Source: an archaeon
GTDB lineage: Archaea; Halobacteriota; Syntropharchaeia; Alkanophagales; Methanospirareceae
DNA: 41,770 bases
Direction of reading: 5' to 3'
NCBI GenBank assembly: GCA_030019325.1
Contig: JASEFB010000001.1
Location: forward strand, 1 to 41,770
Shown here: positions 1 through 41,770 of the stretch, in pieces
Layout: each line of letters starts with the position of its first letter
How positions within the stretch are numbered: position 1 is the stretch's first letter
Notes under the pieces: generated by a model
The model's database searches: none
Told to the model about the DNA's origin: nothing
Seen by the model: only the letters and a program-made list of their open reading frames with translations
Made by a program: the position numbers and the translations under genes

Positions 1-1053
1 CATTCCAAGCACAACAGCCAGCAGCACAATTGAAAACTCGCCTCTTGGCGTTGTGTATGCTCCGACCCTCAATCCGGTTTCAAGTGAGCCGTGCAGCTTC
101 TTTCCAATAAGCGCACCACTGGCGAACTTTCCTAAGATGGACAGAATTATGAGTGCCAGGAGTGCGAGGACAAAGTCCGCCGGGGGCAATCCCGCAAATT
201 TGAAGGGGAACATCATACCGAAGGAGAAGAAGAAAATAGTGAGGAATAAGTTCTTAAATGCGATAGTGTCACCGAGAAGCCACTTGAAGGACTTGACTCC
301 AGAGAGTGCAGAGCCGAGGAAAAATGCAACGATCACCTCAGAGATATGACAATGCAGCAAAATACCCAAGAGGTATGCGAGTGCTGAGAATCCGAATATG
401 AATGCGAAAATAAGCAGTATGGGTATCTCATCATCACGCTCGAACAGAGGCGAGATGAAGATGCTCAGCCCTCTGATGAGAACCGAGATGAATACGATGA
501 GCAGTAAAGTCGCTGCTAAGGAGACAGGGATCCTGATCATGGCGAAGCTGCCAGACATAATGGAAGTCAGCACCACAAGCAGAATCGCCAGCATTATGTC
601 CTCGAAGACCATCAGCCATACGACGGTCTCTGCTTCCGGGTATATCAACCTCTTGTTCTCTATCAGCGAGGATATGACTATCGCAGAACTGCTGATGTAA
701 ACTGCTGATGCGAGTATGAAAGCCTCTATCAGGGTTAAGCCAATAATGAGCCCCAGCGAAAATCCTGCGATGAAATTCACCCCGAAGTCCGTGCAACCTG
801 CAAATAACCTTCCAGGCTCTTTTATGCCTTTGAAGTTGAACTCCAGTCCTATGTAGAACATCAGGAGGATTACACCGATCTTACCCAGCCACTCGACGAA
901 GTTGTATGAGGATATTAAGTCGAAGCCGCTCCTTCCGAGGAGTATTCCTGCGATTATGTATACCGGGATCGAGGTTTGCCTGAGATATTTTGATAGCAGT
1001 CCGAGGGCTAAGCAAGAGGCCGTGACAATAGCTAAATCCACCAGAAAGTTCAT
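1..1053 (-). CDS. Cation:proton antiporter (CPA2/Kef-type) membrane subunit, partial; the C-terminus lies beyond the left edge
   Basis: Not in the ORF track because it is open to the window edge. My minus-strand translation from the ATG at 1053 gives 351 uninterrupted codons (MNFLVDLAIVTASCLALGLLSKYLRQTSIPVYIIAGILLGRSGF...). The sequence is strongly hydrophobic and multi-TM, with a Na+/H+-exchanger-like N-terminus. It starts 4 nt after the stop of the RCK_C gene. Track ORFs at 53-796 are shadows of it. Confidence 0.75.
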   Translation of the reverse strand, partial: MNFLVDLAIVTASCLALGLLSKYLRQTSIPVYIIAGILLGRSGFDLISSYNFVEWLGKIGVILLMFYIGLEFNFKGIKEPGRLFAGCTDFGVNFIAGFSLGLIIGLTLIEAFILASAVYISSSAIVISSLIENKRLIYPEAETVVWLMVFEDIMLAILLVVLTSIMSGSFAMIRIPVSLAATLLLIVFISVLIRGLSIFISPLFERDDEIPILLIFAFIFGFSALAYLLGILLHCHISEVIVAFFLGSALSGVKSFKWLLGDTIAFKNLFLTIFFFSFGMMFPFKFAGLPPADFVLALLALIILSILGKFASGALIGKKLHGSLETGLRVGAYTTPRGEFSIVLLAVVLGM

Positions 1054-1057
1054 CTAT

Positions 1058-1540
1058 CTAAACCTGTCCAAGAATCTCCCTCGCACAGGCCTTTATTTGC
1101 TCACGCTCACCTATCACCACTATCAGGTCTCCCTCTTCGAAGACCATTTCCGGTGGCGGGCTGATGATGCTCCGTCCCCTTCTCGATAGTGCTATTATCG
1201 TGACGCCTGTCCTCTTCCTGATTGCTAAATCCTCGATGCTCTTTCCTACCATACCCTTCGTTACCGGACATATATGGATGTTTATTCTAAGGTCCGAAAT
1301 TTCGGAAAACGACACCTCTACGTCTTCACGCTCTATGGTAAGCATCGCTCCAGTCAGAACGCTTCCGACACGTCGTGCTTCTTCTGAGGTCAACCTTGTA
1401 ACCGATGGCTTCTCAGCACCGGCTTCTAAGACATATAGCTCTATTTCACCAGTCGTCAAGAATATAACCGCTACTTTATCCCCTTTGGGACTTTCTATCT
1501 CATACTTCGTGCCTATCTCGGGAAGTTTAGAAATTCGCAT
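1058..1540 (-). CDS. RCK_C/TrkA-C domain regulatory protein (KhtT-like) of the adjacent antiporter
   Basis: 160-aa ORF. The segment GKSIEDLAIRKRTGVTIIALSRRGRSIISPPPEMVFEEGDLIVVIGEREQI is a typical TrkA-C signature. It is co-directional with the antiporter gene and 4 nt upstream of it. Confidence 0.75.
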   Translation of the reverse strand: MRISKLPEIGTKYEIESPKGDKVAVIFLTTGEIELYVLEAGAEKPSVTRLTSEEARRVGSVLTGAMLTIEREDVEVSFSEISDLRINIHICPVTKGMVGKSIEDLAIRKRTGVTIIALSRRGRSIISPPPEMVFEEGDLIVVIGEREQIKACAREILGQV

Positions 1541-1572
1541 GATGTTACCTCCATCTGTTACAATATCCGCGT

Positions 1573-1695
1573 TTATAATTTAACCTTGCTATACCAAAAG
1601 CCCGCTACACCTATCACTACCACCTGGAGTAATAAGCAAAGAGCGATCAATCCGCCGAGCTCTGTATCCTCGGCGAAAAAAAGGCGTGTGCACAT
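1573..1695 (-). CDS. Possible 40-aa small membrane protein
   Basis: My translation is MCTRLFFAEDTELGGLIALCLLLQVVVIGVAGFWYSKVKL, with one hydrophobic helix. It lies just upstream of the RCK_C gene and is below the size cutoff of the ORF track. No homology recognised. Confidence 0.2.
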   Translation of the reverse strand: MCTRLFFAEDTELGGLIALCLLLQVVVIGVAGFWYSKVKL

Positions 1696-1762
1696 TATCC
1701 GGATGTTGCGTGCCCATGCATCGTGGAATTTTTACCATATCAAGTACTCCTCATCTCCACAC

Positions 1763-2434
1763 TCACCCATACACCTCTTTCTTCATCATCTCTCCGCCGA
1801 CGAACCGCGTTATGTAATGTGATGCTATGGTTAGGCCTTCTCTGAGTTCTTCATAAGACATGCCGGGGATGCCATAAGCAACTAAAAGTACATCCGTCGT
1901 CGTATCCGTTACTTTTGTCTCTTCCACATCACCGTGCACATAGACGCACAGTATCTTTGCTGAATCCGTTAGGACGAGCTCTTTCCCTGTCAATTTCTTT
2001 TGCCTATTCCCTATCAAAATAACCTCCTCACCCTCTCTCGAAAATCTCACTGACAACGGTGGGGCTATTCGCGCCATCTCAAAAGCACTGAACGTGAGGA
2101 GTGTCTGCACCGACGCGAGGTTGTACGCATCGACGATGGGTGATACCCTTGGCAACCCTTTATTCAACAAAATCCTTCGCAGCAATGCCTCTGACGCCGG
2201 TCTGACTTTCGTTGGATCAACACCCATTCTCCAGAAGAAGTCCCGTTGCGATCTGATCGTTCTTATATCCTTCACATCGTCAATTTTATAGGTTCTTTTT
2301 ATCTCTTCCTCAACGGTTGTTATCTCCGCGCTTATTTCGCGACTTCCTTTTTGCCTCACGCCTTGTATCTCTGCGATACCCACGCTTATCTCAAATTTTT
2401 CCCGCACGGCATCTTCTATAATGAGGCGCATCAT
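1763..2434 (-). CDS. B3/B4 tRNA-binding domain protein (PheT B3/4-like)
   Basis: 223-aa ORF. The segments RPASEALLRRILLNKGLPRVSPIVDAYNLASVQTLLTFSAF... and ...VLTDSAKILCVYVHGD resemble the standalone B3_4 domain family. Confidence 0.7.
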   Translation of the reverse strand: MMRLIIEDAVREKFEISVGIAEIQGVRQKGSREISAEITTVEEEIKRTYKIDDVKDIRTIRSQRDFFWRMGVDPTKVRPASEALLRRILLNKGLPRVSPIVDAYNLASVQTLLTFSAFEMARIAPPLSVRFSREGEEVILIGNRQKKLTGKELVLTDSAKILCVYVHGDVEETKVTDTTTDVLLVAYGIPGMSYEELREGLTIASHYITRFVGGEMMKKEVYG

Positions 2435-2446
2435 AAACCTTTCTTA

Positions 2447-2569
2447 TGTGGGGCTCCGCCCCATCACGGGCTCCGCCTGTGCCCCCGCATCGTGGGCTCC
2501 GCCCACGTCCCCGAAAACCCTGAAAGGGTTTACCAGAGGGGCTTACTCGCAAGCCCTGTAAGGGCTTAA
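2447..2569. repeat. Composite GC-rich palindromic repeat element (three GGGCTCCGCC units plus hairpins)
   Basis: The core GGGCTCCGCC occurs at 2451, 2468 and 2494. There is a hairpin AAACCCT-GAA-AGGGTTT at 2515-2531. Segments GGGGCTT (2538-2544), AAGCCCT (2551-2557) and AGGGCTT (2561-2567) can pair alternatively. A shorter copy lies at 41244-41287. Confidence 0.8.
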
Positions 2570-2580
2570 AGAAAGTTTTA

Positions 2581-2769
2581 TCAAAGAATTTCTATTACGA
2601 TTGTATGCTTCATCAGATTTATTTCCTTGATCCTTCCTTTTATCTCGCGTGTCTCGCCCAATATCCCGGTGAGTTTGATATCCTCACCATCAATGTCGAT
2701 ATGAACCACCTCTTCCATTAGTAATTCTCTTCTCCTTTCTTTTTCTATAAATACACTCGATTCGCACAT
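2581..2769 (-). CDS. CooT-family small nickel-binding protein
   Basis: 62 aa, MCESSVFIEKERRRELLMEEVVHIDIDGEDIKLTGILGETREIKGRIKEINLMKHTIVIE. The Cys2, the length and the beta-rich pattern match the CooT (PF10133) family as I remember it. Confidence 0.7.
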   Translation of the reverse strand: MCESSVFIEKERRRELLMEEVVHIDIDGEDIKLTGILGETREIKGRIKEINLMKHTIVIEIL

Positions 2770-2924
2770 AGTTTTGGATCTCCATCGTTATTCTTTACTT
2801 CATTACAGCTTATTTGTCACGGGAGATTATATTTTTGTCGTCTTTGGATTGGATTCTTCTACGTTTCTCTCAAAGTATTAAAAACTTTTTTAAGTGAAAA
2901 ATTATAATATACCATGGTGGAAAA

Positions 2925-3431
2925 ATGAGAAGTTATGCATTGAAATTGGATGAAGCGAAGAGCCTCGCAGATATATTTGAGATTGTAAAAGAAGGGGTTA
3001 GAAAAGTTATGAAGACGGGCAGGGCAGGATTAACCTTAGGATTAGCTGAGCTGAGTGGAGACCAAAATTGCTGGATAGGAGCTTTCTATCCGGTTGGATC
3101 AAATACGATTATCATGAACAAGGCACCTTTGAGAAGGATCGCTGAAACAGAGCCCCGGTTATATAATGCCTATGCCTTTCATGTATTGTTGCACGAGTAC
3201 CTCCATTCCTTGGGTTATATCGAGGAAGGAAGGGCCAGAAGTTTAGTGTACTGGATCTCGCAAGAGCTATTTGGCGAGGATCATTTAGTGACGCAGATGG
3301 CCAAGGACATGAGTAAATTCTTGCCAAATCTCACGTATCCTACTCAGGGCTATATCCCACAAAATCTTGAAGGTTTAGAGATCGAGATGGTAAAAGACTT
3401 CGATCGATCGAGTATAAACTATATTATATAA
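2925..3431 (+). CDS. Hypothetical protein with an HExxH motif (putative zinc metallopeptidase-like)
   Basis: 168-aa ORF with an AT-rich promoter region upstream. The motif HVLLHEYLHSLG contains HExxH. No family name recognised. Confidence 0.6.
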   Translation: MRSYALKLDEAKSLADIFEIVKEGVRKVMKTGRAGLTLGLAELSGDQNCWIGAFYPVGSNTIIMNKAPLRRIAETEPRLYNAYAFHVLLHEYLHSLGYIEEGRARSLVYWISQELFGEDHLVTQMAKDMSKFLPNLTYPTQGYIPQNLEGLEIEMVKDFDRSSINYII

Positions 3432-3535
3432 AATAAAAGGAGCACCCGTCTCTAAAACTCCTCCTCAGAGCTTATTTCAGTTTGCGAAAAACAAAAATAA
3501 GTCAATAAGAAAAAGATTATTAGGACGTTTGCAAA

Positions 3536-4414
3536 ATGGAGATAGAAGCGACCTATTGTGAGGCATTTGATGGGTTGGTTGCACGACTCTGCATAACCGC
3601 GGGCGATGAGAAGCGGTTGAAGCAAGCGGCTTACAATGCTACTGCATTGCCCTCGACGGTCTTTGGCGAATCAGAAGGTGGGATAGAGCGGTGGTTGAAG
3701 GAGCGCGAAACGCTCGATGGGAGAGAAGGAGCATTGATTCAACTCTGGGTGAATTATGCTGAAGGTGCCCCAAAGAAGCTTGAATACGAATTATCGAAAC
3801 GAATAAGGCAAGGGATACTGGTCGTGCCCACGACATCTGTCTTCAATGCGCTCGATTCGGCAGAGAGGATTGATACCATGGATCGAATAGGGCATTGCGG
3901 CGATGGCTATGAGACAATTGCGCAGAAGTTTGGAAGGGAGGTAATAGTGGTGCCGATAATGATGGGGGAATTTGTGATAGAACGTTATGCAGGCTATAAG
4001 AAGGGTGTGATGGGTGGGAACCTCTGGTTCTTGTGCGAAAGCGTAGAGTCCGCCTTAGAAGCGGGTGAAAAGGCACTTGCCGCAATAAGCGATGTAGAAG
4101 GAGCTATTACTCCGTTTGATATTTGCGCAGCGGGCTCTAAACCAGAAACGAACTATCCGGAGATAGGCCCCACGACTAATCACCCCTATTGCCCCACGTT
4201 AAAGCGGGGAATTAACGGATCGAGGGTCCCCGACGGTGTAACATGTATTCCCGAGATCGTTATAAATGGCGTTTCGCTTGAGTCGGTAAAAGAAGCGATG
4301 AGAGCAGCGATGGAGCACGTACGAGATGTTAAAGGCCTGGTGAAGATCTCAGCAGGGAATTACGGTGGTAAATTGGGGAGCTATAAGATTTTTTTGAAGG
4401 AGCTTATGGGATGA
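3536..4414 (+). CDS. ftr: Formylmethanofuran--tetrahydromethanopterin N-formyltransferase
   Basis: 292 aa. The N-terminus (MEIEATYCEAFDGLVARLCITA), VVPIMMGEFVIE, GGNLWFLCES, INGVSLESVKEAM and the C-terminal KISAGNYGGKLGSYKIFLKEL all match conserved Ftr blocks. Confidence 0.9.
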   Translation: MEIEATYCEAFDGLVARLCITAGDEKRLKQAAYNATALPSTVFGESEGGIERWLKERETLDGREGALIQLWVNYAEGAPKKLEYELSKRIRQGILVVPTTSVFNALDSAERIDTMDRIGHCGDGYETIAQKFGREVIVVPIMMGEFVIERYAGYKKGVMGGNLWFLCESVESALEAGEKALAAISDVEGAITPFDICAAGSKPETNYPEIGPTTNHPYCPTLKRGINGSRVPDGVTCIPEIVINGVSLESVKEAMRAAMEHVRDVKGLVKISAGNYGGKLGSYKIFLKELMG

Positions 4415-4454
4415 GTTCTGCCCTCGCCACGCGCAGAACAAAGAGGCTGTCCTG

Positions 4455-4750
4455 TAACTGAAGAGCTGGATATTGAAGTTATAGACATGGCTGTGAATGT
4501 GGATCATGTTCATCTTTTCATAAAATATCCGCCGAAGTATTCATTAAGTTGGATAGCGAAGTGGATAAAAGGGAGGAGTAGTAAGCTTTTGAGGGATAGA
4601 TTCTCGCATCTTAAAGAATGGTGTCCGGATCATCTGTGGGCGCCGAGTTGCTATCATGGTTTGATGGGGACATGGGTTGGAAGTGGTAGGAAGATATATA
4701 CGATGCAAATTATTTTAGGGCAAAACTTAAATATGCTTAAGCGCATATAG
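4455..4750 (+). pseudogene. tnpA: IS200/IS605-family TnpA (Y1 transposase) relic lacking the N-terminal third
   Basis: EELDIEVIDMAVNVDHVHLFIKYPPKYSLSWIAKWIKGRSSKLLRDRFSHLKEWCPDHLWAPSCYHG matches the HUH (HVH) core and C-terminal blocks of TnpA. The first ~50 residues are missing and no TnpB or element ends were seen. Confidence 0.7.
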
Positions 4751-4774
4751 GGAAAAGGATGGTTGTTTAGAAGA

Positions 4775-5191
4775 ATGTGCAATTTTATTATAGGCTGTAT
4801 TATAAGGATATTTGAATATATTATAGGTGTAGGTGTTGTCACAGTTGTAGCTTTAGTAGTTGCTTTTAAAGCTCAAGAAAGGTACAAGGATTATTCTATT
4901 AAAAAAGCTGTTAAAGCATATTTGACCCAATATATCATAGATTGGACAGAAATACGTAAGAAAGAGGAGTTTAAGTCAGAAGAAAGAACAATATTAGCAA
5001 GGGATGGTAAAAATATAACAGAAACTATTATGTCCCGATCTACTTTGTTATTCGATGATATTATCAGGGAGGCAAAAGCAATTGGAGATGAAATAGAAGG
5101 ATTATCAAAAATTACAATTACAATAGAAAAAGGAGATGAACTTGCAGAAAGAGCAAAAAAATGTGCAGCAAGGATAGGGGGTCGGAGATAG
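4775..5191 (+). CDS. Hypothetical membrane-anchored protein (island gene 1)
   Basis: An ATG at 4775 lies inside the TTG-started track ORF. There is an N-terminal TM helix (IIGVGVVTVVALVVAF) followed by a charged helical tail. Very AT-rich. Confidence 0.5.
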   Translation: MCNFIIGCIIRIFEYIIGVGVVTVVALVVAFKAQERYKDYSIKKAVKAYLTQYIIDWTEIRKKEEFKSEERTILARDGKNITETIMSRSTLLFDDIIREAKAIGDEIEGLSKITITIEKGDELAERAKKCAARIGGRR

Positions 5192-5288
5192 AAGGGATGA
5201 AAATTCAGGCAGATACCTTAATGGCGTGCAAAAGAAAGAAGTTTTAAATATAAATAAACAAAAAGATAGGGTAGAGGTGTAAGGGTTA

Positions 5289-6041
5289 ATGGATGAAATA
5301 AAGAAAATCACAAAATTAAGCGACTTCATAGAATTCCTGGACTCTGTAAAGGATGCTATTCATACGTGGGGCATTACACGTATTGATTTTTACCACGAAT
5401 TAGATGAAAAGCAGAAGGAAGAAATTATAGAAATAGGAGAGAAATATGATTTACCATTTGAAGAAGTTGAAGTTGTTGAAGATGTTGAGGATGAGGATTT
5501 TGAAAGTTGTTTAATTAATGATGAAATGATAGGCTTTTTGATGGATAGACTTGTTTATTCTGAAAGAGAATATCATATGGATCGCTTAACTCGATTTTTA
5601 AAAGATTTAGATAAGTTTAATGTTAAATCTTTAGCAACAGGTATCACTTTTCTGTTTTATAAAAGCGATCTTCTAGAAAATATGAACGATTTGATAGAAT
5701 TTTTAAGTAAAAATGCCGCTAAAACTGCCGAAGATGTTGGTGTGAGTTTGGGTGGGATCTCATGGATTTCTTTAAATTGCGAATTGGGTGCCAGATGGAG
5801 ACTTGATCTTAAGAAAATAGCAGAGAAATATGATCTCACCGATGAAATTGGCTTTGAAATTGGTTCTAATAATATAGATTTTACGATGGATACCCTTACT
5901 TATTTAGGAAAAATTGGGGGAATAGAAATATATGACATGTCTCTTTTGATTCGGTTCCTAAAAGATATAGCCAGAAAATTTAATCCTGTAGAGTTTAATA
6001 TTCCGGGGTTTACTTTTAAATTTGAGAAAATAGGAGAATAA
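5289..6041 (+). CDS. Hypothetical acidic protein with four internal FL-x-x-L type repeats (island gene 2)
   Basis: 250 aa. Recurrent modules are IEFLDSVKD, LTRFLKDLDKF, LIEFLSKNAAK and LIRFLKDIARKF, each followed by a beta-like segment. Its stop is 2 nt before the next start codon. Confidence 0.6.
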   Translation: MDEIKKITKLSDFIEFLDSVKDAIHTWGITRIDFYHELDEKQKEEIIEIGEKYDLPFEEVEVVEDVEDEDFESCLINDEMIGFLMDRLVYSEREYHMDRLTRFLKDLDKFNVKSLATGITFLFYKSDLLENMNDLIEFLSKNAAKTAEDVGVSLGGISWISLNCELGARWRLDLKKIAEKYDLTDEIGFEIGSNNIDFTMDTLTYLGKIGGIEIYDMSLLIRFLKDIARKFNPVEFNIPGFTFKFEKIGE

Positions 6042-6043
6042 GT

Positions 6044-6529
6044 ATGAAAAAATACGATGTTGCTTTAGCTCTCGCAAAAACAGGAAATGATAGCAAACTC
6101 GCTTTAGCTCGGATGCTCATTGATATGCTGGACTTAAATGAGTTATATGAGCGATTGGATTACGGAGGGATGTTCGGAGATCTCAAGAATCTAAGTGATG
6201 AGGAGTATTTTGACTTATTAGGAATAGATCCGAAAGAAAGAGCAGAAAGACTTGAAGATATAGATGTAGATGATCTTAGAAATTATGACGTGGCGCTTGC
6301 GTTAGCTACTGCTGGAAATATAGAACAGGCAAGACGAGTTATGGAGTTAACTAATCCAAAGAAAGAATTAGATGAATCCGATTTTGCGAATCTTGAGATA
6401 CTTCCCGAGACCATAGATGCAGCAGTGGAAAAAATGATGGAAGTTAGAGAAAGATTAGAAAGGGAGAAATTACGAGAAAAGCTTAAGAATATCTTGTTAG
6501 AAAGCATTATGCAGAAAAGCCAAAAATAA
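6044..6529 (+). CDS. Hypothetical protein with a duplicated YDVALALA-x-x-GN motif (island gene 3)
   Basis: 161 aa. KKYDVALALAKTGN (residues 2-14) and RNYDVALALATAGN (89-101) are conserved at the protein level but differ at synonymous positions. The next start codon follows 1 nt after the stop. Confidence 0.6.
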   Translation: MKKYDVALALAKTGNDSKLALARMLIDMLDLNELYERLDYGGMFGDLKNLSDEEYFDLLGIDPKERAERLEDIDVDDLRNYDVALALATAGNIEQARRVMELTNPKKELDESDFANLEILPETIDAAVEKMMEVRERLEREKLREKLKNILLESIMQKSQK

Positions 6530-6530
6530 A

Positions 6531-7388
6531 ATGGAGTTTGAAAAAGCCTTTGGAGAGGGTAAGACTATAGGATATAGGGATCTTATAGAAGCTACGGATA
6601 GAATAGTGCCAAATGAGCATCTATCTAGGGATCGCGAATCACTACTTAGGATTTTTAATGATTATACTACAATCTCTAAATACATAATTGAAACTTTTAA
6701 TCCCATTGAAAGAGAGATATTCCTCAGTGTATTCGAACCTTTTCCTGAAATCAAATATAACTCAGCGCTGTTAAAAAATGGGATGACTATAGCCCTTAAG
6801 GCTATTAAAGAAGGATATTCTCAATACTTTTTGAGTGATTACTTCTTAGAACATCTCAAACAAAAAGGTTTGTCCATTGTTCGTTTTGGTACTGAAAGAG
6901 AGAATCCTTCCTATTTCACTATTGAGGTAGATACTCGAGAACGAGAATTTAATCCTGCAAAATTAGAGTTGAAATTTGAAACAAAAACGTTCCATCACGA
7001 GTATAAAGGAAGTGGTTGGATAGAGAGGGAGAGCGACATTATAACAAATGTTGAAGGTCTTGCAGGTGTTACAAAGAAAGCGTATAATTATATTGTAAAG
7101 GGTACGACAAATGGATGGGAATTTTTAATTGACCACTTAAGAAATAATTTTTCCAGAGGAATAGCTCCATACAATCTCAAAACGATAATAGATTGCTATT
7201 ATAAGGGAAACGATATAATTGCAGGAGTTAGAGTCCATAAAGAGAAAGGAATGGAGATATTTTTAACTAAAGAGGCTTATGAATATATGAAAGAGCAAAA
7301 ATTCTCTATTCTTCGGGGTAAAAGAAGTGAAGAAAGGAATGATTGGGAAGAGTTAGAACTATTATTTCATCCAGAGGTGGCAATATGA
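6531..7388 (+). CDS. Hypothetical protein (island gene 4)
   Basis: 285-aa ORF with no recognisable motifs. Its stop overlaps the next start codon (ATGA at 7385-7388). Confidence 0.6.
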   Translation: MEFEKAFGEGKTIGYRDLIEATDRIVPNEHLSRDRESLLRIFNDYTTISKYIIETFNPIEREIFLSVFEPFPEIKYNSALLKNGMTIALKAIKEGYSQYFLSDYFLEHLKQKGLSIVRFGTERENPSYFTIEVDTREREFNPAKLELKFETKTFHHEYKGSGWIERESDIITNVEGLAGVTKKAYNYIVKGTTNGWEFLIDHLRNNFSRGIAPYNLKTIIDCYYKGNDIIAGVRVHKEKGMEIFLTKEAYEYMKEQKFSILRGKRSEERNDWEELELLFHPEVAI

Positions 7389-8203
7389 ATCTGAGATATT
7401 ACAGCAGTGAAAGGTGGGATTTTGAATTGAAAGACCTCTTTTATGTGATGAACCTTCTAAACAAGGTTAATGAAAGAGTTTGTCCTGTGGAGGTTATTCT
7501 GGATAAAAGCGAGGAAGAGATTTGGAAGAATGATATGCTGCCACAAACAAGAGTGATTAAGAAAAATACAGGTAAAACTGCTGCGGAATGGCTAAAATCC
7601 GGGAGTGGCAATCTTTATGTATATGGAACTTTGGCTGTGGTCGAAAATGGTGCTGTCCAATGGATCACAAAATACGAAGGAGTGAAAGAGACTCTGGAAG
7701 ATATCTTAGAGAACCCAGAAAAGGGAATAGAAAATCTTCTTGATGAGATAAAAGAGAAGCCAAAAGATGAAAATGCAGTCCTAAATAATTTCATCCAATC
7801 AGGCTTAATTCGGGGACAATCAAAAAGGGAGGTTGAAGTTGGAATAAAGCATTTAGAAGAGAGGTATAAAGAAAGGGGATGGAATGAGAAAGACTATAAT
7901 TCAGCTAAGAACTTAGTTGCAAAGAAGATAGACCTTGTTATAGAGAATGAGGATGAAATATGGTTAATTGAAGGGAAGTCAGAATTTGAATCTAAAAAAG
8001 CTGAAGAGGCATTAGGACAAATATTATTATATGAAGAGCTTTACCATATAGACCATAATCCTGAGAAGACAATTAGAAAAGCGGTAGTATTTGGAGAGTC
8101 ATCAAATCCACACCTTTTTGAATCCCTTGGAGAAATTAGCTTGGTAGAAAAAGCATTTAAAAGACACGAAATAAAAGTATTCATAGAAGGAAGGGATTTC
8201 TAA
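7385..8203 (+). CDS. Protein with a C-terminal NucS/RecB-like PD-(D/E)xK nuclease domain (island gene 5)
   Basis: The ATG at 7385 overlaps the upstream stop. The C-terminus reads KIDLVIENEDEIWLIEGKSE...EALGQILLY, which gives D, ExK and QxxxY (7931-8032), the catalytic pattern of the DUF91/NucS and RecB nuclease families. The N-terminal ~150 aa are unassigned. Confidence 0.65.
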   Translation: MNLRYYSSERWDFELKDLFYVMNLLNKVNERVCPVEVILDKSEEEIWKNDMLPQTRVIKKNTGKTAAEWLKSGSGNLYVYGTLAVVENGAVQWITKYEGVKETLEDILENPEKGIENLLDEIKEKPKDENAVLNNFIQSGLIRGQSKREVEVGIKHLEERYKERGWNEKDYNSAKNLVAKKIDLVIENEDEIWLIEGKSEFESKKAEEALGQILLYEELYHIDHNPEKTIRKAVVFGESSNPHLFESLGEISLVEKAFKRHEIKVFIEGRDF

Positions 8204-8218
8204 AGACGAGTGCCACGT

Positions 8219-8291
8219 GCCGCCGTAACTCAGTTGGTAGAGTGCCCGGCTGTTAACCGGATTGTCACAGGTTCGAGTCCTGTCGGCGGCG
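8219..8291 (+). tRNA. tRNA-Asn: tRNA-Asn (anticodon GUU)
   Basis: Cloverleaf by hand: acceptor GCCGCCG/CGGCGGC, D arm ACTC-AGTTGGTA-GAGT, anticodon loop CTGTTAA (GTT at 8252-8254), T arm ACAGG-TTCGAGT-CCTGT, discriminator G. No encoded CCA. Confidence 0.9.
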
Positions 8292-8475
8292 TTGCGGCTC
8301 CTCTCCAACCAACGCTTTATTTTTGGGTAGCCGTAAAGTGCTTTGAACAGGTGTTCTTTCTACTTAATGTCTTTTAAATGGCAGACCCATAACACCTATT
8401 TTTGCAAAAATTTTTGCTTATTCAAAAAAGCAGGCAGAGGAGGTGGCTCACCCGCCAAAGAGAGGAGTTTGAAAG

Positions 8476-8637
8476 ATGGGTATGGCTACGGATACTCACG
8501 ATGTTGTGAAAAAGGGAAAAAAAGAAAAATGGGAAAAAGTTAAACTGAAAGAAGTCTTGAGGAATCCCAAATTCTTAGGTAAGACCATTCGATTAGGTGA
8601 TAAGATTTTTGAAGTGAAAGGAGTGATGAAAGAGTAG
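8476..8637 (+). CDS. Possible 53-aa small basic protein
   Basis: MGMATDTHDVVKKGKKEKWEKVKLKEVLRNPKFLGKTIRLGDKIFEVKGVMKE. A GAGGAG lies about 9 nt upstream of the ATG. Below the track cutoff; no family recognised. Confidence 0.3.
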   Translation: MGMATDTHDVVKKGKKEKWEKVKLKEVLRNPKFLGKTIRLGDKIFEVKGVMKE

Positions 8638-8742
8638 GAATAAATTAGACCGAAGAAAGAGGCGTTGCACTAGAATTTCTTAAGCGTTTATTTAACATTT
8701 ATACATGCTAAAAATTAATAACTAAAAGGGAGGTGAAAGAAA

Positions 8743-8970
8743 ATGGTAAAGGTGTTTACTCTGGTAAGCGCAGAGGTTGGCAAAGCAAAAGAGGTGCTGA
8801 GTGGGCTTAAGAAGACAGGCTTGGAAGTGTATCCTTTGTTTGGTGAGTACGATTTCATCGTGATAGCTGAAACGGTGGATCTCAAAACAGCGACCGCAAC
8901 GATACTTGAGAAGATTCAAGCCGTCAAGGGAGTGACCAGAACAAGGACTTTGGTGGGCGCCGAGATTTGA
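8743..8970 (+). CDS. Standalone Lrp/AsnC-type ligand-binding (RAM) domain protein
   Basis: 75 aa. The sequence VKVFTLVSAEVGKAKEVLSGLKKTGLEVYPLFGEYDFIVIAETVDLKTATATILEKIQAVKGVTRTRTLV fits the AsnC_trans_reg domain pattern. Confidence 0.8.
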   Translation: MVKVFTLVSAEVGKAKEVLSGLKKTGLEVYPLFGEYDFIVIAETVDLKTATATILEKIQAVKGVTRTRTLVGAEI

Positions 8971-9031
8971 CTTGACGTAAACCGTGAAACTTTAACCAGG
9001 GGGGTACGGGCTCTTTCCTATCCTCTGTTAA

Positions 9032-9039
9032 TTTTTTTT
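9032..9039 (+). terminator. Oligo-T tract, candidate archaeal terminator
   Basis: A run of eight T about 60 nt downstream of the RAM-domain gene stop. Confidence 0.3.
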
Positions 9040-9110
9040 CGCATCTGTGCTTCTACAAAGATACCATATAATTCAGAGTGCGGTGGATTGTGAAATTTCC
9101 CCAATACATG

Positions 9111-10040
9111 TCACATAACTACGATAACCAAAAGAATCATGCAGACTTTTGCAGTAATACTACTCAGATACATTATAGCGGTTATTTTCATACCGAGCTT
9201 CCCAAACAAAGAGATATTCGTGGAAAGACTGTATTTCAGATATACCAGCGTTATCACTAAGATACTTCCAATAAGTAGTGTTATAAGAGCTTGTTTTGCA
9301 GTGATCACTTCTTTTGCAAGCAGCGCGGCAATAATAGCGTAGCCTGCGGAGAAATGAGCTAAATCTGCAATGAGCGCGGTTATTACCTCCCCGGGTAAAT
9401 CTAATACCCGTAGAATGGGATCGAAGAGTATACTGATATAGTTCATAATTCCACGTGTGAAGAGGAAATCGATGACCAAGAATGCCACCACCATTATGGG
9501 AATTATCCTTATTAATGTGGTAGACGATTTTTTCAGTGCCGTCTTCAGCTTTTGACTAGAGGGTGTTTTCGTGGCATTCACATAGATCTCTTCTTCGCTA
9601 CACGTTAGTGGAGGAAAGTTGACTTTGGCATACATGAAAGCGGCAAAGGATTGTAGAAATGCGGCGAGAAACCCAAGCGCAATGTAGATGCTCCCGATGA
9701 AAGGACCTAAGAGCACGAGTGCGATCGGTACGTGCACTCTGAACAGCGATTCACCAACGACAATAGGAAACGTGCTCATCACCAACGTGAGTATCGTTTC
9801 CTTATCACCAATTTTACCCTCGTGATAGAACCCTGCCAAGGTTGATTTCCCCGCGGTGGGATTGAAGAAGGAAGCGAAGAGAGAAACTGCACCCTCTTTC
9901 GGGAGGTTTGATGCCCGGCAGAACGGTCGTATGAGCGGTGATAATTTTCTCATCGAGTCACTTTCAAGCACGATGTTCGCAATGATCACACCTGCGGTAA
10001 TGAGGAGTACAGATCGGATTAAATAGGTCGCTGTGGTCAT
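9111..10040 (-). CDS. Nucleoside-recognition (Gate) domain membrane protein
   Basis: 309 aa and polytopic. The segment LSPLIRPFCRASNLPKEGAVSLFASFFNPTAGKSTLAGFY resembles the Gate domain of FeoB-C/SpmA-like proteins. Confidence 0.6.
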   Translation of the reverse strand: MTTATYLIRSVLLITAGVIIANIVLESDSMRKLSPLIRPFCRASNLPKEGAVSLFASFFNPTAGKSTLAGFYHEGKIGDKETILTLVMSTFPIVVGESLFRVHVPIALVLLGPFIGSIYIALGFLAAFLQSFAAFMYAKVNFPPLTCSEEEIYVNATKTPSSQKLKTALKKSSTTLIRIIPIMVVAFLVIDFLFTRGIMNYISILFDPILRVLDLPGEVITALIADLAHFSAGYAIIAALLAKEVITAKQALITLLIGSILVITLVYLKYSLSTNISLFGKLGMKITAIMYLSSITAKVCMILLVIVVM

Positions 10041-10178
10041 TGGTTTATTACTAATGTAGCAGTTCGAGGAGATATAAAAAATAGAGGGATAGCGCTGAAG
10101 TCCTCAAAAAACAAAGCAGAGAATTGGAAAATCTAAAGCACTGTTTTTAGATTGGCTCAATCAATAATATATTATCAA

Positions 10179-11426
10179 TCACACATCTAACCTGCTCTGT
10201 TTTGTTCTTCGCTCTGCAAGCTTACTCCATCTCCGGTAATCCTTCAATTTCCATGCACCTGCCTTCTTCAGGTCGGGAATCCCACATGCAGGCTCGTTTT
10301 CCGAGAAGTGGCATTGTAAACAATTCCCATCACAACCTGTAACAGGTTCAAACTGCTTCCCATCACCCTGTCTTACATAAATCGGTATATCAAAGCCTTC
10401 GCAATTCCATGAACTCATAAACTCCTTATTCAACCCTACGACCTTCTTCCCACCGAGCGACTCGAACTCCATACAGAGCCCCATCGTCACGTTATGCTCA
10501 GCACAAATCTCGCGTACCATTCCAAACAACTTTCTCCGGTAGTCTATGGAGGCGTGAAGACGCCCACCGAGCTCTTCAGTATACAAGTGGTTCAGCATCC
10601 GTTTCGGAATTCCAGCCCTTTTCTCCAGTTCATCACCTATTTCATACTTCAGTGCTTTGGGAATATCCATACAACTCGTTATTATGTGCCCTGCACCGGC
10701 TTCAACCACCTTCCGCACTAATTCTTCCAATTCCTCTCTTTTATCCGTCACGTAGGGGATTATTGGGTCAATTCGGCACACGGCGAACTTATCCTCATTG
10801 GCAAGCCGTTCTATATTACGCACCAGTTCGTCTGTTGCTGCACCACCTGCCATCAGTCGCTCTCTTTTATCTTCATCCAGCGTGAGAATAGAGACTTCTC
10901 CAAAGGAGTGCTCTTGTTTTTTCATCAATTTTAGGGACTTTTCGCTTATTCTCCCTTTTGTGGTGAGCTTCACCGGGATATTGCGATCGACAAACTCTTT
11001 TATTATCTTCTCACTCAACTGGTATCGTTCATTTATCGGCTGGAACGGGTCGGTAACCGGTGAGAGGAACCCGCAGCTTGCGATGTTGAGCCCGTCCAAT
11101 TGCCGCGCGACTCTTGTATCAAAATCCTTGAATACTGCAACGACCCCTTTCTCTCGAAAGAGCCTGAAATAGCCACCTAACGCATGTGAATAACAGAAGA
11201 GGCAGTTATGGCTACACCCGTTATACGGGTTTATCAAAAGCTTCTCGGCGGTGCATTCTCTATTTCCATAAGGTTCAACTCCATTCCACCAGCCGTGTAA
11301 CTCCTTATTCGAATCAACCAGGATATGAGGTACCGGGGTTTGTATAACCTCAAATTCTTTGGTTCTTCGTCCAAATTCAATGGTTATCGCAGTAGTTTTG
11401 GTATCCATATCTAAAATAGCGTACAC
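10179..11426 (-). CDS. Radical SAM protein (SplB/COG1533-like)
   Basis: INPYNGCSHNCLFCYSH carries the CxxxCxxC cluster motif in the context typical of DNA-photolyase-like radical SAM enzymes. There is a Cys-rich C-terminus (GCDGNCLQCH...ACG). Confidence 0.7.
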   Translation of the reverse strand: MYAILDMDTKTTAITIEFGRRTKEFEVIQTPVPHILVDSNKELHGWWNGVEPYGNRECTAEKLLINPYNGCSHNCLFCYSHALGGYFRLFREKGVVAVFKDFDTRVARQLDGLNIASCGFLSPVTDPFQPINERYQLSEKIIKEFVDRNIPVKLTTKGRISEKSLKLMKKQEHSFGEVSILTLDEDKRERLMAGGAATDELVRNIERLANEDKFAVCRIDPIIPYVTDKREELEELVRKVVEAGAGHIITSCMDIPKALKYEIGDELEKRAGIPKRMLNHLYTEELGGRLHASIDYRRKLFGMVREICAEHNVTMGLCMEFESLGGKKVVGLNKEFMSSWNCEGFDIPIYVRQGDGKQFEPVTGCDGNCLQCHFSENEPACGIPDLKKAGAWKLKDYRRWSKLAERRTKQSRLDV

Positions 11427-11452
11427 GTGCTATTTATAGGTGAAAAACGACC

Positions 11453-12661
11453 CTACAGTGGGGGTCTCACTCCGAGGGTCAAATCGAGGTTTAAGAGCTC
11501 GCCTTCCCGGATTATTTTAAACGAGACGGTGTCGCCGGGCTTCTTGTTTCGTTCGATATATACAATTGCATCGATAAGCCTTCTCACCTCTACATCATCA
11601 ACACCGACGATGACATCCCCTCCAATCATAACCGTTCTTCCGCCTACAGTGGTCGTTTGAGTGCCTGCTTTGATGCCTGCCAGCTCAGCGGGGCTGTCTG
11701 GACTCACATAGACGACTACCGTGCCCTTCGTAATGTTAAGACCCATAGCCGCTGCTATATCAGGATCAATATCCATCGAGGAGATGCCAATCCACGGGTG
11801 CCTGTATTGACCCGTTTGAATGAGTTGCGGGACTTCACGGATCACGGTATCTGACGGGATAGCGAATCCAACTCCAACGGAACCTATAATTATAGCAGTA
11901 TTGACGCCGACCACTTCACCACGCATATTCATAAGAGGACCACCCGAATTACCAGGATTTATCGCGGCATCAACTTGAATTACATCCACAATTTTATAGT
12001 TACCCGGAGCGTCAAGCTCCCTGCCCAGCTGACTTACAATGCCAAGACTCATCGAATTGCTCAAGCCAAATGGGTTTCCGATGGCCATGACGCTTTCGCC
12101 AACCAGAAGCTCAGATGAGCTACCTACCGGGAGGGGATGAAGCAGATCAGCCGGTCCTTCTACCCTAATAACCGCCAGGTCACTGTACGGGTCAGCCCCG
12201 ACAAGTTCAGCAGGCAAGATCGTTCCATCGCCGAACGTAACATCTATCGCATCCGCATCCTCAATCACATGGTTGTTCGTGATGATGTGTCCTTCCCTAT
12301 CGTAAATGAACCCTGAACCGCTCGAAAAGGGCTCTAAACCATAGAGGGTCTGCCACTTAGCCGTAACCAGGATGACTGATTCTTTTGACAGATCGTAAAT
12401 CTGAACCGGAGTCACGCCGGTTGAAGGTTGACTTACGTTCAAACCTGTAAGCGGTTCGAGATGAGACCTTAAGCTTTCGATTGATGCCTTAAGGCTTTCA
12501 TGATCTGAGATGATTGAATCCTGTTTATTTTGAAGTTCTGCGAAGTTTTGCTGAAAGCCTATAATTAGGTAAGAAAACAACCCTATTTGGGCTATGAGAA
12601 TCAGTATCAGCGCAATCGAAACATACATCCATTTGCTTTGAGGTTTGGGCTCTGCTGCCAT
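11453..12661 (-). CDS. HtrA/DegP-family serine protease with a PDZ domain
   Basis: N-terminal TM anchor; TNNHV (His), D...AVI and GNSGGPL (Ser) catalytic blocks; C-terminal PDZ-like region (SPAELAGIKAG...GDVIVGVD). Confidence 0.85.
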   Translation of the reverse strand: MAAEPKPQSKWMYVSIALILILIAQIGLFSYLIIGFQQNFAELQNKQDSIISDHESLKASIESLRSHLEPLTGLNVSQPSTGVTPVQIYDLSKESVILVTAKWQTLYGLEPFSSGSGFIYDREGHIITNNHVIEDADAIDVTFGDGTILPAELVGADPYSDLAVIRVEGPADLLHPLPVGSSSELLVGESVMAIGNPFGLSNSMSLGIVSQLGRELDAPGNYKIVDVIQVDAAINPGNSGGPLMNMRGEVVGVNTAIIIGSVGVGFAIPSDTVIREVPQLIQTGQYRHPWIGISSMDIDPDIAAAMGLNITKGTVVVYVSPDSPAELAGIKAGTQTTTVGGRTVMIGGDVIVGVDDVEVRRLIDAIVYIERNKKPGDTVSFKIIREGELLNLDLTLGVRPPL

Positions 12662-12784
12662 TTTATGTTCATCACGCTAGCTAGCCAGCTCAGCTAACTC
12701 CTTCAAAATCACGTTATCTATAAAGAATGATTTTCATAAATATATCTTTTCTTTTGAGCTCAATGCTCAACGTCTAACTTCAAC

Positions 12785-13444
12785 CTATTTTACCAGTTGC
12801 AGTTTAAGGATAACCCCTTTATCTACCACAGTTTTTCTCGAAAAGCGTATTTCCGGGGAGGAAAGAATCTCGTCAATCTCTCGCACTGTTATAGACGAAT
12901 GCGCCCTAACCAGGTTGAGGAAAACGAAAGCTAACAACCAGCCATATCTCTCTCTGAACTGCGCGTTTACTTCTTTCGTTGTGTCCCGCCTCGCGTCATA
13001 AATCCAAGCTTCGCCATTCTTTTTAAGAACACGATTAATCTCCTTCAGGCATTCAGAAGGTCTTAACCAGTGATGCAAGCTGAGCGTGCTTACCACCAGG
13101 TCAAAATATCCATCCTCAAAGGGTAGATCTGCTGCATTGGCACGTTGAACCCTCACGTGGTCAGAGATCCCCCACTTTTCTGCATTTTTAGTCGCTATCG
13201 CTACCATGGCTGGAGAGAGATCAATACCTACGATTTCCAAATTCGGAGCCCTCTTCGCAATCTCAACGGGTAGATAAGCCGGACCTGTTCCTACATCCAG
13301 TATTCTTCCAGCAATTATTTTGGAGGTGACCTCTTCTGCCACCTCGATACACAAATCTCGTAATGGAGGGCTCTTTCTCGCAATCCATGAGTATACCCGA
13401 GCGCCGGGGTTAGGGATGCTCTCGATTTTAAACCTTCTTTTCAT
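12785..13444 (-). CDS. Class I SAM-dependent methyltransferase
   Basis: ILDVGTGPAYLPVEIA (motif I), IVGIDLSPAM and FDLVVSTLSLHHW are typical of the Methyltransf_11/25 fold. Confidence 0.8.
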   Translation of the reverse strand: MKRRFKIESIPNPGARVYSWIARKSPPLRDLCIEVAEEVTSKIIAGRILDVGTGPAYLPVEIAKRAPNLEIVGIDLSPAMVAIATKNAEKWGISDHVRVQRANAADLPFEDGYFDLVVSTLSLHHWLRPSECLKEINRVLKKNGEAWIYDARRDTTKEVNAQFRERYGWLLAFVFLNLVRAHSSITVREIDEILSSPEIRFSRKTVVDKGVILKLQLVK

Positions 13445-13616
13445 GATTCAAGCTCTTAAAAATGGTTTTTTCAACGCTTCTTCATATCCGCGTAGGTATT
13501 CCGCCTTACGCGTATGTTAAAAAAAAAATTAAGTATATTGCTCTTATTTTTATTAGATCTGAAAAGATTTTTATAATTTCCCCTGTTTTATTTATGGGTG
13601 GGTAGTGGAGTAAAAA

Positions 13617-13853
13617 ATGTTCATGTTGGATAAAGACATGCAGATTTTGCGTGTTATAGCTAATTCATCGTCACAAACTATCTCTCACGAGCACATATTT
13701 TTGGAAGCGAAAAAGACGTCAAGTATGGAGGAAGACCAGGTCGAGGAATCCTTAAAGACCCTCGAATTGAATGGTTTGGTAGGAAGACGGGGGGATTTGT
13801 ATTATACGACGACTAAAGGGAGCATAATTGCCAGGAAAGGGATGTCATTATGA
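13617..13853 (+). CDS. Small putative winged-helix protein
   Basis: 78 aa, AT-rich. EESLKTLELNGLVGRRGDLYYTTTKG looks like a wHTH wing. It overlaps the next gene by 4 nt (ATGA). Confidence 0.4.
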   Translation: MFMLDKDMQILRVIANSSSQTISHEHIFLEAKKTSSMEEDQVEESLKTLELNGLVGRRGDLYYTTTKGSIIARKGMSL

Positions 13854-14461
13854 CGATGGAGTTTATCAATTATTTAGGAAGCAACTATCCTTACTTCATG
13901 ATTTTTCTCATGATACTCTTCGTGTGGGATTTAATAGATCTTTACGTTGACCGTAAAAATTATCGGTTCTTGCGAATGCAAACATTTTGGGTTTATTACT
14001 TAGCACGAGGTTTTTTTGGTATTATCATTATGGAATTGGTGTGGACGTTAAACCTGGTTAATTTAACTAATAAATACCTCTTTGCTACGGTCACTCCTTT
14101 TCTCTTTACCACATTCTTACAGAATTTAGTTGTTGCGATCGGAGGTCAGGAAGTAAATATTCGAGATGTATTTCTGAAATTCAGGGATTCGATTTTGGAG
14201 AGTCTTGCATCTGCTCTTAATATAGAACGCAGTGAAGCGAAATCGCTGTTATCTAACTCACACATAAGCATAGATAGTTTAAGAGAAGAATGTCGTATTG
14301 TCCTGGGGAAGAAGGATTTTGAGAAGTTTGAATCAACATTAAATGAAACGAATGCAAAAGATCTCACATTGGAGTATATAGATAAAATAGTTAACCATCT
14401 TCCACCAGATGAAGTAAATAAGCATGTAAAGAACATAATTAAGAGATATACCAAGAAATGA
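13850..14461 (+). CDS. Hypothetical membrane protein (3-4 TM plus a soluble tail)
   Basis: 203-aa ORF translationally coupled to 13617-13853. No motif recognised. Confidence 0.5.
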   Translation: MTMEFINYLGSNYPYFMIFLMILFVWDLIDLYVDRKNYRFLRMQTFWVYYLARGFFGIIIMELVWTLNLVNLTNKYLFATVTPFLFTTFLQNLVVAIGGQEVNIRDVFLKFRDSILESLASALNIERSEAKSLLSNSHISIDSLREECRIVLGKKDFEKFESTLNETNAKDLTLEYIDKIVNHLPPDEVNKHVKNIIKRYTKK

Positions 14462-14473
14462 CCCGGTAGAATT

Positions 14474-15208
14474 TTAATCAAAGAACCCAGCGGGTTGTAT
14501 AAGAAACTCCAGCTTCTCAGGTTCTCTAAGCAGTTCATACATCGCCCCGTCTGTGCCCAGCTCGATCTCCTCTGGCCTTATCTCCGAGGGTGTTGCGTAT
14601 CTGATATCTGGCACCTCGTCGTATCGTTCGTTCTTGATGAACTCGCTGGTTGTCAGTTCGAAATAGGCCGCACCGCCCTTTTGCTTTATCGGCTCGTAGA
14701 TCGAGGAGAACGTCCGGGCAACCCAGTTCGCCATCTTCAAGGTCGATTCCGAGGGGTTAATCGTGACGTGCCCGTAATTTGGCGGGATGAGCACCTTATC
14801 ACCTCTTTTCGCTTCGACCACAACGACATCGGTTATGGTTTCGACGTGGCGTTCCTCAGATCTCCGTTGCAGGAGATAATGTGCTTCACCTTCCTGTACT
14901 TCATACAGCTCCGGATAGGTGAGGTTTGAACCCGGGAGATAGGGATGATAATGGCCCGCGGTTTTAACAAATTCCACGCCGAGCGTATTCGGCGGGATAA
15001 TCGTGATGTCGTATCTCAGCCCTCGTTCCTCTATCCTTTTCGCGTCCACTTCGTCCTTTGCTACATCCCTGAACATGTAATACAGCTCCATATCCATATT
15101 CGCACGCGCTAAAAACTGCTTGTCAAATATGACCTCCTTCATCTCCTCCAATATCCTCACGTCAGGAAAAAACGTTCGTTCTCCGAAGGTTAACTCAGTC
15201 CACGGCAT
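14474..15208 (-). CDS. Cupin-type glucose-6-phosphate isomerase family protein
   Basis: TAGHYHP...YPELYEVQEGEAHYLLQ...VLIPPNYGHVTIN matches the metal-binding cupin motifs of archaeal cPGI (Pyrococcus, Archaeoglobus and Methanosarcina type). Confidence 0.75.
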   Translation of the reverse strand: MPWTELTFGERTFFPDVRILEEMKEVIFDKQFLARANMDMELYYMFRDVAKDEVDAKRIEERGLRYDITIIPPNTLGVEFVKTAGHYHPYLPGSNLTYPELYEVQEGEAHYLLQRRSEERHVETITDVVVVEAKRGDKVLIPPNYGHVTINPSESTLKMANWVARTFSSIYEPIKQKGGAAYFELTTSEFIKNERYDEVPDIRYATPSEIRPEEIELGTDGAMYELLREPEKLEFLIQPAGFFD

Positions 15209-15320
15209 TTTCTTGTTCCACGCTACGTTACATCATCTTATTCCGTACTTAAATAAGTAGCCAGAACTCAAACGAACACTGTTGTTTGTCGATGAGGATA
15301 AGAAAGAGGTGAAGAAGTGC

Positions 15321-15623
15321 TGTGTACGTCTATTTCAACTATCACGGGCTGAGCTTGCTCAAACCCGGTAGCGTGTTCTGCTTCATATCCTCCAACTCGT
15401 GGCTTGACGTCGGATTCGGGGCGAAACTACGGGAGTTTCTGCTCAAGAATTCTTAGATATATTGATAATAGAGAAGATTAAATCTGACAGAAGATCTCTT
15501 GATAAATTCCTAATGGGGGAAATTTTAGGTCTAACAGAAGAAGAACAGAAAGATTTCTATCGGGCAGTTTGTGAGCTGGTGAAGCAGCGGCTGGAGAAGG
15601 AGAGGAGTGTGAAGAAAAGCTAA
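15321..15623 (+). pseudogene. Relic of an N6-adenine DNA methylase (Eco57I/BREX PglX-like), two fragments
   Basis: Frame 1 reads LLKPGSVFCFISSNSWLDVGFGAKLREFLLKNS then stop (15345-15455), like the block after the NPPY region in type IIG methylases. A second fragment ends GLTEEEQKDFYRAV... (15471-15623). Coordinates are approximate. Confidence 0.35.
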
Positions 15624-15686
15624 ACGAGGGAGGAATATAAATATTATAGGTATAAATAGATATACAATTGGAATTGGAGGACTAAA

Positions 15687-15932
15687 ATGGTAAGGACAAA
15701 GAGATTGCATGCCGTCTTTGATGGTAAGGTACTAAGACCCGAGACGGCAGTTGATTTGGAACCAAACGCTCGCTACCTTGTAACCATCGAGCGTAAAGAA
15801 GAAAGAAATGAGCAGAGCCTTTGGGATGTGCTGAGCACGCTCTCTGGAACGGTCGAAGGACCAGAAGATTGGTCAGAAGAGCATGACCATTATGTATATG
15901 GCACCCCCAAGCGTGCAAAGGTGCGAAGATGA
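15687..15932 (+). CDS. vapB: DUF104/AF2212-like antitoxin
   Basis: RLHAVFDGKVLRPETAVDLEPNARYLVTIE is the typical DUF104 N-terminal beta motif. It lies directly upstream of a PIN gene. Confidence 0.65.
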   Translation: MVRTKRLHAVFDGKVLRPETAVDLEPNARYLVTIERKEERNEQSLWDVLSTLSGTVEGPEDWSEEHDHYVYGTPKRAKVRR

Positions 15933-15949
15933 TCTGATAGGATAATACC

Positions 15950-16369
15950 ATGAACGACTCTCGTTTTTTCCTCGACGCTGCTTATGTGCTGGCGTTACTT
16001 AATCCTCACGATTTCTATCACAAACAAGCCAACGCACTATTTCCTTCGGTGCGTGTTGCGCACGAGGTGTGGATAACAGAAGCGGTATTGGTTGAAATAG
16101 GCAATGCACTGGCACGTTCAAATCGGTTTACTGCTGTTGCATTCATCAATAGCTGTTACGTCACCCCTAATGTCACTGTAGTTTCAGTGGATACCGCATT
16201 GGTGCATCGTGCAATAGACTTTTACCAAAGTCGAGAGGATAAAGAGTGGGGATTGACTGACTGCATTTCCTTTATTGTGATGGAAGATCATGGCTTAACA
16301 GATGCTTTAACGACAGACGAGCATTTTGAACAAGCAGGCTTCAGAGCACTGTTACGGGAAGATAGGTAA
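15950..16369 (+). CDS. vapC: PIN-domain toxin (VapC)
   Basis: FFLDAAYVLALL (first Asp), ITEAVLVEIGN (Glu) and LTDCISFIVMEDHGLTDALTTDEHFEQAGF (distal Asp residues) are the PIN acidic residues in canonical order. Confidence 0.8.
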   Translation: MNDSRFFLDAAYVLALLNPHDFYHKQANALFPSVRVAHEVWITEAVLVEIGNALARSNRFTAVAFINSCYVTPNVTVVSVDTALVHRAIDFYQSREDKEWGLTDCISFIVMEDHGLTDALTTDEHFEQAGFRALLREDR

Positions 16370-16426
16370 GCTAAAAATGCTGTCTGAAAGTGCAAAACGT
16401 GAGAGCTTGAGATTCTCGTATTCCAT

Positions 16427-16575
16427 CCGTAGAACCGATCGGCGCGGAACCGGTAGTATTTCCTTTTGTTACCTTTACAGATGTCCACTTTGCTTCTAAT
16501 TTAACGATAAATGTCACGCTTTATAGAGCTAGCACTGTGGACGAAGATAATAAAAGAGATGATGAAATGGACTGA
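16427..16575. repeat. Direct repeat copy A (~150 bp), left flank of the MntA/HepT cassette
   Basis: CCGTAGAACCGATCGGCGCGGAACCGGTA.TATTTCCTTTTGTT.CCTTT.CAGATGTCCA...CACGCTTTATAGAG... recurs at 17488-17640. On the minus strand it reads ..DICKGNKRKYYRFRADRFYG, which looks like the 5' end of a gene. A partial third copy of the tail lies near 15288-15320. Confidence 0.8.
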
Positions 16576-16752
16576 CGATGGATATAATAAAACGAAATTA
16601 AACAATGCGAAATTTTTAAGAAGTGGTTTATGTTTTTGATGATATTGAGACAGAGAAGCTATAAAAAGGCTGGTGGGTAATAGTACCATGAAGGTGAAAG
16701 AACGAGAAGAGTAAAATAGAATCATCGGAAAAAGCAGCGGTGGTGAGTTATT

Positions 16753-17076
16753 ATGATTTTGAAGCGGGAAATGATGAAAATGAATGACGAACTTGAAAGG
16801 ATCATAAAAACGCTCGCAGCGCATAAGGAAGAGTTAAAGCAAAGATACAAGGTCAAAGAGATCGGTATCTTTGGCTCTGTGGTGAGGGGTGAGCAGAAGG
16901 GAACAAGCGATGTAGATATACTGGTGGAGTTTGAAAAACCAATTGGATTTTTCACGTTTTTAGAACTCGAAGAATATTTAAGCAATTTACTGGGGCTTAA
17001 GGTTGATCTTGTCTCGAAAAAGGCTTTGAAACCGAATATAGGGAGGTATATATTGCAGGAGGTAATACCGATATGA
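16753..17076 (+). CDS. mntA: MNT-type nucleotidyltransferase antitoxin (MntA)
   Basis: GIFGSVVRGEQKGTSDVDILVEF is the GS-x(9-10)-DxD Pol-beta NTase motif. It overlaps the DUF86 gene by 4 nt. The true start may be an internal Met. Confidence 0.85.
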   Translation: MILKREMMKMNDELERIIKTLAAHKEELKQRYKVKEIGIFGSVVRGEQKGTSDVDILVEFEKPIGFFTFLELEEYLSNLLGLKVDLVSKKALKPNIGRYILQEVIPI

Positions 17077-17423
17077 AAAGGGACTTCAAAGATTATATCC
17101 AGGATATTTTATCATCTCTAGAGGAGGTTGAGGATTTTACAGAGGGATTGGATTTTGAAGACTTCTTAAGAGACAGAAAAACAATAAATGCAGTTATAAG
17201 GAGCCTTGAAATTATTGGTGAAGCTGCAAAGAAGATACCAGAAGATTTAAGAAATGGACATCCTGAGATGCCATGGAAGCGTATGACGGGTATGAGGGAT
17301 AAACTTATCCATGAGTATCATGGAGTGGATCTTGAAATAGTCTGGACAGTCATTAAAGAAGAGCTGCCCCCGCTGAAACCCCTGATAGAAAAGGTATTAA
17401 AGGAAATAGAGGGGAAGGAATGA
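17073..17423 (+). CDS. hepT: DUF86/HEPN toxin (HepT)
   Basis: The MKRDFKDYIQDIL start, AVIRSLEIIGEAAKKIP and GMRDKLIHEY (the Rx4-6H HEPN motif) are typical of DUF86. Confidence 0.85.
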   Translation: MKRDFKDYIQDILSSLEEVEDFTEGLDFEDFLRDRKTINAVIRSLEIIGEAAKKIPEDLRNGHPEMPWKRMTGMRDKLIHEYHGVDLEIVWTVIKEELPPLKPLIEKVLKEIEGKE

Positions 17424-17487
17424 AGAGATGAGATCAGCCTTAAAGCCGAGGATAGGGAAGCATATTGTAAAGGGGGCTGTTTACACA

Positions 17488-17640
17488 CCGTAGAACCGAT
17501 CGGCGCGGAACCGGTACTATTTCCTTTTGTTGCCTTTGCAGATGTCCATTATCTCAATCTAACGATTAATTTCACGCTTTATAGAGGTACCACGGTCGAT
17601 GAGGATTAGAAAGAGATGGAGAAATGGGTGGAAGGAGGGA
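17488..17640. repeat. Direct repeat copy B, right flank of the MntA/HepT cassette
   Basis: It aligns by eye with 16427-16575 over ~150 bp, with scattered substitutions and small indels. Confidence 0.8.
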
Positions 17641-17882
17641 TATGATTGCGGAAGTTATATGTATATAATAAGGAAAAATAGCGTGAACAGGAAATTAAAG
17701 AGAAGGATGAGAGATTAATGTTTAAAGAGGGAATGGTCATTGAAGGACCCTTCTGGCCGGAGTCCTATCCTCTATCTAATAAATAATCTTGCGAATAATC
17801 TTAAGATTGAGGAGAAGATGGAGGGAGTGAGGTTCATAGTTCCTCGTGATGAATGGAAGCATAAAACTAAGGAGGTGATACC

Positions 17883-18107
17883 ATGGAATCAATAGAAGAG
17901 AAAATAAAGCAATTGTCTCCAGAATCACAGAAGGAGGTTATGGATTTCGTTGATTTCTTGCTTCAAAAAGGGGAGAAAAGACCGAAGAGAAAGCTTAAAT
18001 TGGATTGGGCTGGCGCCTTAAAAGAGTTCCGTGATGAATATACTTCCGTAGAGCTTCAGCACAAAATATCAAAGTGGAGGCTTGAGGATGAACTTAATAG
18101 ACACTAA
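17883..18107 (+). CDS. vapB: DUF2281-type antitoxin
   Basis: EEKIKQLSPESQKEVMDFVDFLLQK is the DUF2281 signature. It overlaps the PIN gene. Confidence 0.7.
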   Translation: MESIEEKIKQLSPESQKEVMDFVDFLLQKGEKRPKRKLKLDWAGALKEFRDEYTSVELQHKISKWRLEDELNRH

Positions 18108-18486
18108 TATAGTGCTTGAGCTATTATTAGAACGGGAGAAGGCAGAAAGTGTCCGTGACTTTTTTCAACGGATTCCAGCTTCTAAAATATTTGTAAGCGA
18201 CTTTTCTTTACATTCCATTGGAATTTTTCTATTGAAAATCGAAATGCCTGAGGTTCTAAGGGGATGTATTGAAGATCTCATCATTTTTGGAGGTGTTCAA
18301 GTTTCGAGTCTTAACTCACGGGAAATAATAGATGTCGTGGAGATTGCCAATCGTTTTCACCTTGACTTTGATGATGCTTATCAATATACAGTAGCAGAAA
18401 AGCATGATTTGCAAATAGTAAGTTTCGACACCGATTTTGACCGAACAGAGCGAGGTAGAAAGACACCTGATGAGGTTGTTCAATGA
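18088..18486 (+). CDS. vapC: PIN-domain toxin (VapC)
   Basis: MNLIDTNIVLELL (Asp), DFDDAYQYTVA and IVSFDTDFD give the PIN acidic residues. The likely start is the third Met of the track ORF. Confidence 0.8.
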   Translation: MNLIDTNIVLELLLEREKAESVRDFFQRIPASKIFVSDFSLHSIGIFLLKIEMPEVLRGCIEDLIIFGGVQVSSLNSREIIDVVEIANRFHLDFDDAYQYTVAEKHDLQIVSFDTDFDRTERGRKTPDEVVQ

Positions 18487-18818
18487 AGCGATTCATCGAA
18501 GTGAGCTTCCCGGTAAAAGAAGTGAGCGAGGAATCCGCACGCGAGAAGAACATCCGGCACGGCCATATCTCCACGCTCCATATCTGGTGGGCTCGCCGAC
18601 CGGTAGCGTCTTCGCGTGCTACTACGTATGCTGCATTAATCCCTGCTCCCGATCCTGACGACGCTGAGGAATGGGATAAGAAGCGGAAGGACATCATCGA
18701 GCTCTCGAAATGGGAGAACTCTCTAAATCCCACGCTTACCGAAAAAGTAGGGCAAGACATACCGCATTGTTACGGAAAAGGAAACGGAAGTTTACAAGGA
18801 AGCAGAACAGTACCTTGA
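18483..18818 (+). pseudogene. N-terminal ~95 codons of a DUF1156 anti-phage DNA methylase; the rest is missing
   Basis: MKRFIEVSFPVKEVSEESAREKNIRHGHISTLHIWWARRPVASSRA is the conserved DUF1156 N-terminus. Full-length proteins of this family are several hundred residues longer. The start overlaps the vapC stop (ATGA). Confidence 0.65.
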
Positions 18819-18965
18819 AGAGAAGAGCAAAACTTGTAGAGGAATGGGGCTTGAACCTGTGCCGGATGGACCTATGCCAGAAGGAAAAAGAACCTAGAGC
18901 AGAAAAGCCTTCGCAGCCAGTACATTGAGAGATCAAAATGACCATGAAGAGTGAGAGGAGAAAGA

Positions 18966-19259
18966 ATGAAGAATCTGGCAGATATAATGAAAACGCTCGC
19001 AGCGCATAAAGAGGAATTACAGCAGAGATACAAGGTCAAAGAGATCGATATCTTTGGCTCTGTGGTAAGAGGTGAGCAGAAGGGAACAAGCGATGTAGAT
19101 ATACTGGTGGAATTTGAAAACCCAATTGGATTTTTCACGTTTTTAGAACTTGAAGAATATTTAAGCAATTTACTGGGGCTTAAGGTTGATCTTGTCCCAA
19201 AAAAGGCTTTGAAACCGAATATAGGGAGGTATATATTGCAGGAGGTAATACCGATATGA
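18966..19259 (+). CDS. mntA: MntA nucleotidyltransferase, second near-identical copy
   Basis: It differs from 16753-17076 at only a few residues (e.g. IGIFG/IDIFG, EFEKP/EFENP). The ATG at 18966 is preceded by GAGAGGAG. Confidence 0.8.
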   Translation: MKNLADIMKTLAAHKEELQQRYKVKEIDIFGSVVRGEQKGTSDVDILVEFENPIGFFTFLELEEYLSNLLGLKVDLVPKKALKPNIGRYILQEVIPI

Positions 19260-19294
19260 AAAGGGACTTCAAAGAAATAGAGGGGAAGGAATGA
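19256..19294 (+). pseudogene. hepT: HepT relic: in-frame deletion leaving a 12-codon mini-ORF (MKRDFKEIEGKE)
   Basis: The first 19 nt and the last ~24 nt are identical to the ends of 17073-17423. The 312 nt between them are absent (351 vs 39 nt), with the junction in an AAAG(A/G) microhomology. Confidence 0.85.
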
Positions 19295-19332
19295 AGAGCT
19301 TGGAAGAGATAAAGAAGCACTTGAAGTACCGA

Positions 19333-19372
19333 ATCGTCAGATTATCGTCAGATTTGCGTCCAGATCGACGCA
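19333..19372. repeat. Two tandem 11-mers (ATCGTCAGATT) followed by the palindrome TGCGTC-CAGATC-GACGCA
   Basis: Read directly. The same 11-mer array recurs at 21519-21548. Confidence 0.8.
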
Positions 19373-19439
19373 TGATATATTTGTCATTGATAAACTCATC
19401 TTAACAAATGAATAGAATAGAAAGCGAGGCGTGTATAAA

Positions 19440-19865
19440 ATGCTGTCCAAGGAAGTAGTGGAGAAGATCAAGGAAGAGTTAACGGCATTTGTCGGCGCTG
19501 AGCTTGCGAGCATTGTCCTTTATGGCTCATATGCCGAGGGAAGAGAATCGAAATATTCCGATATCGATATCTTAGTTGTAGTGAGGCGGCATTTTAAAGA
19601 TTGGCGTGCTCGCAGAGAGGGTGAAATAGCGCTGAGAAAAATTTTATATCGTTCTGTCGGTCAGGTCTCACCACGAATTATAGGAGCCGACGTGATTCTC
19701 ACGACCCTGAAAAACTTCAACCCGCTGTTACTGAATATCCTCAAGCACGGTATCCCACTGCTCGATGACGGCACGTTTGCAAAGGTTAAAGAAGAATTCC
19801 AACGCATGGTAGAGGCGAAGATAATAGAACCGAGAGAAGATTATTGGATGGTCGCTATTACATGA
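19440..19865 (+). CDS. Nucleotidyltransferase-domain protein (antitoxin of an NTase/HEPN pair)
   Basis: IVLYGSYAEGRESKYSDIDILVVV is the Pol-beta NTase motif. The stop overlaps the HEPN start (ATGA at 19862). Confidence 0.8.
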   Translation: MLSKEVVEKIKEELTAFVGAELASIVLYGSYAEGRESKYSDIDILVVVRRHFKDWRARREGEIALRKILYRSVGQVSPRIIGADVILTTLKNFNPLLLNILKHGIPLLDDGTFAKVKEEFQRMVEAKIIEPREDYWMVAIT

Positions 19866-20317
19866 ACAATCGCAGTAAAGTCTTCGAGATTGCAGAAGCG
19901 TATCTTTTGGAAGCCTTTACTGACTATGATGCAGTACCCATACTCATCGCGCATGAAAAATATAATCTCGCTGTATATCACGCGCAACAGGCGGTTGAAA
20001 AACTGCTTAAAGCGTGCTTAGCCGCCGAGGGTGCTATTGGCATATACAAACATGAAGTGTTTCGCCATTTCAAAGAGGTGTTCAGTACCAAAATCGATGC
20101 ACAAACGATGAATAGCATAGAAGAGAATGTGATTGAACTCGAAGAAGAATGGGCGCTGTCACGTTATCCCGACTGGGAAGTTGAACCTATATGGATCCCG
20201 TCCAGGGGTTATACTAAGCAGAACGCAGAAGAGAGGAGGAACAACATGAACATTGTCTTCGAGATCCTTACGAAATTTTTGAGAGATAACTACAAGTTGA
20301 AAAAAAAGAAGGAGTAA
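19862..20317 (+). CDS. HEPN-domain protein
   Basis: AVYHAQQAVEKLLKACLAAEG and WALSRYPD are typical of the PF05168 HEPN family. It is the partner of the upstream NTase. Confidence 0.8.
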   Translation: MNNRSKVFEIAEAYLLEAFTDYDAVPILIAHEKYNLAVYHAQQAVEKLLKACLAAEGAIGIYKHEVFRHFKEVFSTKIDAQTMNSIEENVIELEEEWALSRYPDWEVEPIWIPSRGYTKQNAEERRNNMNIVFEILTKFLRDNYKLKKKKE

Positions 20318-20321
20318 GCAC

Positions 20322-20471
20322 ATGCCAACCCATGATATAATTGATAATCGGGAAGGAATCCTGTTAGACCACGTAAAAGGCCTGCTCAGAGTCTCAGAAA
20401 GTGCGAAGTTCGCCGTCGGCTATCCCTTTACCTGCGGATTAAAAACTATTGAGAAGGCGAGGAGCGTGTAA
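20322..20471 (+). pseudogene. 5' stub (49 codons) of a PLD-SNF2 helicase gene, copy 1
   Basis: MPTHDIIDNREGILLDHVKGLLRVSESAKFAVGYPFTCGL... aligns with the start of 23234-24574. Its stop TAA is 1 nt before the Fic ATG. Confidence 0.8.
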
Positions 20472-20472
20472 C

Positions 20473-21510
20473 ATGTATCGTCCAAACTTTACCATCACGA
20501 AGAAAATCCTCAATCACATAGCAGAGATTTCTGCCTCTCGTGAGGTCATACTTAACGCACCGCTGCTCCCTAAATGGGAAGCCAAATTGAGAAAAGAAGC
20601 GATTCTAAAGATGGCGCACCATTCCACGAGTATCGAAGGGAACAGACTCACAATGGACGAGGTTAATAGGCTGCTCCGGGGCGAAGATATAGCGGCATGG
20701 GAGAAGGACAAAAAAGAAGTTCTGGGATACGTGAAGGTTCTGGAATACATAGACAAGCTGGGAGAAGAAGGTGTTGCCTCGATTACTGAAGATATAATCC
20801 TCGAAATACACCGGCTTAATACCCAAGGGATTCTCCCTGATTCTGAAGCCGGGCACTATCGGAACGTGGAGGTTGCTGTGGTTAACGGTCTGGGAAGAGT
20901 TACGTTTCAACCCCCGGAAGCAGCGCAAGTTCCTTCATTAATGAATGGCTTTATTGCATGGCTAAACGGTAAGGAAGCAAAAGAATCATATCCCGCTTTA
21001 GTAAGCGGGATTGCGCACTACGAATTCGTTAGGATACATCCCTTTGTAGATGGCAACGGAAGAACTACACGGGCACTGGCAACCTTAATCCTCTATCTGA
21101 GGGGTTTTGACACGAAACGCTTTTTTGCCTTGGACGATTATTATAACGAAGAACGCAGCAGATATTACGCAGCTCTGCAAACCGTTGACCCACTAACAAT
21201 AAATCTCACACAATGGCTGGGGTACTTTACAGAAGGCGTCGCAGTAAGTATGGGCAGGGTTAAACAAGCCATCTTAGACCTGAGTGTGGATCGGCGCCTC
21301 AAAGAGCAACGAGGACAAATATACCTGAACGATAGACAGATGAAGATTCTCAAATATCTTCAGACCAATCCAAGAATTACCATCAGTGAGATACAAAAAA
21401 TGTTCGATATTAGTAGAGACACAGCAAACCGTGATCTCAAACCACTCTTAGAAAATACCTTAGTGAAAAGGAGGGGAAAAGGGAGGGCGATATACTATGA
21501 ACTGGCTTAA
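20473..21510 (+). CDS. Fic/DOC-family protein with a C-terminal winged helix
   Basis: HPFVDGNGRTTRAL (21037-21072 plus the next two codons) is the Fic motif HxFx(D/E)GNGRxxR. The C-terminus ...ISEIQKMFDISRDTANRDLKPLLENTLVKRRGKGRAIYYELA is a wHTH. The ATG at 20473 is preferred over the TTG at 20449. Confidence 0.85.
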   Translation: MYRPNFTITKKILNHIAEISASREVILNAPLLPKWEAKLRKEAILKMAHHSTSIEGNRLTMDEVNRLLRGEDIAAWEKDKKEVLGYVKVLEYIDKLGEEGVASITEDIILEIHRLNTQGILPDSEAGHYRNVEVAVVNGLGRVTFQPPEAAQVPSLMNGFIAWLNGKEAKESYPALVSGIAHYEFVRIHPFVDGNGRTTRALATLILYLRGFDTKRFFALDDYYNEERSRYYAALQTVDPLTINLTQWLGYFTEGVAVSMGRVKQAILDLSVDRRLKEQRGQIYLNDRQMKILKYLQTNPRITISEIQKMFDISRDTANRDLKPLLENTLVKRRGKGRAIYYELA

Positions 21511-21518
21511 AATAAGAA

Positions 21519-21548
21519 ATCGTCAGATTATCGTCAGATTATCGTCAG
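21519..21548. repeat. 2.7 tandem copies of the 11-mer ATCGTCAGATT, starting 8 nt after the Fic stop
   Basis: Read directly. It is followed by AATGACAAA, the inverse of TTTGTCATT at ~19377. Confidence 0.8.
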
Positions 21549-21560
21549 GTGAATGACAAA

Positions 21561-21725
21561 ATGCCAATACATGACATCATAGATAACCAGAAAAGCATCC
21601 TGTTGGATCACGTAAAAAGTTTGTTAAGAGACTCGGATAGTGCGAAGTTCGCCGTTGGCTATTTCTTTACCAGTGGCCTGGCACCTATTGACAAGGTGAG
21701 GAGTACAAAAAAGAGGAATACTTGA
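21561..21725 (+). pseudogene. 5' stub (54 codons) of a PLD-SNF2 helicase gene, copy 2
   Basis: MPIHDIIDNQKSILLDHVKSLLRDSDSAKFAVGYFFTSGLAPIDKV... aligns with the start of 23234-24574. Its stop is 13 nt before the next ATG. Confidence 0.8.
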
Positions 21726-21738
21726 GGGATTAACTAAC

Positions 21739-23079
21739 ATGCCACTACCAAAGGAATCCCACACAACAGAGCTGAAAAAGTCATTAGCGCAGTTAGACGA
21801 TTCTTTGAAGTCCGTCTGCGCCTTTCTCAACCATAAAGGCGGGACCGTTTATTTCGGCGTGGCCAATGACGGCGAGATTCGTGGTCTGGATGTCTCGGAC
21901 AGAACATTGAGGAAAATATCGCAGCAGATTCATGCAAGGATAAAGCCTGAAATCACTCCTGAACTAAGAGAAATAAAGGAAAAGGGCAAATCAATAATAG
22001 AACTGAAAATCTCGGAAGGCAATAACAAGCCTTACTTCCTTAATGGCGTGGCCTACAAGCGAATAGGAACCGAAAACAGGATTATTCCACCGGATGAATT
22101 GAGGCGAATTATTCTGGAGCAGCGACAAACGAAATGGGATGAGGAGACCTGTGAAGGCGCGACACTAACGGATATTGACGCGGAGAAAGTACAATGGTTC
22201 TTAAGAAAAGCCACGTTTGAACGACGGCTGGAAATAGACCCAGCAATATCAGTAAAAGAAGCGTTGGAACGGATTGGCCTGCTGAAGGAGAATAAACTCA
22301 CCAATGCCGCTATTTTGTTATTCGGTAAAAAGCCGCAACGGTTCTTCATGCAGTCAGAGGTCAGATGTGCCAGATTTAAAGGCACAGAGCCTCTGGAGTT
22401 CATTGATATGAAAGTCTTTGCAGGAACTGTTATTGACCAGCGGGAAGATGCAGTGGAATTCGTCAAAGAGCATATTAAATTGCATGCCAAGATCATTGAA
22501 ACTGAAAGAGTTGAGAGATGGGAATATCCCCTTGAAGCACTACGAGAAGCACTTACCAATGCGCTCTGTCATAGAGATTATGAACTATCAAGCAATGTTC
22601 AAGTTAGAATATTCGATGACAGAATTGAGGTCTGGGGATGCGGGCCGCTACCACAACCATTAACCGTAGAAGATTTAAGAACGAAACACGATTCTATTTT
22701 AAGAAATCCTCTAATCGGAGAATGCTTCTTTTTGATTAAATTTATTGAGCAATGGGGAACTGGTACGAATCGTATTATCCGTGAATGTTTGAACTATGAC
22801 TTGCCAGAACCTCTGTTCGAAGAAGCTGCTGGCAATCTCGTTGTCACCTTTCGGAAGAGTAAATTTACAGAAGAATATCTCAAACAACTCAGTTTAAATG
22901 AGCGGCAGATGAACGCCCTCAACCACCTTAAAGCGAATGAAAAGATCACGAGGAAAGAATACTCGTCTCTGTTTAATTGCTCAACGCGAACGGCGTTCAA
23001 TGATCTTCAGGAGATGATGGATAAAAGGATAGTAAAAAGGAAAGGAAAGGGGAAATATACCTATTATGAGATGGCTTAG
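21739..23079 (+). CDS. AlbA_2 (Schlafen-type) plus HATPase_c_4 (RecG-C-like) domain protein with a C-terminal wHTH
   Basis: ESHTTELKKSL...FLNHKGGTVYFGVANDGEIRGL is the AlbA_2/AAA_4 N-terminus. EALREALTNALCHRDY...IRIFDDRIEVWGCG is the HATPase_c_4 block. The C-terminal KGKGKYTYYEMA wHTH resembles the Fic tail. Confidence 0.8.
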   Translation: MPLPKESHTTELKKSLAQLDDSLKSVCAFLNHKGGTVYFGVANDGEIRGLDVSDRTLRKISQQIHARIKPEITPELREIKEKGKSIIELKISEGNNKPYFLNGVAYKRIGTENRIIPPDELRRIILEQRQTKWDEETCEGATLTDIDAEKVQWFLRKATFERRLEIDPAISVKEALERIGLLKENKLTNAAILLFGKKPQRFFMQSEVRCARFKGTEPLEFIDMKVFAGTVIDQREDAVEFVKEHIKLHAKIIETERVERWEYPLEALREALTNALCHRDYELSSNVQVRIFDDRIEVWGCGPLPQPLTVEDLRTKHDSILRNPLIGECFFLIKFIEQWGTGTNRIIRECLNYDLPEPLFEEAAGNLVVTFRKSKFTEEYLKQLSLNERQMNALNHLKANEKITRKEYSSLFNCSTRTAFNDLQEMMDKRIVKRKGKGKYTYYEMA

Positions 23080-23086
23080 CGTGCAA

Positions 23087-23118
23087 CTACCGTGCACCTA
23101 CCGTGCAATATTTGCACG
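23087..23118. repeat. Two 11-bp-period units (CTACCGTGCA) merging into the palindrome CGTGCAA-TAT-TTGCACG
   Basis: Read directly. It begins 8 nt after the stop of 21739-23079. Confidence 0.75.
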
Positions 23119-23178
23119 CATGCACGTGCTGAAGGTGTAAAAATGCCCATACCAAAGGAGAGAGGTGGTCGCAACCAC

Positions 23179-23247
23179 ATGAATAACCGTAGCAAAGAGA
23201 ACTGCAAGGTGGAGAAGAAGGAGGACTGCTCGAATGTCAACCCATGA
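23179..23247 (+). pseudogene. HEPN relic: mini-ORF retaining only the first 6 and last ~10 codons of a 19862-20317-type gene
   Basis: ATGAATAACCGTAGCAAAG matches the start of the HEPN gene (ATGAACAATCGCAGTAAAG). AGAACTGCAAGGTGGAGAAGAAGGAGGA matches its 3' end (ATAACTACAAGTTGAAAAAAAAGAAGGAGTA). Just upstream, 23143-23165 mimics the start of the AlbA_2 gene (ATGCCCATACCAAAGGAG). Confidence 0.6.
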
Positions 23248-24574
23248 TATAATAGATAACCGTGAAGAAGTCCTGTTAGAGCACGTAAGAAGCTTGCTCC
23301 ACGATTCTGTTAGTGCGAAGTTTGCCGTCGGCTATTTCTTCACCAGCGGGTTAGCACCGCTCATGGACGAAGTACAAAACCTGAATGAACTCAAGATTCT
23401 CATCGGCAATATCTCCAGCAAGAGAACGATCGAGCAGTTAGCAGAAGCGCACATGAATTTAGTCACCGCAAAGCAGGAATTTAACAAGCAATTATTCCTG
23501 AACCCCTCGAAACGAAAACTCGCAGTATCAGAAACGAAAGAGGGAATAAAAACCAGCTTGAGTTTAATTGACCAGACCGACGACAATGAGCAGATGATTC
23601 GAGTACTAAGAGAGCTGATCGAAAAGAACAAAATTAAAATCAGGATTTACACCTCGGGCAGATTGCATTCCAAAGCGTATATCTTCGATTACCCCGAAGG
23701 GCATCATGACAAAGGCAATGCTATAATTGGGTCCAGCAATTTGAGTTTAGGCGGCTTATTAGACAACACCGAATTAAACGCGCTCATTCCTGGTATCGGT
23801 AATCACGAAAAATTAACCGAGTGGTTCAATAGTTTATGGGATTCGAAAAACTCTGCAGAGTTCAATGCTGAATTGATGGAGGAGCTAAAGAACTCGTGGG
23901 CATTAAACGAAGTCCGACCGTATGATGTTTATATCAAAACACTTTATCATCTTTTGAAGGATCGATTAGAGATCGAAGCTGCGGAAGAATTGTTGTGGGA
24001 AGCAACAATGCCCCCGTTAACCACGTTTCAAATCGTAGCGGTGAAACAAGCACTTCAAATACTGAATGATTACGGTGGTGTCTTCGTCGCTGATGTTGTT
24101 GGAACCGGCAAGACATACATCGGAACTGCTCTTTTGAAACACTTACAGATGGTTCACGGGGACAGACCGCTCATAATATGCCCAAAATCATTAGAAGATA
24201 CCTGGAAGGACTTTTGTAGAGAGTACGAAATACAAACAGAATTCCTGACCTTTGGAAAGATAAGCCAAGGAACCATTGATTTGATCAATGACCCGATATA
24301 TCGAAATTTAAACACCGTGTTAATTGATGAAAGTCACAATTTCAGATACCCAAACACAAACCGATATAAGAATTTGCAGCCCTATCTCTACGGGAAAAAG
24401 ACTATTCTCATAACGGCAACGCCCAGAAACAATACCCACGAGGACATATATCATCAAATAAAATTATTCCATCACGACGAGGAAACAACAATTCCCATTG
24501 ACCCCTCGAATCTCAAACGATTTTTCAAGGAGGTTGAGAATGGAAATAAACGGATTCAAGAATTATTACGATAG
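23234..24574 (+). CDS. PLD-nuclease / SNF2-family helicase fusion, 3'-truncated (no helicase C-terminal domain)
   Basis: PLD motif HSKAYIFD...GSSNLS (23666-23740). Helicase motif I GTGKT (24101-24115), II DESH (24326-24337), III TATP. The ORF stops right after motif III (..IQELLR*) and no HELICc-like sequence follows. Probably non-functional. Confidence 0.75.
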   Translation: MSTHDIIDNREEVLLEHVRSLLHDSVSAKFAVGYFFTSGLAPLMDEVQNLNELKILIGNISSKRTIEQLAEAHMNLVTAKQEFNKQLFLNPSKRKLAVSETKEGIKTSLSLIDQTDDNEQMIRVLRELIEKNKIKIRIYTSGRLHSKAYIFDYPEGHHDKGNAIIGSSNLSLGGLLDNTELNALIPGIGNHEKLTEWFNSLWDSKNSAEFNAELMEELKNSWALNEVRPYDVYIKTLYHLLKDRLEIEAAEELLWEATMPPLTTFQIVAVKQALQILNDYGGVFVADVVGTGKTYIGTALLKHLQMVHGDRPLIICPKSLEDTWKDFCREYEIQTEFLTFGKISQGTIDLINDPIYRNLNTVLIDESHNFRYPNTNRYKNLQPYLYGKKTILITATPRNNTHEDIYHQIKLFHHDEETTIPIDPSNLKRFFKEVENGNKRIQELLR

Positions 24575-24620
24575 GGTGCATTACGCATTTCTTACAGGTT
24601 AGATATGAACGGGGAAAAAG

Positions 24621-24650
24621 TTTATATATGCCCTGTTACAATGTAACAAT
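24621..24650 (+). promoter_or_regulatory. TATA box (TTTATATA) plus a perfect palindromic operator GTTAC-AAT-GTAAC just before the RHH gene
   Basis: TTTATATA lies at 24621-24628, about 25-30 nt upstream of the ATG at 24653, which suggests a leaderless or short-leader mRNA. The palindrome at 24635-24647 lies between them. A second palindrome, GTTAC-ATC-GTAAC, is at 24895-24907. Confidence 0.5.
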
Positions 24651-24652
24651 CA

Positions 24653-24859
24653 ATGAAAAGGGATAAAGTAATACTAACAAGGGTTGATGAGTATATAGCA
24701 GAGCGCGTAGAATACATAACGAATAACTCAAAAGACATTGAACTGACAAAGTCCGAAGTCGTGCGAATAATATTGCATGCCTTTTTCAAATCGCAAAAGG
24801 GTAAGGACTTTGAGAAAGTGCGTGAATTAGCTATTAAAATGAGAAAGGGGCTCTTGTAG
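24653..24859 (+). CDS. Ribbon-helix-helix (CopG-like) DNA-binding protein
   Basis: 68 aa. KVILTRVDEYIAERVEYI...LTKSEVVRIILHAFF fits a beta-strand, helix, helix pattern. Confidence 0.65.
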   Translation: MKRDKVILTRVDEYIAERVEYITNNSKDIELTKSEVVRIILHAFFKSQKGKDFEKVRELAIKMRKGLL

Positions 24860-24963
24860 GGTGTCTCAAACAAAAGTGGGAGTTATCACAAGGCGTTACA
24901 TCGTAACAATGGATTAATGATACTGAAAACCACCTCGAATTTTAGAAATCATAGTTGTAAGAA

Positions 24964-25587
24964 TCAGGTAATGCACCCGTTTTCACTAATACTCCAAATA
25001 GGACTAGGATATTCACGGGAAATGCCAGAACAGCGATTATATGATGCAGTATTTCTTGAGATTGTATTGTGACTTGAACTGAACATAATGCCGTTGTAGT
25101 TATAATGACTATCATCATAACCACATCTGTTATCAACTATGGTAGAGTAATTTGCATCGCTCCCAAGGTGGACTCCTGCCTTAGAAATTCCAGTGCCACC
25201 AAAAATGGTGAGTCCTTTAATGACGGCATAATCCACAGTTACCTCAAACACATGGTCATTCGGATTTGCCGCCTGAACGGTTGTTACCTCAGCCCCGTTT
25301 TCTGATTGAATCGTTAAATATGGCTTATTTATATCCACATTTTCGGTATAGGTGCCATCCCTCACAATTATCGTATCCCCTGCAGAAGCATTATCCACCG
25401 CCCACTGGATCTTTGCGTAATCATCAGGCACGTAATAAGTATTTGAAGATAAAGGAACACCTGAAATAGAACCATTCTCAGAATCTTTATCAACTGCGAG
25501 AGAAGGTATTGCGCAGCTTATGAGCATCAGCAATGCACATGCAAGTGCTAATATCTTCAACTTTTTCTTAAAATAAAAGCTTCTCAT
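24964..25587 (-). CDS. Secreted right-handed beta-helix (NosD/PbH1-like) protein, probably 3'-truncated
   Basis: Signal peptide (KKLKILALACALLMLISCAIPSLA), then YYVPDDYAKIQWAVDNASAGDTIIVRDGTYTENV.. and NTISRNTAS repeats typical of NosD-like beta-helix proteins. At 207 aa it is short for the family. Confidence 0.65.
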   Translation of the reverse strand: MRSFYFKKKLKILALACALLMLISCAIPSLAVDKDSENGSISGVPLSSNTYYVPDDYAKIQWAVDNASAGDTIIVRDGTYTENVDINKPYLTIQSENGAEVTTVQAANPNDHVFEVTVDYAVIKGLTIFGGTGISKAGVHLGSDANYSTIVDNRCGYDDSHYNYNGIMFSSSHNTISRNTASYNRCSGISREYPSPIWSISENGCIT

Positions 25588-25590
25588 TGC

Positions 25591-26094
25591 TCATTTCACC
25601 TGCTTCAATTTCTCAATTAATTTCTCCGTATTCTTGCCGATGACTTCTACTGCTTTTTGAGTCATTTCATCCTCGTAAAAGTTTCGATGTAAAGCATTCG
25701 CTTCGCCAAATAACGTTATGAGTTCCTCATCTCCTGTCTCCCTCGATAGCCTATCTATAAACTGCCAAAGAGCGCCATGTTTCTCCAACTTTAACCCCCT
25801 CTTAGCTGCTACCATCTTAACTGCTAAAGCAGTAGCACCCCAAAGCTTTTCAGACGCCTGAACGAGGTCTCCTTTATTCAAAACTTCCTTCGCATCTCTA
25901 AGGTATTTCTCACTTAGGGCTTGGTAGTGTTCTGCAAGATCTTCCGGATCTAAATCCTCATTTAGACTTTTCCGCAAAAGCTCAACCCCTAATTCCTCAG
26001 GCAAATAGCCTCTCTCTTCAGCTCTCGCCCTTAGTTTCTCCCCAAGCTTTTTTGGCAAAATAATATAGGTAACTCCCATAGTCGATTCATGCAC
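25591..26094 (-). CDS. PaREP1-family (HEPN-superfamily) protein with an N-terminal RHH-like segment
   Basis: DLVQASEKLWGATALAVKMVAAKRGLKLEKHGALWQFIDRL...EANALHRNFYED matches the PaREP1 (PF05942) blocks. The N-terminus VTYIILPKKLGEKLRARAEERG is RHH-like. Confidence 0.75.
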   Translation of the reverse strand: MHESTMGVTYIILPKKLGEKLRARAEERGYLPEELGVELLRKSLNEDLDPEDLAEHYQALSEKYLRDAKEVLNKGDLVQASEKLWGATALAVKMVAAKRGLKLEKHGALWQFIDRLSRETGDEELITLFGEANALHRNFYEDEMTQKAVEVIGKNTEKLIEKLKQVK

Positions 26095-26293
26095 CTTCTA
26101 TTAATATTACTTTATATCCACTTATAAAAGTTGCTCTGTCACCGTAAACATTCTCGGTTGTTGAATGATTATCCACTGCAATAGAAGGCGCTACGCAGCT
26201 TACGACCATCAACAACATAAGTGAAATTGCCACTATTTTCCATAAGGGTTTATTCTGCATTTTCATCACCCCCTTCATTTCCCCCTTTGACAT
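26087..26293 (-). pseudogene. 5' stub (signal peptide) of a secreted protein gene, copy 2
   Basis: MQNKPLWKIVAISLMLLMVVSCVAPSIAVDNHSTTEN... is a signal-peptide-only ORF. It is homologous at the nucleotide level to 27770-27870, and its stop overlaps the start of the PaREP1 gene. Confidence 0.6.
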
Positions 26294-26307
26294 CCGTTCT
26301 CATCAAA

Positions 26308-26511
26308 TTATTGGATAACCCTTGCCCCTCTTCTCTTTAATCTCTCCAATATTTCTTCATAGGTAGCTTTGTCCCTGTATTCCCTCAGCTCCTTTACAGA
26401 ATCCCCAACTTTAGGTGTTATTGCTGCCAGGAATCTCGCATATTCCTCAAGGGTGAGCTCCCTTTCTGCGATACTTAAAACTTTTCTTACCACCTCAGCT
26501 TCCGTAGTCAT
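26308..26511 (-). CDS. Small hypothetical protein overlapping the 3' end of the PIN gene (possible TA partner)
   Basis: 67-aa helical ORF with a 17-nt overlap with 26495-26944. No family recognised. Confidence 0.4.
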   Translation of the reverse strand: MTTEAEVVRKVLSIAERELTLEEYARFLAAITPKVGDSVKELREYRDKATYEEILERLKRRGARVIQ

Positions 26512-26944
26512 CTTCTGCCTCCTTTAAATCTACGGGATTTCGTACTTTGATCCCGTATCGCTCGATTCTATCAGCTTTGGCTAAGATATTGCCATCAACC
26601 GTTATAAAGTAATTCGCTTTTCCCTCAAGTGCCGCAGCCAAGTGAAACGCATCTTCATCGTTCACTCCTGTTGCCTTCTTCAGTTCTTTTTGTCTTGGTA
26701 GAGAGATTACGTCAATCCGCTCAGAAACTGCTCTGGTCATTAATTCAATAACCGCCGCCCTCTTCTTCTCAGCCTTTATTTCATGAATTTCGTCCTCCAA
26801 GACAACAGATCCAAGTATCAGAAATCGTTTCTCATCCACGCCTTGAAGGATTTTGAAAAATGCCTCCGCTTCTTCCCCCACTCTACGGGAAGGCTCATCA
26901 AAAGGACGGCACCAGACACAGGTATCAAGATAGATTCTTCTCAT
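26495..26944 (-). CDS. PIN-domain protein
   Basis: MRRIYLDTCVW (Asp), LEDEI and DAFHLAAALEGKANYFITVDGNIL are PIN-like acidic positions. The ATG at 26944 is preferred over the TTG at 26968. Confidence 0.7.
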   Translation of the reverse strand: MRRIYLDTCVWCRPFDEPSRRVGEEAEAFFKILQGVDEKRFLILGSVVLEDEIHEIKAEKKRAAVIELMTRAVSERIDVISLPRQKELKKATGVNDEDAFHLAAALEGKANYFITVDGNILAKADRIERYGIKVRNPVDLKEAEDDYGS

Positions 26945-27123
26945 ATAATCCCACGCCCGCAATAACAATATTCAATCCTGCCATCTATAAGTTTGTCATC
27001 ACAAAAAAACGAAAGTGCCAGGATTTTTGGAAAGCGTCGAGGTCATTAATTCCGTTTATAATGCCGCTTTTTGCTAGTACTAAAATGCTGCAAATTTTTT
27101 CAGCGAATTTTTTTAACTCACTC

Positions 27124-27377
27124 TCATCTGTAAGCTCTTCCCCTTTTATCCACTTTCAATACGAGAACAAGCCTTTCTTCATCAAATATCAGTAAAGAAC
27201 CCTGTATTTTCCAACCCTTGCCCTGTAAACACCTTCCTCTCCTTTTACTTTCACGTGAGACACAGCAGAAGGTTTTTGGAGCGATAGAATAAGACTCTTG
27301 AGCCTTTCTTTCTCCGTCTTTGGAATCGTTTTAAGAAACTTCTCCACCCTTCTGTGAACCCGGACCTCATAGCTCAT
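27124..27377 (-). pseudogene. relE: RelE/ParE-family toxin with a 1-nt frameshift
   Basis: Frame 1 gives MSYEVRVHRRVEKFLKTIPKTEKERL...YRARVGKYRVLY then stop at 27189. The next frame continues LIFDEERLVLVLKVDKRGRAYR then stop (to 27124), which is the expected RelE C-terminus. A single base is missing at about 27189-27192. Confidence 0.7.
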
Positions 27378-27553
27378 AGCTCTTCTGCCTTTATGAAGTC
27401 AGAGAGATCGTGATGGCCCACAGCTCCCCTCGCTTCCCTCACCATCTTCTCCTCCTCGCTCGTTAGCAGAGAATCCTCCACAAGTTCCGCTAAGACTCCT
27501 TTGATATATTCCACATCCTGCCTCAAAATCCTTATCTCTTCTTCCAGAGCCAT
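27374..27553 (-). CDS. Antitoxin of the RelE module (59 aa)
   Basis: My translation from the ATG at 27553 is MALEEEIRILRQDVEYIKGVLAELVEDSLLTSEEEKMVREARGAVGHHDLSDFIKAEEL. Its stop overlaps the toxin ATG (ATGA). It is in a different frame from track ORF 27399-27677. Confidence 0.6.
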   Translation of the reverse strand: MALEEEIRILRQDVEYIKGVLAELVEDSLLTSEEEKMVREARGAVGHHDLSDFIKAEEL

Positions 27554-27629
27554 GTTTGTTTGTTTGTTTGTTTGTTTGTTTGTTTGTTTGTTTGTTTGTT
27601 TGTTTGTTTGTTTGTTTGTTTGTTTGTTT
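27554..27629. repeat. Perfect tetranucleotide microsatellite, (GTTT)19 on + and (AAAC)19 on -
   Basis: Counted directly: 76 nt with no interruptions. It abuts the antitoxin ATG (27553) on one side and AAAAGGAG (minus strand) on the other. Confidence 0.95.
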
Positions 27630-27666
27630 CTCCTTTTTAGTATTTAGGATAGTTTGTCTTTTCCAC

Positions 27667-27870
27667 TTATAAATCATCTATTGGCATTCTATGGTAAGGA
27701 AAAGGCGCATTACTGGCTGGTATATTCTCTGAAGGGAAAACAGCGTCTAACTGATTTGATGTGTTGTTTGTTGAAGTATTATCAACTGCGAAAGAAGGCG
27801 TTGCGCAGCTTACGACCATCCGCAAAACAAATAAAATTGCTAAAAATTTCCATAAGGATTTATTCTGCGT
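27667..27870 (-). pseudogene. 5' stub of the secreted protein gene, copy 3 (start codon mutated to ACG)
   Basis: The minus strand reads (T)QNKSLWKFLAILFVLRMVVSCATPSFAVDNTST..., homologous to 26087-26293. The ATG position is ACG here. Confidence 0.55.
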
Positions 27871-27990
27871 TTTTATTATTCCCTTCTTATACCTCCCTTT
27901 TAACTGTAATACTGGGTATGACCTTCGTGATTATTCTCCTTATCTTATTCCTTCACTCAATATAGTTACCTTAATCTGATCTTTCACCCT

Positions 27991-28113
27991 TTAAAAGTGA
28001 CCATCTAATGTCACAATCTCATTCACTTCGGGCAGAGAAATCGCTGAAACAAAGTGGATAGCATCTGACCCTGGTAAACCCGTGGATACTGAAACAGCCA
28101 AAACCGAATTCAT
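27991..28113 (-). pseudogene. vapC: C-terminal remnant of a PIN toxin
   Basis: MNSVLAVSVSTGLPGSDAIHFVSAISLPEVNEIVTLDGHF resembles only the last third of a PIN domain (DAIH...T.D). It lies directly downstream of 28124-28369. Confidence 0.45.
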
Positions 28114-28123
28114 AAAGGTCTCT

Positions 28124-28369
28124 TCAACGCTCCCTTTCCTTTAGAAAATCCTCCACCGTAAGCGAAATCCCTTTCTTCTTTAAAATTCCCATCGTTTCTT
28201 TCGCTAATTCATCTAAAGTATCGAGAGTTTGTTCATCTTTTTCCACCTTGCCGGTTCTTCTCAATTCACCCATTATGTCTAACAACTCTTTTGTTTCTGG
28301 AGGCAATATCTTTAATCTCAACAAACCTGTAAGATTAATTGCCTGTGTTCTTATCACAGCCTGAGCCAT
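28124..28369 (-). CDS. Putative antitoxin (81 aa) of the decayed PIN module
   Basis: Helical, charged ORF positioned as the upstream partner of the PIN remnant. No family recognised. Confidence 0.4.
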   Translation of the reverse strand: MAQAVIRTQAINLTGLLRLKILPPETKELLDIMGELRRTGKVEKDEQTLDTLDELAKETMGILKKKGISLTVEDFLKERER

Positions 28370-28439
28370 CTTTTCCCCTCCTTACTTTTCTCTATATCTC
28401 TTTTATACAACATTATATCATCCTATTATAAATACATAA

Positions 28440-28521
28440 CGATTATTGTACTGCTAACGGAAGCATTATCCACCGCCCATTGGATCTTCGCATAGTCATC
28501 AGGCACGTAAATATCAGCAGC
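28440..28521 (-). pseudogene. Fragment of the beta-helix gene (mature N-terminus), copy 4
   Basis: ..AADIYVPDDYAKIQWAVDNASVSSTIIV.. and the underlying DNA align with 25350-25430 of gene 24964-25587. Confidence 0.6.
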
Positions 28522-28573
28522 TGAAATGGTTCCAACGAAAGAATAAAAAATAAAAACTGATGGTGCGATATTC

Positions 28574-30409
28574 TTACCGTACCATATTTGCTGCTTCCTG
28601 AACGGCATCCAGCTTTCCAATGATCGTCGCATAATCGCCATCCAGAAGCTTTGTCTCACCATGTGCAATTATTGATTTACCCTCCCTTCGAACCATTACG
28701 ATCAAGCTATCCTCTGGCAGCGAGATCTCTTTAATAGCCTTTCCCACCACGCGCTTATTCGAGACCTTGACTTCAAGTATATCCCCCTCGTCACTAACCT
28801 CGCACATCGTAAACAAATCGTGGTGTCCCACCATACCGTCGAGCATGAGCGCGGTGGCAATGACGGGGCTGATTGAGCGGATATCGAGATCCATAAACGC
28901 CTGAAGGTTTTCCGGGTCATTAACCCGAGCCACGAGTTTTTCTCCCGTGAATCCGAATTTTGTCTTGGCAATCTGGCATACCAAAAGATTGGTGTTATCC
29001 TGGTCCGTGGTTACGACGAGGTATTTGGCATGTTCGATTCCTGCTTTTTTGAGATTTGCTACATCTTCCGCATTACCATGAATTGCTCGTATTCCCATTT
29101 TTAGCGCTTTTTTACACTTCTCTTCATTATTATCGATTATCACAACGTTCTCTCCACGCTTCAAAAACCGTTCAGCTAGATCCCGTCCAACTCCACCTCC
29201 GCCAACAATTAATATTTCCATAGGTATTACTCTGGTTCTTTTTGCTATAAATTTTGCTGAAATCCCTGTTGATAGTACGGTAATTACGATGGTAATAAAC
29301 ATCAATCCAAGAAGACTGGCTGGTTCAGAAATAAAACCTAAATCCTTCAGTCTTATGGAGAAATAGACTGCCATGGAAGCGGGAACAACACCTCTCGGTC
29401 CTATTGCGGAAATGAATAGTTTTTCACCACCCTTCAGGTCTGATCTCAGCGTGGATACAAATACTGCCAGCGGTCTTATGAGAACCATCAATAATACCAC
29501 TAAAAGGAGCGCATTCAACCCAAGTGCTCGAATATACGCAAAATCTATGAATGCAGATAACAGAATAAAAATAACTGAGAGTAAAATTATCGAGATATCT
29601 TCCTTAAAATGCTTTATGGCATCTTTGTGGGGGATGTCAGACGAGCCAATAAATATCCCGAAGAGTGCCATTGCCAGTACACCCGATTGAGTTCCGATAT
29701 TCTCAGCGATTACAAATGCAGCCAAAAGAATTGAGATGGTAAATAATCGAGCGTACTGTTCAGTAAGTAATGGGATTTTGCATAAAATCAAGATAAGCGT
29801 AATCCCGGCCAAAGCACCGAAAAAAGCGCCGTTTGATAGCCGGATTAACAGGAACTGAGCAGCTTTGATTCCGGTCAGTGATGCCACGATCCACTCAAAG
29901 ACGAGTGCAGCAAGTATCACACTTGCGCCGTCATTTAATACCGCCTCTGCCTGGAGAACGCCGGCAACTTTAGTATTAACTCGTATCTGCCTGATTATCG
30001 GAGTGATCACGGCAGGACCGGTTGCTGAAACAACCGCCCCAAACAGTAAGGCAATATTAAAAGGAATATTAAGCAGAAGGTAAGCCGCTACCGCAGTAAG
30101 TACCGCGGTCATAATGACCCCAATCGTAACCAGATTCAATATACTGTGCTGAATCTTCCGCAGTTGTCTGATGTCAATGTCCAGACCGCCGTCAAAGACG
30201 ATTATGGCAACGGCAAAACCTACAAGCAATTCGAGACCACTTCCAAATCTGCTCGGCTCGATAAGTCCGGTAACCTCGGGGCCTAAAATAATCCCAGCAG
30301 CTAACAAGAAAACAATGCTCGGGATTTTAAGTATCCGTCCGAGCATGTGTGCTAAGATCCCGATGATCATTACACCCACAAGAGATGTCAGCAAGTATAT
30401 AGTGCTCAT
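28574..30409 (-). CDS. Cation:proton antiporter fused to RCK_N (TrkA-N) and RCK_C domains
   Basis: 611 aa. The first ~390 residues are polytopic Na+/H+-exchanger-like. They are followed by ILIVGGGGVGRDLAERFLKRGENVVIIDNN (a Rossmann GxGxxG) and a TrkA-C-like tail (GKAIKEISLPEDSLIVMVRREGKSIIAHGETKLLDGD). Confidence 0.85.
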   Translation of the reverse strand: MSTIYLLTSLVGVMIIGILAHMLGRILKIPSIVFLLAAGIILGPEVTGLIEPSRFGSGLELLVGFAVAIIVFDGGLDIDIRQLRKIQHSILNLVTIGVIMTAVLTAVAAYLLLNIPFNIALLFGAVVSATGPAVITPIIRQIRVNTKVAGVLQAEAVLNDGASVILAALVFEWIVASLTGIKAAQFLLIRLSNGAFFGALAGITLILILCKIPLLTEQYARLFTISILLAAFVIAENIGTQSGVLAMALFGIFIGSSDIPHKDAIKHFKEDISIILLSVIFILLSAFIDFAYIRALGLNALLLVVLLMVLIRPLAVFVSTLRSDLKGGEKLFISAIGPRGVVPASMAVYFSIRLKDLGFISEPASLLGLMFITIVITVLSTGISAKFIAKRTRVIPMEILIVGGGGVGRDLAERFLKRGENVVIIDNNEEKCKKALKMGIRAIHGNAEDVANLKKAGIEHAKYLVVTTDQDNTNLLVCQIAKTKFGFTGEKLVARVNDPENLQAFMDLDIRSISPVIATALMLDGMVGHHDLFTMCEVSDEGDILEVKVSNKRVVGKAIKEISLPEDSLIVMVRREGKSIIAHGETKLLDGDYATIIGKLDAVQEAANMVR

Positions 30410-30494
30410 TCAACTTCGCCGAATAATAATTATAGTGCTGAGAAAGTTAATCTTGTTCTTTAAAAAGAGTCAACAGCAATCTGCACCGAGGGGA

Positions 30495-31892
30495 TTACCG
30501 CGCAGGATTTTTGAAATTCTTCCTATGTATCGTATTATACGAGCAAAAGGGCACTATTCTGCCATCTGGCAACCCGTAGTGAATCACACATTTCCTCAAT
30601 CGAGCGCAATCGAAATTGTACGGATCCATGAAATGCATGGCGCCTATAAAGAGAAGGTTGAAATGGAGGTCGCTCAGGTCCTCGTAGTCGTGACTTTTTA
30701 GGAATCCGATAAAAAGGTCTTTTATAAAACCTGGGTGAATATGTTTTAACGCTGCGAAAACGGATATCCTTTTATTTTTATTATACGCTGCTGCTAATTT
30801 TTCCATATCCATGTACTTCGTTATCGGCTCTATTTTTCCTTCAGCTCTTCCCTTTGTCTCGACCACGAGATAAGAAAACGCACCACACGAGAAATGGCAG
30901 CCTACCTCCGATTTGCTAGCCAATGTTCCCAGCAGCATGCTCATGAATGAAGGGGGGAAGAAATCCCCCTTATGAAGAAAGCCGGTTTGTTCTTCTACCT
31001 TCCGTATGATATCAGAAACGGTTATCCGTTCATTGTACTCGTATGAAGTTCTCCCGCAGAAGGAAACCGGCTGAAAATTTACCCCGCGTATAATCGCACT
31101 ATTCTCTACTGCAAATTTTATAATAGCGCCAATTTGGTCGTCATTTATCCCTTTTACGATGGTAGGCACGAGCACGATAGCGGGTTTCGGGCCTGCAGTG
31201 CGGTGGTTTTCGATCGCTTTTCTCTTCAGGTCGAGCAGTCTTCGACCCCGTAACTTCTCGTAGGGGTCTTCTGTTACACCATCAAACTGGAGATACACAA
31301 CGCTTGTGCCTGCGGATTCTATCTCTTTACAATATTCCGCACTCGCAGCCATTTTTACGCCGTTGGTATTCACTTCCACATGGTCGAACTTTCTTCGTGC
31401 GTATGCAATAAGCTCAGGGAGGTCATCTCTGAGTGTGGGTTCGCCACCACTGAACTGAAGTCCAGCAGCATTGGTATTCGATGCAAAATTATCTATTATC
31501 GCTTTTAGTTGCTCGAAGTCAGGATCTCTTTCATATCTACCGCCATTACCGTCACTCTTGGCAAAACAGGTTGGACAGCTCAGGTTGCATCGCATGGTGA
31601 CGTCTATAACACCCAATACGGTGGATGATTCATGCTGGGGGCACAAGCCGCACGAAAAGGGACATTCTCCATTACCGTTAGTTCCTGTTATTTCGCTTAT
31701 TTGCGCTCCTTCGAGGTCTTTCGCTTCAAATCGTTGGTAAAGCTGGTAATCCGACCAGCACAAGTCCTTAAACGCACCGTGTTCCGCACAGCTCTTCTCC
31801 ATGTATACCGCTCCGTTCTCTTCGTACAGGTTCGCATCGATGATGTGATAGCATACCGGGCAGATGCTTTTTGTGGTTCGTATCGGGTTCAT
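30495..31892 (-). CDS. Radical SAM protein of the MJ0619/Tes (COG1964)-like family
   Basis: N-terminal zinc-ribbon-like ICPVCYH...CAEHG, then CPFSCGLCPQH, then the radical SAM cluster RCNLSCPTCFA and GGEPTLRDD. The layout matches my memory of the family of the tetraether lipid synthase / MJ0619. I prefer the start MNPIRTTK (31892), which avoids a 110-nt overlap with the upstream gene. Confidence 0.7.
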   Translation of the reverse strand: MNPIRTTKSICPVCYHIIDANLYEENGAVYMEKSCAEHGAFKDLCWSDYQLYQRFEAKDLEGAQISEITGTNGNGECPFSCGLCPQHESSTVLGVIDVTMRCNLSCPTCFAKSDGNGGRYERDPDFEQLKAIIDNFASNTNAAGLQFSGGEPTLRDDLPELIAYARRKFDHVEVNTNGVKMAASAEYCKEIESAGTSVVYLQFDGVTEDPYEKLRGRRLLDLKRKAIENHRTAGPKPAIVLVPTIVKGINDDQIGAIIKFAVENSAIIRGVNFQPVSFCGRTSYEYNERITVSDIIRKVEEQTGFLHKGDFFPPSFMSMLLGTLASKSEVGCHFSCGAFSYLVVETKGRAEGKIEPITKYMDMEKLAAAYNKNKRISVFAALKHIHPGFIKDLFIGFLKSHDYEDLSDLHFNLLFIGAMHFMDPYNFDCARLRKCVIHYGLPDGRIVPFCSYNTIHRKNFKNPAR

Positions 31893-31911
31893 AGTTGTTA
31901 CAATTATTGAA

Positions 31912-34167
31912 TCAGTCCAATTCTCCATTAATTGGCTCTCTCGGTGTCCAACTATACATTCCTCTTGCCTCCGGGGGATATTTTGCTGGTTTTGAAATAT
32001 CAATTCCCTCGCGTAGGCCAAGGTGGTGTGTGAGGTAAAGTGCTTGAATCACGAGATCAATAGCTCCTAGAACCGAGTGCCGATCAGTTGAAAGTTCAAA
32101 TACCTTCATTTGCTTCTTAAGATACTTTTTAATCGTATTCGCAAGATCATTATATGGTGGGCATCGTAGAATGACAGCTATTTTATTGCTGCGGTGGCGA
32201 TAAGCACTGATATATCGGCCGTGAGTGAAATTTTTTAGTTCGGAATATTCAATAGTTGCGATTCCTCCTTCGACGAATTTTGATTCCAAATCAACAAGTG
32301 CTGGTCTAGCCCAACCACTTCCAAGAGCAATAAAATGATAGTTGCTTGGTGATCCCGAAAGACCTTCACACATTTCACGTGCTCGGAAGTCGGCCGCCTT
32401 AAAGATGCTTGAAAGATTTTTATACTCAAATAGCTGATCTAAATCCTCTTTAAGGTTATTAGGGGCGAAAATAGCCAGAAGTGATCCCAGAGTAGCGAGA
32501 TACCCTACTGTAGCCACAAAGCCTTGGCGATGTTTTGAAACAATGAATACTTGCCAGCCAGAATCACCAGCACGCTTAGAAAGTTCTGAATCAGGATCGC
32601 TGGTAAAAACTAACCCATTAGTCACTCTTAGTGCACGAAGTTTATCAAAAGATCGCAAAATGTCAGGATTGGATCCTCTATATGAAATTAAAACAGGTAG
32701 TATTTCATTTAAAGGTGTGCTAATTGACTCTAACTCATAAGGAGGGATAGCTCTAGCAGGGTTACCACGAAGTGAAAAAAGTAATTGTTCACCAAACACC
32801 GCAGCACTGAAGGAACCACCGGAACCAATAAACAAGAGGGGTGTAGATTTAATCATAGATTCAATCTCATCTCTCTTTTTTGAGTTGAGTAACTGGAATT
32901 GTACCTGCGAATAAGTCTCACTCATCGGAATAAGCGCTTGCGCTAACTCCGCTCCAAATTCATTTTTTCGGGGGTATTTACTTGATATTAGCGATTTTTT
33001 TCGATTTGTGCCCATTACTTTCGGCTCGCCACAGATATGACATACACCATACGCTTGGAATCTAAAAGGAAACTTAAAAGGTTCTGGTATACCAGAGCTA
33101 GGCGGTAATGAGGAGAAAGCTTGTCCGTTGTAGGCAACCTCGGCCCCAAGTGTGAGTGCTTCAGCTGCGTGAACTTTGTTAGTAGCTAAAACCCTTGGAT
33201 AACTCCTAGCTCCGTAGAAGCTGCAGCTCAAAGAGGCTAATCCTTGCGCTACAGAAAGCATCTTTTCTTCAAACCCAATTTCAAGTCTTGCAGACTTGTT
33301 GAGGATTTGAGCTAAAATCGCACCGATTAAAATATCCCCAGCACCAGCGGTGTCACATAATCTCAAGCATTTTATAGCTGGAAATTCAAACTTTTGAAAC
33401 TCCGATCTTGGTCCACGGATGAACCCGTAAACACCTTGTTCGCTGTCGGTTACAATTAAAAGTTTAATTCGCTCAAATCGTTGCGAAAAAGCATCCAAAG
33501 ACTCAAATTTATTTTGTGACTCAAGTCTATTCCGTTTAAGAAAGTTTTTGAATATACGCGAGTTTACCTTAACCATCGTGGCAATTGCAATGAGTTCCTG
33601 AGCTTTCGATCTTGAGCTTTCAAAGCTATCAAAAGAAAAATCAAAAGAAACAAATTTATTAGCTTTTGAAGCCGTTCTTGCTAGCATAAGTGAGCTATCA
33701 TTTGCACGGTCTGTATGTACGATTTGGCAGTGTCGAACTGTTTCCAACATTTCTTTAGTAATATCCCATTTATTAAGAACAACACTGCGACTTATAGGAG
33801 CGCCGCAATCTGGGCATTTATGTAAGAACTTATGTGAATGGTTGGATTCAGAAATAACCTGGAAATACTGCCTAGATCTCCTAAACTGACCAGCTCCACC
33901 TCTCTGTATTAACCATCGAGTATTTACTCCAAAGTTTTTAATGTCTTGCTTAATTATTTCAGACTGAATATCATTTCCAATTGCTCCAATAATGGCGGTT
34001 TTGAAACCCAAAGTTCCAAGAAACGACAATGTATTACCTACTGATCCACCTCCTGCACTTCCCAAATATTTAAGCGATGTTTTCTGGTTAGGAGTAATAG
34101 TTTTCAAGAAAATATGATCCACCGCAACGAGTCCCATGCCAAGAACATCAAGCTTCATTTTCATCAC
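31912..34167 (-). CDS. PfkB-family kinase fused to a double SIS (phosphosugar-binding) domain
   Basis: GSAGGGSVGNT (GG motif) and CDTAGAGD (33334-33354) are PfkB signatures. Cys pairs are CPDC (residues 118-121) and CHIC (376-379). The C-terminal ~300 aa carry two SIS-type repeats, LLFIGSGGSFSAAVFGE and HFIALGSGWARPALVDLESKFVE (about 32008-32850). Confidence 0.75.
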   Translation of the reverse strand: MMKMKLDVLGMGLVAVDHIFLKTITPNQKTSLKYLGSAGGGSVGNTLSFLGTLGFKTAIIGAIGNDIQSEIIKQDIKNFGVNTRWLIQRGGAGQFRRSRQYFQVISESNHSHKFLHKCPDCGAPISRSVVLNKWDITKEMLETVRHCQIVHTDRANDSSLMLARTASKANKFVSFDFSFDSFESSRSKAQELIAIATMVKVNSRIFKNFLKRNRLESQNKFESLDAFSQRFERIKLLIVTDSEQGVYGFIRGPRSEFQKFEFPAIKCLRLCDTAGAGDILIGAILAQILNKSARLEIGFEEKMLSVAQGLASLSCSFYGARSYPRVLATNKVHAAEALTLGAEVAYNGQAFSSLPPSSGIPEPFKFPFRFQAYGVCHICGEPKVMGTNRKKSLISSKYPRKNEFGAELAQALIPMSETYSQVQFQLLNSKKRDEIESMIKSTPLLFIGSGGSFSAAVFGEQLLFSLRGNPARAIPPYELESISTPLNEILPVLISYRGSNPDILRSFDKLRALRVTNGLVFTSDPDSELSKRAGDSGWQVFIVSKHRQGFVATVGYLATLGSLLAIFAPNNLKEDLDQLFEYKNLSSIFKAADFRAREMCEGLSGSPSNYHFIALGSGWARPALVDLESKFVEGGIATIEYSELKNFTHGRYISAYRHRSNKIAVILRCPPYNDLANTIKKYLKKQMKVFELSTDRHSVLGAIDLVIQALYLTHHLGLREGIDISKPAKYPPEARGMYSWTPREPINGELD

Positions 34168-36058
34168 CCCGAATCAGCTTTTTCGCCAAGATAAGGTTTT
34201 TATTCTCATCAGTTTGGGTTGGTATTAACGATTCTTGGACTTGAATGTTAATATCCCAGATTCCTGCAATTGCAGTAACTACCAACATTGAAGTTATGTC
34301 ATTACTGGGTATGAGGCACATCCTTTCGTAATCTATATTACGATTTTCTCGATAACTCTCAAGTAAGGCGACCGTACGATGAAAAGCAATTGCAGGACTT
34401 TCAGCCGGTAAGTATAACATCTTCTCTGTTCTTACGTGAAATCCATCTATATACTCGGCATGCATTGATAATAGTGAATCTAGACTATCGTTACACGAGA
34501 GAGGAAAAATCAAAGCTGGAATAATAATTGTATCCTCAGGTAAATCTGTAGACGGCGAGGAAAGTTTTGGTCCATATACGGAGAGAAAGGGTACAATGAG
34601 TTCTGATGCTGAACCGATATCGTTTTGGTTTGTAATTCTCATTTTGTTTTTGGTTTGTTTGAATTCATTATTGGAATATGCTGATTCATGAACTATACGG
34701 AACTCTAATGCCATGCTTTTCTCAATCTTCCCTTTTGGGACTTTTTCAGCGGCGTCATTAATACTTTTCTCTGAAAAAAGTTCTAAAATTAGCCAATTGG
34801 GTTCAATTAGCTTCTGCAAATCTTTGTATATTTGAGATTCGGGGTCTATTGAAGCTGCCAAGTCAAAGTTAATAGATGAAATATCCCCGAGTTCGACAAG
34901 TGTAAATCGAGAGAGGGCTGAAAGCGAAACTTGTCGTTGACAATTCTCTTTAAACATGCCTTTTTGTTCTTCTAGATCTATATCATCATAGAGCATCTTC
35001 GTGTGTCGATGATGAGCAACCCGAGGAAAGAGCGGGTACCAACCGTTGTCAGAATGCCATAGAAAGTAAAGGCTATTATTTGGGCAATTCGCCCCGATAA
35101 TCAATGAAAGCCCTCCAGCGCCAAGTCCAAAAAGGCATCCCCTACCTTTTCGAGTGTGATTATCCTCTTGGAAACGGTCGTAATACTTCACTAATAATTT
35201 AACTGCAGATTCATCAACCGACTTTTCTCCATCTACCGTGTGAATAAGCCATTCAGATGGTGGAACAATTAAAAGTGGTAAAATATTGACTTCTGCAATT
35301 CCCGTAACATCACCAGTGATCTGGTCTAAGCGCTCTTGGAGTACAGATTCCACATGAGAAGAAGCTATTAGAGGAACATAGTAAACATCTGCGTTTGCAG
35401 CGACTGGTCGCCATCTACTGAAGAAGGACCGCAACTTACCTTTTGACTCGCGCTCCTTACCTTTAAATTCAAATCGAAGGGCGCTAGTGCCACTACCACA
35501 AAACTGGTCGAGAAGAAAAAAACGCTTTAGAGAGCCGATTTTGGTTTCAATTTCTCTAATATCTGCTTCTCCCATTTTGTAATATTCAACAAAATTCTCT
35601 TTTTCCAGTTGAGGAAAACGTCGTCGTGCTTTGCGTCTGAAATAATCAAAGCCTATATCATCAGAGAGAGCAACAAATATGTTTCTTTTTATCTCTCGGA
35701 TAAAAACTTCTTCCAGAGACCCACTGTTTTTTGATGTATAGGACTGTATTACCGATTGCCATGAAAGTGTTGAAGCAAGGTCAAGCGCAAATTCTACTAA
35801 AGCGCGGAGTTCATTCCTTGATATGTATCTGATACAATTTACAAGATTTAGCGCTAGGCTGCGGTCTTCAGGGCTAAAGTTTGAAAGCCATTTAAGAAGA
35901 CGCCTTTCAAAGGTATCGCCGGGAAGGTACATCTCGTATCTGTCAAATCTTCTTTCGGCATTAAAAATTAAGCCCTTCAACGACATACAGGATATCATCT
36001 CTCTTGGTATGCCAATTTCTTCGAGTTTTCTCGCTAAAGCTTCCTCTTTGACCATCAT
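34148..36058 (-). CDS. 636-aa protein with a phosphoribosyltransferase-like PRPP-loop motif; otherwise unassigned
   Basis: Residues 180-193, FFLLDQFCGSGTSA (35480-35521), resemble the PRPP-binding loop of type I PRTases. The C-terminal ~260 aa have no recognisable motif. It overlaps the downstream kinase gene by 20 nt. Confidence 0.6.
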   Translation of the reverse strand: MMVKEEALARKLEEIGIPREMISCMSLKGLIFNAERRFDRYEMYLPGDTFERRLLKWLSNFSPEDRSLALNLVNCIRYISRNELRALVEFALDLASTLSWQSVIQSYTSKNSGSLEEVFIREIKRNIFVALSDDIGFDYFRRKARRRFPQLEKENFVEYYKMGEADIREIETKIGSLKRFFLLDQFCGSGTSALRFEFKGKERESKGKLRSFFSRWRPVAANADVYYVPLIASSHVESVLQERLDQITGDVTGIAEVNILPLLIVPPSEWLIHTVDGEKSVDESAVKLLVKYYDRFQEDNHTRKGRGCLFGLGAGGLSLIIGANCPNNSLYFLWHSDNGWYPLFPRVAHHRHTKMLYDDIDLEEQKGMFKENCQRQVSLSALSRFTLVELGDISSINFDLAASIDPESQIYKDLQKLIEPNWLILELFSEKSINDAAEKVPKGKIEKSMALEFRIVHESAYSNNEFKQTKNKMRITNQNDIGSASELIVPFLSVYGPKLSSPSTDLPEDTIIIPALIFPLSCNDSLDSLLSMHAEYIDGFHVRTEKMLYLPAESPAIAFHRTVALLESYRENRNIDYERMCLIPSNDITSMLVVTAIAGIWDINIQVQESLIPTQTDENKNLILAKKLIRGDENEA

Positions 36059-36129
36059 TGATACGTTCTATCCCTTATCTGAAAGCAGGTTTCGCCTATT
36101 TATCATTTACTTCTTATTCGTTATTACAT

Positions 36130-36768
36130 TTAATAACCCAAGGTGGTGATGTTCTTATCCAAAATCATGAAGAGTTCAGTGAGCTGTTCTATATGCACAT
36201 CACCCGCTGATTTCGATCCCATACCGATTACAAAACAACCTACGGCTTTGCCAGCCTGATAATCAGCTTTTGTATCTCCCACGAGTATCACGTGCTCCGG
36301 CTTCACGTTGAGCCGTTCACACGCCTTTATCACAATTTCAGGATCAGGCTTTCCTCTTTTCACCTCATCCCCGGTAACAATCACGTCAAAATGGTTAGAG
36401 AGATAGAAGTGCTCTAATATCTTATTGACGTTCTCACGCGGCGTATTCGTGACTAACCCTACTTTAAGTTTATATTTCTTTTTCGTGCGGCGTAGAACTT
36501 CTCCGGCACCTGGAAACAGCTCGATAAGTGCTATCAACTTCCGTTGTTCCTGCACGCAATACTCCGCGGCGTCTTCACCGAGCTGTAACGCATCGAGGTT
36601 ATGCCTCAGGTCAGGCCCCCAGCAGTTCGCTTTAAACACATCTCTACTCAGTTCTTTCTTCCCATAAGCTCTTAGCATCCTATTAAACGCTTGATACCAG
36701 CTCTCTAATGAGTTTATCAGGACACCATCAAGGTCAAATAAGATCGCTGCTATTTTTATCTCGTTCAT
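36130..36768 (-). CDS. HAD-IA family phosphatase
   Basis: AILFDLDGVLINS (motif I DxD), LVTNTPR (motif II) and K...VGDTKADYQAGKAVG (motifs III/IV). Confidence 0.85.
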   Translation of the reverse strand: MNEIKIAAILFDLDGVLINSLESWYQAFNRMLRAYGKKELSRDVFKANCWGPDLRHNLDALQLGEDAAEYCVQEQRKLIALIELFPGAGEVLRRTKKKYKLKVGLVTNTPRENVNKILEHFYLSNHFDVIVTGDEVKRGKPDPEIVIKACERLNVKPEHVILVGDTKADYQAGKAVGCFVIGMGSKSAGDVHIEQLTELFMILDKNITTLGY

Positions 36769-37252
36769 TGTACGTTGCGTGTAGGTATTTGGTAATAGCT
36801 TACTTAAATTTTTTCGTGTTCTGAAACTATTTCAAGAACTCCTTTTTCAGGATCACCAAAAGCGCTACTTTCGGTAATAGGTGGTATATGCTTCGCTTTC
36901 GGTTACGCCCACATTGTCCACGGTAACTTTATATAAACCACAAAATTATATGAAATTGCGGCATGCATTATACATTAAAGTAATGCTAAAAATGGCATTC
37001 AATAAAAAATCTTTTCAGGTTGTAGAAAGTGTAAACAAGCCCAGAATTAAAGATAGATTACTGGACGATAGACTGGGATTATAAGGGCGATATATTCCAC
37101 AACCAGTGGCAGAGTTTCAGGGTGAAAAAGAATCCGATGGTAGATTATGATGCAATGTATAGGTATGCGGAAGCTGGGGAGTACCAGGTAATGGTTAAGG
37201 TTATTGATGTTTTTTGAAACGATACCAATAAGGTTTTGAAGCTGAGGGTAAA

Positions 37253-37585
37253 ATGAAGAGGAAAATTCCAGAAGAAATAAAACCGATTTTGGAAGAGGTG
37301 AAAAAGAAGCTCAAAGAAATCTATGGAGAGAAACTGAGAGGAGTTATTTTATATGGTTCGTATTCCCGAGGGGATTTTAGCGAGGGTTCTGATATAGATC
37401 TCATAATACTGTTAGAAGATATGAAAGACCCCATTACCGAGCGTGAAAAATATTTTAATGAGATATGGGAATTAGACCTAAAATATGATACGGTAATCTC
37501 CATAATTCCATTCAAAGAAGAAGAGTACAAAACAAGAAGACTACCGGTTATTCTTAATGCAAAAAGAGAGGGAATTCCCATATGA
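37253..37585 (+). CDS. Nucleotidyltransferase-domain antitoxin
   Basis: GVILYGSYSRGDFSEGSDIDLIILL NTase motif. ATGA overlap with the HEPN gene. Confidence 0.8.
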   Translation: MKRKIPEEIKPILEEVKKKLKEIYGEKLRGVILYGSYSRGDFSEGSDIDLIILLEDMKDPITEREKYFNEIWELDLKYDTVISIIPFKEEEYKTRRLPVILNAKREGIPI

Positions 37586-37917
37586 GAGACGAAGAATATT
37601 CACACCTCATCAAAAAGGCAAAAGAAAGTCTTGAGGCTGCAAAGCATTTATTTAAAAATGGATATACGGATTTTTCTGCCAGTCGTTCTTATTATACCAT
37701 GTTTTATACTGCAGAGGCCCTGTTGCTAACCAAAAACCTATCCTTTTCTAAACATAAAGCAGTCATATCGGCTCTTGGCAAGGAATTTGTCAAAACCGGG
37801 TTGATTCCTCCAAGTCTGCATCGTTACATTTCAGATGCCTTTGACATAAGACAGGCTGGGGACTACGGTCCTATAGGTTCGGTGAGTGATGAAAAAGCCG
37901 CGATGCTTGCTCATTGA
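37582..37917 (+). CDS. HEPN-domain protein, apparently frameshifted near its 3' end
   Basis: ASRSYYTMFYTAEALLLTKNLSFSKHKAVISALGKEFV and RQAGDYG are HEPN (PF05168)-like. After the stop at 37915-37917, the +1 frame continues IEHAGEFIKIAEEYLRKEGYVL (to 37981), the expected family C-terminus. Confidence 0.7.
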   Translation: MRDEEYSHLIKKAKESLEAAKHLFKNGYTDFSASRSYYTMFYTAEALLLTKNLSFSKHKAVISALGKEFVKTGLIPPSLHRYISDAFDIRQAGDYGPIGSVSDEKAAMLAH

Positions 37918-38031
37918 GCACGCAGGAGAATTCATAAAAATAGCCGAGGAATATCTGAGGAAAGAGGGATATGTGTTATGAAACCCACTGAACTTCTACA
38001 GCCCGACCAAAGACAAAACAAAGAACGGCCG

Positions 38032-38169
38032 CTAAAAACGCTTCAAGAAATCTTCAACAACCTTAATATCTTCTTCGTTAAGCCCGTACAGCTTATAATC
38101 AAGTAAGAGTCCCTCAATTTCTCTTATACTCCTCATTTTTTGTTTTTTAAGGTCTTCTACCTCTCTCAT
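38032..38169 (-). pseudogene. Possible 3'-terminal remnant of a restriction-modification methylase gene
   Basis: The 45-aa ORF contains ..LLLDYKLYGLNEEDIKVVEDFLKRF. The YxLYGLTEEEIxxVE-type tail is characteristic of type IIG/Eco57I-like enzymes. Confidence 0.3.
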
Positions 38170-38344
38170 ATTATTACACTTTCTTCCCCTTCTCTATGAC
38201 TTCTCTTGCACCTTATAACCGCAAAGTTTGCCATCTCATCTTTAACAAACTCATCGCAAGTCATCCCTTCTACAAACCTCTCCGCACGTTCCGTTCCATG
38301 TTTTCAAGTATGTCCTTGACATAGATCGAGATGTCCCGCTTCAT
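38170..38344 (-). pseudogene. hepT: Decayed DUF86/HEPN (HepT) gene
   Basis: It starts MKRDISIYVKDILENME with an ATGA overlap to mntA, then hits a stop after 24 codons. Another frame continues ..AERFVEGMTCDEFVKDEMANFAVIRC.. and then the homology is lost. Confidence 0.6.
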
Positions 38345-38634
38345 GGATAAACCACCTCCTTGAGAATTCTTTCCTTCAGTTCTGGTCTGATATCTCCCTT
38401 GGGCACAAGGTCAACTTTTATACCCAAAAGATCAGATAGATAGTTTTCCAATTTAACAAGACCGAGAAGGCTTACAGCCCCCTCAAACTCGACTAGAATA
38501 TCTATATCGCTTACCTCTTTCTCCTCACTTCTTACATAATAACCGAAAACTCCTATCTCTTTTACCTTAAAACGCTCCCTTAATTCATCCCTGTGCATTG
38601 CCAGTATTCCCTTTATCTCCCCAATTCTCTTCAT
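38341..38634 (-). CDS. mntA: MNT-type nucleotidyltransferase antitoxin (MntA)
   Basis: GVFGYYVRSEEKEVSDIDILVEF NTase motif. The architecture matches 16753-17076. Confidence 0.8.
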   Translation of the reverse strand: MKRIGEIKGILAMHRDELRERFKVKEIGVFGYYVRSEEKEVSDIDILVEFEGAVSLLGLVKLENYLSDLLGIKVDLVPKGDIRPELKERILKEVVYP

Positions 38635-38822
38635 ATTTTCTCTCTCCCGGTGTTATGCCTCAGGTCTGGCCTCCAGCAGTTCGCCTTAAACGTTTCTCTG
38701 CTCAGTTCTTTCTTCCCGTAAGCCCTTAACATTGCATTAAACGCTTGATACCAGCTTTCTAATGAGTTTATCAGAACACCATCAAGGTCAAATAAGATTG
38801 CTGCTATTTTTCTGGTGGTCAT
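38631..38822 (-). pseudogene. 5' stub (~57 codons) of a HAD phosphatase gene, duplicate of the start of 36130-36768
   Basis: MTTRKIAAILFDLDGVLINSLESWYQAFNAMLRAYGKKELSRETFKANCWRPDLRHN matches the HAD N-terminus. DNA homology spans 38652 to about 38860 versus 36599 to about 36810, including ~40 nt upstream of the ATG. Its stop overlaps the mntA ATG. Confidence 0.8.
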
Positions 38823-38910
38823 CGTATGTAGATAGGTAGTAATAGCTTAACATCATTTTAAAATATTTGCGGCGTTTATACTTTAAAGGGGGTGATAAAG
38901 CTGACAACTA

Positions 38911-40117
38911 TAGTCATTCCGAGAAATTTATGCGATAATTGCTAGCACACGGGCTCCGAATGTTCCATCTCAGGCACTATGCACAGGATAGTGATTGCAT
39001 TGCTTTAAATAGGCGGTATTTCCTATCGATGCTCATGATGAGGAGCGAATATTATGAAATCCTCTCAAAGGAAAGGGAGGAGATAAGAAAGAGGCTTAAG
39101 AAGGAGAAAGACACAAAAGTGAAGCTAAAATTGGCTTTACTCAATATGGTGGCTTCAGGGATGAGCGTGAAAGAGGCAGCGTCCTTTCTGGGGATAAAAT
39201 TGAGAAGTGCCTACAAGTGGGTAAATAACTGGATGGAGGAGGGTTACGAAGGGATGTTAGCAAAGAAAAGGGGTGGAAGACCGCCTAAGTTGAGCAAAGA
39301 ACAGAAAGAAGAACTGAGAAGGTTGCTAAAACAAAAAGAATACTGGACAACAGAGGAGATAAATGAGCTTATAAATGAGAAATTCGGGGTCGAATACAAG
39401 AAAAGCAGGTTATATGAACTGCTTAGGGAGTTAGGGCTGAAGTTATCGAAGCCCTACATTTTAGACGTGAAAAGACCAGAGAATGCGGAGGAAATACTGG
39501 CTGAAAGGCTGGAAAAAGTTTTAAAAGTATTGAAAGATGCTGAATACAATCTGAAAGACATCTTTATCGGGTTCTTTGATGCCTCCTCCCCCCAGTTATC
39601 ACCAAATACTACAAGGCTGTGGTCATTCAAGAAAATAAAAATACGGAGAATAACGTCGAGACAGAGGGAAAGGGCTAATACTTTCGGATTTTATACCCTC
39701 AACGGAAACAGCGTGGTCAATTTCCAGGAAAGAAGCAAGAAAGAGAATGTAATAGAAGTTTTGAGGGCAATAAGGGAAGAAAATGGAGATAAGCCCATTG
39801 TGATAATCATTGATAATTTCTCCAGTCATAAGGCTGGAGATGTGCAGAGAGAGGCTGAAAAACTTGGAATACATCTCGTTTTCCTTCCTCCCTACTCTCC
39901 AGACTTAAATCCCATAGAATTCGTGTGGAAGAGTTTGAAGAGACTCATATCCGAGGTCTTTATAGGATCTGTTGAAGACCTGAAGAGCTTTATAAAGGAG
40001 AAAATCACGGATCTATTCAGAAATAGGGGCTATGCTAAAGGCTGGTTTGAGAAGTTTTCTTCCATTTTCCAAAAAATTTTCGGACACTACTTTTGCAATT
40101 TATTAGCGGAATGACTA
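38911..40117 (+). mobile_element. IS630/Tc1-mariner family insertion sequence (1207 bp)
   Basis: Terminal inverted repeats TAGTCATTCCG (38911-38921) and CGGAATGACTA (40107-40117) are each flanked by TA (38909-38910 and 40118-40119), the TA target duplication typical of IS630. It carries one DDE transposase ORF. Confidence 0.85.
39029..40114 (+). CDS. IS630-family DDE transposase
   Basis: N-terminal HTH (MSVKEAASFLGIKLRSAYKWVNNW). DDE_3 blocks are FFDASS, IIIDNFSSHKA and LVFLPPYSPDLNPIEFVWKSLKR. The ATG at 39029 is preferred over the TTG at 38939. Confidence 0.85.
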   Translation: MLMMRSEYYEILSKEREEIRKRLKKEKDTKVKLKLALLNMVASGMSVKEAASFLGIKLRSAYKWVNNWMEEGYEGMLAKKRGGRPPKLSKEQKEELRRLLKQKEYWTTEEINELINEKFGVEYKKSRLYELLRELGLKLSKPYILDVKRPENAEEILAERLEKVLKVLKDAEYNLKDIFIGFFDASSPQLSPNTTRLWSFKKIKIRRITSRQRERANTFGFYTLNGNSVVNFQERSKKENVIEVLRAIREENGDKPIVIIIDNFSSHKAGDVQREAEKLGIHLVFLPPYSPDLNPIEFVWKSLKRLISEVFIGSVEDLKSFIKEKITDLFRNRGYAKGWFEKFSSIFQKIFGHYFCNLLAE

Positions 40118-40172
40118 TAATTTTAAAAAATCCTCTTGAATTCTTAATGATCACACTTGATATGAATTTAAT

Positions 40173-41770
40173 ATGGCAATAGACGTTAATTATGTGTTGG
40201 AGCAATTATCTACCAGACAGATGGAATCTGGTGGATATTATGGAACCGATGTCACAAAACTGTCCAAAGAACTGGGTGTTACGCCACGAGGACTTAGAAA
40301 GCAAATATCGGAGTGGAAGAAAAGCATAAAAGAATTTCGTGATCTGAGATATTTAGGAAAACGCCCTCCTTCCGTGACACTCAATGAATTCATCGAAATC
40401 GAAGCCCGTATGCATTCAAACCCAATAGAAGTAAAGAGCCGTGTTCTTGAAGATATCCGGGCCGATCGCCTTAGTAAGGGATTGCAAAACCTGCCATCAT
40501 CCACTTTCTATCGAGCGATGAAACAAACAGACCTGTATCAGTTCTTATCTGAGGCAAAATACTCCTGGTTCAAGGTGAGAGGAATTGAGATTCCGAATGA
40601 TTATTCTGTATATGACGAAAGAAACACGCTTTCGACCTTATTTACATTCTCAAATCTGAAAGCATACGGTGGAGCTGATTTACAGGAGATATTCAATCGC
40701 CTTACGAACACCAAGCGTTATATTGAAAAGTATGGCATAAGACCCGCTGAATTCTATCCCTGGATCCTAATCAGAGGGAGTTATCTGAGAAGTCTCCTAT
40801 CTTCTATCCCACCGCACCAGCAAGAGGAAATCCAAGCAAGGATAATTTTTGAAACGCAGTTGGCGTATGTAGTCGAGTGCACTGACTTGTTTGTAAATGA
40901 GATCATCCACAGAAAAGGGAGAATCCAGCAATCGATGAATGCACGCAGACAGAAAGTAGAAAACCAGATGAGAAAAGAGGAATTGGAATCCATCAGAAAT
41001 AAAAACAGGGATATGATCATTGCTCATAAACCAGATATGGATACCATTCACAAGATCGCATATCCAGAAATCGATGAAAAAATCAGGGCTCGATTTGAAC
41101 TTCTAAGAGCAAACAAAAACACTTACGAATTTATCATTGAGTTGTTACAGGAATTCACGAAAGATGGATTGAATGAATTCCACTTCCATCTCGATGAGGG
41201 GAAGAGATTTTTCGATTTAGCCTGTGGAAAAACGGATTGGAAGTGTGGGGCTCCGCCCCACGACCCCGCAAGCCCTGTAAGGGCTTATTGGTCGGATAAA
41301 GACAAACGAGCCATGGTGAGGAATCCTGATATCATCAGGGCGATTGATCTTGGGAACGAAGATGTTGCACGGATAATAGCTATCGACAGAATAATAGAAT
41401 ATATAAAACAGGGGAAGATAACCATCACGGGCAGTTATAATTTCCAGGATCTGGGAAAGAGAATCAAAGAAGTCCAACTTTGTGAAAATGAAGGTTTTCT
41501 CACGGACAAAATCGTTGAACAATTGATTCGTGGCGAGTTCTCGGTGAATTTCTGGTCGCTGCTTGAGGTTACGAAATATTCCAAAATGGATGAAAAAGAC
41601 GAAGATAGCATTCCTCGCTCGTGGAACAACCTATCGGAAGTCCTTCGTTGCGTATCTAAATATGTCCGTGAAAATACACTGGGATGGTTTGATGAGCACG
41701 TAAATCTCTTCAGGGAACAGACAGATGGGATGTTCTCTATCGAATATACCGAAGAGGAATTCGCTGAGAG
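40173..41770 (+). CDS. Large hypothetical protein with N-terminal HTH-like segments, partial (runs off the right edge)
   Basis: Not in the ORF track because it is open to the edge. I checked every codon from the ATG at 40173 to 41770 and found no stop (532+ codons). The N-terminus TDVTKLSKELGVTPRGLRKQISEWKK and GKRPPSVTLNEFIEIEARM... resemble transposase/integrase-type HTH modules. No catalytic motif recognised. The minus-strand track ORFs here are shadows. Confidence 0.6.
   Translation, partial: MAIDVNYVLEQLSTRQMESGGYYGTDVTKLSKELGVTPRGLRKQISEWKKSIKEFRDLRYLGKRPPSVTLNEFIEIEARMHSNPIEVKSRVLEDIRADRLSKGLQNLPSSTFYRAMKQTDLYQFLSEAKYSWFKVRGIEIPNDYSVYDERNTLSTLFTFSNLKAYGGADLQEIFNRLTNTKRYIEKYGIRPAEFYPWILIRGSYLRSLLSSIPPHQQEEIQARIIFETQLAYVVECTDLFVNEIIHRKGRIQQSMNARRQKVENQMRKEELESIRNKNRDMIIAHKPDMDTIHKIAYPEIDEKIRARFELLRANKNTYEFIIELLQEFTKDGLNEFHFHLDEGKRFFDLACGKTDWKCGAPPHDPASPVRAYWSDKDKRAMVRNPDIIRAIDLGNEDVARIIAIDRIIEYIKQGKITITGSYNFQDLGKRIKEVQLCENEGFLTDKIVEQLIRGEFSVNFWSLLEVTKYSKMDEKDEDSIPRSWNNLSEVLRCVSKYVRENTLGWFDEHVNLFREQTDGMFSIEYTEEEFAE
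41244..41287. repeat. Short copy of the GC-rich hairpin repeat, embedded in-frame in the 40173+ ORF
   Basis: TGTGGGGCTCCGCCCCACGACCCCGCAAGCCCTGTAAGGGCTTA shares its two ends with 2447-2463 and 2549-2568. It is translated as CGAPPHDPASPVRA with no stop. Confidence 0.8.

Follow-up and report, generated by a model that had tools for sequence, protein, structure and literature searches.

A mobile cassette upstream of tRNA-Asn in an ANME-1 archaeon encodes a predicted DUF8045 nuclease and a partner protein, and may serve in defence

A foreign segment at 4468-8201 of the window, the whole 41,770-nt stretch of DNA that was analysed (GCA_030019325.1 JASEFB010000001.1:1-41770), was acquired in one ANME-1 lineage and inserted between ftr and tRNA-Asn. 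Most of it is occupied by a unit of four genes that recurs in other genomic contexts. Our preferred reading, held tentatively, is that this unit is a mobile, nuclease-based accessory cassette, probably for defence.

Five ORFs on the same (+) strand, g1-g5, cover 4775-8203 in this ANME-1 (Methanophagales) archaeon, with a TnpA fragment on the left and tRNA-Asn on the right. This is where the sequence-only reading had placed them, and a Y1_Tnp profile match and an ARAGORN tRNA call confirmed both flanks. The features are as follows.

4468..4750, + strand: TnpA fragment, 5'-truncated, of an IS200/IS605-type Y1 transposase (Pfam Y1_Tnp); it forms the left end of the 3,734-nt segment 4468-8201, which is specific to the window.
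4775..5191 (start 4763/4775), + strand: g1, 138 aa, basic, pI 9, predicted N-terminal membrane anchor (ORF, hydropathy).
5229..5256, + strand: left border of the cassette, with the archaeal BRE/TATA-like element AAAGAAAGAAGTTTTAAATATAAATA (onset of similarity in other loci; sequence reading).
5289..6041, + strand: g2, 250 aa, acidic, two repeats of ~120 aa (ORF); variable accessory gene.
6044..6529, + strand: g3, 161 aa, acidic, helical, two 'NYDVALALATAGN' repeats (ORF, alignment); frequent accessory gene.
6531..7388, + strand: g4, 285 aa, core partner protein (ORF; family and fold searches blank).
7385..8203, + strand: g5, 272 aa, DUF8045 family, predicted C-terminal PD-(D/E)xK nuclease domain (family annotation, motifs).
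8148..8166, + strand: BRE/TATA-like element GAAAAAGCATTTAAAAGAC within the 3' end of g5 (read by eye).
8204..8217, + strand: 14-nt host spacer from the g5 stop to tRNA-Asn; right insertion junction (identity with L012).
8218..8292, + strand: tRNA-Asn (GTT), host gene and insertion landmark (ARAGORN; Rfam tRNA, 68.8 bits).

On the + strand, frames that reached 138 aa or more added up to 1146 codons, far in excess of chance expectation, as 500 shuffles gave a maximum of 139. The GC content of 4775-8203 was 34%, versus 43% elsewhere in the window. The whole segment 4468-8201 had 34.5%, versus 42.6% in the window outside it, and no other stretch of 3.7 kb came as low (minimum elsewhere 39.1%, mean 42.2%, sd 1.8). 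The sharp drop in composition described earlier was reproduced, with 28.3% GC at 5401-5460 and 49.6% in ftr. GC3 was 20-32% in g1-g5 and 44-61% in most flanking genes; low values of 31-36% were also found in three other ORFs of the window (13850-14461, 31912-34167 and 34148-36058).

In three close ANME-1 relatives (L011, L012 and L013; Ftr 85-91% identical), tRNA-Asn lay 81-144 nt after ftr, and the interval did not contain the five genes. Because these relatives run ftr directly into tRNA-Asn, the segment was acquired. L012 aligned at 89-91% to 2877-4467 and 8202-10051 of the window, and merely 71 nt separated the two blocks in L012. The left junction was at 4467/4468, where the blastn alignment with L012 broke off, and similarity resumed at 8202. 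The spacer at 8204-8217 had the same sequence in L012 and was nearly identical in L011 and L092. The empty sites, the foreign composition and the presence of the cassette in other contexts argue for the horizontal acquisition that had been proposed from the sequence.

The 71 nt of L012-type sequence that were replaced by the segment held the promoter-like region of tRNA-Asn. The native BRE/TATA-like element of L012, AAAAAACCTTTTAAATAAC, is missing in the window; GAAAAAGCATTTAAAAGAC stands about as far from the tRNA as this element does in L012. With the promoter-like region replaced, tRNA-Asn would have a new source of transcription. The GAAAAAGCATTTAAAAGAC element is a candidate replacement promoter, the alternative being read-through from the cassette.

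The TnpA fragment matched Pfam Y1_Tnp at E 6.5e-14 (ORF 4487-4750), or 1.4e-16 when translated from 4415. It spanned profile positions 34-104 of 121, or 34-103 in the translation from 4415, the N-terminal part and the upstream start being absent. An IS200/IS605 transposon was rejected as the vehicle: the Y1 transposase is not intact, and the fragment was missing from all other cassette loci. An integrase-mediated, tRNA-targeting island was also rejected, as the ORFs of 4468-8201 include no integrase and no repeat paired the left end with the tRNA. Like genomic islands integrated at tRNA genes, the segment brings foreign DNA right up to a tRNA gene and carries a transposase relic at its other end. 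On the other hand, it differs from them in lying 5' of the tRNA, where it replaced the promoter-like region, and in having no integrase, duplicated tRNA segment or direct repeats.

A search for synteny in other genomes found five or more further contexts for the cassette, with about 88% nucleotide identity and sharp borders. Similarity to L132, L133, L134 and L004 started at position 5230, and both this left border and the right border at the g5 stop recurred in L132-134 and L004. L005 and L136 had the right border in common; both contigs begin inside the cassette. Additional contexts were L135, L002/3, L006, L007 and L008. Two decayed relics, L004 and L092, each still abut tRNA-Asn. Neither a recombinase nor terminal repeats nor a target duplication was found that would account for the sharp borders. 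In L002, L004, L005 and L007, the cassette was AT-poorer than the flanking DNA.

From these alignments, the conserved unit was delimited as 5230-8203, approximately 3 kb, consisting of g2-g3-g4-g5 and the AAAGAAAGAAGTTTTAAATATAAATA element, a putative BRE/TATA-like promoter that precedes the g2 start codon by ~35 nt. The region had been described as a five-gene operon with gaps of 2 nt and 1 nt and a 4-nt overlap. The ORF coordinates gave the same figures, and g2-g5 do form a conserved unit with a putative promoter. g1 is not part of it, being separated from g2 by 97 nt that hold the BRE/TATA-like element and being absent elsewhere. No homologue of g1 was found in any fetched locus or in IMG/VR, and no family match was found in Pfam, NCBIfam, PHROGs or PADLOC. 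Its GC3 was 20%, and its hydropathy exceeded 2 across the first ~30 residues, in keeping with the membrane anchor suggested earlier. By this comparison, g1 and the TnpA fragment are lineage-specific passengers.

g4 was found only beside close homologues of g5, always immediately upstream. The 4-nt overlap of the g4 stop and the g5 start (ATGA) was retained in most loci; in L136 and L007, the called genes overlapped by 1 nt and 46 nt, respectively. g4 had only 9 clusters among 5.8 billion proteins. Searches of Pfam, NCBIfam, PHROGs, PADLOC, PDB sequences, Foldseek PDB and BFVD returned no match to it, and its AF2 model was poor (pLDDT 53). The sequence-only reading had seen no motifs in gene 4, and the sequence and structure searches likewise gave no relatives. 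As judged from the loci compared, g4 and g5 are the invariant, obligate core of the cassette.

g2 and g3 were more variable. Homologues of g2 occurred only in L005, L132-135 and the L004 relic, and L002 had a 495-aa TPR protein in place of g2. g3 was present in L002/3, L005, L132-135, L006 (on the opposite strand) and the L004 relic, and absent from L007 and L008. Both are acidic repeat proteins, as had been suggested: g2 has a pI of 4.5 and an internal duplication (E 3e-9), and g3 a pI of 4.6 and two 'YDVALALA' repeats. g2 had no family match in Pfam, NCBIfam, PHROGs or PADLOC and no PDB match.

The dN/dS ratios were 0.13-0.39 over g3-g5 (0.17-0.39 for g3 and 0.23-0.27 for g4) and 0.51 for g2. 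This indicated that g3-g5 are under purifying selection. Close relatives are very rare, with 8-9 clusters in 5.8 billion proteins.

The precomputed Pfam annotation gave PF26193.1 (DUF8045) for g5 of the window (P0001) and its homologues. A profile of g5 homologues matched P0026, named 'DUF8045 domain-containing protein' in UniRef, at E 4.9e-28 over residues 38-267, and both domains aligned. By annotation and profile, g5 is assigned to the archaeal family DUF8045 (PF26193). It has the same N-terminal 'LRYY...' domain, helical linker and D/ExK/QxxxY nuclease domain as other members, such as WP_125672941.1 of Candidatus Methanodesulfokora washburnensis. On the other hand, the g5 clade forms a minor, divergent branch whose identity to the other members does not exceed about 33%, and it is the only one seen with a g4 partner and g2/g3 accessory genes. 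More distant DUF8045 proteins (L095 and L099) stood alone among housekeeping genes, without g4. This suggested that the DUF8045 family overall need not be defensive.

The N-terminal domain of g5 covers residues ~1-127, and the nuclease domain (~128-272) contains E149, D183, E196-x-K198 and Q212-xxx-Y216. D183, E196, K198, Q212 and Y216 sit at the nucleotide positions that the sequence-only reading had given for the catalytic signature, and all five were invariant in 7 to 10 close homologues. Among 44 distant DUF8045 members, D183 was invariant, and E196 and Q212 were at least 90% conserved.

Profile matches to known nucleases were weak: PDDEXK_9 at 18.9 bits (E 0.0015; curated cut-off 25.5), the PADLOC Cas4 model at E 0.0017, and PDDEXK_1. 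Stand-alone relatives of the nuclease domain matched NERD at E 2.3e-7, a transitive link. In a test for the alpha-beta-beta-beta-alpha-beta restriction-endonuclease fold, the AF2 model of g5 was of low confidence (mean pLDDT 48), with core residues 145-235 at 58-82. When it was compared with the PDB by Foldseek, the best E was 3.9e-3 and the TM was at most 0.35. The top matches were predominantly PD-(D/E)xK nucleases (AddA, RecB, MGME1, RecE and Cas4), and cap-snatching endonucleases were also among them.

The invariant motifs, the weak but consistent profile matches and the Foldseek results support a predicted RecB/Cas4-type PD-(D/E)xK nuclease at the C-terminus of g5, where such a fold of RecB/NucS type had been proposed. 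The label 'NucS/RecB-like' was borne out for the motif set and the predicted RecB-type domain, and not for NucS orthology, as g5 is a DUF8045 member without the NucS N-terminal domain.

g5 shares the signature E...D...ExK...QxxxY with RecB/Cas4/AddB-type nucleases (including NERD and PDDEXK_9), but it fell below every curated threshold, and the window locus has neither a helicase partner nor adjoining cas genes. A Cas4 identity was rejected. g5 has a single cysteine, which is not conserved, so that the Fe-S cluster of Cas4, held by four cysteines, is ruled out for it, and no cas genes flank the window cassette, Cas2 being found only in L008, about 3 kb away. NucS/EndoMS (DUF91, the archaeal mismatch endonuclease) was rejected as well, since neither its N-terminal domain nor NucS_C was matched at E up to 1. 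Both proteins are archaeal and two-domain, with a C-terminal RecB-like nuclease domain (predicted in the case of g5) and the same motif set; but NucS is inherited vertically as a housekeeping gene, and g5 is rare, mobile and AT-rich.

No named system matched the architecture in Pfam, NCBIfam, PHROGs and PADLOC searches, in agreement with the earlier reading. g1-g4 had no significant model in these collections, g5 had none at a curated cut-off, and PADLOC-DB 2.0 gave sub-significant matches only (Csx23 0.051, Drt8 0.011 and Cas4 as above). Type II restriction-modification was rejected, as the cassette has no methyltransferase; a DNA methylase was seen only in L094, where it precedes a distant DUF8045 member by 1.5 kb. 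Shedu (SduA, DUF4263) has a C-terminal PD-(D/E)xK nuclease domain and a variable N-terminal domain with a presumed sensing or restraining role. g5 would work along similar lines to Shedu and comparable single-effector nuclease defence systems, with its predicted domains in the same order, and the cassette, too, is patchy, mobile and island-like. On the other hand, there was no PADLOC or Pfam match to Shedu models, and the cassette adds an obligate second protein, g4, and as many as two accessory ones.

HicAB adjoins the cassette in L007 and the relic in L092, and in L008 the cassette has an IS240 transposase, an integrase and Cas2 as neighbours. The DNA methylase upstream of the distant DUF8045 member in L094 is a further defence-like neighbour. 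The distribution of the cassette is patchy, including the decayed relics. These neighbours suggest variable or defence regions, though they are an anecdotal sample drawn from a few short contigs.

In the mechanism that we favour, the translationally coupled g4 and g5 probably associate in a complex. g5 would supply a RecB/Cas4-type DNA nuclease domain, with control or targeting provided by its N-terminal domain and g4, and g2 and g3 would be exchangeable subunits with an accessory or regulatory part. A nuclease-based defence against invading DNA would be the likeliest role, the cassette being gained, moved and lost as other defence cassettes are. Recombination between related lineages, with the conserved tRNA gene as its anchor on the right and an illegitimate joint on the left, is the probable way in which the copies linked to tRNA-Asn were passed on.

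The cassette could instead be a selfish one of the addiction or homing type, which we consider unlikely. g5 would then cut cassette-free genomes or alleles, or kill cells losing the cassette, and g4, possibly with g2/g3, would restrain it; the cassette would promote its own retention and copying upstream of tRNA-Asn with no host benefit. Two host backgrounds (window/L092 versus L132-134/L004) that differ in their spacers and outer flanks have the cassette at the same position, 14-15 nt before tRNA-Asn; this is in accord with such a reading, as are the tight g4-g5 coupling and the sharp borders at promoter and stop codon with no recombinase gene. However, the cassette also occupies at least 4-5 unrelated sites, which a site-specific homing enzyme does not explain, and a 3-kb four-gene unit is unusual among homing genes. 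Moreover, the L004 relic has lost g4 yet keeps an open nuclease-domain ORF, and L007 retains g4 with a C-terminally altered g5. A strict toxin-antitoxin dependency therefore does not hold.

It is quite unlikely that the segment is the remnant of an integrated virus or plasmid, left by the tRNA gene after decay of the element. g4-g5 would then be a recombination or replication module, with an exonuclease of the lambda-Exo/RecE/Cas4 kind and a partner such as an annealing protein. The position next to a tRNA, the TnpA fragment and unrelated AT-rich g1 on the left, the RecE, MGME1 and Cas4 matches of g5, and the integrase and IS element adjoining the L008 pair would fit such an origin. However, IMG/VR scans for g1-g5 gave no relatives, nor did tblastn of g4 and g5 against INPHARED phages and PLSDB plasmids, and the PHROGs matches were not significant. 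The segment also has no integrase, att-type direct repeats or partial tRNA copy; the insertion is 5' of the tRNA and not in its 3' part; and the cassette is an independent unit with its own putative promoter in many contexts.

Ordinary chromosomal DNA-repair genes that are AT-rich by chance (a housekeeping nuclease like NucS/EndoMS or RecB, together with helpers) are a highly improbable and largely refuted explanation: the nuclease motifs are common to NucS and RecB, one of the 44 DUF8045 family members matched NucS_C (E 0.005), and distant members sit among housekeeping genes, but the cassette is missing at the orthologous site in the three nearest relatives, is extremely rare, varies in context and decays to relics, and g5 has no NucS N-terminal domain.

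The defence reading can be extended, more doubtfully. g4-g5 with the exchangeable acidic g2/g3 may be an undescribed archaeal defence system, in which an orphan protein licenses a DUF8045 nuclease. The cassette would travel with its putative promoter and with no recombinase of its own, and may settle before an essential tRNA gene by supplying its transcription signal. If g4-g5 were such a system, this would be the first function for the DUF8045 family. If the cassette did supply the transcription signal of tRNA-Asn, this would explain the survival of its 3' end in the decayed copies.

The AT-rich segment between a TnpA transposase fragment and a tRNA-Asn gene carries five genes, g1 to g5:

4763 (TTG) or 4775 (ATG) to 5191, + strand: g1, open reading frame
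5289–6041, + strand: g2, open reading frame
6044–6529, + strand: g3, open reading frame
6531–7388, + strand: g4, open reading frame
7385–8203, + strand: g5, open reading frame
8218–8292: tRNA-Asn (GTT)

Close packing and a sharp drop in GC content had been described from the sequence alone, and both were confirmed. The spacing was 2 nt between g2 and g3 and 1 nt between g3 and g4, with a 4-nt ATGA overlap between g4 and g5; GC content was 28.3% at 5401–5460 versus 49.6% in ftr, the host gene to the left. Over 4468–8201 it was 34.5%, compared with 42.6% in the remaining window. This was the lowest of all 3.7-kb windows, about 4 standard deviations below the mean, the minimum elsewhere being 39.1%. 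GC at third codon positions was 20–32% in g1–g5 versus 44–61% in most flanking genes, and 31–36% in three other open reading frames of the window (13850–14461, 31912–34167 and 34148–36058). The first of these (203 aa, 34% GC, no Pfam match) lies among housekeeping genes and, unlike the cassette, is conserved (95% at the amino acid level) in L012, the contig of Methanophagales archaeon Kmv05. Frames of 138 aa or more account for 1146 codons in the segment, and 500 shuffles reached a maximum of 139. A chance origin of the long open frames in such AT-rich DNA is very unlikely. An Rfam scan of 4000–9000 found nothing besides the tRNA.

The TnpA relic is genuine (Y1_Tnp match, E about 1e-14 to 1e-16, profile positions 34–104 of 121). 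The hydrophobic N-terminus of g1 bore out its proposed membrane anchor. The acidic repeat character proposed for g2 and g3 also held, g2 being acidic with an internal duplication (E 3e-9) and g3 acidic with two YDVALALA repeats.

The Ftr protein assigned the window to ANME-1 (Methanophagales), the best genome matches being contigs L011 (91% identity), L012 (89%) and L013 (ANME-1-THS, 85%). L011 (DYFG01000198.1) is a 2.2-kb contig binned as 'Nitrosotalea sp.'; it carries the closest ftr together with tRNA-Asn in the ANME-1 arrangement, and is probably a mis-binned ANME-1 contig. In all three, tRNA-Asn comes 81–144 nt after ftr. Window 2877–4467 aligned with L012 9327–10932 at 91% identity, window 8202–10051 aligned with L012 11004–12872 at 89%, and synteny extended on both sides. 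These flanking alignments left 4468–8201 (3,734 nt) as window-specific. It takes the place of a 71-nt stretch common to L011, L012 and L013, which holds a BRE/TATA-like element before the tRNA. By parsimony, 4468–8201 is an insertion with replacement in the lineage of the window. Horizontal acquisition had been proposed in the sequence-only reading, and these related genomes, with their cassette-free interval, support it. The opposite event, a deletion, was considered and rejected: the 71-nt segment and the 3' end of g5, compared by eye, shared only AT-rich promoter-like similarity. No convincing terminal repeats, direct repeats or tRNA duplication were found at the borders of the insertion.

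L013 has a different extra segment of 8.3 kb (1700–10000) between a 168-aa gene and ftr, with genes for an ABC transporter, an S-layer-like protein, and ArsR-like and CBS proteins. A 219-aa frame in it (8800–9459) shows a D...ELK...QALEY pattern by eye and no Pfam match. Insertions may recur in the ftr region.

The five genes had been taken for one operon. The unit repeated elsewhere is smaller: window 5230–8203, a BRE/TATA-like element followed by g2-g3-g4-g5. We therefore describe it as a four-gene cassette with a two-gene core (g4 and g5). Neither g1 nor the TnpA fragment had a counterpart in any other cassette locus, and g1 had none in IMG/VR. Among 5.8 billion proteins, homologues of g5 fell into 8 clusters and those of g4 into 9. 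The cassette or its core was found on these database contigs:

L132, L133, L134: alignment to window 5230–8247/8271 at 88% nucleotide identity, running into tRNA-Asn; left neighbour different from that of the window, a 146-aa gene on the opposite strand
L135: cassette as in L132–L134, with yet another left flank
L005, L136: cassette with a different right flank, without the tRNA
L002/L003: g3-g4-g5 downstream of a 495-aa TPR protein, with DUF2240 and ribosomal protein S8e on either side
L006: g4-g5, with an inverted g3 downstream
L007: g4-g5, between a DUF7986 gene and HicAB
L008–L010: g4-g5 without g2/g3, near an IS240 transposase, an integrase and Cas2

The g4 HMM matched only genes adjoining g5 homologues of at least 47% identity. 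The 4-nt overlap of g4 and g5 was kept in most distinct loci (the called overlap was 1 nt in L136 and 46 nt in L007). The cassette was AT-poorer than its flanks in L002, L004, L005 and L007. Compared with the window copy, dN/dS was 0.13–0.39 for g3, g4 and g5, and 0.51 for g2. The four genes g2–g5 are constrained and predicted to be expressed, and the fastest evolving of them is g2. The metagenome scan used the narrower alignment A6, A5 being too divergent. A third word-indexed search with a 44-member profile matched just 12 proteins and added no long contigs.

Two relics were also found. L004 is a decayed locus of the L132 type with two internal deletions (corresponding to window 5411–6279 and 6378–7781). 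What remains is the promoter, g2 cut down to 41 codons, and part of g3; at L004:4477–4992, g3 residues 78–110 run on in frame into the whole g5 nuclease domain (132–272), giving a 171-aa frame that lies 15 nt from tRNA-Asn. This fusion resembles many stand-alone domain relatives of about 130–150 aa. The other relic, in L092, consists of g5 residues 141–272 only, lacks a start codon and lies 14 nt from tRNA-Asn; a HicB-HicA fusion follows.

The cassette end thus abuts tRNA-Asn in two host backgrounds, which differ in spacer and in outer flanks. Spacer AGACGAGTGCCAC(G/T) occurs in the window, in L092 and also in the empty L012; L004 and L132–L134 have AGGTGAGTGTTGGCG. As our preferred explanation, we infer that a tRNA-Asn-linked cassette was transferred between related lineages. 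On the right, the transfer would be anchored by homologous recombination within the tRNA gene, which is highly conserved, and the left joint would be illegitimate; this would explain the truncated transposase and g1 in the window. Site-specific insertion is a possible alternative.

With its native promoter-like region replaced, tRNA-Asn would have to be transcribed by read-through or from a new element. Read-through from the cassette would be possible, as no T-run separates the g5 stop from the tRNA. Alternatively, a BRE/TATA-like element within the last g5 codons (8148–8166) might drive it; its distance from the tRNA is about that of the native element in L012. Transcription of tRNA-Asn via the 3' end of g5 could be why that end was kept in both relics.

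Beyond the tRNA, a lysine-rich 53-aa frame (8476–8637) precedes an AsnC-type 75-aa gene (8743–8970). Its DNA sequence is conserved in L012 and L013, and the frame may be a genuine small gene. Further on, 8–9 kb downstream of the cassette, are genes for a PIN-domain protein (15950–16369) and a HepT-like ribonuclease (17073–17423), of the toxin-antitoxin type. The window also contains a perfect (TGTT)x19 microsatellite (27553–27629), and an 11-nt unit, ATCGTCAGATT, repeated in tandem 2–2.7 times at 19333–19354 and 21519–21548, 2.2 kb apart. Short GC-rich palindromic intergenic repeats (GGGGCTCCGCCCC...AAGCCCTGTAAGGGCTT) shared 87–96% identity between unrelated contigs (window 2432–2585 and 41244–41288; L004:5149–5194 and 10834–10911; L011:122–166; and L110:6–49, on a further database contig). 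They appear to form a REP/MITE-like family in these archaea, and their presence in common suggests that L004 comes from a related host.

Precomputed Pfam annotation assigned g5 to PF26193 (DUF8045). An exhaustive profile search yielded 216 representatives at E ≤1e-3 (60 at E ≤1e-10), in two groups: two-domain proteins of 260–320 aa with an N-terminal 'LRYY' domain, and stand-alone nuclease domains of about 130 aa together with fusions to wHTH, EVE, CDC48_N or zinc ribbons. WP_125672941.1 (Ca. Methanodesulfokora), a 'DUF8045 domain-containing protein', is a two-domain member. More distant DUF8045 genes are solitary among housekeeping genes, without g4. In the stretch L094:687–4047, an N6/N4 DNA methylase is followed 1.5 kb downstream, on the same strand, by one distant member (33% identical to g5), with a membrane/coiled-coil 155-aa frame and a 96-aa frame in between. 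This is possibly a restriction-modification-like arrangement.

The claim that the module ends in a PD-(D/E)xK nuclease was supported. The D, ExK and QxxxY residues were exactly where they had been placed, and they are conserved. The motif set of g5 (E149, D183, E196-x-K198, Q212-xxx-Y216) is of the RecB/Cas4/NucS enzyme type. Profile matches of g5 were weak (PDDEXK_9, E 0.0015; Cas4, E 0.0017; NERD), the NERD match reaching E 2.3e-7 from stand-alone relatives of the nuclease domain. The AF2 model, built on a shallow alignment, was poor (pLDDT 48 overall, 58–82 over the core). From this low-confidence model, the top Foldseek matches were weak (best E 3.9e-3) and predominantly PD-(D/E)xK nucleases; they included AddA, RecB, MGME1, RecE, Cas4 SSO0001, bunyaviral cap-snatching endonucleases and McrC. 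The fold assignment is probable, not proven. The label NucS/RecB-like was right for the motif set, but g5 is not NucS itself, as it lacks the NucS N-terminal domain and is not conserved. Nor is it Cas4, having a single cysteine and no cas neighbours. Sp-DndD matches in two DUF8045 members covered only a 20-residue stretch (E 0.009) and were discarded. PDB sequence searches with profiles of g5, g4 and the 44-member family, and with g2 by itself, found no match, and no paper on DUF8045 or PF26193 was found.

For g1–g4, profile searches gave no significant match in Pfam, NCBIfam, PADLOC or PHROGs, in agreement with the earlier statement that the architecture fits no named system. The AF2 model of g4 was of low confidence (shallow alignment), and in Foldseek it matched nothing in PDB or BFVD. 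Several relationships were tried and rejected. Comparison of g4 with the g5 nuclease domain, of which it might have been a degenerate paralogue, gave an hhalign probability of 0.3%. No similarity linked g1 to the membrane/coiled-coil protein that lies upstream of the nuclease in L094 or to a 77-aa gene in L002, or g2 to the TPR protein holding its place in L002.

We tentatively read the unit as a nuclease-based defence cassette, the likeliest of the readings though slightly less likely than not. This is based on its rare and patchy distribution, in which filled, empty and decayed alleles all occur; on its foreign composition and sharp borders; on the constrained, predicted nuclease with a dedicated, translationally coupled partner; and on its neighbours: HicAB in two cases, Cas2 accompanied by an integrase and an IS element, and, close to a distant relative, a DNA methylase. 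The repeated junction with tRNA-Asn would fit a selfish module of the addiction or homing type, but the many other sites, and the loss of g4 first in the relics, make this rather unlikely. A recombination module that a virus or plasmid left behind appears somewhat less likely still: IMG/VR scans with g1–g5 and tblastn of phage and plasmid collections with g4 and g5 were all empty, and there is no integrase or att repeat. A housekeeping repair gene is highly improbable, being contradicted by the empty sites. The literature on ANME-1 mobile elements and defence offered nothing specific.

Much of the anaerobic oxidation of methane in the sea is the work of ANME-1 archaea. They are uncultured, so their accessory genes are known from sequence alone. 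The category found here, a mobile accessory cassette with a nuclease, is familiar. The partner proteins are orphans and the nuclease comes from an uncharacterised family; to take over the place of a tRNA promoter-like region is unusual. The cassette is a compact, experimentally portable candidate (two to four genes, 1.7–3 kb) for a new immunity or selfish module built around a nuclease, and gives a first functional handle on the DUF8045 family. It also provides a clean natural case in which a cassette has taken the place of the promoter-like region of a tRNA gene, and filled, empty and decayed alleles can all be compared. Even if it is only a decaying passenger, it would still mark recent gene flow between ANME-1 lineages.

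Follow-up and report, generated by a model that had tools for sequence, protein, structure and literature searches.

Restriction-modification gene complexes insert into genomes with long target duplication (Furuta, Abe and Kobayashi 2010, PMC2853133). Arrays of Rhs gene ends have been explained by homologous recombination, in which small circular intermediates push the former end out of the way (Jackson et al. 2009, PMC2935791). In Hma/BREX-related operons, which contain an HKD-Snf2 protein and a DUF1156 methylase, defence genes are inserted between the components in most genomes (PMC11232893, PMC12839542). The structural variants described for hypervariable hotspots of ANME-1 archaea include insertions and partial deletions and are enriched in toxin-antitoxin (TA) operons and restriction-modification genes (PMC13385816); in the text of that study, a search for direct repeats, homologous recombination, truncation and integrase gave no match.

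The DNA analysed here, referred to as the window, is one whole metagenomic contig of 41,770 nt from a methane-oxidising ANME-1 (Methanophagales) archaeon, and all data behind the analysis are metagenomic contigs. Gapped self-BLAST of the window returned thirteen off-diagonal repeat pairs, all of them direct and none inverted. At four loci the repeats are 51–321 nt long and 77–95% identical (E 1e-14 to 1e-131), which confirms that the similarity noticed in the first-pass annotation is significant. They fall on the 5' ends of genes for an HKD-SNF2 defence helicase, a secreted beta-helix protein, a HAD phosphatase and a radical-SAM protein. Self-BLAST, Pfam and PADLOC reproduced at all four loci the layout that had been proposed, in which partial copies of the 5' ends of target genes (stubs, matched by self-BLAST to the gene starts) alternate with cassettes unrelated to those genes. 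The cassettes contain Fic/SoFic, AlbA_2, MntA/HepT, NTase/HEPN, PIN, ParE/RelE and PaREP1 (Pfam and PADLOC). The window is best explained as spanning hotspots with a hypervariable content of defence and toxin-antitoxin genes. In addition, the island is undergoing plain decay, since two of its target genes, those of the helicase and the beta-helix protein, are themselves truncated; internal deletions (HepT, HEPN, the truncated helicase) are frequent.

The radical-SAM region begins with a partial third copy of an upstream element (15288–15319, plus strand; 88% identical to 17595–17626 by self-BLAST). It is followed, within 15288–15631 on the plus strand, by two pieces of a methylase gene of the Eco57I/MmeI type, which match the Pfam-typed methylase gene of contig L006 at 4453–4602 and 5788–5892 and also L014 and L015 (BLASTN). 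A cassette of a VapB-like antitoxin and PIN (15687–16369, plus strand; Pfam PIN) recurs at 84–85% identity in L006, L007 and L009, where it immediately precedes the helicase gene (complete in L006). The MntA/HepT cassette (16753–17423, plus strand; Pfam NTP_transf_2, HepT-like) lies between two minus-strand radical-SAM stubs, which form a repeat pair (16427–16570 and 17488–17627; 84%, E 8e-36). Copy 1 comprises codons 1–21 and about 80 nt of upstream sequence, and copy 2 contains an in-frame stop codon. A radical-SAM profile search of 1.8 billion proteins matched only three short ORFs, and the identity of the fragments bracketing MntA/HepT, suspected in the first-pass annotation, was confirmed on the related contig L171. 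The minus-strand reading MDICKGNKRKYYRFRADRFYG corresponds to residues 1–21 of a complete radical-SAM gene of 221 aa there, and the repeat extends for about 80 nt upstream of that gene. Copy 1 matches L171 1458–1608, where the element is joined to that full gene; window 16427–16931 is colinear with L171 1458–1952, and window 17388–18523 matches L171 4649–5834 at 89%. L171 carries four radical-SAM stubs with TA cassettes between them, and all 14 of its repeats are direct. The radical-SAM stubs are directed away from their own cassettes. Downstream, a DUF2281 antitoxin and PIN cassette (17883–18486, plus strand; Pfam, ORF coordinates) ends in a stop codon that overlaps the start of a DUF1156/HmaB methylase 5' stub (ATGA). 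This stub (18483–18818, plus strand; Pfam DUF1156 E 2.5e-24, PADLOC HmaB E 1.6e-21) is additional to those noted previously. A further MntA copy shares 92% identity with the first and is followed by HepT cut to its first 7 codons and last few (18951–19298, plus strand; self-BLAST), and this whole segment is 94% identical to L171 4345–4688.

The helicase array lies on the plus strand. Its three helicase copies are related by the repeats 20284–20441/23196–23353 (158 nt, E 4e-27), 20322–20464/21561–21703 (E 2e-24) and 21560–21685/23233–23358 (E 5e-19), each 77% identical. An NTase/HEPN cassette (19431–20317; Pfam), preceded by a tandem motif ATCGTCAGATT at 19333–19354 (motif search), is found also in L013 directly before the helicase gene, of which that contig holds only the start. 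Stub A (20322–20471; self-BLAST, alignment) has 49 codons, and its stop codon lies 1 nt ahead of the ATG of the Fic/SoFic cassette (20473–21510; Pfam Fic, PADLOC SoFic E 3.5e-59), which has a C-terminal wHTH. The junction of stub A and Fic recurs in L004 (85% over 1371 nt). After the cassette, 2.7 copies of (ATCGTCAGATT) (21519–21548; Tandem Repeats Finder, TRF) precede stub B (21561–21725; self-BLAST, alignment), and the motif upstream of stub B is of the type preceding helicase copies in L004 and L012. The stop codon of stub B is 13 nt ahead of the ATG of the AlbA_2/HATPase_c_4/wHTH cassette (21739–23079; Pfam), which is followed by 2.6 copies of (CGTGCAACTAC) (23080–23108; TRF). This unit is missing from the equivalent site of L004, where stub A and Fic are followed directly by the helicase gene. 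Micro-remnants at 23144–23233, namely an AlbA_2-like start (ATGCCCATACCAAAGGA) and a HEPN start fused to a HEPN 3' end, precede the helicase gene (23234–24574; Pfam PLDc_2, SNF2), which is truncated at 446 of about 1070 codons; its homology to full-length genes ends at 24573. The full-length homologue of L006 (1070 aa) matches PADLOC 'HKD+Snf2' at 5e-75.

Units of the helicase array each occur singly before the helicase gene in other ANME-1 contigs (NTase/HEPN in L013, Fic in L004 and L012, VapBC in L006, L007 and L009, and the same HEPN remnant in L015); the gene is full length, 1070 aa, in L006, L012 and L015. Which upstream type accompanies a stub and which a gene is permuted between L004 and L010. 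All 29 repeats detected in 620 kb of helicase loci are direct. All ANME-1 helicase stubs end at one common breakpoint (a 'GLAPI(E/D)' tail); thus the breakpoint has a single origin, and many arrays were inherited and are not independent. More distant non-ANME contigs contain independent stubs of the same helicase gene.

The beta-helix array, on the minus strand, contains four beta-helix copies, related by the repeats 26158–26276/27768–27886 (81%), 25385–25435/28460–28510 (92%), 25487–25551/27779–27843 (82%) and 25481–25533/26163–26215 (77%). The native 5' remnant (28437–28556, codons about 14–53, without a start codon) directly follows a Na+/H+ exchanger gene and is 85% identical to L003 12243–12362 in the same syntenic position. 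In stub 2 (27768–27893; self-BLAST) the start codon is changed from ATG to ACG. The segment 26308–27553 encodes PIN with a 67-aa partner and a RelB/ParE-type pair (Pfam), the toxin of which has just 62 aa. Stub 3 (26087–26293; self-BLAST), with a signal peptide and 68 codons, ends 7 nt from the start of a PaREP1 cassette (25591–26094; Pfam). The cassette is 74% identical to a PaREP1 gene of L169, where the order is PaREP1, beta-helix stub, PaREP1 and a large secreted-protein gene. The longest copy (24964–25587; ORF, family matches) is truncated at 207 aa and 76% identical to L003 12289–12494, which lies inside a gene of >2195 aa.

At the HAD locus, the repeat 36598–36802/38652–38849 (84%, 205 nt, E 1e-58) joins an intact minus-strand HAD phosphatase gene with about 60 nt of upstream sequence (36130–36827; Pfam HAD_2) to a minus-strand 5' stub of 57 homologous codons and about 50 nt upstream (38631–38871; self-BLAST, alignment). 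Between them lie an NTase/HEPN pair on the opposite strand (37253–37917, plus strand; Pfam) and MntA with a remnant of the HepT start (38294–38634, minus strand; Pfam, six-frame self-comparison, alignment). The ATG of MntA overlaps the stop codon of the stub (ATGA). The HAD gene is 87–89% identical to those of L001–L003 over its entire length and 94–96% identical in the first 171 coding nt, and its upstream sequence is of the L084 type; the upstream sequence of the stub is of the type seen in close relatives. An IS630-like insertion sequence with a DDE_3 transposase and 16-nt terminal inverted repeats (38906–40122, plus strand; Pfam, inverted-repeat search) adjoins the HAD stub. This element plays no role in the mechanism but probably interrupted the upstream synteny.

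Some generalisations of the first-pass annotation require revision. The stubs were described as similar in size, but they follow no size rule and range from 57 to 273 nt across loci. A distance of 0–13 nt between the stub end and the next start codon applies to four of seven co-oriented stubs (stub A/Fic, stub B/AlbA_2, HAD/MntA and beta-helix stub 3/PaREP1), whereas in the other three it is 56–150 nt. Upstream sequence is included in the HAD stub, as stated, and also in the radical-SAM stubs. Hijacking of the host promoter and translation start is not general: besides those three distant stubs, the radical-SAM stubs face away, and four stubs are defective (two without a start codon, one with an in-frame stop and one with a GTG start). 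Promoters within stubs or translational coupling may benefit the expression of cassettes. Comparisons of stubs with genes gave dN/dS of 0.10–0.38 at pS of 0.3–0.6, like the 0.17–0.22 of functional orthologues; therefore, the copies diverged as working genes in different lineages. The origin of the stubs is allelic and non-local, and judged by these substitution patterns they are displaced starts of diverged alleles, not decayed local duplications.

Based on these comparisons, we consider integrase-free, homology-anchored stacking of units composed of a cassette and a gene start, by Campbell-type or ends-in recombination, to be the best explanation, with somewhat better than even confidence. 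Many alternative alleles would circulate at the starts of resident genes in the ANME-1 population, each with a small cassette (TA pair, SoFic, AlbA_2 or PaREP1) packed against the conserved start. Incoming allele DNA would recombine with the resident allele, anchored in the conserved first 60–270 nt of the gene, either through one crossover with a small circle or through a comparable event of the ends-in or one-sided kind. The incoming unit would be added without replacing the resident one, and the displaced gene start would be left behind as a stub. Repeated rounds would produce arrays of stub, cassette, stub, cassette and gene, and the stubs may then provide portable homology for more shuffling, loop-out and re-insertion. 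A dedicated recombinase would be unnecessary.

The comparison with relatives that the first-pass annotation had suggested revealed both empty sites, with a single HAD start at 16 other ANME-1 HAD loci, and presence-absence variation of cassettes, exemplified by the L004 site. Independent events occurred in L078, L018, L035, L168, L169, L005 and L003; they include a 115-nt stub duplication, 97% identical and starting exactly at the ATG (L078), an NTase stub (L005), a 273-nt beta-helix stub (L168) and duplicated methylase 3' ends (L003). The HAD locus and the AlbA_2 unit show weak reciprocal mosaics, in which the stub is native-type upstream but foreign-like in its coding sequence, and the full gene shows the opposite combination. 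The mosaics would fit, weakly, a single crossover near the start codon; they comprise 13–16 informative sites, and retained ancestral states could mimic them. Of the proposed single-crossover integration of circles, homology-anchored recombination fits best; the circular intermediate is hypothetical, and neither a circular form nor an excision junction was seen in the metagenomic contigs. The insert of L078 opens with the 3' end of a gene belonging to a neighbouring allele and looks more like two linear alleles stacked. The identity of the recombination arms, just 77–88%, is a low value for homologous recombination to proceed efficiently. The original stub-cassette junctions must be illegitimate events, since homologous recombination cannot make them.

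This need for illegitimate first junctions also suits homology-independent insertion with long target duplication, in which each de novo cassette insertion creates a fresh 60–270 nt duplication of the target hit, for example through staggered breaks or replication template switching. The near-identical L078 duplication beginning exactly at the ATG has the expected form, and restriction-modification systems without mobility genes produce repeats of 46–420 bp in this way (PMC2853133). However, most stub/gene pairs in the window are 77–88% identical with dN/dS of 0.1–0.4, so the stubs did not arise by fresh duplication of the resident copy. Moreover, one gene start was hit three to four times (four radical-SAM stubs in L171, three helicase and four beta-helix copies), which is unexpected under random targeting, and junctions are common to contigs with different flanks. 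We therefore regard this explanation as unlikely.

It is improbable that independent paralogues or tandem full-length duplicates were truncated by unrelated deletions and gathered cassettes in the gaps. The beta-helix family is large, with many 110–190 aa fragments on record, L169 pairs PaREP1 with two different secreted-protein genes in tandem, L170 is merely split by an IS, and the internal deletions of the island fit such decay. Nevertheless, the HAD gene is single-copy in 16 relatives, more than one full-length helicase copy was never seen in a locus, and every remnant is a short direct 5' end rather than a mid-gene or long fragment. The stub-cassette junctions are tight, and that of stub A and Fic is common to separate contigs.

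Integration into gene ends with provision of a surrogate end is a known strategy, used by dusA-type islands. Site-specific integrases could have targeted gene 5' ends and supplied replacement starts before being lost, while the addictive TA cargo, which resists loss, was kept. Such decayed integrative elements are very improbable: there is no integrase in the window, as previously stated, or among 31 proteins encoded in the flanks of 11 related loci (the best 25 of 39 matched families), and IMG/VR yielded no comparable arrangement. At least five unrelated targets within 23 kb would need an equal number of specificities, the inserts are just 0.6–1.9 kb, and the repeats, variable in length (57 to 273 nt), have no conserved core. 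An assembly chimera of co-existing strains is extremely unlikely, even though the window is a whole metagenomic contig from a population rich in strain variation, because repeats of 77–88% identity neither collapse nor mis-join in assembly and multi-part junctions recur colinearly in the independent samples L004, L013, L015 and L171.

Homology-anchored stacking of cassettes shares features with several known systems. As in restriction-modification insertions (PMC2853133), a small selfish or defence unit that lacks a mobility gene lies between direct repeats of variable length, tens to hundreds of bp, that are single in insert-free relatives. In contrast to those insertions, the cargo consists of TA modules, SoFic, AlbA_2 and PaREP1 instead of restriction-modification genes, the repeats are not near-identical but represent diverged alleles, one gene start has received several units in series, and the host is archaeal, whereas no archaeal case survived that screen. 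As in Rhs C-terminal displacement (PMC2935791), dissociated gene-end fragments, each retaining a variable-length piece of the conserved gene, are arrayed beside the intact gene. However, the arrangement is a mirror image: the displaced pieces are 5' ends and lie upstream, whereas Rhs displaces 3' tips in the downstream direction. The cargo is made up of separate genes instead of a variable toxin domain joined in frame to the stub, and several unrelated genes are targeted. The HmaB-type DUF1156 stub and the HKD+Snf2 helicase belong to the same system family as the Hma/BREX-related operons, for which duplicated gene starts or an insertion mechanism were not described (PMC11232893, PMC12839542), and the host belongs to the same clade, ANME-1, as the hypervariable-hotspot study (PMC13385816). 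Like integron gene cassettes, the units are compact, mostly promoterless, co-oriented, arrayed and each bounded by a repeated element, but they have no IntI integrase or structured attC site, and their repeats are pieces of host genes. The ANME-1 case looks like an archaeal version of the known enzyme-free capture of cassettes.

Small TA and defence genes are densely packed in two parts of the window, 15.2–28.5 kb and 36.8–38.9 kb, as determined from the ORF map, Pfam, and PADLOC. The remainder contains ordinary genes, including those for the methanogenesis-pathway protein Ftr, a Na+/H+ exchanger, a radical-SAM protein of the HMPTM type, and a HAD phosphatase, homologues of which carry the source label Methanophagales/ANME-1. 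The HAD protein of the window has no database record of its own, and the window, at 41,770 nt, is an entire metagenomic contig. The presence of cassettes flanked by stubs, which are short diverged copies of the 5′ end of a target gene, is confirmed. Gapped self-BLAST of the window gave thirteen off-diagonal matches, all direct repeats, with E-values from 8e-4 to 1e-131. They belong to the four loci (HKD-SNF2 helicase, secreted beta-helix gene, HAD phosphatase, and radical-SAM gene), to a duplicated MntA gene, and to a short conserved motif. The stub pairs have E-values of at most 1e-14, so the similarity noticed by eye at four loci in the first-pass annotation is above chance. Direct flanking repeats of 51–220 nt, that is, longer than 30 bp, are present at each of the loci, and the two copies of a repeat are 77–88% identical; identity of 97% is reached only in two other contigs, L078 and L010. 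The end fragments form arrays in the same orientation beside the longest copy, with three copies of the helicase, four of the beta-helix gene, and two to three of the radical-SAM gene. According to alignments, the helicase copies have in common the ATG and about 43 following codons, the HAD copies about 35–50 nt of upstream sequence and 57 codons, and the beta-helix copies either the region of the signal peptide or a segment shortly after it. The stubs are indeed short 5′ fragments, but they were described as similar in size, and instead range from 57 to 273 nt across loci, with variable ends. They end at most a few codons from the junction, and the cargo, made up of TA modules, SoFic, AlbA_2, and PaREP1 (Pfam, PADLOC), is encoded by separate genes. 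A perfect (TGTT)x19 microsatellite is located at 27553–27629, between the second beta-helix stub and a RelB-like gene. Elsewhere in the window, a low-GC block at 4763–8291 (32–35% as against about 43%) contains five ORFs matching no Pfam family above threshold, the last with a weak PD-(D/E)XK match, and terminates at a tRNA gene (8219–8291). This block may be an integrated element.

The element repeated at 16427 and 17488 is the start of a radical-SAM gene, as its label had proposed. Related contig L171 contains a complete 221-aa radical-SAM gene on the opposite strand, starting MDMCKANKRKYYRFRADRFYGG, and the minus-strand reading of the window is MDICKGNKRKYYRFRADRFYG. Window positions 16427–16931 are colinear with L171 from the start of that gene through the divergent intergenic region to the MntA gene next to it. 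The repeat was initially read as a C-terminal coding fragment on the plus strand, because it is the sole frame open in both copies, with an in-frame indel. A profile search of 1.8 billion proteins with the plus-strand query found only three short ORFs, and the context of one of them, in L171, overturned the reading. A structured RNA or attC-like element was rejected, as folding z-scores of −1.7 to +1.9 were not significant and the element has no match in Rfam; the Rfam scan detected only a tRNA. L171 contains four direct copies of the 140–170-nt element, with the intact radical-SAM gene at one end, and the cassettes between the copies are MntA/HepT, MntA, and DUF2281/PIN. The radical-SAM locus demonstrates that cassettes can occupy the strand opposite to the stub. 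Two segments, one of MntA with a HepT remnant and the other of a radical-SAM stub with DUF2281/PIN and the start of DUF1156, are contiguous in L171 (4345–5834) and occur in reversed order in the window (17388–19297). Such a permutation would be the expected product of a circular or tandem intermediate.

When metagenomes were scanned for the N-terminus of the helicase, 80 loci were identified, about a dozen of which are close relatives with 78–87% amino-acid identity. Every unit of the helicase array of the window was found singly before the helicase gene in other contigs: NTase/HEPN in L013, Fic followed by the ATCGTCAGATT motif in L012 and L004, the upstream type with a HEPN remnant in L015 and L014, and VapBC in L006, L007, and L009. 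The helicase gene is complete (1070 aa) in L006, L012, and L015, has a broken frame in L004, and is incomplete in the other compared contigs, being either truncated or cut off by the end of the contig. L004 is colinear with window positions 20322–21685 (85% identity over 1371 nt), which cover stub A (20322–20471), Fic, the motif, and the helicase start. From there, the contig runs directly on into the helicase gene, and L004 therefore provides an empty site for the unit composed of the tail of stub B (21561–21725) and AlbA_2. In L010 and L016, a stub is fused to a HEPN fragment, which is followed by another cargo gene, and the association of upstream type with stub or gene status is reversed between L004 and L010. 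All ANME-1 helicase stubs have a common CCTATTGA tail after codon 42, which indicates that this breakpoint arose once and was then inherited and recombined. A site-specific breakpoint at about codon 43 is rejected for the same reason, and independent helicase-stub events terminate at codons 19, 38, and about 41. Of about 1070 helicase codons, the window gene retains 446, and the longest beta-helix copy is truncated at 207 aa. The two truncated genes, on the plus and minus strands, respectively, converge at 24575–24963 with only a 68-aa ORF between them, which looks like one deletion that took the 3′ parts of both.

Comparison with relatives, proposed in the first-pass annotation, revealed empty sites for the HAD insertion, for the AlbA_2 unit in L004, and for the beta-helix array in L003. 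The close relatives L001–L003 have the gene order methyltransferase, HAD, HMPTM radical-SAM, and Na+/H+ exchanger. The HAD start is single in these three and in 13 further loci from ANME-1 genomes, that is, in 16 ANME-1 loci. In L003, the gene after the exchanger encodes a beta-helix protein longer than 2195 aa and has a single native start. Window positions 28437–28556 are 85% identical to codons 14–53 of this gene and occupy the equivalent position, and therefore represent the native beta-helix remnant. Between HAD and the HMPTM radical-SAM gene, the window contains an insertion (31912–36058) that encodes a PRTase-CE protein (PADLOC PRTase_III-A) and a PfkB-kinase/SIS protein; the equivalent site holds an NTase/HEPN pair in L001 and L002 and nothing in L003. 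This is a further hotspot, without stubs. The window lacks the 97-aa ORF and the methyltransferase gene that are conserved on the upstream side of HAD. Positions 38906–40122 belong to an IS630-like element, which encodes a DDE_3 transposase and is bounded by 16-nt terminal inverted repeats. It was dismissed as the cause of the HAD duplication, since it lies about 35 nt past the upstream end of the HAD stub and has inverted repeats of its own. In the approximately 1.6 kb beyond it (40123–41770), ORFs do not exceed about 100 aa and nothing matches the related loci.

The same layout has formed independently in other contigs. L078 (GC 48%), with a helicase N-terminus 47% identical to that of the window, contains a 115-nt duplication of 97% identity that extends exactly from the ATG to codon 38. 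Its 811-nt insert opens with the 3′-terminal 47 codons from a second allele of the wHTH-NTase gene upstream, and an NYN gene comes next. Older or shorter helicase stubs are present in L018 (GC 60%) and L035. Further target genes are represented by L005, in which an NTase 5′ stub, VapB, and the full NTase gene follow one another; by L168, where a beta-helix stub of 273 nt (87.5% identity) accompanies an inserted 100-aa gene; and by L169, with the order PaREP1, beta-helix stub, PaREP1, and a large secreted-protein gene. In L003, a duplicated methylase 3′ end is present on both sides of a 166-aa gene, so the process is not limited to 5′ ends. Over 620 kb of such loci, repeats of 50 nt or longer form 29 pairs, every one of them in direct orientation.

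The origin of the stubs can be deduced from their divergence. The stubs and the corresponding genes differ at 0.3–0.6 per synonymous site with dN/dS of 0.10–0.38, and dN/dS between functional orthologues of different contigs is 0.17–0.22. The similarity of these ratios indicates that the copies diverged under selection in working genes of different lineages and were joined later. Stacking of alleles is therefore favoured over a local tandem duplication that decayed neutrally. In agreement, identity matrices and dN/dS place the fragments within the clade of the resident gene, but as other alleles. The first 171 nt of the full HAD gene are 94–96% identical to those of L001–L003, and its immediate upstream sequence is of the type found in L084. 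The HAD stub has the upstream sequence of the L001–L003 type and a coding part that is only 88–90% identical. Stub B follows an L004-type upstream motif, and its informative sites are mostly L015-like (10 against 3); the full helicase copy of the AlbA_2 unit has L015-type upstream sequence and mostly L004-like sites (10 against 5). Such reciprocal mosaics at HAD and the AlbA_2 unit match the prediction for a single crossover near the start codon, although the sites are few and ancestral retention could mimic the pattern.

Viral or plasmid vehicles were rejected because IMG/VR scans with the helicase, HAD, and radical-SAM starts gave distant or no matches, and no ANME-type stubs were found there. 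Domain scans corroborate that the window contains no integrase or recombinase domain, its sole mobility gene being the IS630-like one outside the HAD unit. Pfam detected no transposase or integrase inside the cassettes, and the best 25 of the 39 families matched by 31 flanking proteins at 11 related loci include no integrase. Homology is the likely targeting principle, given that insertions recur at the same gene starts, all repeats are direct, and the stubs are of allelic origin. The observed product is as expected if a small circle integrated in the Campbell manner, or if linear DNA recombined by an ends-in or one-sided event; L078 looks like the linear-DNA type. The original joints between stub and cassette must be illegitimate, and microhomology-type internal deletions are frequent in the TA genes of the window. 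The shortness of the stubs (57–273 nt) may partly reflect survivorship, since longer direct repeats would be quickly lost through recombination.

The earlier interpretation of the stubs is thus partly supported: a homology-anchored product with allelic stubs and no integrase agrees with Campbell-type integration, but capture of the host promoter and translation start is not general. Four stubs end 0–13 nt before the next start codon or overlap it, as proposed for leader ORFs; the others do not fit. Two stubs lack a start codon, one contains an in-frame stop, and one begins with GTG. Three co-oriented stubs are separated from the following gene by 56–150 nt, the radical-SAM stubs are oriented away from their cassettes, and two of the target genes (helicase and beta-helix) are themselves truncated. 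Stubs may hijack expression in some cases, but not as a rule. Fic antitoxins carry the motif [ST]xxxE[GN]. By eye, the stub A peptide does not contain it at the right spacing, and stub A was rejected as a Fic antitoxin.

The cassettes have further features. Toxin genes were selectively destroyed at four sites of the window, with the antitoxins intact: in one HepT (19253–19298), the first 7 codons are followed directly by the last few; a HEPN gene (23178–23233) consists of its start and 3′ end, and the same remnant is conserved upstream of the helicase in L015; another HepT consists of its start only (38294–38340); and a ParE/RelE toxin has only 62 aa (27189–27377). After each wHTH-bearing cassette, immediately before the next helicase start, comes a cassette-specific tandem repeat with an 11-nt unit: ATCGTCAGATT in 2–2.7 copies after Fic (21519–21548; also at 19333–19354) and CGTGCAACTAC in 2.6 copies after AlbA_2 (23080–23108). 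Conservation of the ATCGTCAGATT array extends to L004, L010, L012, and L016, where it precedes helicase copies. The repeat may be an operator for the wHTH domain of the cassette. In other ANME-1 intergenic regions (L092, 5083–5122 and 5926–5965; L004, about 1855–1890), inserted genes are surrounded by duplicated tandem motifs of the AATCTGTGT/AAATCCGTGT type, each about 10 nt long.

We speculate, while considering it rather unlikely, that ANME-1, and perhaps many prokaryotes at Hma/HKD-Snf2 loci, possess a true integrase-free cassette system. Minicircles or fragments, each composed of a cassette and a 60–270-nt gene start, would form a population-level reservoir, target gene 5′ ends through recombination that is short and tolerant of mismatches, and be retained because the stub gives a promoter and a translationally coupled leader. 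Such a system would be a functional analogue of integrons made from host gene starts, and would cover housekeeping genes such as HAD and defence genes alike.

Known systems share parts of the architecture. Integrons differ from it in that they have IntI and attI, of which no integrase domain is present here, and structured attC sites, where the boundaries here are gene 5′ fragments. Integrase-driven islands at gene 5′ ends differ in their integrase and short conserved core; the repeats here lack both and have variable ends (57–273 nt). Operons related to Hma and BREX are a reported hotspot for the insertion of other defence genes (PMC11232893, PMC12839542), and the helicase and the DUF1156 stub belong to this family. 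Pfam and PADLOC detected no intact type 2 system of this kind in the window and no DUF499; the DUF1156 methylase is reduced to a 111-aa stub, and the Hma-type system is present only as remnants. The stub pattern at HKD-Snf2 genes in unrelated contigs suggests a possible explanation for hotspots in Hma/BREX-related operons generally. A 2026 study reported that ANME-1 strains differ mainly at TA and defence hotspots, with structural variants rich in TA and restriction-modification genes; it offered no mechanism, and neither repeats nor recombination turned up when its text was searched (PMC13385816). The stub architecture provides a concrete and testable one, the integrase-free, homology-anchored stacking of allelic units of cassette and gene start. 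The stubs are molecular fossils that record the order and lineage of origin of past acquisitions in unculturable organisms.

Two bacterial phenomena are closer. Insertion with long target duplication (ILTD) of restriction-modification systems leaves an equivalent footprint, with no archaeal case through the authors' screen (PMC2853133). The likeness consists of direct repeats longer than 30 bp, a single repeat copy without the insert in relatives, and no mobility gene in or beside the insert. However, near-identical repeats and restriction-modification cargo are expected there, whereas the repeats here are 77–88% identical (pS 0.3–0.6, dN/dS 0.1–0.4) and carry TA modules, SoFic, AlbA_2, and PaREP1. 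For C-terminal displacement of Rhs proteins, the proposed model is homologous recombination with small circles (PMC2935791). It similarly produces co-oriented arrays of end fragments beside the longest copy, derived from other alleles of the same clade, but there a 3′ fragment is in frame with a variable toxin tip and an immunity gene, whereas here 5′ stubs accompany separate cargo. The ANME-1 architecture differs from both in cargo, host domain, allelic divergence of the repeats, 5′ polarity, and serial stacking at several unrelated genes, and would extend the two bacterial observations to archaea, gene 5′ ends, and TA cargo.

Follow-up and report, generated by a model that had tools for sequence, protein, structure and literature searches.

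Accessory defence and toxin-antitoxin (TA) genes within restriction-modification (R-M), BREX and related operons are well documented, but the route by which they arrive there is not. In BREX and BREX-related (BR) loci and in R-M operons, according to the passages that deal with this cargo (PMC12839542; PMC3710099), HEPN-MNT, Schlafen-HisK-wHTH, Fic/Doc and PIN genes lie between the core genes, as in the locus described here; these passages catalogue the cargo and mention neither stubs nor an insertion mechanism. For the Type-2 BR systems, the relevant part of the same work gives an HKD-SNF2 helicase as the effector type and reports a standalone DUF3780 gene in 98% of the loci (PMC12839542). 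A different precedent are the orphan arrays that C-terminal displacement produces at the effector-immunity loci of Rhs, CdiA and the T6SS protein VgrG (Kirchberger 2017, PMC5361080; Jackson 2009 as cited therein), which grow by serial acquisition beside a conserved anchor gene and draw on the alleles of other strains; in each displaced unit a short stretch of the anchor gene is retained and can act as homology, and homology-facilitated illegitimate together with ordinary homologous recombination has been proposed as the mechanism (PMC5361080). Finally, hypervariable hotspots of ANME-1 archaea contain structural variants that are enriched in R-M and TA genes and include partial deletions and insertions of TA operons (PMC13385816).

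The locus described here lies in a 41,770-nt metagenomic stretch (GCA_030019325.1 JASEFB010000001.1:1-41770; "the window", with positions counted from its first letter and all features on the + strand; L numbers denote the contigs and loci compared with it). Its host is a member of the Methanophagales (ANME-1), methane-oxidising archaea that cannot be cultured. The array sits in a variable cargo slot with a methyltransferase on one side and a helicase on the other. As judged from homology, the slot belongs to a predicted two-gene, R-M-like module of an Eco57I-like N6-methyltransferase (~1200 aa) and an HKD(PLD)-SNF2 helicase-nuclease (~1070 aa), between which accessory defence and TA genes have built up; the partner of the helicase is likewise Eco57I/type IIG-like in L005, L036, L013 and L073. 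In the window the left anchor is reduced to methyltransferase remnants (15290..15631) that match residues 717-766 and 1148-1191 of the L005 enzyme (blastn, tblastn). They are followed by an antitoxin and PIN (VapC-like) gene pair (15641..16377; Pfam PIN) with 84% nucleotide identity to L005 8679-9407 and L009 795-1517, where the pair immediately precedes the helicase gene. A further fragment, the N-terminal part of a DNA methyltransferase of the DUF1156 type (18483..18818; Pfam DUF1156, 2.5e-24), is unrelated to the Eco57I-like enzyme and belongs to another decayed system.

On the right, the helicase gene (23234..24574), which we refer to as copy 3, encodes PLDc_2 and SNF2-rel_dom domains (Pfam) and thus the Type-2 BR trait of an N-terminal HKD endonuclease fused to a Swi2/Snf2 helicase. 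It had been read from the sequence alone as a PLD-SNF2 helicase gene, which is right for the domains but not for the gene: copy 3 is itself a 446-aa fragment without Helicase_C, cut after residue ~444. Its 89% amino acid identity to the 1070-aa protein of L005 covers residues 1-444 only, homology to the 1070-aa orthologues ends at ~24567-24573, and the missing C-terminal part was not found elsewhere in the window. With only remnants of the methylase left and a helicase truncated at 446 aa, the core system of the window is dead; the cargo genes, which are self-sufficient, are still there. In L005, the full-length relative matches the PADLOC model 'HKD+Snf2' (C3a139, 5e-75, residues 5-999), and the helicase matches DrmD more weakly (3e-38, C-terminal half only). 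Canonical Type-2 BR or DISARM membership was rejected, as no DUF499, DrmA or DrmB is present in the flanks. The DUF499 AAA+ ATPase was found neither in the window nor among the tested larger neighbours (SMC_N, ATPase_2, Fer4, AFOR and similar) of the helicases in L005, L036, L040, L043 and L013, where the only ORFs of more than 700 aa within +/-10 kb of the helicase are the methyltransferase and the helicase; DUF3780 had no match among the proteins scanned, which covered only part of the small ORFs, and the DISARM core genes DrmA and DrmB (DUF1998) were absent from the flanks scanned. From BR systems as portrayed in those passages, the loci would seem to differ in pairing the helicase with an Eco57I-like methylase and in having no DUF499 and, among the proteins scanned, no DUF3780.

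The first ~43-45 codons of the helicase gene are present in three diverged copies, starting at 20322, 21561 and 23234, of which the first two are stubs. Stub 1 (20322..20471) is a 49-aa ORF in which helicase codons 1-~44 (to 20453), with changes at invariant residues (F35P, S38C), are followed by MNT-leader-like sequence (20454-20472); its stop codon TAA (20469-20471) ends 1 nt before the ATG of a Fic gene. Stub 2 (21561..21725), a 54-aa ORF, likewise carries helicase codons 1-~44 (to 21692), followed by a remnant of the leader and first codons of an MNT gene (21693-21710). Both match the helicase 5' ends of related contigs with E = 1e-14 to 1e-21 (tblastn). The stubs are 77% identical to each other over the first 120 nt, the two other copy pairs being of the same order, and the three copies form a gapless repeat family (D2) with 64-77% identity over 158 nt. 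Most of the differences are synonymous (pooled pN/pS of 0.24-0.27 in pairs that involve a stub vs 0.15 in full-length pairs), and the divergence would therefore have arisen mostly within working genes of separate lineages.

In both stubs helicase homology stops at one and the same position (ATTGAG at 20448-20453, ATTGAC at 21687-21692; codon ~43-45), and the same ~18 nt, AAGG(C/T)GAGGAG.., follow. This junction (..ATTGA followed by AAAGCAAGGAGCGT..) stands behind the stubs of the window (twice), L005, L018 and L105-L107; in all, at least six metagenome samples besides that of the window have contigs that carry it. In L005 it runs on into MNT coding sequence and also aligns with the MNT leader of the window from 19421. 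From these alignments, the junction is a join of helicase codon ~45 to the leader, and predicted ribosome-binding region, of an MNT gene, and as the whole junction sequence recurs, the shared stub endpoint suggests identity by descent from one event. An apparent homology of stub 2 to copy 3 past the joint (GTACAAAA..) drops to ~28% identity after 9 nt, and the stretch is better explained as the first MNT codons.

The source of this leader type (19421..19439, SD region; aligned with the stub ends and L005 8055-8076) is represented in the window by a minimal nucleotidyltransferase (MNT) antitoxin-type gene (19431..19865; Pfam NTP_transf_2/Polbeta; PADLOC PDC-S09), whose true start is likely the ATG at 19440. 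It overlaps by 4 nt with a HEPN toxin-type gene (19862..20317; Pfam HEPN, 9e-17), and the two adjacent, overlapping genes fit a putative type II/VII TA pair. The cargo behind stub 1 is a Fic-wHTH gene (20473..21510; Pfam Fic 1e-20 and HTH) with a near full-length match to PADLOC SoFic (3.9e-59, residues 30-342 of 345) and the sequence HPFVDGNGR, which agrees with the HPFx[D/E]GNGR motif, making it a predicted SoFic-like defence gene; it has 90% amino acid identity to a gene of L018 that itself lies behind an orthologous stub. Behind stub 2 follows a Schlafen/AlbA_2-HATPase_c_4-wHTH gene (21739..23079; Pfam SLFN_AlbA_2, HATPase_c_4, wHTH) with 84-91% orthologues in L104-L107. By Pfam it has the architecture of the Schlafen/AlbA_2-HisK-wHTH backup effectors, beside methylase/helicase core genes (PMC12839542), an architecture that follows a helicase stub in L043, a bacterial locus, as well. 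The C-terminal wHTH domains of the two cargo proteins are 44% identical over 64 aa (E = 1e-12). Considered as a right-hand joint, the 3' ends of the two genes were discarded: they share domain-level protein similarity only and no nucleotide-level homology.

A ATCGTCAGATT iteron is present in 2 copies at 19333..19354 (TRF; sequence search, 0 expected by chance) and in 2.7 copies immediately 5' of stub 2 (21519..21548; TRF and sequence search). It also stands upstream of the full helicases of L006, L007 and L018 and is the native leader of the helicase gene and, in L005, of the methyltransferase gene. Directly 3' of the AlbA_2 gene, 2.6 copies of CGTGCAACTAC with a hairpin (23080..23140; TRF; DNA fold of -13.5 kcal/mol, z = -2.2) are kept in L010, L104 and L105. 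Next comes a scar block (23143..23229) upstream of copy 3, in which local alignments identify an AlbA_2-start-like piece (23143-23160), an MNT 3' end (23164-23178), the adjoining first 6 codons of HEPN (23179-23197) and the HEPN 3' end (last ~9 codons; 23198-23229). The scars are collinear and each scores at least as high as the best of 300 shuffles; the whole block is kept upstream of the intact helicase gene of L010 (79% identity) and partly in L104. Much of what the sequence-only reading had proposed is thereby borne out: three homologous, tandem copies of the helicase start that are old and no recent duplication, the breaking of both stubs together (now placed at the same nucleotide), Fic and AlbA_2 genes with a similar C-terminal winged helix directly behind them, and scars upstream of copy 3. 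Its view that an MNT-HEPN-helicase junction was within the repeated unit also agrees with our finding that the HEPN 3' end precedes both stub 1 and copy 3 and that the MNT leader follows the stubs.

Other samples contain orthologous stub-Fic (L018) and stub-AlbA_2 (L105-L107) units with 84-85% identity. Window positions 20322-21685, from the start of stub 1 through Fic into stub 2, correspond to L018 1942-3308 (85%); since L018 continues past the stub 2 match as helicase, the AlbA_2 unit (1673 nt) is an indel with the repeat at its borders. In three further samples the stub-AlbA_2 unit has another left flank. The stubs form no clade over nt 1-120, each being closest to some full-length allele: the L018 stub to the full copy of L007 (96%), the L005 stub to that of L018 (91%) and the L008 stub to its neighbouring full copy (97%, and 100% over nt 61-120). 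The three upstream flank types, ATCGTCAGATT iterons, the HEPN 3' end and a 'CAGCCGAACTGAAA' flank, occur before stubs and full copies alike and stand in reciprocal order in L008 and L018.

Outside the shared junction the breakpoints range over codons ~14-55. They lie at codons ~36, ~38 and ~53 in other ANME-1 loci (L100, L103) and at ~14, ~19, ~22, ~28-32 and ~44 in four bacterial genomes (L062, L036, L040, L043), where the cargo consists of Phd/ParE (L036), wHTH-MNT and HEPN-like genes (L040), a gene for 290 aa (L062), or Schlafen/AlbA_2 and AAA_15+HNH (L043). Breakpoints and cargo differ among these independent recurrences, which span several phyla. Microhomology is present at the junction in two cases (L008, ATTGAA; L103, CCAGCG). 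Close helicase fragments in the flanks (at least 70% identity) are all upstream and on the same strand, and all but that of L045 start at residue 1-2. Stubs accompany 5/64 helicase genes as compared to 2/326 of the other genes in these loci that encode at least 300 aa (Fisher p = 0.0017). In this control count we conservatively kept the 'stub' of L063, a tandem paralogue sharing the N-terminal domain. The control also yielded a 5' stub of uvrA (L035), and part of the 5'-stub phenomenon may hence be generic; L073 contains a mirror-image 3' stub of its methyltransferase. 'Fragments' of L046 and L048 in the self-scan were repeats within an over-extended ORF and distant paralogues and were not counted as stubs. 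As for viral carriage, the junction 19-mer has a single match in IMG/VR, a chance match without a stub, and helicase relatives were not found in viral contigs.

Taken together, the stubs resemble scars of recombination that also serve as homology arms, rather than products of a site-specific enzyme. We consider it probable that illegitimate joins came first and that homologous recombination then acted within the repeated 5' segment in the cargo slot, as reconstructed from static assemblies, many of them short. One illegitimate join would have fused helicase codon ~45 to the MNT leader, either because an [MNT-HEPN-helicase 5'] segment was duplicated head to tail or because incoming DNA, anchored in the helicase body, entered by homology-facilitated illegitimate recombination. 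The helicase 5' end was thereby present as a direct repeat of ~135 nt, on which ordinary homologous recombination would then have acted, with the stub as the left and the helicase 5' end as the right homology arm, so that [stub-junction-cargo] units could be popped in and out, moved between alleles and lineages and stacked serially. Behind the junction, Fic or AlbA_2 took the place of the earlier cargo, with the exchange lying at the start codon of MNT or close to it, and internal deletion of toxin genes left the start and stop scars. But why would only 5' stubs be seen? Presumably, selection retains only outcomes in which the helicase reading frame stays intact and the following gene has start signals that work. 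Some features sit less easily with this history: little efficiency would be expected of homologous recombination over 135 nt that are 78-88% identical, random joints do not predict the limited length of the stubs (14-55 codons), for which the selection argument has to be added, and the swap from MNT to Fic or AlbA_2 exactly at the start codon needs further illegitimate events. This history accounts neither for the regularity of those events, with junctions at gene starts and ends, nor for the AlbA_2-start-like scar at 23143.

The common breakpoint had led the sequence-only reading to favour site-specific rearrangement, in which a recombinase would cut the helicase gene near codon 45-55 and insert circular cassettes that bring a replacement 5' end. 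The identical breakpoint nucleotide in the window, L005, L018 and L105-L107, the 11-nt iterons at the cassette ends and a junction that stays constant while the cargo differs would all suit such a system. However, what is constant is the whole MNT-leader-derived junction, which speaks for shared ancestry rather than a recognition core; breakpoints vary in ANME-1 and bacteria, and the iterons are a native leader and not cassette-specific ends. Moreover, Pfam scans of ORFs beside the array revealed no integrase or transposase gene, no attI/attC or att core was found, the cassette ends have no shared inverted-repeat or attC-like structure, the end of the Fic cassette folds no better than shuffles (z = -0.12), and Rfam gave no match over 15000-26000 at E <= 0.1. 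A site-specific mechanism, largely refuted by these results, is thus highly improbable. Still further down we place a mis-joined or expanded repeat in the metagenome contig, a suspicion that the sequence-only reading had itself raised and to which we give next to no credence. Independent Logan contigs do break inside stub 2 (~21640) and near the helicase truncation (24600), yet L019 and L001, identical to the window over ~19952-21640 and ~21642-24600, reproduce every junction except the interior of stub 2, the copies, which differ by 17-36%, are too unlike to be collapsed or expanded reads of a single sequence, and orthologous arrangements exist in other samples (L018, L105-L107, L005, L008).

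A purely local history, with tandem duplication of [MNT-HEPN-helicase 5'], divergence in place and gene replacement in the absence of exchange between lineages, would explain the founding junction exactly and also why stub 1 and copy 3 share a preceding HEPN 3' end. It is nevertheless unlikely, as the distances between the copies are as large as those between orthologues of different contigs and for each copy the nearest allele lies elsewhere, the mostly synonymous divergence is unexpected for dead fragments, the same stub-cargo units have different flanks in other samples, and flanks are swapped between stubs and full copies; this incongruence counts against local events as the sole process. 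Similarly doubtful is the idea that the stubs are kept as short leader ORFs, which would supply helicase start signals, couple translation to the cargo or encode helicase-modulating peptides. Most stubs are indeed still open reading frames with pN/pS below 1, stop and start codons adjoin (TAA-C-ATG before Fic in stub 1 and in L018) or overlap (TAATG before AlbA_2 in L043, ATGA before cbiD in L100), and the L036 stub is fused in frame to Phd. On the other hand, the L005 stub is frameshifted, stub A of L100 has an early stop, stub 1 is altered at invariant residues, elsewhere 13-330 nt lie between stub and cargo start, and recent derivation from working alleles equally explains the low pN/pS. 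A leader role is compatible with illegitimate joining followed by homologous recombination if it acts as a selective filter.

Such joining and recombination closely resembles the growth of displacement arrays, in that anchor fragments from different alleles bound each unit. The polarity is reversed: displacement arrays repeat 3' ends downstream, whereas here the 5' end is repeated upstream. Also different from these arrays, the repeated piece is unfused to a variable toxin domain, the cargo is made up of genes that are complete and independent (Fic, Schlafen/AlbA_2, TA pairs), the helicase-nuclease of an R-M-like system serves as anchor and the host is an archaeon. As in integrons, promoterless genes are stacked serially behind one set of expression signals, and as in integrative elements that bring a replacement target-gene end, a duplicated gene end flanks the insert; unlike in either, no integrase, attI/attC or att core was found, the breakpoints vary and the units of 1.2-1.7 kb are without mobility genes. 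The ANME-1 hotspots concern the same clade, and the text that reports them (PMC13385816) does not contain the words 'helicase', 'truncated' or 'pseudogene' and reports neither repeats of gene-start stubs nor shared junctions.

The loci described here preserve the joints of cargo acquisition, with a gene-start repeat per unit, one inherited junction, swapped flanks and recurrences in several phyla. More tentatively, and with rather more doubt than belief, one may ask whether the first ~45 helicase codons with their leader are a portable homology arm, the genes behind a stub recombinase-free cassettes to which the stub ORF gives translation start signals, and '5'-end displacement' a general route by which archaeal and bacterial R-M-like systems collect embedded accessory defences; homologous recombination could then insert, delete, reorder and transfer cassettes between strains at any helicase copy. 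If the stubs do act as homology arms, cargo slots would grow and reshuffle without a dedicated mobility enzyme, a codirectional 5' stub of the anchor gene would be a signature for newly acquired defence genes and help to date and order their acquisition, and the hypervariable hotspots reported for ANME-1 would have a concrete mechanism behind them.

The sequence-only reading had described three homologous copies of the 5' end of a PLD-SNF2 helicase gene, at 20322, 21561 and 23234, with Fic and AlbA_2 genes inserted behind the first two, and this arrangement is borne out. All three are on the plus strand, stub 1 as a 49-codon ORF (20322-20471), stub 2 as a 54-codon ORF (21561-21725) and copy 3 as a 446-codon ORF (23234-24574), in an island of toxin-antitoxin and defence genes that has a glucose-6-phosphate isomerase gene (14474-15208, minus strand) on one side and a gene for a cation transporter (28574-30409, minus strand) on the other. 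The window, a complete metagenomic contig of 41,770 nt, is the longest of the contigs listed with stub 1. A minimal nucleotidyltransferase (MNT) gene and its HEPN partner (19431-20317, plus strand) lie 5' of stub 1. A Fic-wHTH gene with an intact HPFVDGNGR motif and a PADLOC SoFic match of 3.9e-59 (20473-21510, plus strand) begins 1 nt past the stop codon of stub 1, and a Schlafen/AlbA_2-HATPase_c_4-wHTH gene (21739-23079, plus strand) begins 13 nt past that of stub 2. Copy 3 is indeed a helicase homologue, with its nearest relatives in Methanophagales (ANME-1) MAGs and marine-sediment or hydrothermal metagenomes (P0004, L021, L002-L018), but it is not an intact gene: homology to 1070-aa orthologues ends at about 24567-24573, and the C-terminal helicase part is absent elsewhere in the window. 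As the partner Eco57I-like methyltransferase is likewise reduced to two short remnants (15290-15631), the core system is dead in the window.

Several further remnants lie in the island. A 111-aa N-terminal piece of an unrelated DUF1156 methyltransferase (18483-18818) is found 3 kb beyond the Eco57I-like remnants. At least two R-M-like systems have decayed here. Past the point where the helicase is truncated comes a 68-aa ORF (24653-24859), with a 38-nt imperfect inverted repeat (24559-24596 and 24956-24993) on its two sides; an independent matching contig, L001, stops at 24600, suggesting that a variant or repeat is located here. Of another MNT gene type there are two copies, 95% identical (16753-17423 and 18951-19298). 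The first, paired with HEPN, is flanked by direct repeats of ~125 nt, 1061 nt apart (16427-16554 and 17488-17612), and the second has lost its HEPN partner apart from a 39-nt 3' scar, a loss that repeats the 'keep ends, delete toxin' pattern seen in the scar of HEPN at 23179. Small TA-like ORFs surround a perfect (TGTT)19 microsatellite (27553-27629). On the minus strand, a 207-aa secreted-looking protein (24964-25587) and its truncated second copy (28426-28668), with the common motif VPDDYAKIQWAVDNAS, are one more partial duplication within the same island as the helicase stubs.

The two stubs, which were said to break within a few codons of each other, do so at the same nucleotide: helicase homology stops at ATTGAG (20448-20453) in stub 1 and at ATTGAC (21687-21692) in stub 2. 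Comparison with 116 N-termini of the family places the end of helicase-derived sequence at about codon 44, and the ~18 nt past the break in both stubs, AAGG(C/T)GAGGAG.., are non-helicase. They match the ribosome-binding leader just 5' of the MNT start codon (19421-19439, AAAGCGAGGCGTGTATAAA followed by ATG), and the earlier claim that an NTase-HEPN-helicase junction was itself duplicated therefore holds. In contig L005 a stub ends in ..CCTATTGAA and continues as AAAGCAAGGAGCGTATAAAATGCTGTCC.. directly into a 41-codon MNT fragment; by blastn this contig aligns to the window MNT region (from 19421) from position 8055, the first base past ATTGAA. The same joint is present in L018, where the stub is followed by a Fic gene with 90% amino acid identity to that of the window, and in three further samples (L105, L106, L107), where it is followed by AlbA_2 with 84% nucleotide identity over 1.6 kb. 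The Fic ATG occupies the place of the expected MNT ATG in stub 1 and L018, and at stub 2 the leader and first few bases are what is left of MNT. Both window stubs thus go back to a single join of helicase codon ~45 to the MNT leader. Precisely this joint would result from head-to-tail duplication of an MNT-HEPN-helicase 5' segment, and equally from homology-facilitated illegitimate recombination for which the helicase body served as anchor.

Four contigs with differing neighbours contain the same chain, in which a 41-codon MNT fragment is followed by ~57 codons from a second Fic-like gene (L005 8068-8370; L007 2182-2503; L018 1381-1760; L105 1884-2110), the latter being fused to the last codons of its gene in L018 and duplicated in L105. 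The islands are assembled from few shared composite pieces.

The scars of the AlbA_2 start and of both HEPN ends that had been noticed 5' of copy 3 also withstood analysis, as they are collinear and score at least as high as the best of 300 shuffles. On the plus strand they comprise, in order, the start of an AlbA_2-start-like hexapeptide ORF (23143), the last ~15 nt of an MNT gene (between the 23143 and 23179 scars), six codons from the beginning of HEPN (23179) and ~9 from its end, the latter running into the helicase start of copy 3. The entire block is old: L010 has it, at 79% identity, before a helicase gene that is intact (1075 aa), and there the gene preceding it is another one, to which the final ~13 codons of a wHTH gene are fused. 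On the 65-kb contig L104 (9567-12333) a 91%-identical AlbA_2 gene comes right after a full MNT, in the usual place of HEPN; behind it come the scar block and what remains of a helicase C-terminus. The Schlafen-like protein may be a partner of MNT, as HEPN is.

The sequences in front of the helicase starts have been exchanged. A tandem ATCGTCAGATT iteron is the native helicase leader (full copies of L006, L007 and L018) and is also found 5' of stub 2 and of the L005 and L008 stubs. The HEPN 3' end takes its place 5' of stub 1, of copy 3 and of the full copy in L010. Yet another flank type is found before the stubs of L018 and L105-L107 and before the full L008 copy, the order of flanks being reciprocal between L008 and L018. 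This third type has its source in an insert of ~150 nt that contains inverted repeats (AGACACAGATTAACGCAGAT .. ATCTGCGTAAATCCGTGTCT) and may be a miniature mobile element; in L018 (1790-1940) it lies between iterons and helicase start, and it occurs likewise in L008 (~2215-2256) and L105 (~225-283). Two distinct tandem repeats, ATCGTCAGATT and CGTGCAACTAC, have an 11-nt period, that is one helical turn (window 19333-19354, 21519-21548 and 23080-23108; L005 1995-2024 and 7894-7912; L006 1495; L007 3643; L018 3145; L103 234). Each is located directly between the 3' end of a cargo gene that encodes a wHTH and a helicase start, with ATCGTCAGATT in L005 additionally 5' of the methylase gene; they look like operator iterons of the system.

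Over nucleotides 1-120 the stubs form no cluster, and the sequence nearest to each is some full-length allele: the L008 stub is 97% identical to its own neighbour (100% over nucleotides 61-120), the L018 stub 96% to the full L007 copy, the L005 stub 91% to the full L018 copy and the window stubs 82-84% to the full L010 copy. Since the differences are mainly synonymous (pooled pN/pS of 0.24-0.27 for pairs that include stubs and 0.15 for full-length pairs), the divergence has largely accumulated in functional genes of distinct lineages, followed by a degree of relaxation. Window 20322-21685 corresponds to L018 1942-3308, from the start of stub 1 through Fic and iterons into stub 2. Beyond 3308 L018 runs on as helicase, and the 1673-nt unit of junction, AlbA_2 gene and scars is thus an indel bounded by a direct repeat.

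Other loci have other breakpoints. Among ANME-1 contigs, L100 and L101 carry two orphan stubs of ~53 and ~36 codons, the second of which overlaps the cbiD start (ATGA), and in L103 an internal deletion, located at a CCAGCG microhomology, has removed the helicase gene between codons ~38 and ~790; in L008, ATTGAA is the point at which the stub joins HEPN codon 31. A survey of 80 of the ~600+ GTDB loci of the helicase family revealed codirectional 5' stubs 5' of an intact helicase gene in four bacterial genomes, with different cargo in each: Syntrophaceae (L036; 19 codons; Phd/ParE), Syntrophales (L040; 22 codons; wHTH-MNT plus HEPN-like), Anaerolineales (L043; ~30 and 44 codons; Schlafen/AlbA_2-wHTH, and AAA_15/21 plus HNH) and Poribacteria (L062; 14 codons; a 290-aa gene). 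Identity between these stubs and the resident 5' end is 85-90%, and the upstream sequence that they include is limited to 7-19 nt. When whole helicase proteins were used in a self-fragment scan, all close fragments (at least 70% identity) except a C-terminal piece in L045 started at residue 1-2, and 100% lay upstream on the same strand. Stubs were found for 5/64 helicases versus 2/326 control genes, the latter being other genes of at least 300 aa in the same loci (Fisher p = 0.0017). The control scan returned a mirror-image 3' stub, in which the final 29 codons of an Eco57I-type methylase recur 1.2 kb downstream, before the helicase (L073 3553-7932), and a 5' stub of uvrA that comprises 42 codons at 95% identity and lies 1.1 kb upstream of the gene, with an opposite-strand gene between (L035 13559-17764).

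What, then, would generate such arrays? The sequence-only reading had concluded from the common breakpoint that the rearrangement is site-specific. This does not follow, as the breakpoint is an inherited junction; a dedicated site-specific recombination system is largely excluded by the variation of breakpoints among ANME-1 contigs and bacteria and by the lack of a recombinase among the ORFs scanned and of any att-like structure. A purely local duplication with divergence in place does not fit the allele-like, mostly synonymous divergence of the copies or the presence of the same units in other samples. That the stubs are an assembly artefact is excluded, since the copies have diverged and independent contigs carry the same arrangement.

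The observations comprise the shared junction, swapped flanks, allele-like divergence, a bounded indel, recurrence with varied breakpoints, directionality with enrichment, and microhomology at two joints. We suggest that rare illegitimate joins make a stub, either through duplication or through homology-facilitated illegitimate recombination that uses the helicase body as its anchor. By way of the ~135-nt repeat, stub-cargo units could afterwards be gained, lost, rearranged and passed on by ordinary homologous recombination. If selection acts to keep the helicase frame intact and the start signals working, only short 5' stubs would survive, and this would also account for several stub ORFs that end at the start codon of the next gene. 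The stub ORFs might function as coupling leaders, a role that is compatible with this explanation.

Full-length relatives of the system consist of a ~1200-aa Eco57I/type IIG-like N6-methyltransferase and a ~1070-1110-aa HKD-SNF2 protein, with a variable slot between them for SIR2, DUF3800, HEPN-MNT, VapBC, Fic and Schlafen-type genes. The effector architecture described in passages on Type-2 BREX-related systems (PMC12839542) is that of the helicase here; we do not assign the loci to these systems because neither DUF499 nor DUF3780 was found in the proteins scanned at them, which for DUF3780 included part of the small ORFs. In the passages concerned, HEPN-MNT, Schlafen-HisK-wHTH and Fic/Doc genes are embedded in such operons (PMC12839542, PMC3710099) and R-M/TA hotspots of ANME-1 are hypervariable (PMC13385816); these passages make no mention of repeated gene-start stubs. 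Among known systems, Rhs, CdiA and VgrG loci offer the closest analogue with their C-terminal displacement (orphan) arrays (PMC5361080), from which the present arrays differ in their reversed polarity and free-standing cargo genes. The process is a variant of a kind already known from displacement arrays and embedded defence cargo, and it exposes a possible way in which the cargo slots of R-M-like systems get filled.

Follow-up and report, generated by a model that had tools for sequence, protein, structure and literature searches.

Two adjoining genes of an archaeal contig, predicted to encode a phosphoribosyltransferase (PRTase)-like protein and a sugar kinase fused to a phosphosugar isomerase, raise the question of whether such a set of enzymes serves metabolism or defence. 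Both lie on the minus strand of the window, by which we mean the whole 41,770-nucleotide stretch analysed. Gene 1 (34148..36058, 636 aa, ATG start) is a fusion of a PRTase-CE effector with a second module, here called X, and gene 2 (31912..34167, 751 aa, GTG start, reading MMKMK) carries a PfkB kinase, a four-cysteine site and a double SIS module. Gene 1 terminates (stop codon at 34148-34150) inside the start region of gene 2, so that the two overlap by 20 nt, or by 17 nt should gene 2 truly begin at the first ATG. An AT-rich spacer of 71 nt (36059..36129, minus strand, GC 0.32) separates gene 1 from a HAD phosphatase gene; it matched no family in an Rfam search and is a possible internal promoter region. 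The open reading frames, overlap and spacer described in the first-pass annotation were all reproduced when the sequence was rechecked, as were its motifs and cysteine pairs at their exact positions. It had also suggested, from a hand count, that GC was lower than in the flanking genes, and the gap proved larger than that count showed: the core genes have GC of 0.396 and 0.405 (GC3 0.334 and 0.315), compared with 0.449 (GC3 0.493) in the HAD gene and 0.459 (GC3 0.489) in the radical SAM gene. In codon composition both core genes are foreign. The surroundings are, as first described, rich in toxin-antitoxin and defence-type genes, with MNT/HEPN pairs, PIN, Fic, Schlafen/AlbA_2, PLD-SNF2 and a DDE transposase.

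The N-terminal helical region and PRTase-CE domain of gene 1 span aa 1-352 (35003..36058, minus strand), of which aa 56-346 matched the Pfam PRTase-CE model PF24390 (2e-24, 87 bits, cut-off 27), and PADLOC PRTase_III-A matched at 1e-16, in agreement with the PRTase-like nature proposed for this gene from its letters. The PRPP-binding loop FFLLDQFCGSGTSA (aa 180-193, 35480..35521, minus strand) agrees with the PRPP motif VVILTDTIGSGNQ of the Retron-Eco11 effector (PMC12746101). Downstream lies the motif G311-x14-P326-N327-N, GLGAGGLSLIIGANCPNNS (35072..35128, minus strand), a signature of retron-type PRTase-like effectors, ‘Gx14PNNxP’ having been reported as distinctive of retron-associated PRTase-like proteins (PMC12746101). 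G311, G316, N324, P326 and N327 are invariant in this region, and 25 positions are invariant in the PRTase-CE domain over the wider subfamily. No solved structure matched gene 1 significantly, and a profile search with gene 1 found no solved PRTase at a significant level; its top viral predicted-structure match (1e-7) is annotated ‘PRTase-CE domain-containing protein’. Because both models match, and both motifs of retron type III-A effectors are present and conserved, the effector is assigned on sequence grounds to the retron/defence PRTase clade rather than to the nucleotide-salvage PRTases. The AlphaFold model (pLDDT 87, pTM 0.91) suggests that the two halves of gene 1 are packed as one body. 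At position 184, within the PRPP loop, every aligned relative shown has D or E, and the next residue is D in ATPase-containing relatives (described below) but Q in the ATPase-less archaeal clade that includes gene 1, and therefore the chemistry of this clade may differ or be weakened; this counts against a defence role.

Nothing had been recognised in the remaining ~450 residues of gene 1. Most of these form a distinct, fast-evolving alpha/beta module, X (aa ~353-636, 34151..35002, minus strand), which most relatives encode as a gene of its own and which can be traced to the CARF6 family, although the window's own X had no direct CARF6 match in the PADLOC models. In split cassettes, a stand-alone gene of ~293 aa is the homologue of the window's X (hhalign 96%, E 4e-9). 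Split archaeal X proteins in turn match the PADLOC CARF6 models directly (6e-10 and 2.6e-9; 90–92% by hhalign), and full-length CARF6 matches were obtained for the X proteins of the bacterial-type five-gene operon (4e-93) and of Loki (5.6e-29). Direct hhalign comparison of the window's X with CARF6-type proteins reached 49% at best, a further point against defence. A Pfam search with the module gave no match, and when 1.84 billion representative proteins were searched exhaustively only three matches came back, all fused gene 1 homologues. The conserved positions are proline and hydrophobic only, with no conserved polar residue, and the module diverges much faster than the cassette enzymes, so X is probably non-catalytic. 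Because X is fused to or adjoins PRTase-CE in every architecture, and because its relatives match CARF6, we infer that the window's X is a divergent CARF6-type ligand-sensor domain, a link that is transitive, via those relatives. With X so recognised, the cassette reads as an effector fused to a sensor and accompanied by enzymes, no longer as enzymes alone.

Gene 2 has homologues in 28 protein clusters of a 5.8-billion-sequence database, and all full-length ones share its architecture. Pfam and Foldseek together support the PfkB assignment made at first sight: the kinase domain (33205..34134, minus strand) matched Pfam PfkB at 6e-21 over aa 12-321, both its motifs are intact (GG motif, aa 36-45; DTAGAGD, aa 272-278), and its closest structures were ribokinase, sulfofructose kinase and ketohexokinase (E ~1e-15, TM ~0.75; AlphaFold pLDDT of gene 2, 84). 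No NCBIfam equivalog reached its cut-off against the kinase, and weak sub-threshold matches were to the RfaE/HldE kinase domain and ribose-1-phosphate kinases. Two CxxC pairs (33028..33816, minus strand), CPDC (C118/C121, aa 118-121, 33802-33816) and CHIC (C376/C379, aa 376-379, 33028-33042), probably form one putative structural Zn site that would link an insert in the kinase with its C-terminal tail. Across 26 homologues none of the four cysteines varies, and neither do the two PfkB motifs; stand-alone kinases in ATPase-containing operons still have the cysteines, and Loki-type loci have lost them. The double SIS module (31963..32970, minus strand), likewise anticipated, belongs to the GlmS isomerase/NagB-II deaminase/FrlB class. 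It has a Pfam SIS match at aa 439-566, phosphate-binding loops GSGGS (aa 448-452) and LGSGW (aa 615-619), and an active-site block DLESKFVEGGIATIEYSELKNFTHGRY (aa 626-652, 32212-32292, minus strand), whose E, H, G and R are invariant in 13 diverse members, SIS-HAD fusions included. A profile of the C-terminal 350 aa covered both SIS halves of NagB-II/GlmS-type structures in the PDB (NagB-II GlcN6P deaminase 3hba/8eol at 3e-11, then 1j5x, 2aml and GlmS 3tbf), with the K-x-x-E...H-G block aligned.

That the two genes form a coupled pair was borne out by synteny across 41 de-duplicated lineages, of which 29 were evaluable for PRTase-CE and 39 for HAD. PRTase-CE adjoins the kinase-SIS gene in 28/29, a recurrence in independent lineages that is far beyond chance, and the kinase-SIS gene essentially never occurs without it; the pair is thus conserved in synteny while moving from one context to another. 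The five modules co-occur near-obligately in several fusion arrangements (PfkB-SIS, SIS-HAD, solo PfkB, and PRTase-X either fused or split). Six of the 41 lineages, all the non-archaeal-type loci sampled among them, also have an ORC-CDC6-like AAA+ ATPase; these ATPase-containing relatives, one in a bacterial-looking context, have the same five modules in other fusions. By this comparison, the operon is larger and widespread, and the window's cassette is its reduced and compact archaeal version, which has no ATPase. The missing ATPase could sense infection in the larger systems, and its absence counts against a defence role here. Distribution among archaea is extremely patchy: the kinase-SIS gene was found in only five of about 185,000 species genomes, from four or five archaeal groups. 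Flanks vary even among close relatives, neighbours include MNT/HEPN, PIN, integrase, HNH and transposase genes, and the system was absent from viral contigs.

Of the two flanking genes, only one appears to belong. The HAD-IA phosphatase (36130..36768, minus strand, 212 aa; Pfam HAD_2 at 2e-39, with the DxDG motif intact as FDLDGV) was proposed early as a partner, and a HAD gene lies directly beside the cassette in 32 of the 39 evaluable lineages, with two subfamilies (HAD_2 and Hydrolase_3) occupying the same slot; in the ATPase-containing relatives L018, L020 and L076 it is fused to the double SIS. HAD is thus a probable fourth component, although the window's copy, being host-like in composition (GC3 0.493, compared with 0.32–0.33 for the core), may belong to the resident genes and not to the insert. 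The radical SAM gene has no place in the system: it encodes Tes, the housekeeping synthase of tetraether lipids (NF045702, 494 bits, cut-off 450), and was found at no other locus of the cassette.

How, then, would these parts act? ‘CE’ is short for conflict effector, a class predicted to hit nucleotide pools (PMC12871103), and the toxic half of the validated DS-32 system is likewise a PRTase. In Retron-Eco11, the one studied member, defence depends on the PRTase catalytic site, and PRPP falls by about 50% on triggering (PMC12746101); the effector by itself is not toxic (PMC12746101), which again counts against defence. We consider it somewhat better than an even chance that the cassette is a compact, ATPase-less archaeal antiviral conflict system, in which PRTase-CE would be the killing or arresting activity, gated by X and accompanied by the sugar-enzyme trio. 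The effector may attack the nucleotide supply in one of two ways, using up PRPP or else cleaving or redirecting the ribose-phosphate-base linkage, while X would keep it off until a small nucleotide-like ligand arises during infection; ligand-gated defence aimed at nucleotides or PRPP is the best reading of the sequence. PfkB kinase, GlmS/NagB-II-type double-SIS isomerase and HAD phosphatase would form a coupled sugar-phosphate-processing trio, preferably seen as co-effectors passing on a ribose-phosphate or amino-sugar-phosphate product and so making depletion irreversible. The proposed parallel is PUA-Cal-HAD, with its HAD partner of Calcineurin-CE; a sensor-fused -CE effector with a HAD phosphatase makes a two-enzyme nucleotide sink, and CARF-HAD effectors are also known. 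It is still plausible, as first proposed, that these parts build or break down a phosphoribosyl or nucleoside-like metabolite, and the order and substrates given here for the trio are likewise a reading of domain content. The unity of the system is supported by the PRTase-CE and HAD counts, the alternative fusions and the shared HAD slot. A conflict role, as first suggested, is most likely on contextual grounds: the effector family, the CARF6 trace, the relatives' ATPase, the patchiness, the variable flanks, the low GC3, the toxin-antitoxin and mobile neighbours and the absence from viral contigs. Against it, the cassette encodes no generator of a known kind of ligand (Cas10, CD-NTase or TIR).

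The main alternative for the trio, which we think unlikely but the strongest of the rivals, is that it makes, or like ring nucleases removes, the small molecule sensed by X. SIS, PfkB and HAD together are the enzyme set of the heptose-1-phosphate pathway, and ADP-heptose synthesis by GmhA (SIS), HldA/HldE (PfkB) and GmhB (HAD) would be the model, to which the sub-threshold RfaE/HldE and ribose-1-phosphate kinase matches conform. By analogy, and with the same low probability, a common sugar phosphate might become a rare sugar phosphate or bisphosphate that turns PRTase-CE on. A CARF-type sensor requires a ligand, the cassette encodes no other candidate synthase, and the catalytic motifs are all strictly conserved. 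However, GmhA is a single SIS whereas gene 2 has the double SIS of the amino-sugar GlmS/NagB-II class, the ATPase-less form would run a constitutive three-enzyme pathway with no obvious dependence on infection, and the CARF ligands known to us are oligonucleotides, not sugar phosphates. Experimental precedent exists, moreover, for HAD enzymes as co-effectors.

Ordinary accessory metabolism, in which the genes would be a horizontally mobile pathway that salvages or synthesises an unusual nucleoside, glycosylamine or amino sugar and plays no part in conflict, seems improbable, FrlD/FrlB-like catabolism included. All four enzymes come from metabolic superfamilies and housekeeping genes surround several loci (L001-L003, L008-L010), both of which count against defence, and we know of no transporter-independent toxicity. 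Yet none of the loci examined lies in a sugar-catabolic operon or places kinase-SIS with transporters, regulators or other sugar-amine catabolic genes, and the mundane FrlD/FrlB alternative first offered gains no support. The near-constant company of PRTase-CE and a CARF-family module, the effector's clade and its lack of a significant solved PRTase, the extreme patchiness and an ATPase out of place in a simple pathway also argue against it. Slightly less probable still is a toxin and its antidote, in which PRTase-CE would phosphoribosylate an amine on a macromolecule or metabolite, and the kinase, FrlB-like deglycase and phosphatase would reverse or detoxify the adduct in uninfected cells. 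The double-SIS class includes deglycases that follow a PfkB kinase and release the amine from phosphorylated Amadori products (FrlD/FrlB), JGI annotates homologues as ‘ribokinase family / FrlB-like’, and N-phosphoribosylamines rearrange to ribulosamine phosphates (TrpF/HisA chemistry). The trio would resemble NADAR opposite the PRTase in DS-32, a validated system whose toxic half is the PRTase and whose partner is a NADAR glycohydrolase-like protein, or DarG opposite DarT, DarTG being the comparison drawn by the DS-32 authors. But gene 1 shares just a 36-residue motif region, where GLGAGGLSLIIGANCPNNS lies, with the anti-phage DS-32 PRTase model, macromolecule modification by PRTase-CE lacks evidence, three enzymes make an unusually complex antidote, and both the CARF-type sensor and the ORC-CDC6-like ATPase are left without a role.

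We found no experimental characterisation of a system with this composition, and to that extent the novelty first claimed stands; the PRTase-CE family, however, is already known, with a name and a Pfam model, and the larger operon exists.

The two-gene cassette at 31912–36058 is best read as an archaeal variant of a probable conflict system built on PRTase-CE, lacking the ATPase of its larger relatives and differently fused. Both open reading frames were recovered as described in the first-pass annotation: gene 1 (34148..36058, minus strand) encodes 636 aa, gene 2 (31912..34167, minus strand; GTG start, MMKMK) encodes 751 aa and overlaps it by 20 nt, and an AT-rich spacer of 71 nt (GC 0.32) separates gene 1 from the HAD phosphatase gene (36130..36768, minus strand). 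The motifs that had been read by eye were likewise in place, namely the PRPP-type loop FFLLDQFCGSGTSA at residues 180–193 of gene 1 (35480–35521) and, in gene 2, both PfkB motifs, the cysteine pairs CPDC and CHIC and two SIS phosphate loops, all of them invariant or nearly so among homologues. The lower GC of the pair also holds, with a sharper contrast at third codon positions, where GC (GC3) was 0.334 in gene 1 and 0.315 in gene 2, compared with 0.493 in the HAD gene, 0.489 in the radical SAM gene (Tes) on the other side of the cassette, and 0.44–0.61 in the window’s remaining housekeeping genes. By this contrast genes 1 and 2 are compositionally foreign, whereas the adjoining HAD gene is not.

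On sequence grounds the effector of gene 1 is assigned to the PRTase-CE family (a name reportedly coined by Nicastro et al. in 2023), all of whose testable features it displays. Residues 56–346 matched PF24390 at 87.3 bits (cut-off 27) over profile positions 3–253 of 253, bearing out the earlier PRTase-like call, and the PADLOC retron PRTase_III-A models matched at 1e-16. The ‘CE’ stands for ‘conflict effector’ (PMC12871103). A PRPP motif and the motif ‘Gx14PNNxP’ are named as marks of retron-associated PRTase-like effectors in a study of Retron-Eco11, whose effector, once activated, lowers PRPP by ~50% (PMC12746101). In gene 1 the PRPP loop consists of a hydrophobic strand, an acidic residue and a small-residue G-[ST] loop; residue 184 is acidic (D or E) throughout the aligned relatives shown, and the loop reads D-Q in the window’s clade, with Q in place of the second acidic residue, against D-D or E-D in ATPase-linked relatives. 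The second motif reads G311-x14-P326-N327-N328-S-L, in which G, P and N327 never vary and the final position is L, F, I or P across relatives, not strictly P. The AlphaFold model of gene 1 (pLDDT 87, pTM 0.91), searched whole against the PDB with Foldseek, gave only generic Rossmann matches (rmsd >12 Å), none significant; of the predicted structures from viruses, the one it matched best is annotated ‘PRTase-CE domain-containing protein’ (1e-7). A sequence profile of gene 1 found nothing significant in the PDB, a guanine PRTase matching at the PRPP loop with E 0.65.

The first-pass annotation had left some 450 residues of gene 1 unmatched; residues ~353–636 are a separate C-terminal module, X, without a Pfam match. 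Most relatives encode PRTase-CE (~356 aa) and X (~293 aa) separately, as neighbouring genes, and profile–profile comparison joined the window’s fused X to this split X with 96% probability (E 4e-9). Pfam gave no match to any of six X proteins, and an exhaustive phmmer run with X against 1.84 billion representative proteins returned only three matches, all fused gene 1 homologues. X is probably not an enzyme, since its conservation is limited to prolines and hydrophobic residues. The gene in the X position of more distant, five-gene operons matched the PADLOC sensor-family models CARF6 over its full length (4e-93 and 5.7e-87); X of the Loki type matched CARF6 at 5.6e-29, and split archaeal X proteins matched it in the same region (loci L008, 6e-10; L014, 2.6e-9; L012, 3e-4; L005, 9e-4) and aligned with CARF6-type proteins at 90–92% in hhalign. 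No form is more diverged than the window’s fused X, which matched no PADLOC CARF profile even at E ≤10 and reached 49% at best when aligned directly with CARF6-type relatives by hhalign. That it is a CARF-derived sensor is therefore a prediction reached transitively, through intermediates in the same gene position, and the conservation of that position supports it. The AlphaFold model has a beta-alpha-beta pattern at residues 487–626 of gene 1, and a Foldseek query with the whole 636-aa model found no CARF match. Split X proteins carry a P-G-G-[TS] loop where the window’s X has P-S-N-D-I-T-S. In a subgroup of metagenomic loci (L043–L047 and L050–L053) a gap of ~1 kb between PRTase-CE and kinase was undetected by the X profile and presumably holds an even more divergent X.

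The PfkB call for gene 2 was upheld for its N-terminal half (Pfam 6e-21, 75.6 bits, cut-off 25.8; GG motif and GAGD Asp), the catalytic motifs are invariant among homologues, and Foldseek placed the kinase with ribokinase, sulfofructose kinase and ketohexokinase (~1e-15, TM ~0.75). NCBIfam models for fructokinase, ribose-1-phosphate kinases and RfaE domain I, tried as guides to the kinase substrate, all scored far below their cut-offs. Four invariant cysteines, divided between one kinase insert and the C-terminal tail of the kinase, probably form a structural Zn site. This Cys4 site is retained in stand-alone kinases of related operons; as some of these operons contain the ATPase, the idea that the site is a sensor replacing the missing ATPase was rejected. 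The double-SIS call was also sustained, the C-terminal ~350 aa aligning across both halves of GlmS-isomerase/NagB-II enzymes (3e-11 to 3hba/8eol, profile against PDB). The K-x-x-E...H-G active-site block of those enzymes aligns with ESK-x-x-E...ELKN-x-T-H-G-R of gene 2, in which E, H, G and R are invariant, and we take the catalytic roles of these residues to follow GlmS Glu488/His504. Because the block is both aligned and invariant, the SIS module looks catalytically competent, by analogy for amino-sugar-phosphate or Amadori-type isomerisation, deamination or deglycation, a reading drawn from what is established for GlmS, NagB-II and FrlB.

Related loci, 77 in all, were gathered from targeted look-ups, species genomes and metagenomes; 73 of them, together with the window, were scored with HMMs built locally for each module and de-duplicated at 80% identity to 41 lineages. 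A neighbourhood survey showed the pair to be syntenic elsewhere, PRTase-CE adjoining the kinase-SIS gene in 28/29 lineages with an evaluable flank, and the single exception was a weak SIS-only match. Four architectures were distinguished. In the window type, a HAD gene is followed by fused PRTase-CE-X and fused PfkB-SISx2; in the split type, the order is PRTase-CE, X, PfkB-SISx2 and HAD; in the Loki type, X, an ORC-CDC6-like ATPase and PRTase-CE are divergent from PfkB-SISx2 and HAD; and in the more distant five-gene operons (L018/L019, L020 and L076/L077) a SISx2-HAD fusion is followed by PRTase-CE, an ORC-CDC6-like ATPase (PF24389), CARF6 and PfkB. All five modules of the cassette are homologous between the window and the five-gene operon, which share the kinase Cys4 site and the catalytic motifs. 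The window differs in having no ORC-CDC6-like ATPase, in its fusions (PRTase-CE-X and PfkB-SIS, against SIS-HAD, solo PfkB and solo CARF6), in a PRPP loop reading DQ rather than DD, and in a far more diverged X. The recurrence of alternative fusions of the same modules is strong evidence that the five work together. In the Loki-type loci L015, L057, L058, L060 and L064, where the effector arm (X, ORC-CDC6-like, PRTase-CE) is divergent from the enzyme arm (PfkB-SIS, HAD), both kinase CxxC pairs have been lost and the PRPP loop has E-D.

Fusions of kinase and SIS are rare, with 28 clusters among 5.8 billion proteins, and were present in only 5 of ~185,000 species genomes, all archaeal; the carriers are Syntrophoarchaeum, two Bathyarchaeota, one Loki-type Promethearchaeota and one Thermoplasmata. 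The closest homologue of gene 1 comes from a Methanophagales archaeon. The PRTase-CE subfamily of the five-gene type comprises >200 protein clusters, among which one carries the name of a Pseudomonadota bacterium. Relatives of gene 1 or gene 2 were sought on IMG/VR viral contigs and none was found, on which basis a viral origin of the cassette was rejected. On a Bathyarchaeota contig (L016, 7004–9141) the kinase-SIS gene lies in at least 5 ORF pieces downstream of intact PRTase-CE and X, apparently a decaying copy of the cassette.

A HAD phosphatase adjoins the cassette in 32/39 lineages, and the HAD genes of the system come from two subfamilies, HAD_2 and Hydrolase_3, which argues that the system needs the activity and not a particular gene lineage. 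The earlier counting of HAD among the working parts thus stands for the system as a whole; the local copy looks native by GC3. A direct repeat of 178 nt (87% identity; 38652–38829 and 36598–36775, both minus strand) comprises the 5′ end of the HAD gene (~53 codons and a few upstream bases) and a truncated copy 2 kb upstream. The two copies enclose an MNT/HEPN pair and a solo MNT gene, with a DDE transposase just outside, and the arrangement points to an earlier insertion or rearrangement in which the HAD gene was split or copied. The radical SAM gene was rejected as part of the cassette: it is an equivalog-level match to the tetraether (GDGT) lipid synthase Tes (NF045702, 494.4 bits, cut-off 450) and was present in no other locus, and is therefore a bystander. 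The window encodes Ftr as well as Tes, in keeping with a host of ANME-1/Syntrophoarchaeia type. As called mechanically, Tes (30495–32021, minus strand) begins at a TTG that places its first 110 nt within gene 2; because of this overlap, translation probably starts at an internal Met immediately past the gene 2 stop.

Flanking genes vary even among close relatives. The window’s cassette lies between Tes and MNT/HEPN genes, and those of L001–L003 between an RLI ABC protein and a SpoU methylase; other neighbours include PIN and an integrase-like gene (L005), HNH immediately downstream (L015), RHS (L011) and many unannotated small ORFs. The first-pass description of a neighbourhood rich in toxin–antitoxin and defence genes was accurate, the window containing MNT/HEPN pairs, PIN toxins, Fic, Schlafen/AlbA_2, PLD-SNF2 and a DDE transposase.

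Retrons of type III-A, such as Retron-Eco11, combine an RT, msDNA and a PRTase-like effector with a winged-helix domain fused to it or encoded downstream. With them the cassette shares a homologous effector family, the PRPP loop, the G-x14-PNN motif, and an accessory module placed after the effector, either fused to it or separately encoded depending on the lineage. Unlike them, it is archaeal, has no RT, ncRNA/msDNA or winged-helix domain, and has a CARF-like accessory module and three sugar-phosphate enzymes. The cassette adjoins HAD and Tes, and its flanks contain no RT; more than 70 related loci held no RT-sized gene between or beside the modules; and Rfam found only tRNA-Asn in the window, with no inverted repeats in 30–41.8 kb that might mark an msr/msd ncRNA. 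Retron membership was rejected for want of an RT and an ncRNA. The PUA-Calcineurin-CE-HAD system of E. coli ECOR28 resembles the cassette in fusing a ligand sensor to a nucleotide-targeting ‘-CE’ effector with a partner HAD; there the HAD partner is obligatory, the two enzymes form a dNTP sink and the outcome is abortive infection, and CARF-HAD effectors also exist (PMC12871103). It differs in its metallophosphoesterase effector, its PUA-like sensor, its lack of a kinase or isomerase, and a mechanism that is proven there and that we infer for the cassette. CARF-effector fusions of type III CRISPR (Csm6, Can1/Card1, CARF-adenosine deaminase, CARF-HAD) likewise join a CARF-family sensor to an enzymatic effector, in some cases acting on nucleotides, but the cassette has no CRISPR-Cas or Cas10 nearby and its CARF6-type module is highly diverged. 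We know of no description of a CARF partner with a PRTase effector. Our literature search found no experimental work on any member and no paper describing the gene set. The larger operon was probably noticed computationally, given that Pfam models exist for PRTase-CE and the ORC-CDC6-like ATPase under consecutive accessions and that PADLOC has CARF6 models, and the five-gene operon may have been described by Nicastro et al. in 2023 (NAR 51:11479).

How the modules might act together is best framed, with somewhat better than even confidence, as a ligand-gated defence system targeting nucleotides or PRPP. PRTase-CE would be the effector, and X, as a CARF-derived sensor, would hold it inactive in the absence of a nucleotide-like ligand. 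The kinase, double-SIS enzyme and HAD phosphatase would be catalytically active partners, downstream of or parallel to PRTase-CE, carrying ribose-phosphate or phosphoribosylamine-type products onward and so rendering depletion irreversible. This placing of the three enzymes is favoured by analogy with PUA-Calcineurin-CE-HAD, the best experimental precedent. Against the defence model stand the D-Q form of the PRPP loop, the want of an ATPase and of any known signal synthase, the native appearance of the local HAD gene and the indirectness of the CARF link.

Should the three enzymes instead make or remove the ligand sensed by X, they would resemble the SIS, PfkB and HAD steps of heptose-phosphate synthesis; the heptose pathway enzyme GmhA is single-SIS, unlike gene 2, and we regard this as unlikely. 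In a further reading, which we hold to be distinctly speculative, the sugar kinase, amino-sugar-phosphate isomerase and phosphatase could synthesise or process a non-nucleotide messenger, derived from a sugar-phosphate or phosphoribosylamine, that the CARF-derived domain reads in controlling the PRTase effector, a new small-molecule immune pathway of archaea that would include Asgard, ANME-type, Bathyarchaeia and ammonia-oxidiser-like lineages. A PfkB kinase combined with a SIS enzyme, with or without HAD, also makes up FrlD/FrlB, the fructoselysine 6-kinase and fructoselysine-6-phosphate deglycase, and the GmhA/HldA/GmhB heptose pathway. The enzymes of the cassette are, unlike those, tied to a defence-type effector and sensor, and the FrlD/FrlB alternative entertained at first pass failed, the fructoselysine 6-kinase model scoring 20 bits (cut-off 247) and no locus having frl-type neighbours or a catabolic context; plain accessory metabolism we consider improbable. 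Least credible to us is an antidote that reverses phosphoribosyl adducts, with the enzymes in a part like that of NADAR beside the DS-32 PRTase.

Attack on nucleotide pools is an emerging theme of immunity, in which PRTase-type effectors are, to our knowledge, barely understood, with one retron studied and PRPP depletion as the readout. In the present system an effector of this type is coupled to a CARF-family sensor away from any CRISPR setting, together with three strictly conserved sugar-phosphate enzymes whose presence is explained by no current defence mechanism. It could reveal a new effector cascade or class of immune messenger, and what CARF6-type domains sense; if the messenger reading were true, CARF signalling would operate without CRISPR and without cyclic oligonucleotides, through an immune chemistry not seen before. 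It could also offer a case of defence in archaea that have received little study (ANME/Syntrophoarchaeia, Bathyarchaeia, Asgard and Thermoplasmata), and its two- to three-gene, ATPase-less archaeal form is the simplest version to reconstitute.

Several other features of the window were observed. Genes of defence or toxin type cluster at 19431–24574: an MNT/HEPN pair, Fic carrying a winged-helix domain, Schlafen AlbA_2 carrying HATPase_c_4, and an N-terminal PLD-nuclease/SNF2-helicase fragment of 446 aa that looks truncated. A block of low GC at 4500–8300 (0.32–0.35, window mean 0.42) ends at tRNA-Asn (8218–8292); its ORFs (GC3 0.26–0.27) had no Pfam match except one weak PD-(D/E)XK, and the block resembles an integrated element, or a genomic island, sited at a tRNA gene. 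A second, unrelated radical SAM gene (10179–11426, minus strand) adjoins a ‘Gate’ nucleoside-recognition membrane protein (9111–10040, minus strand).
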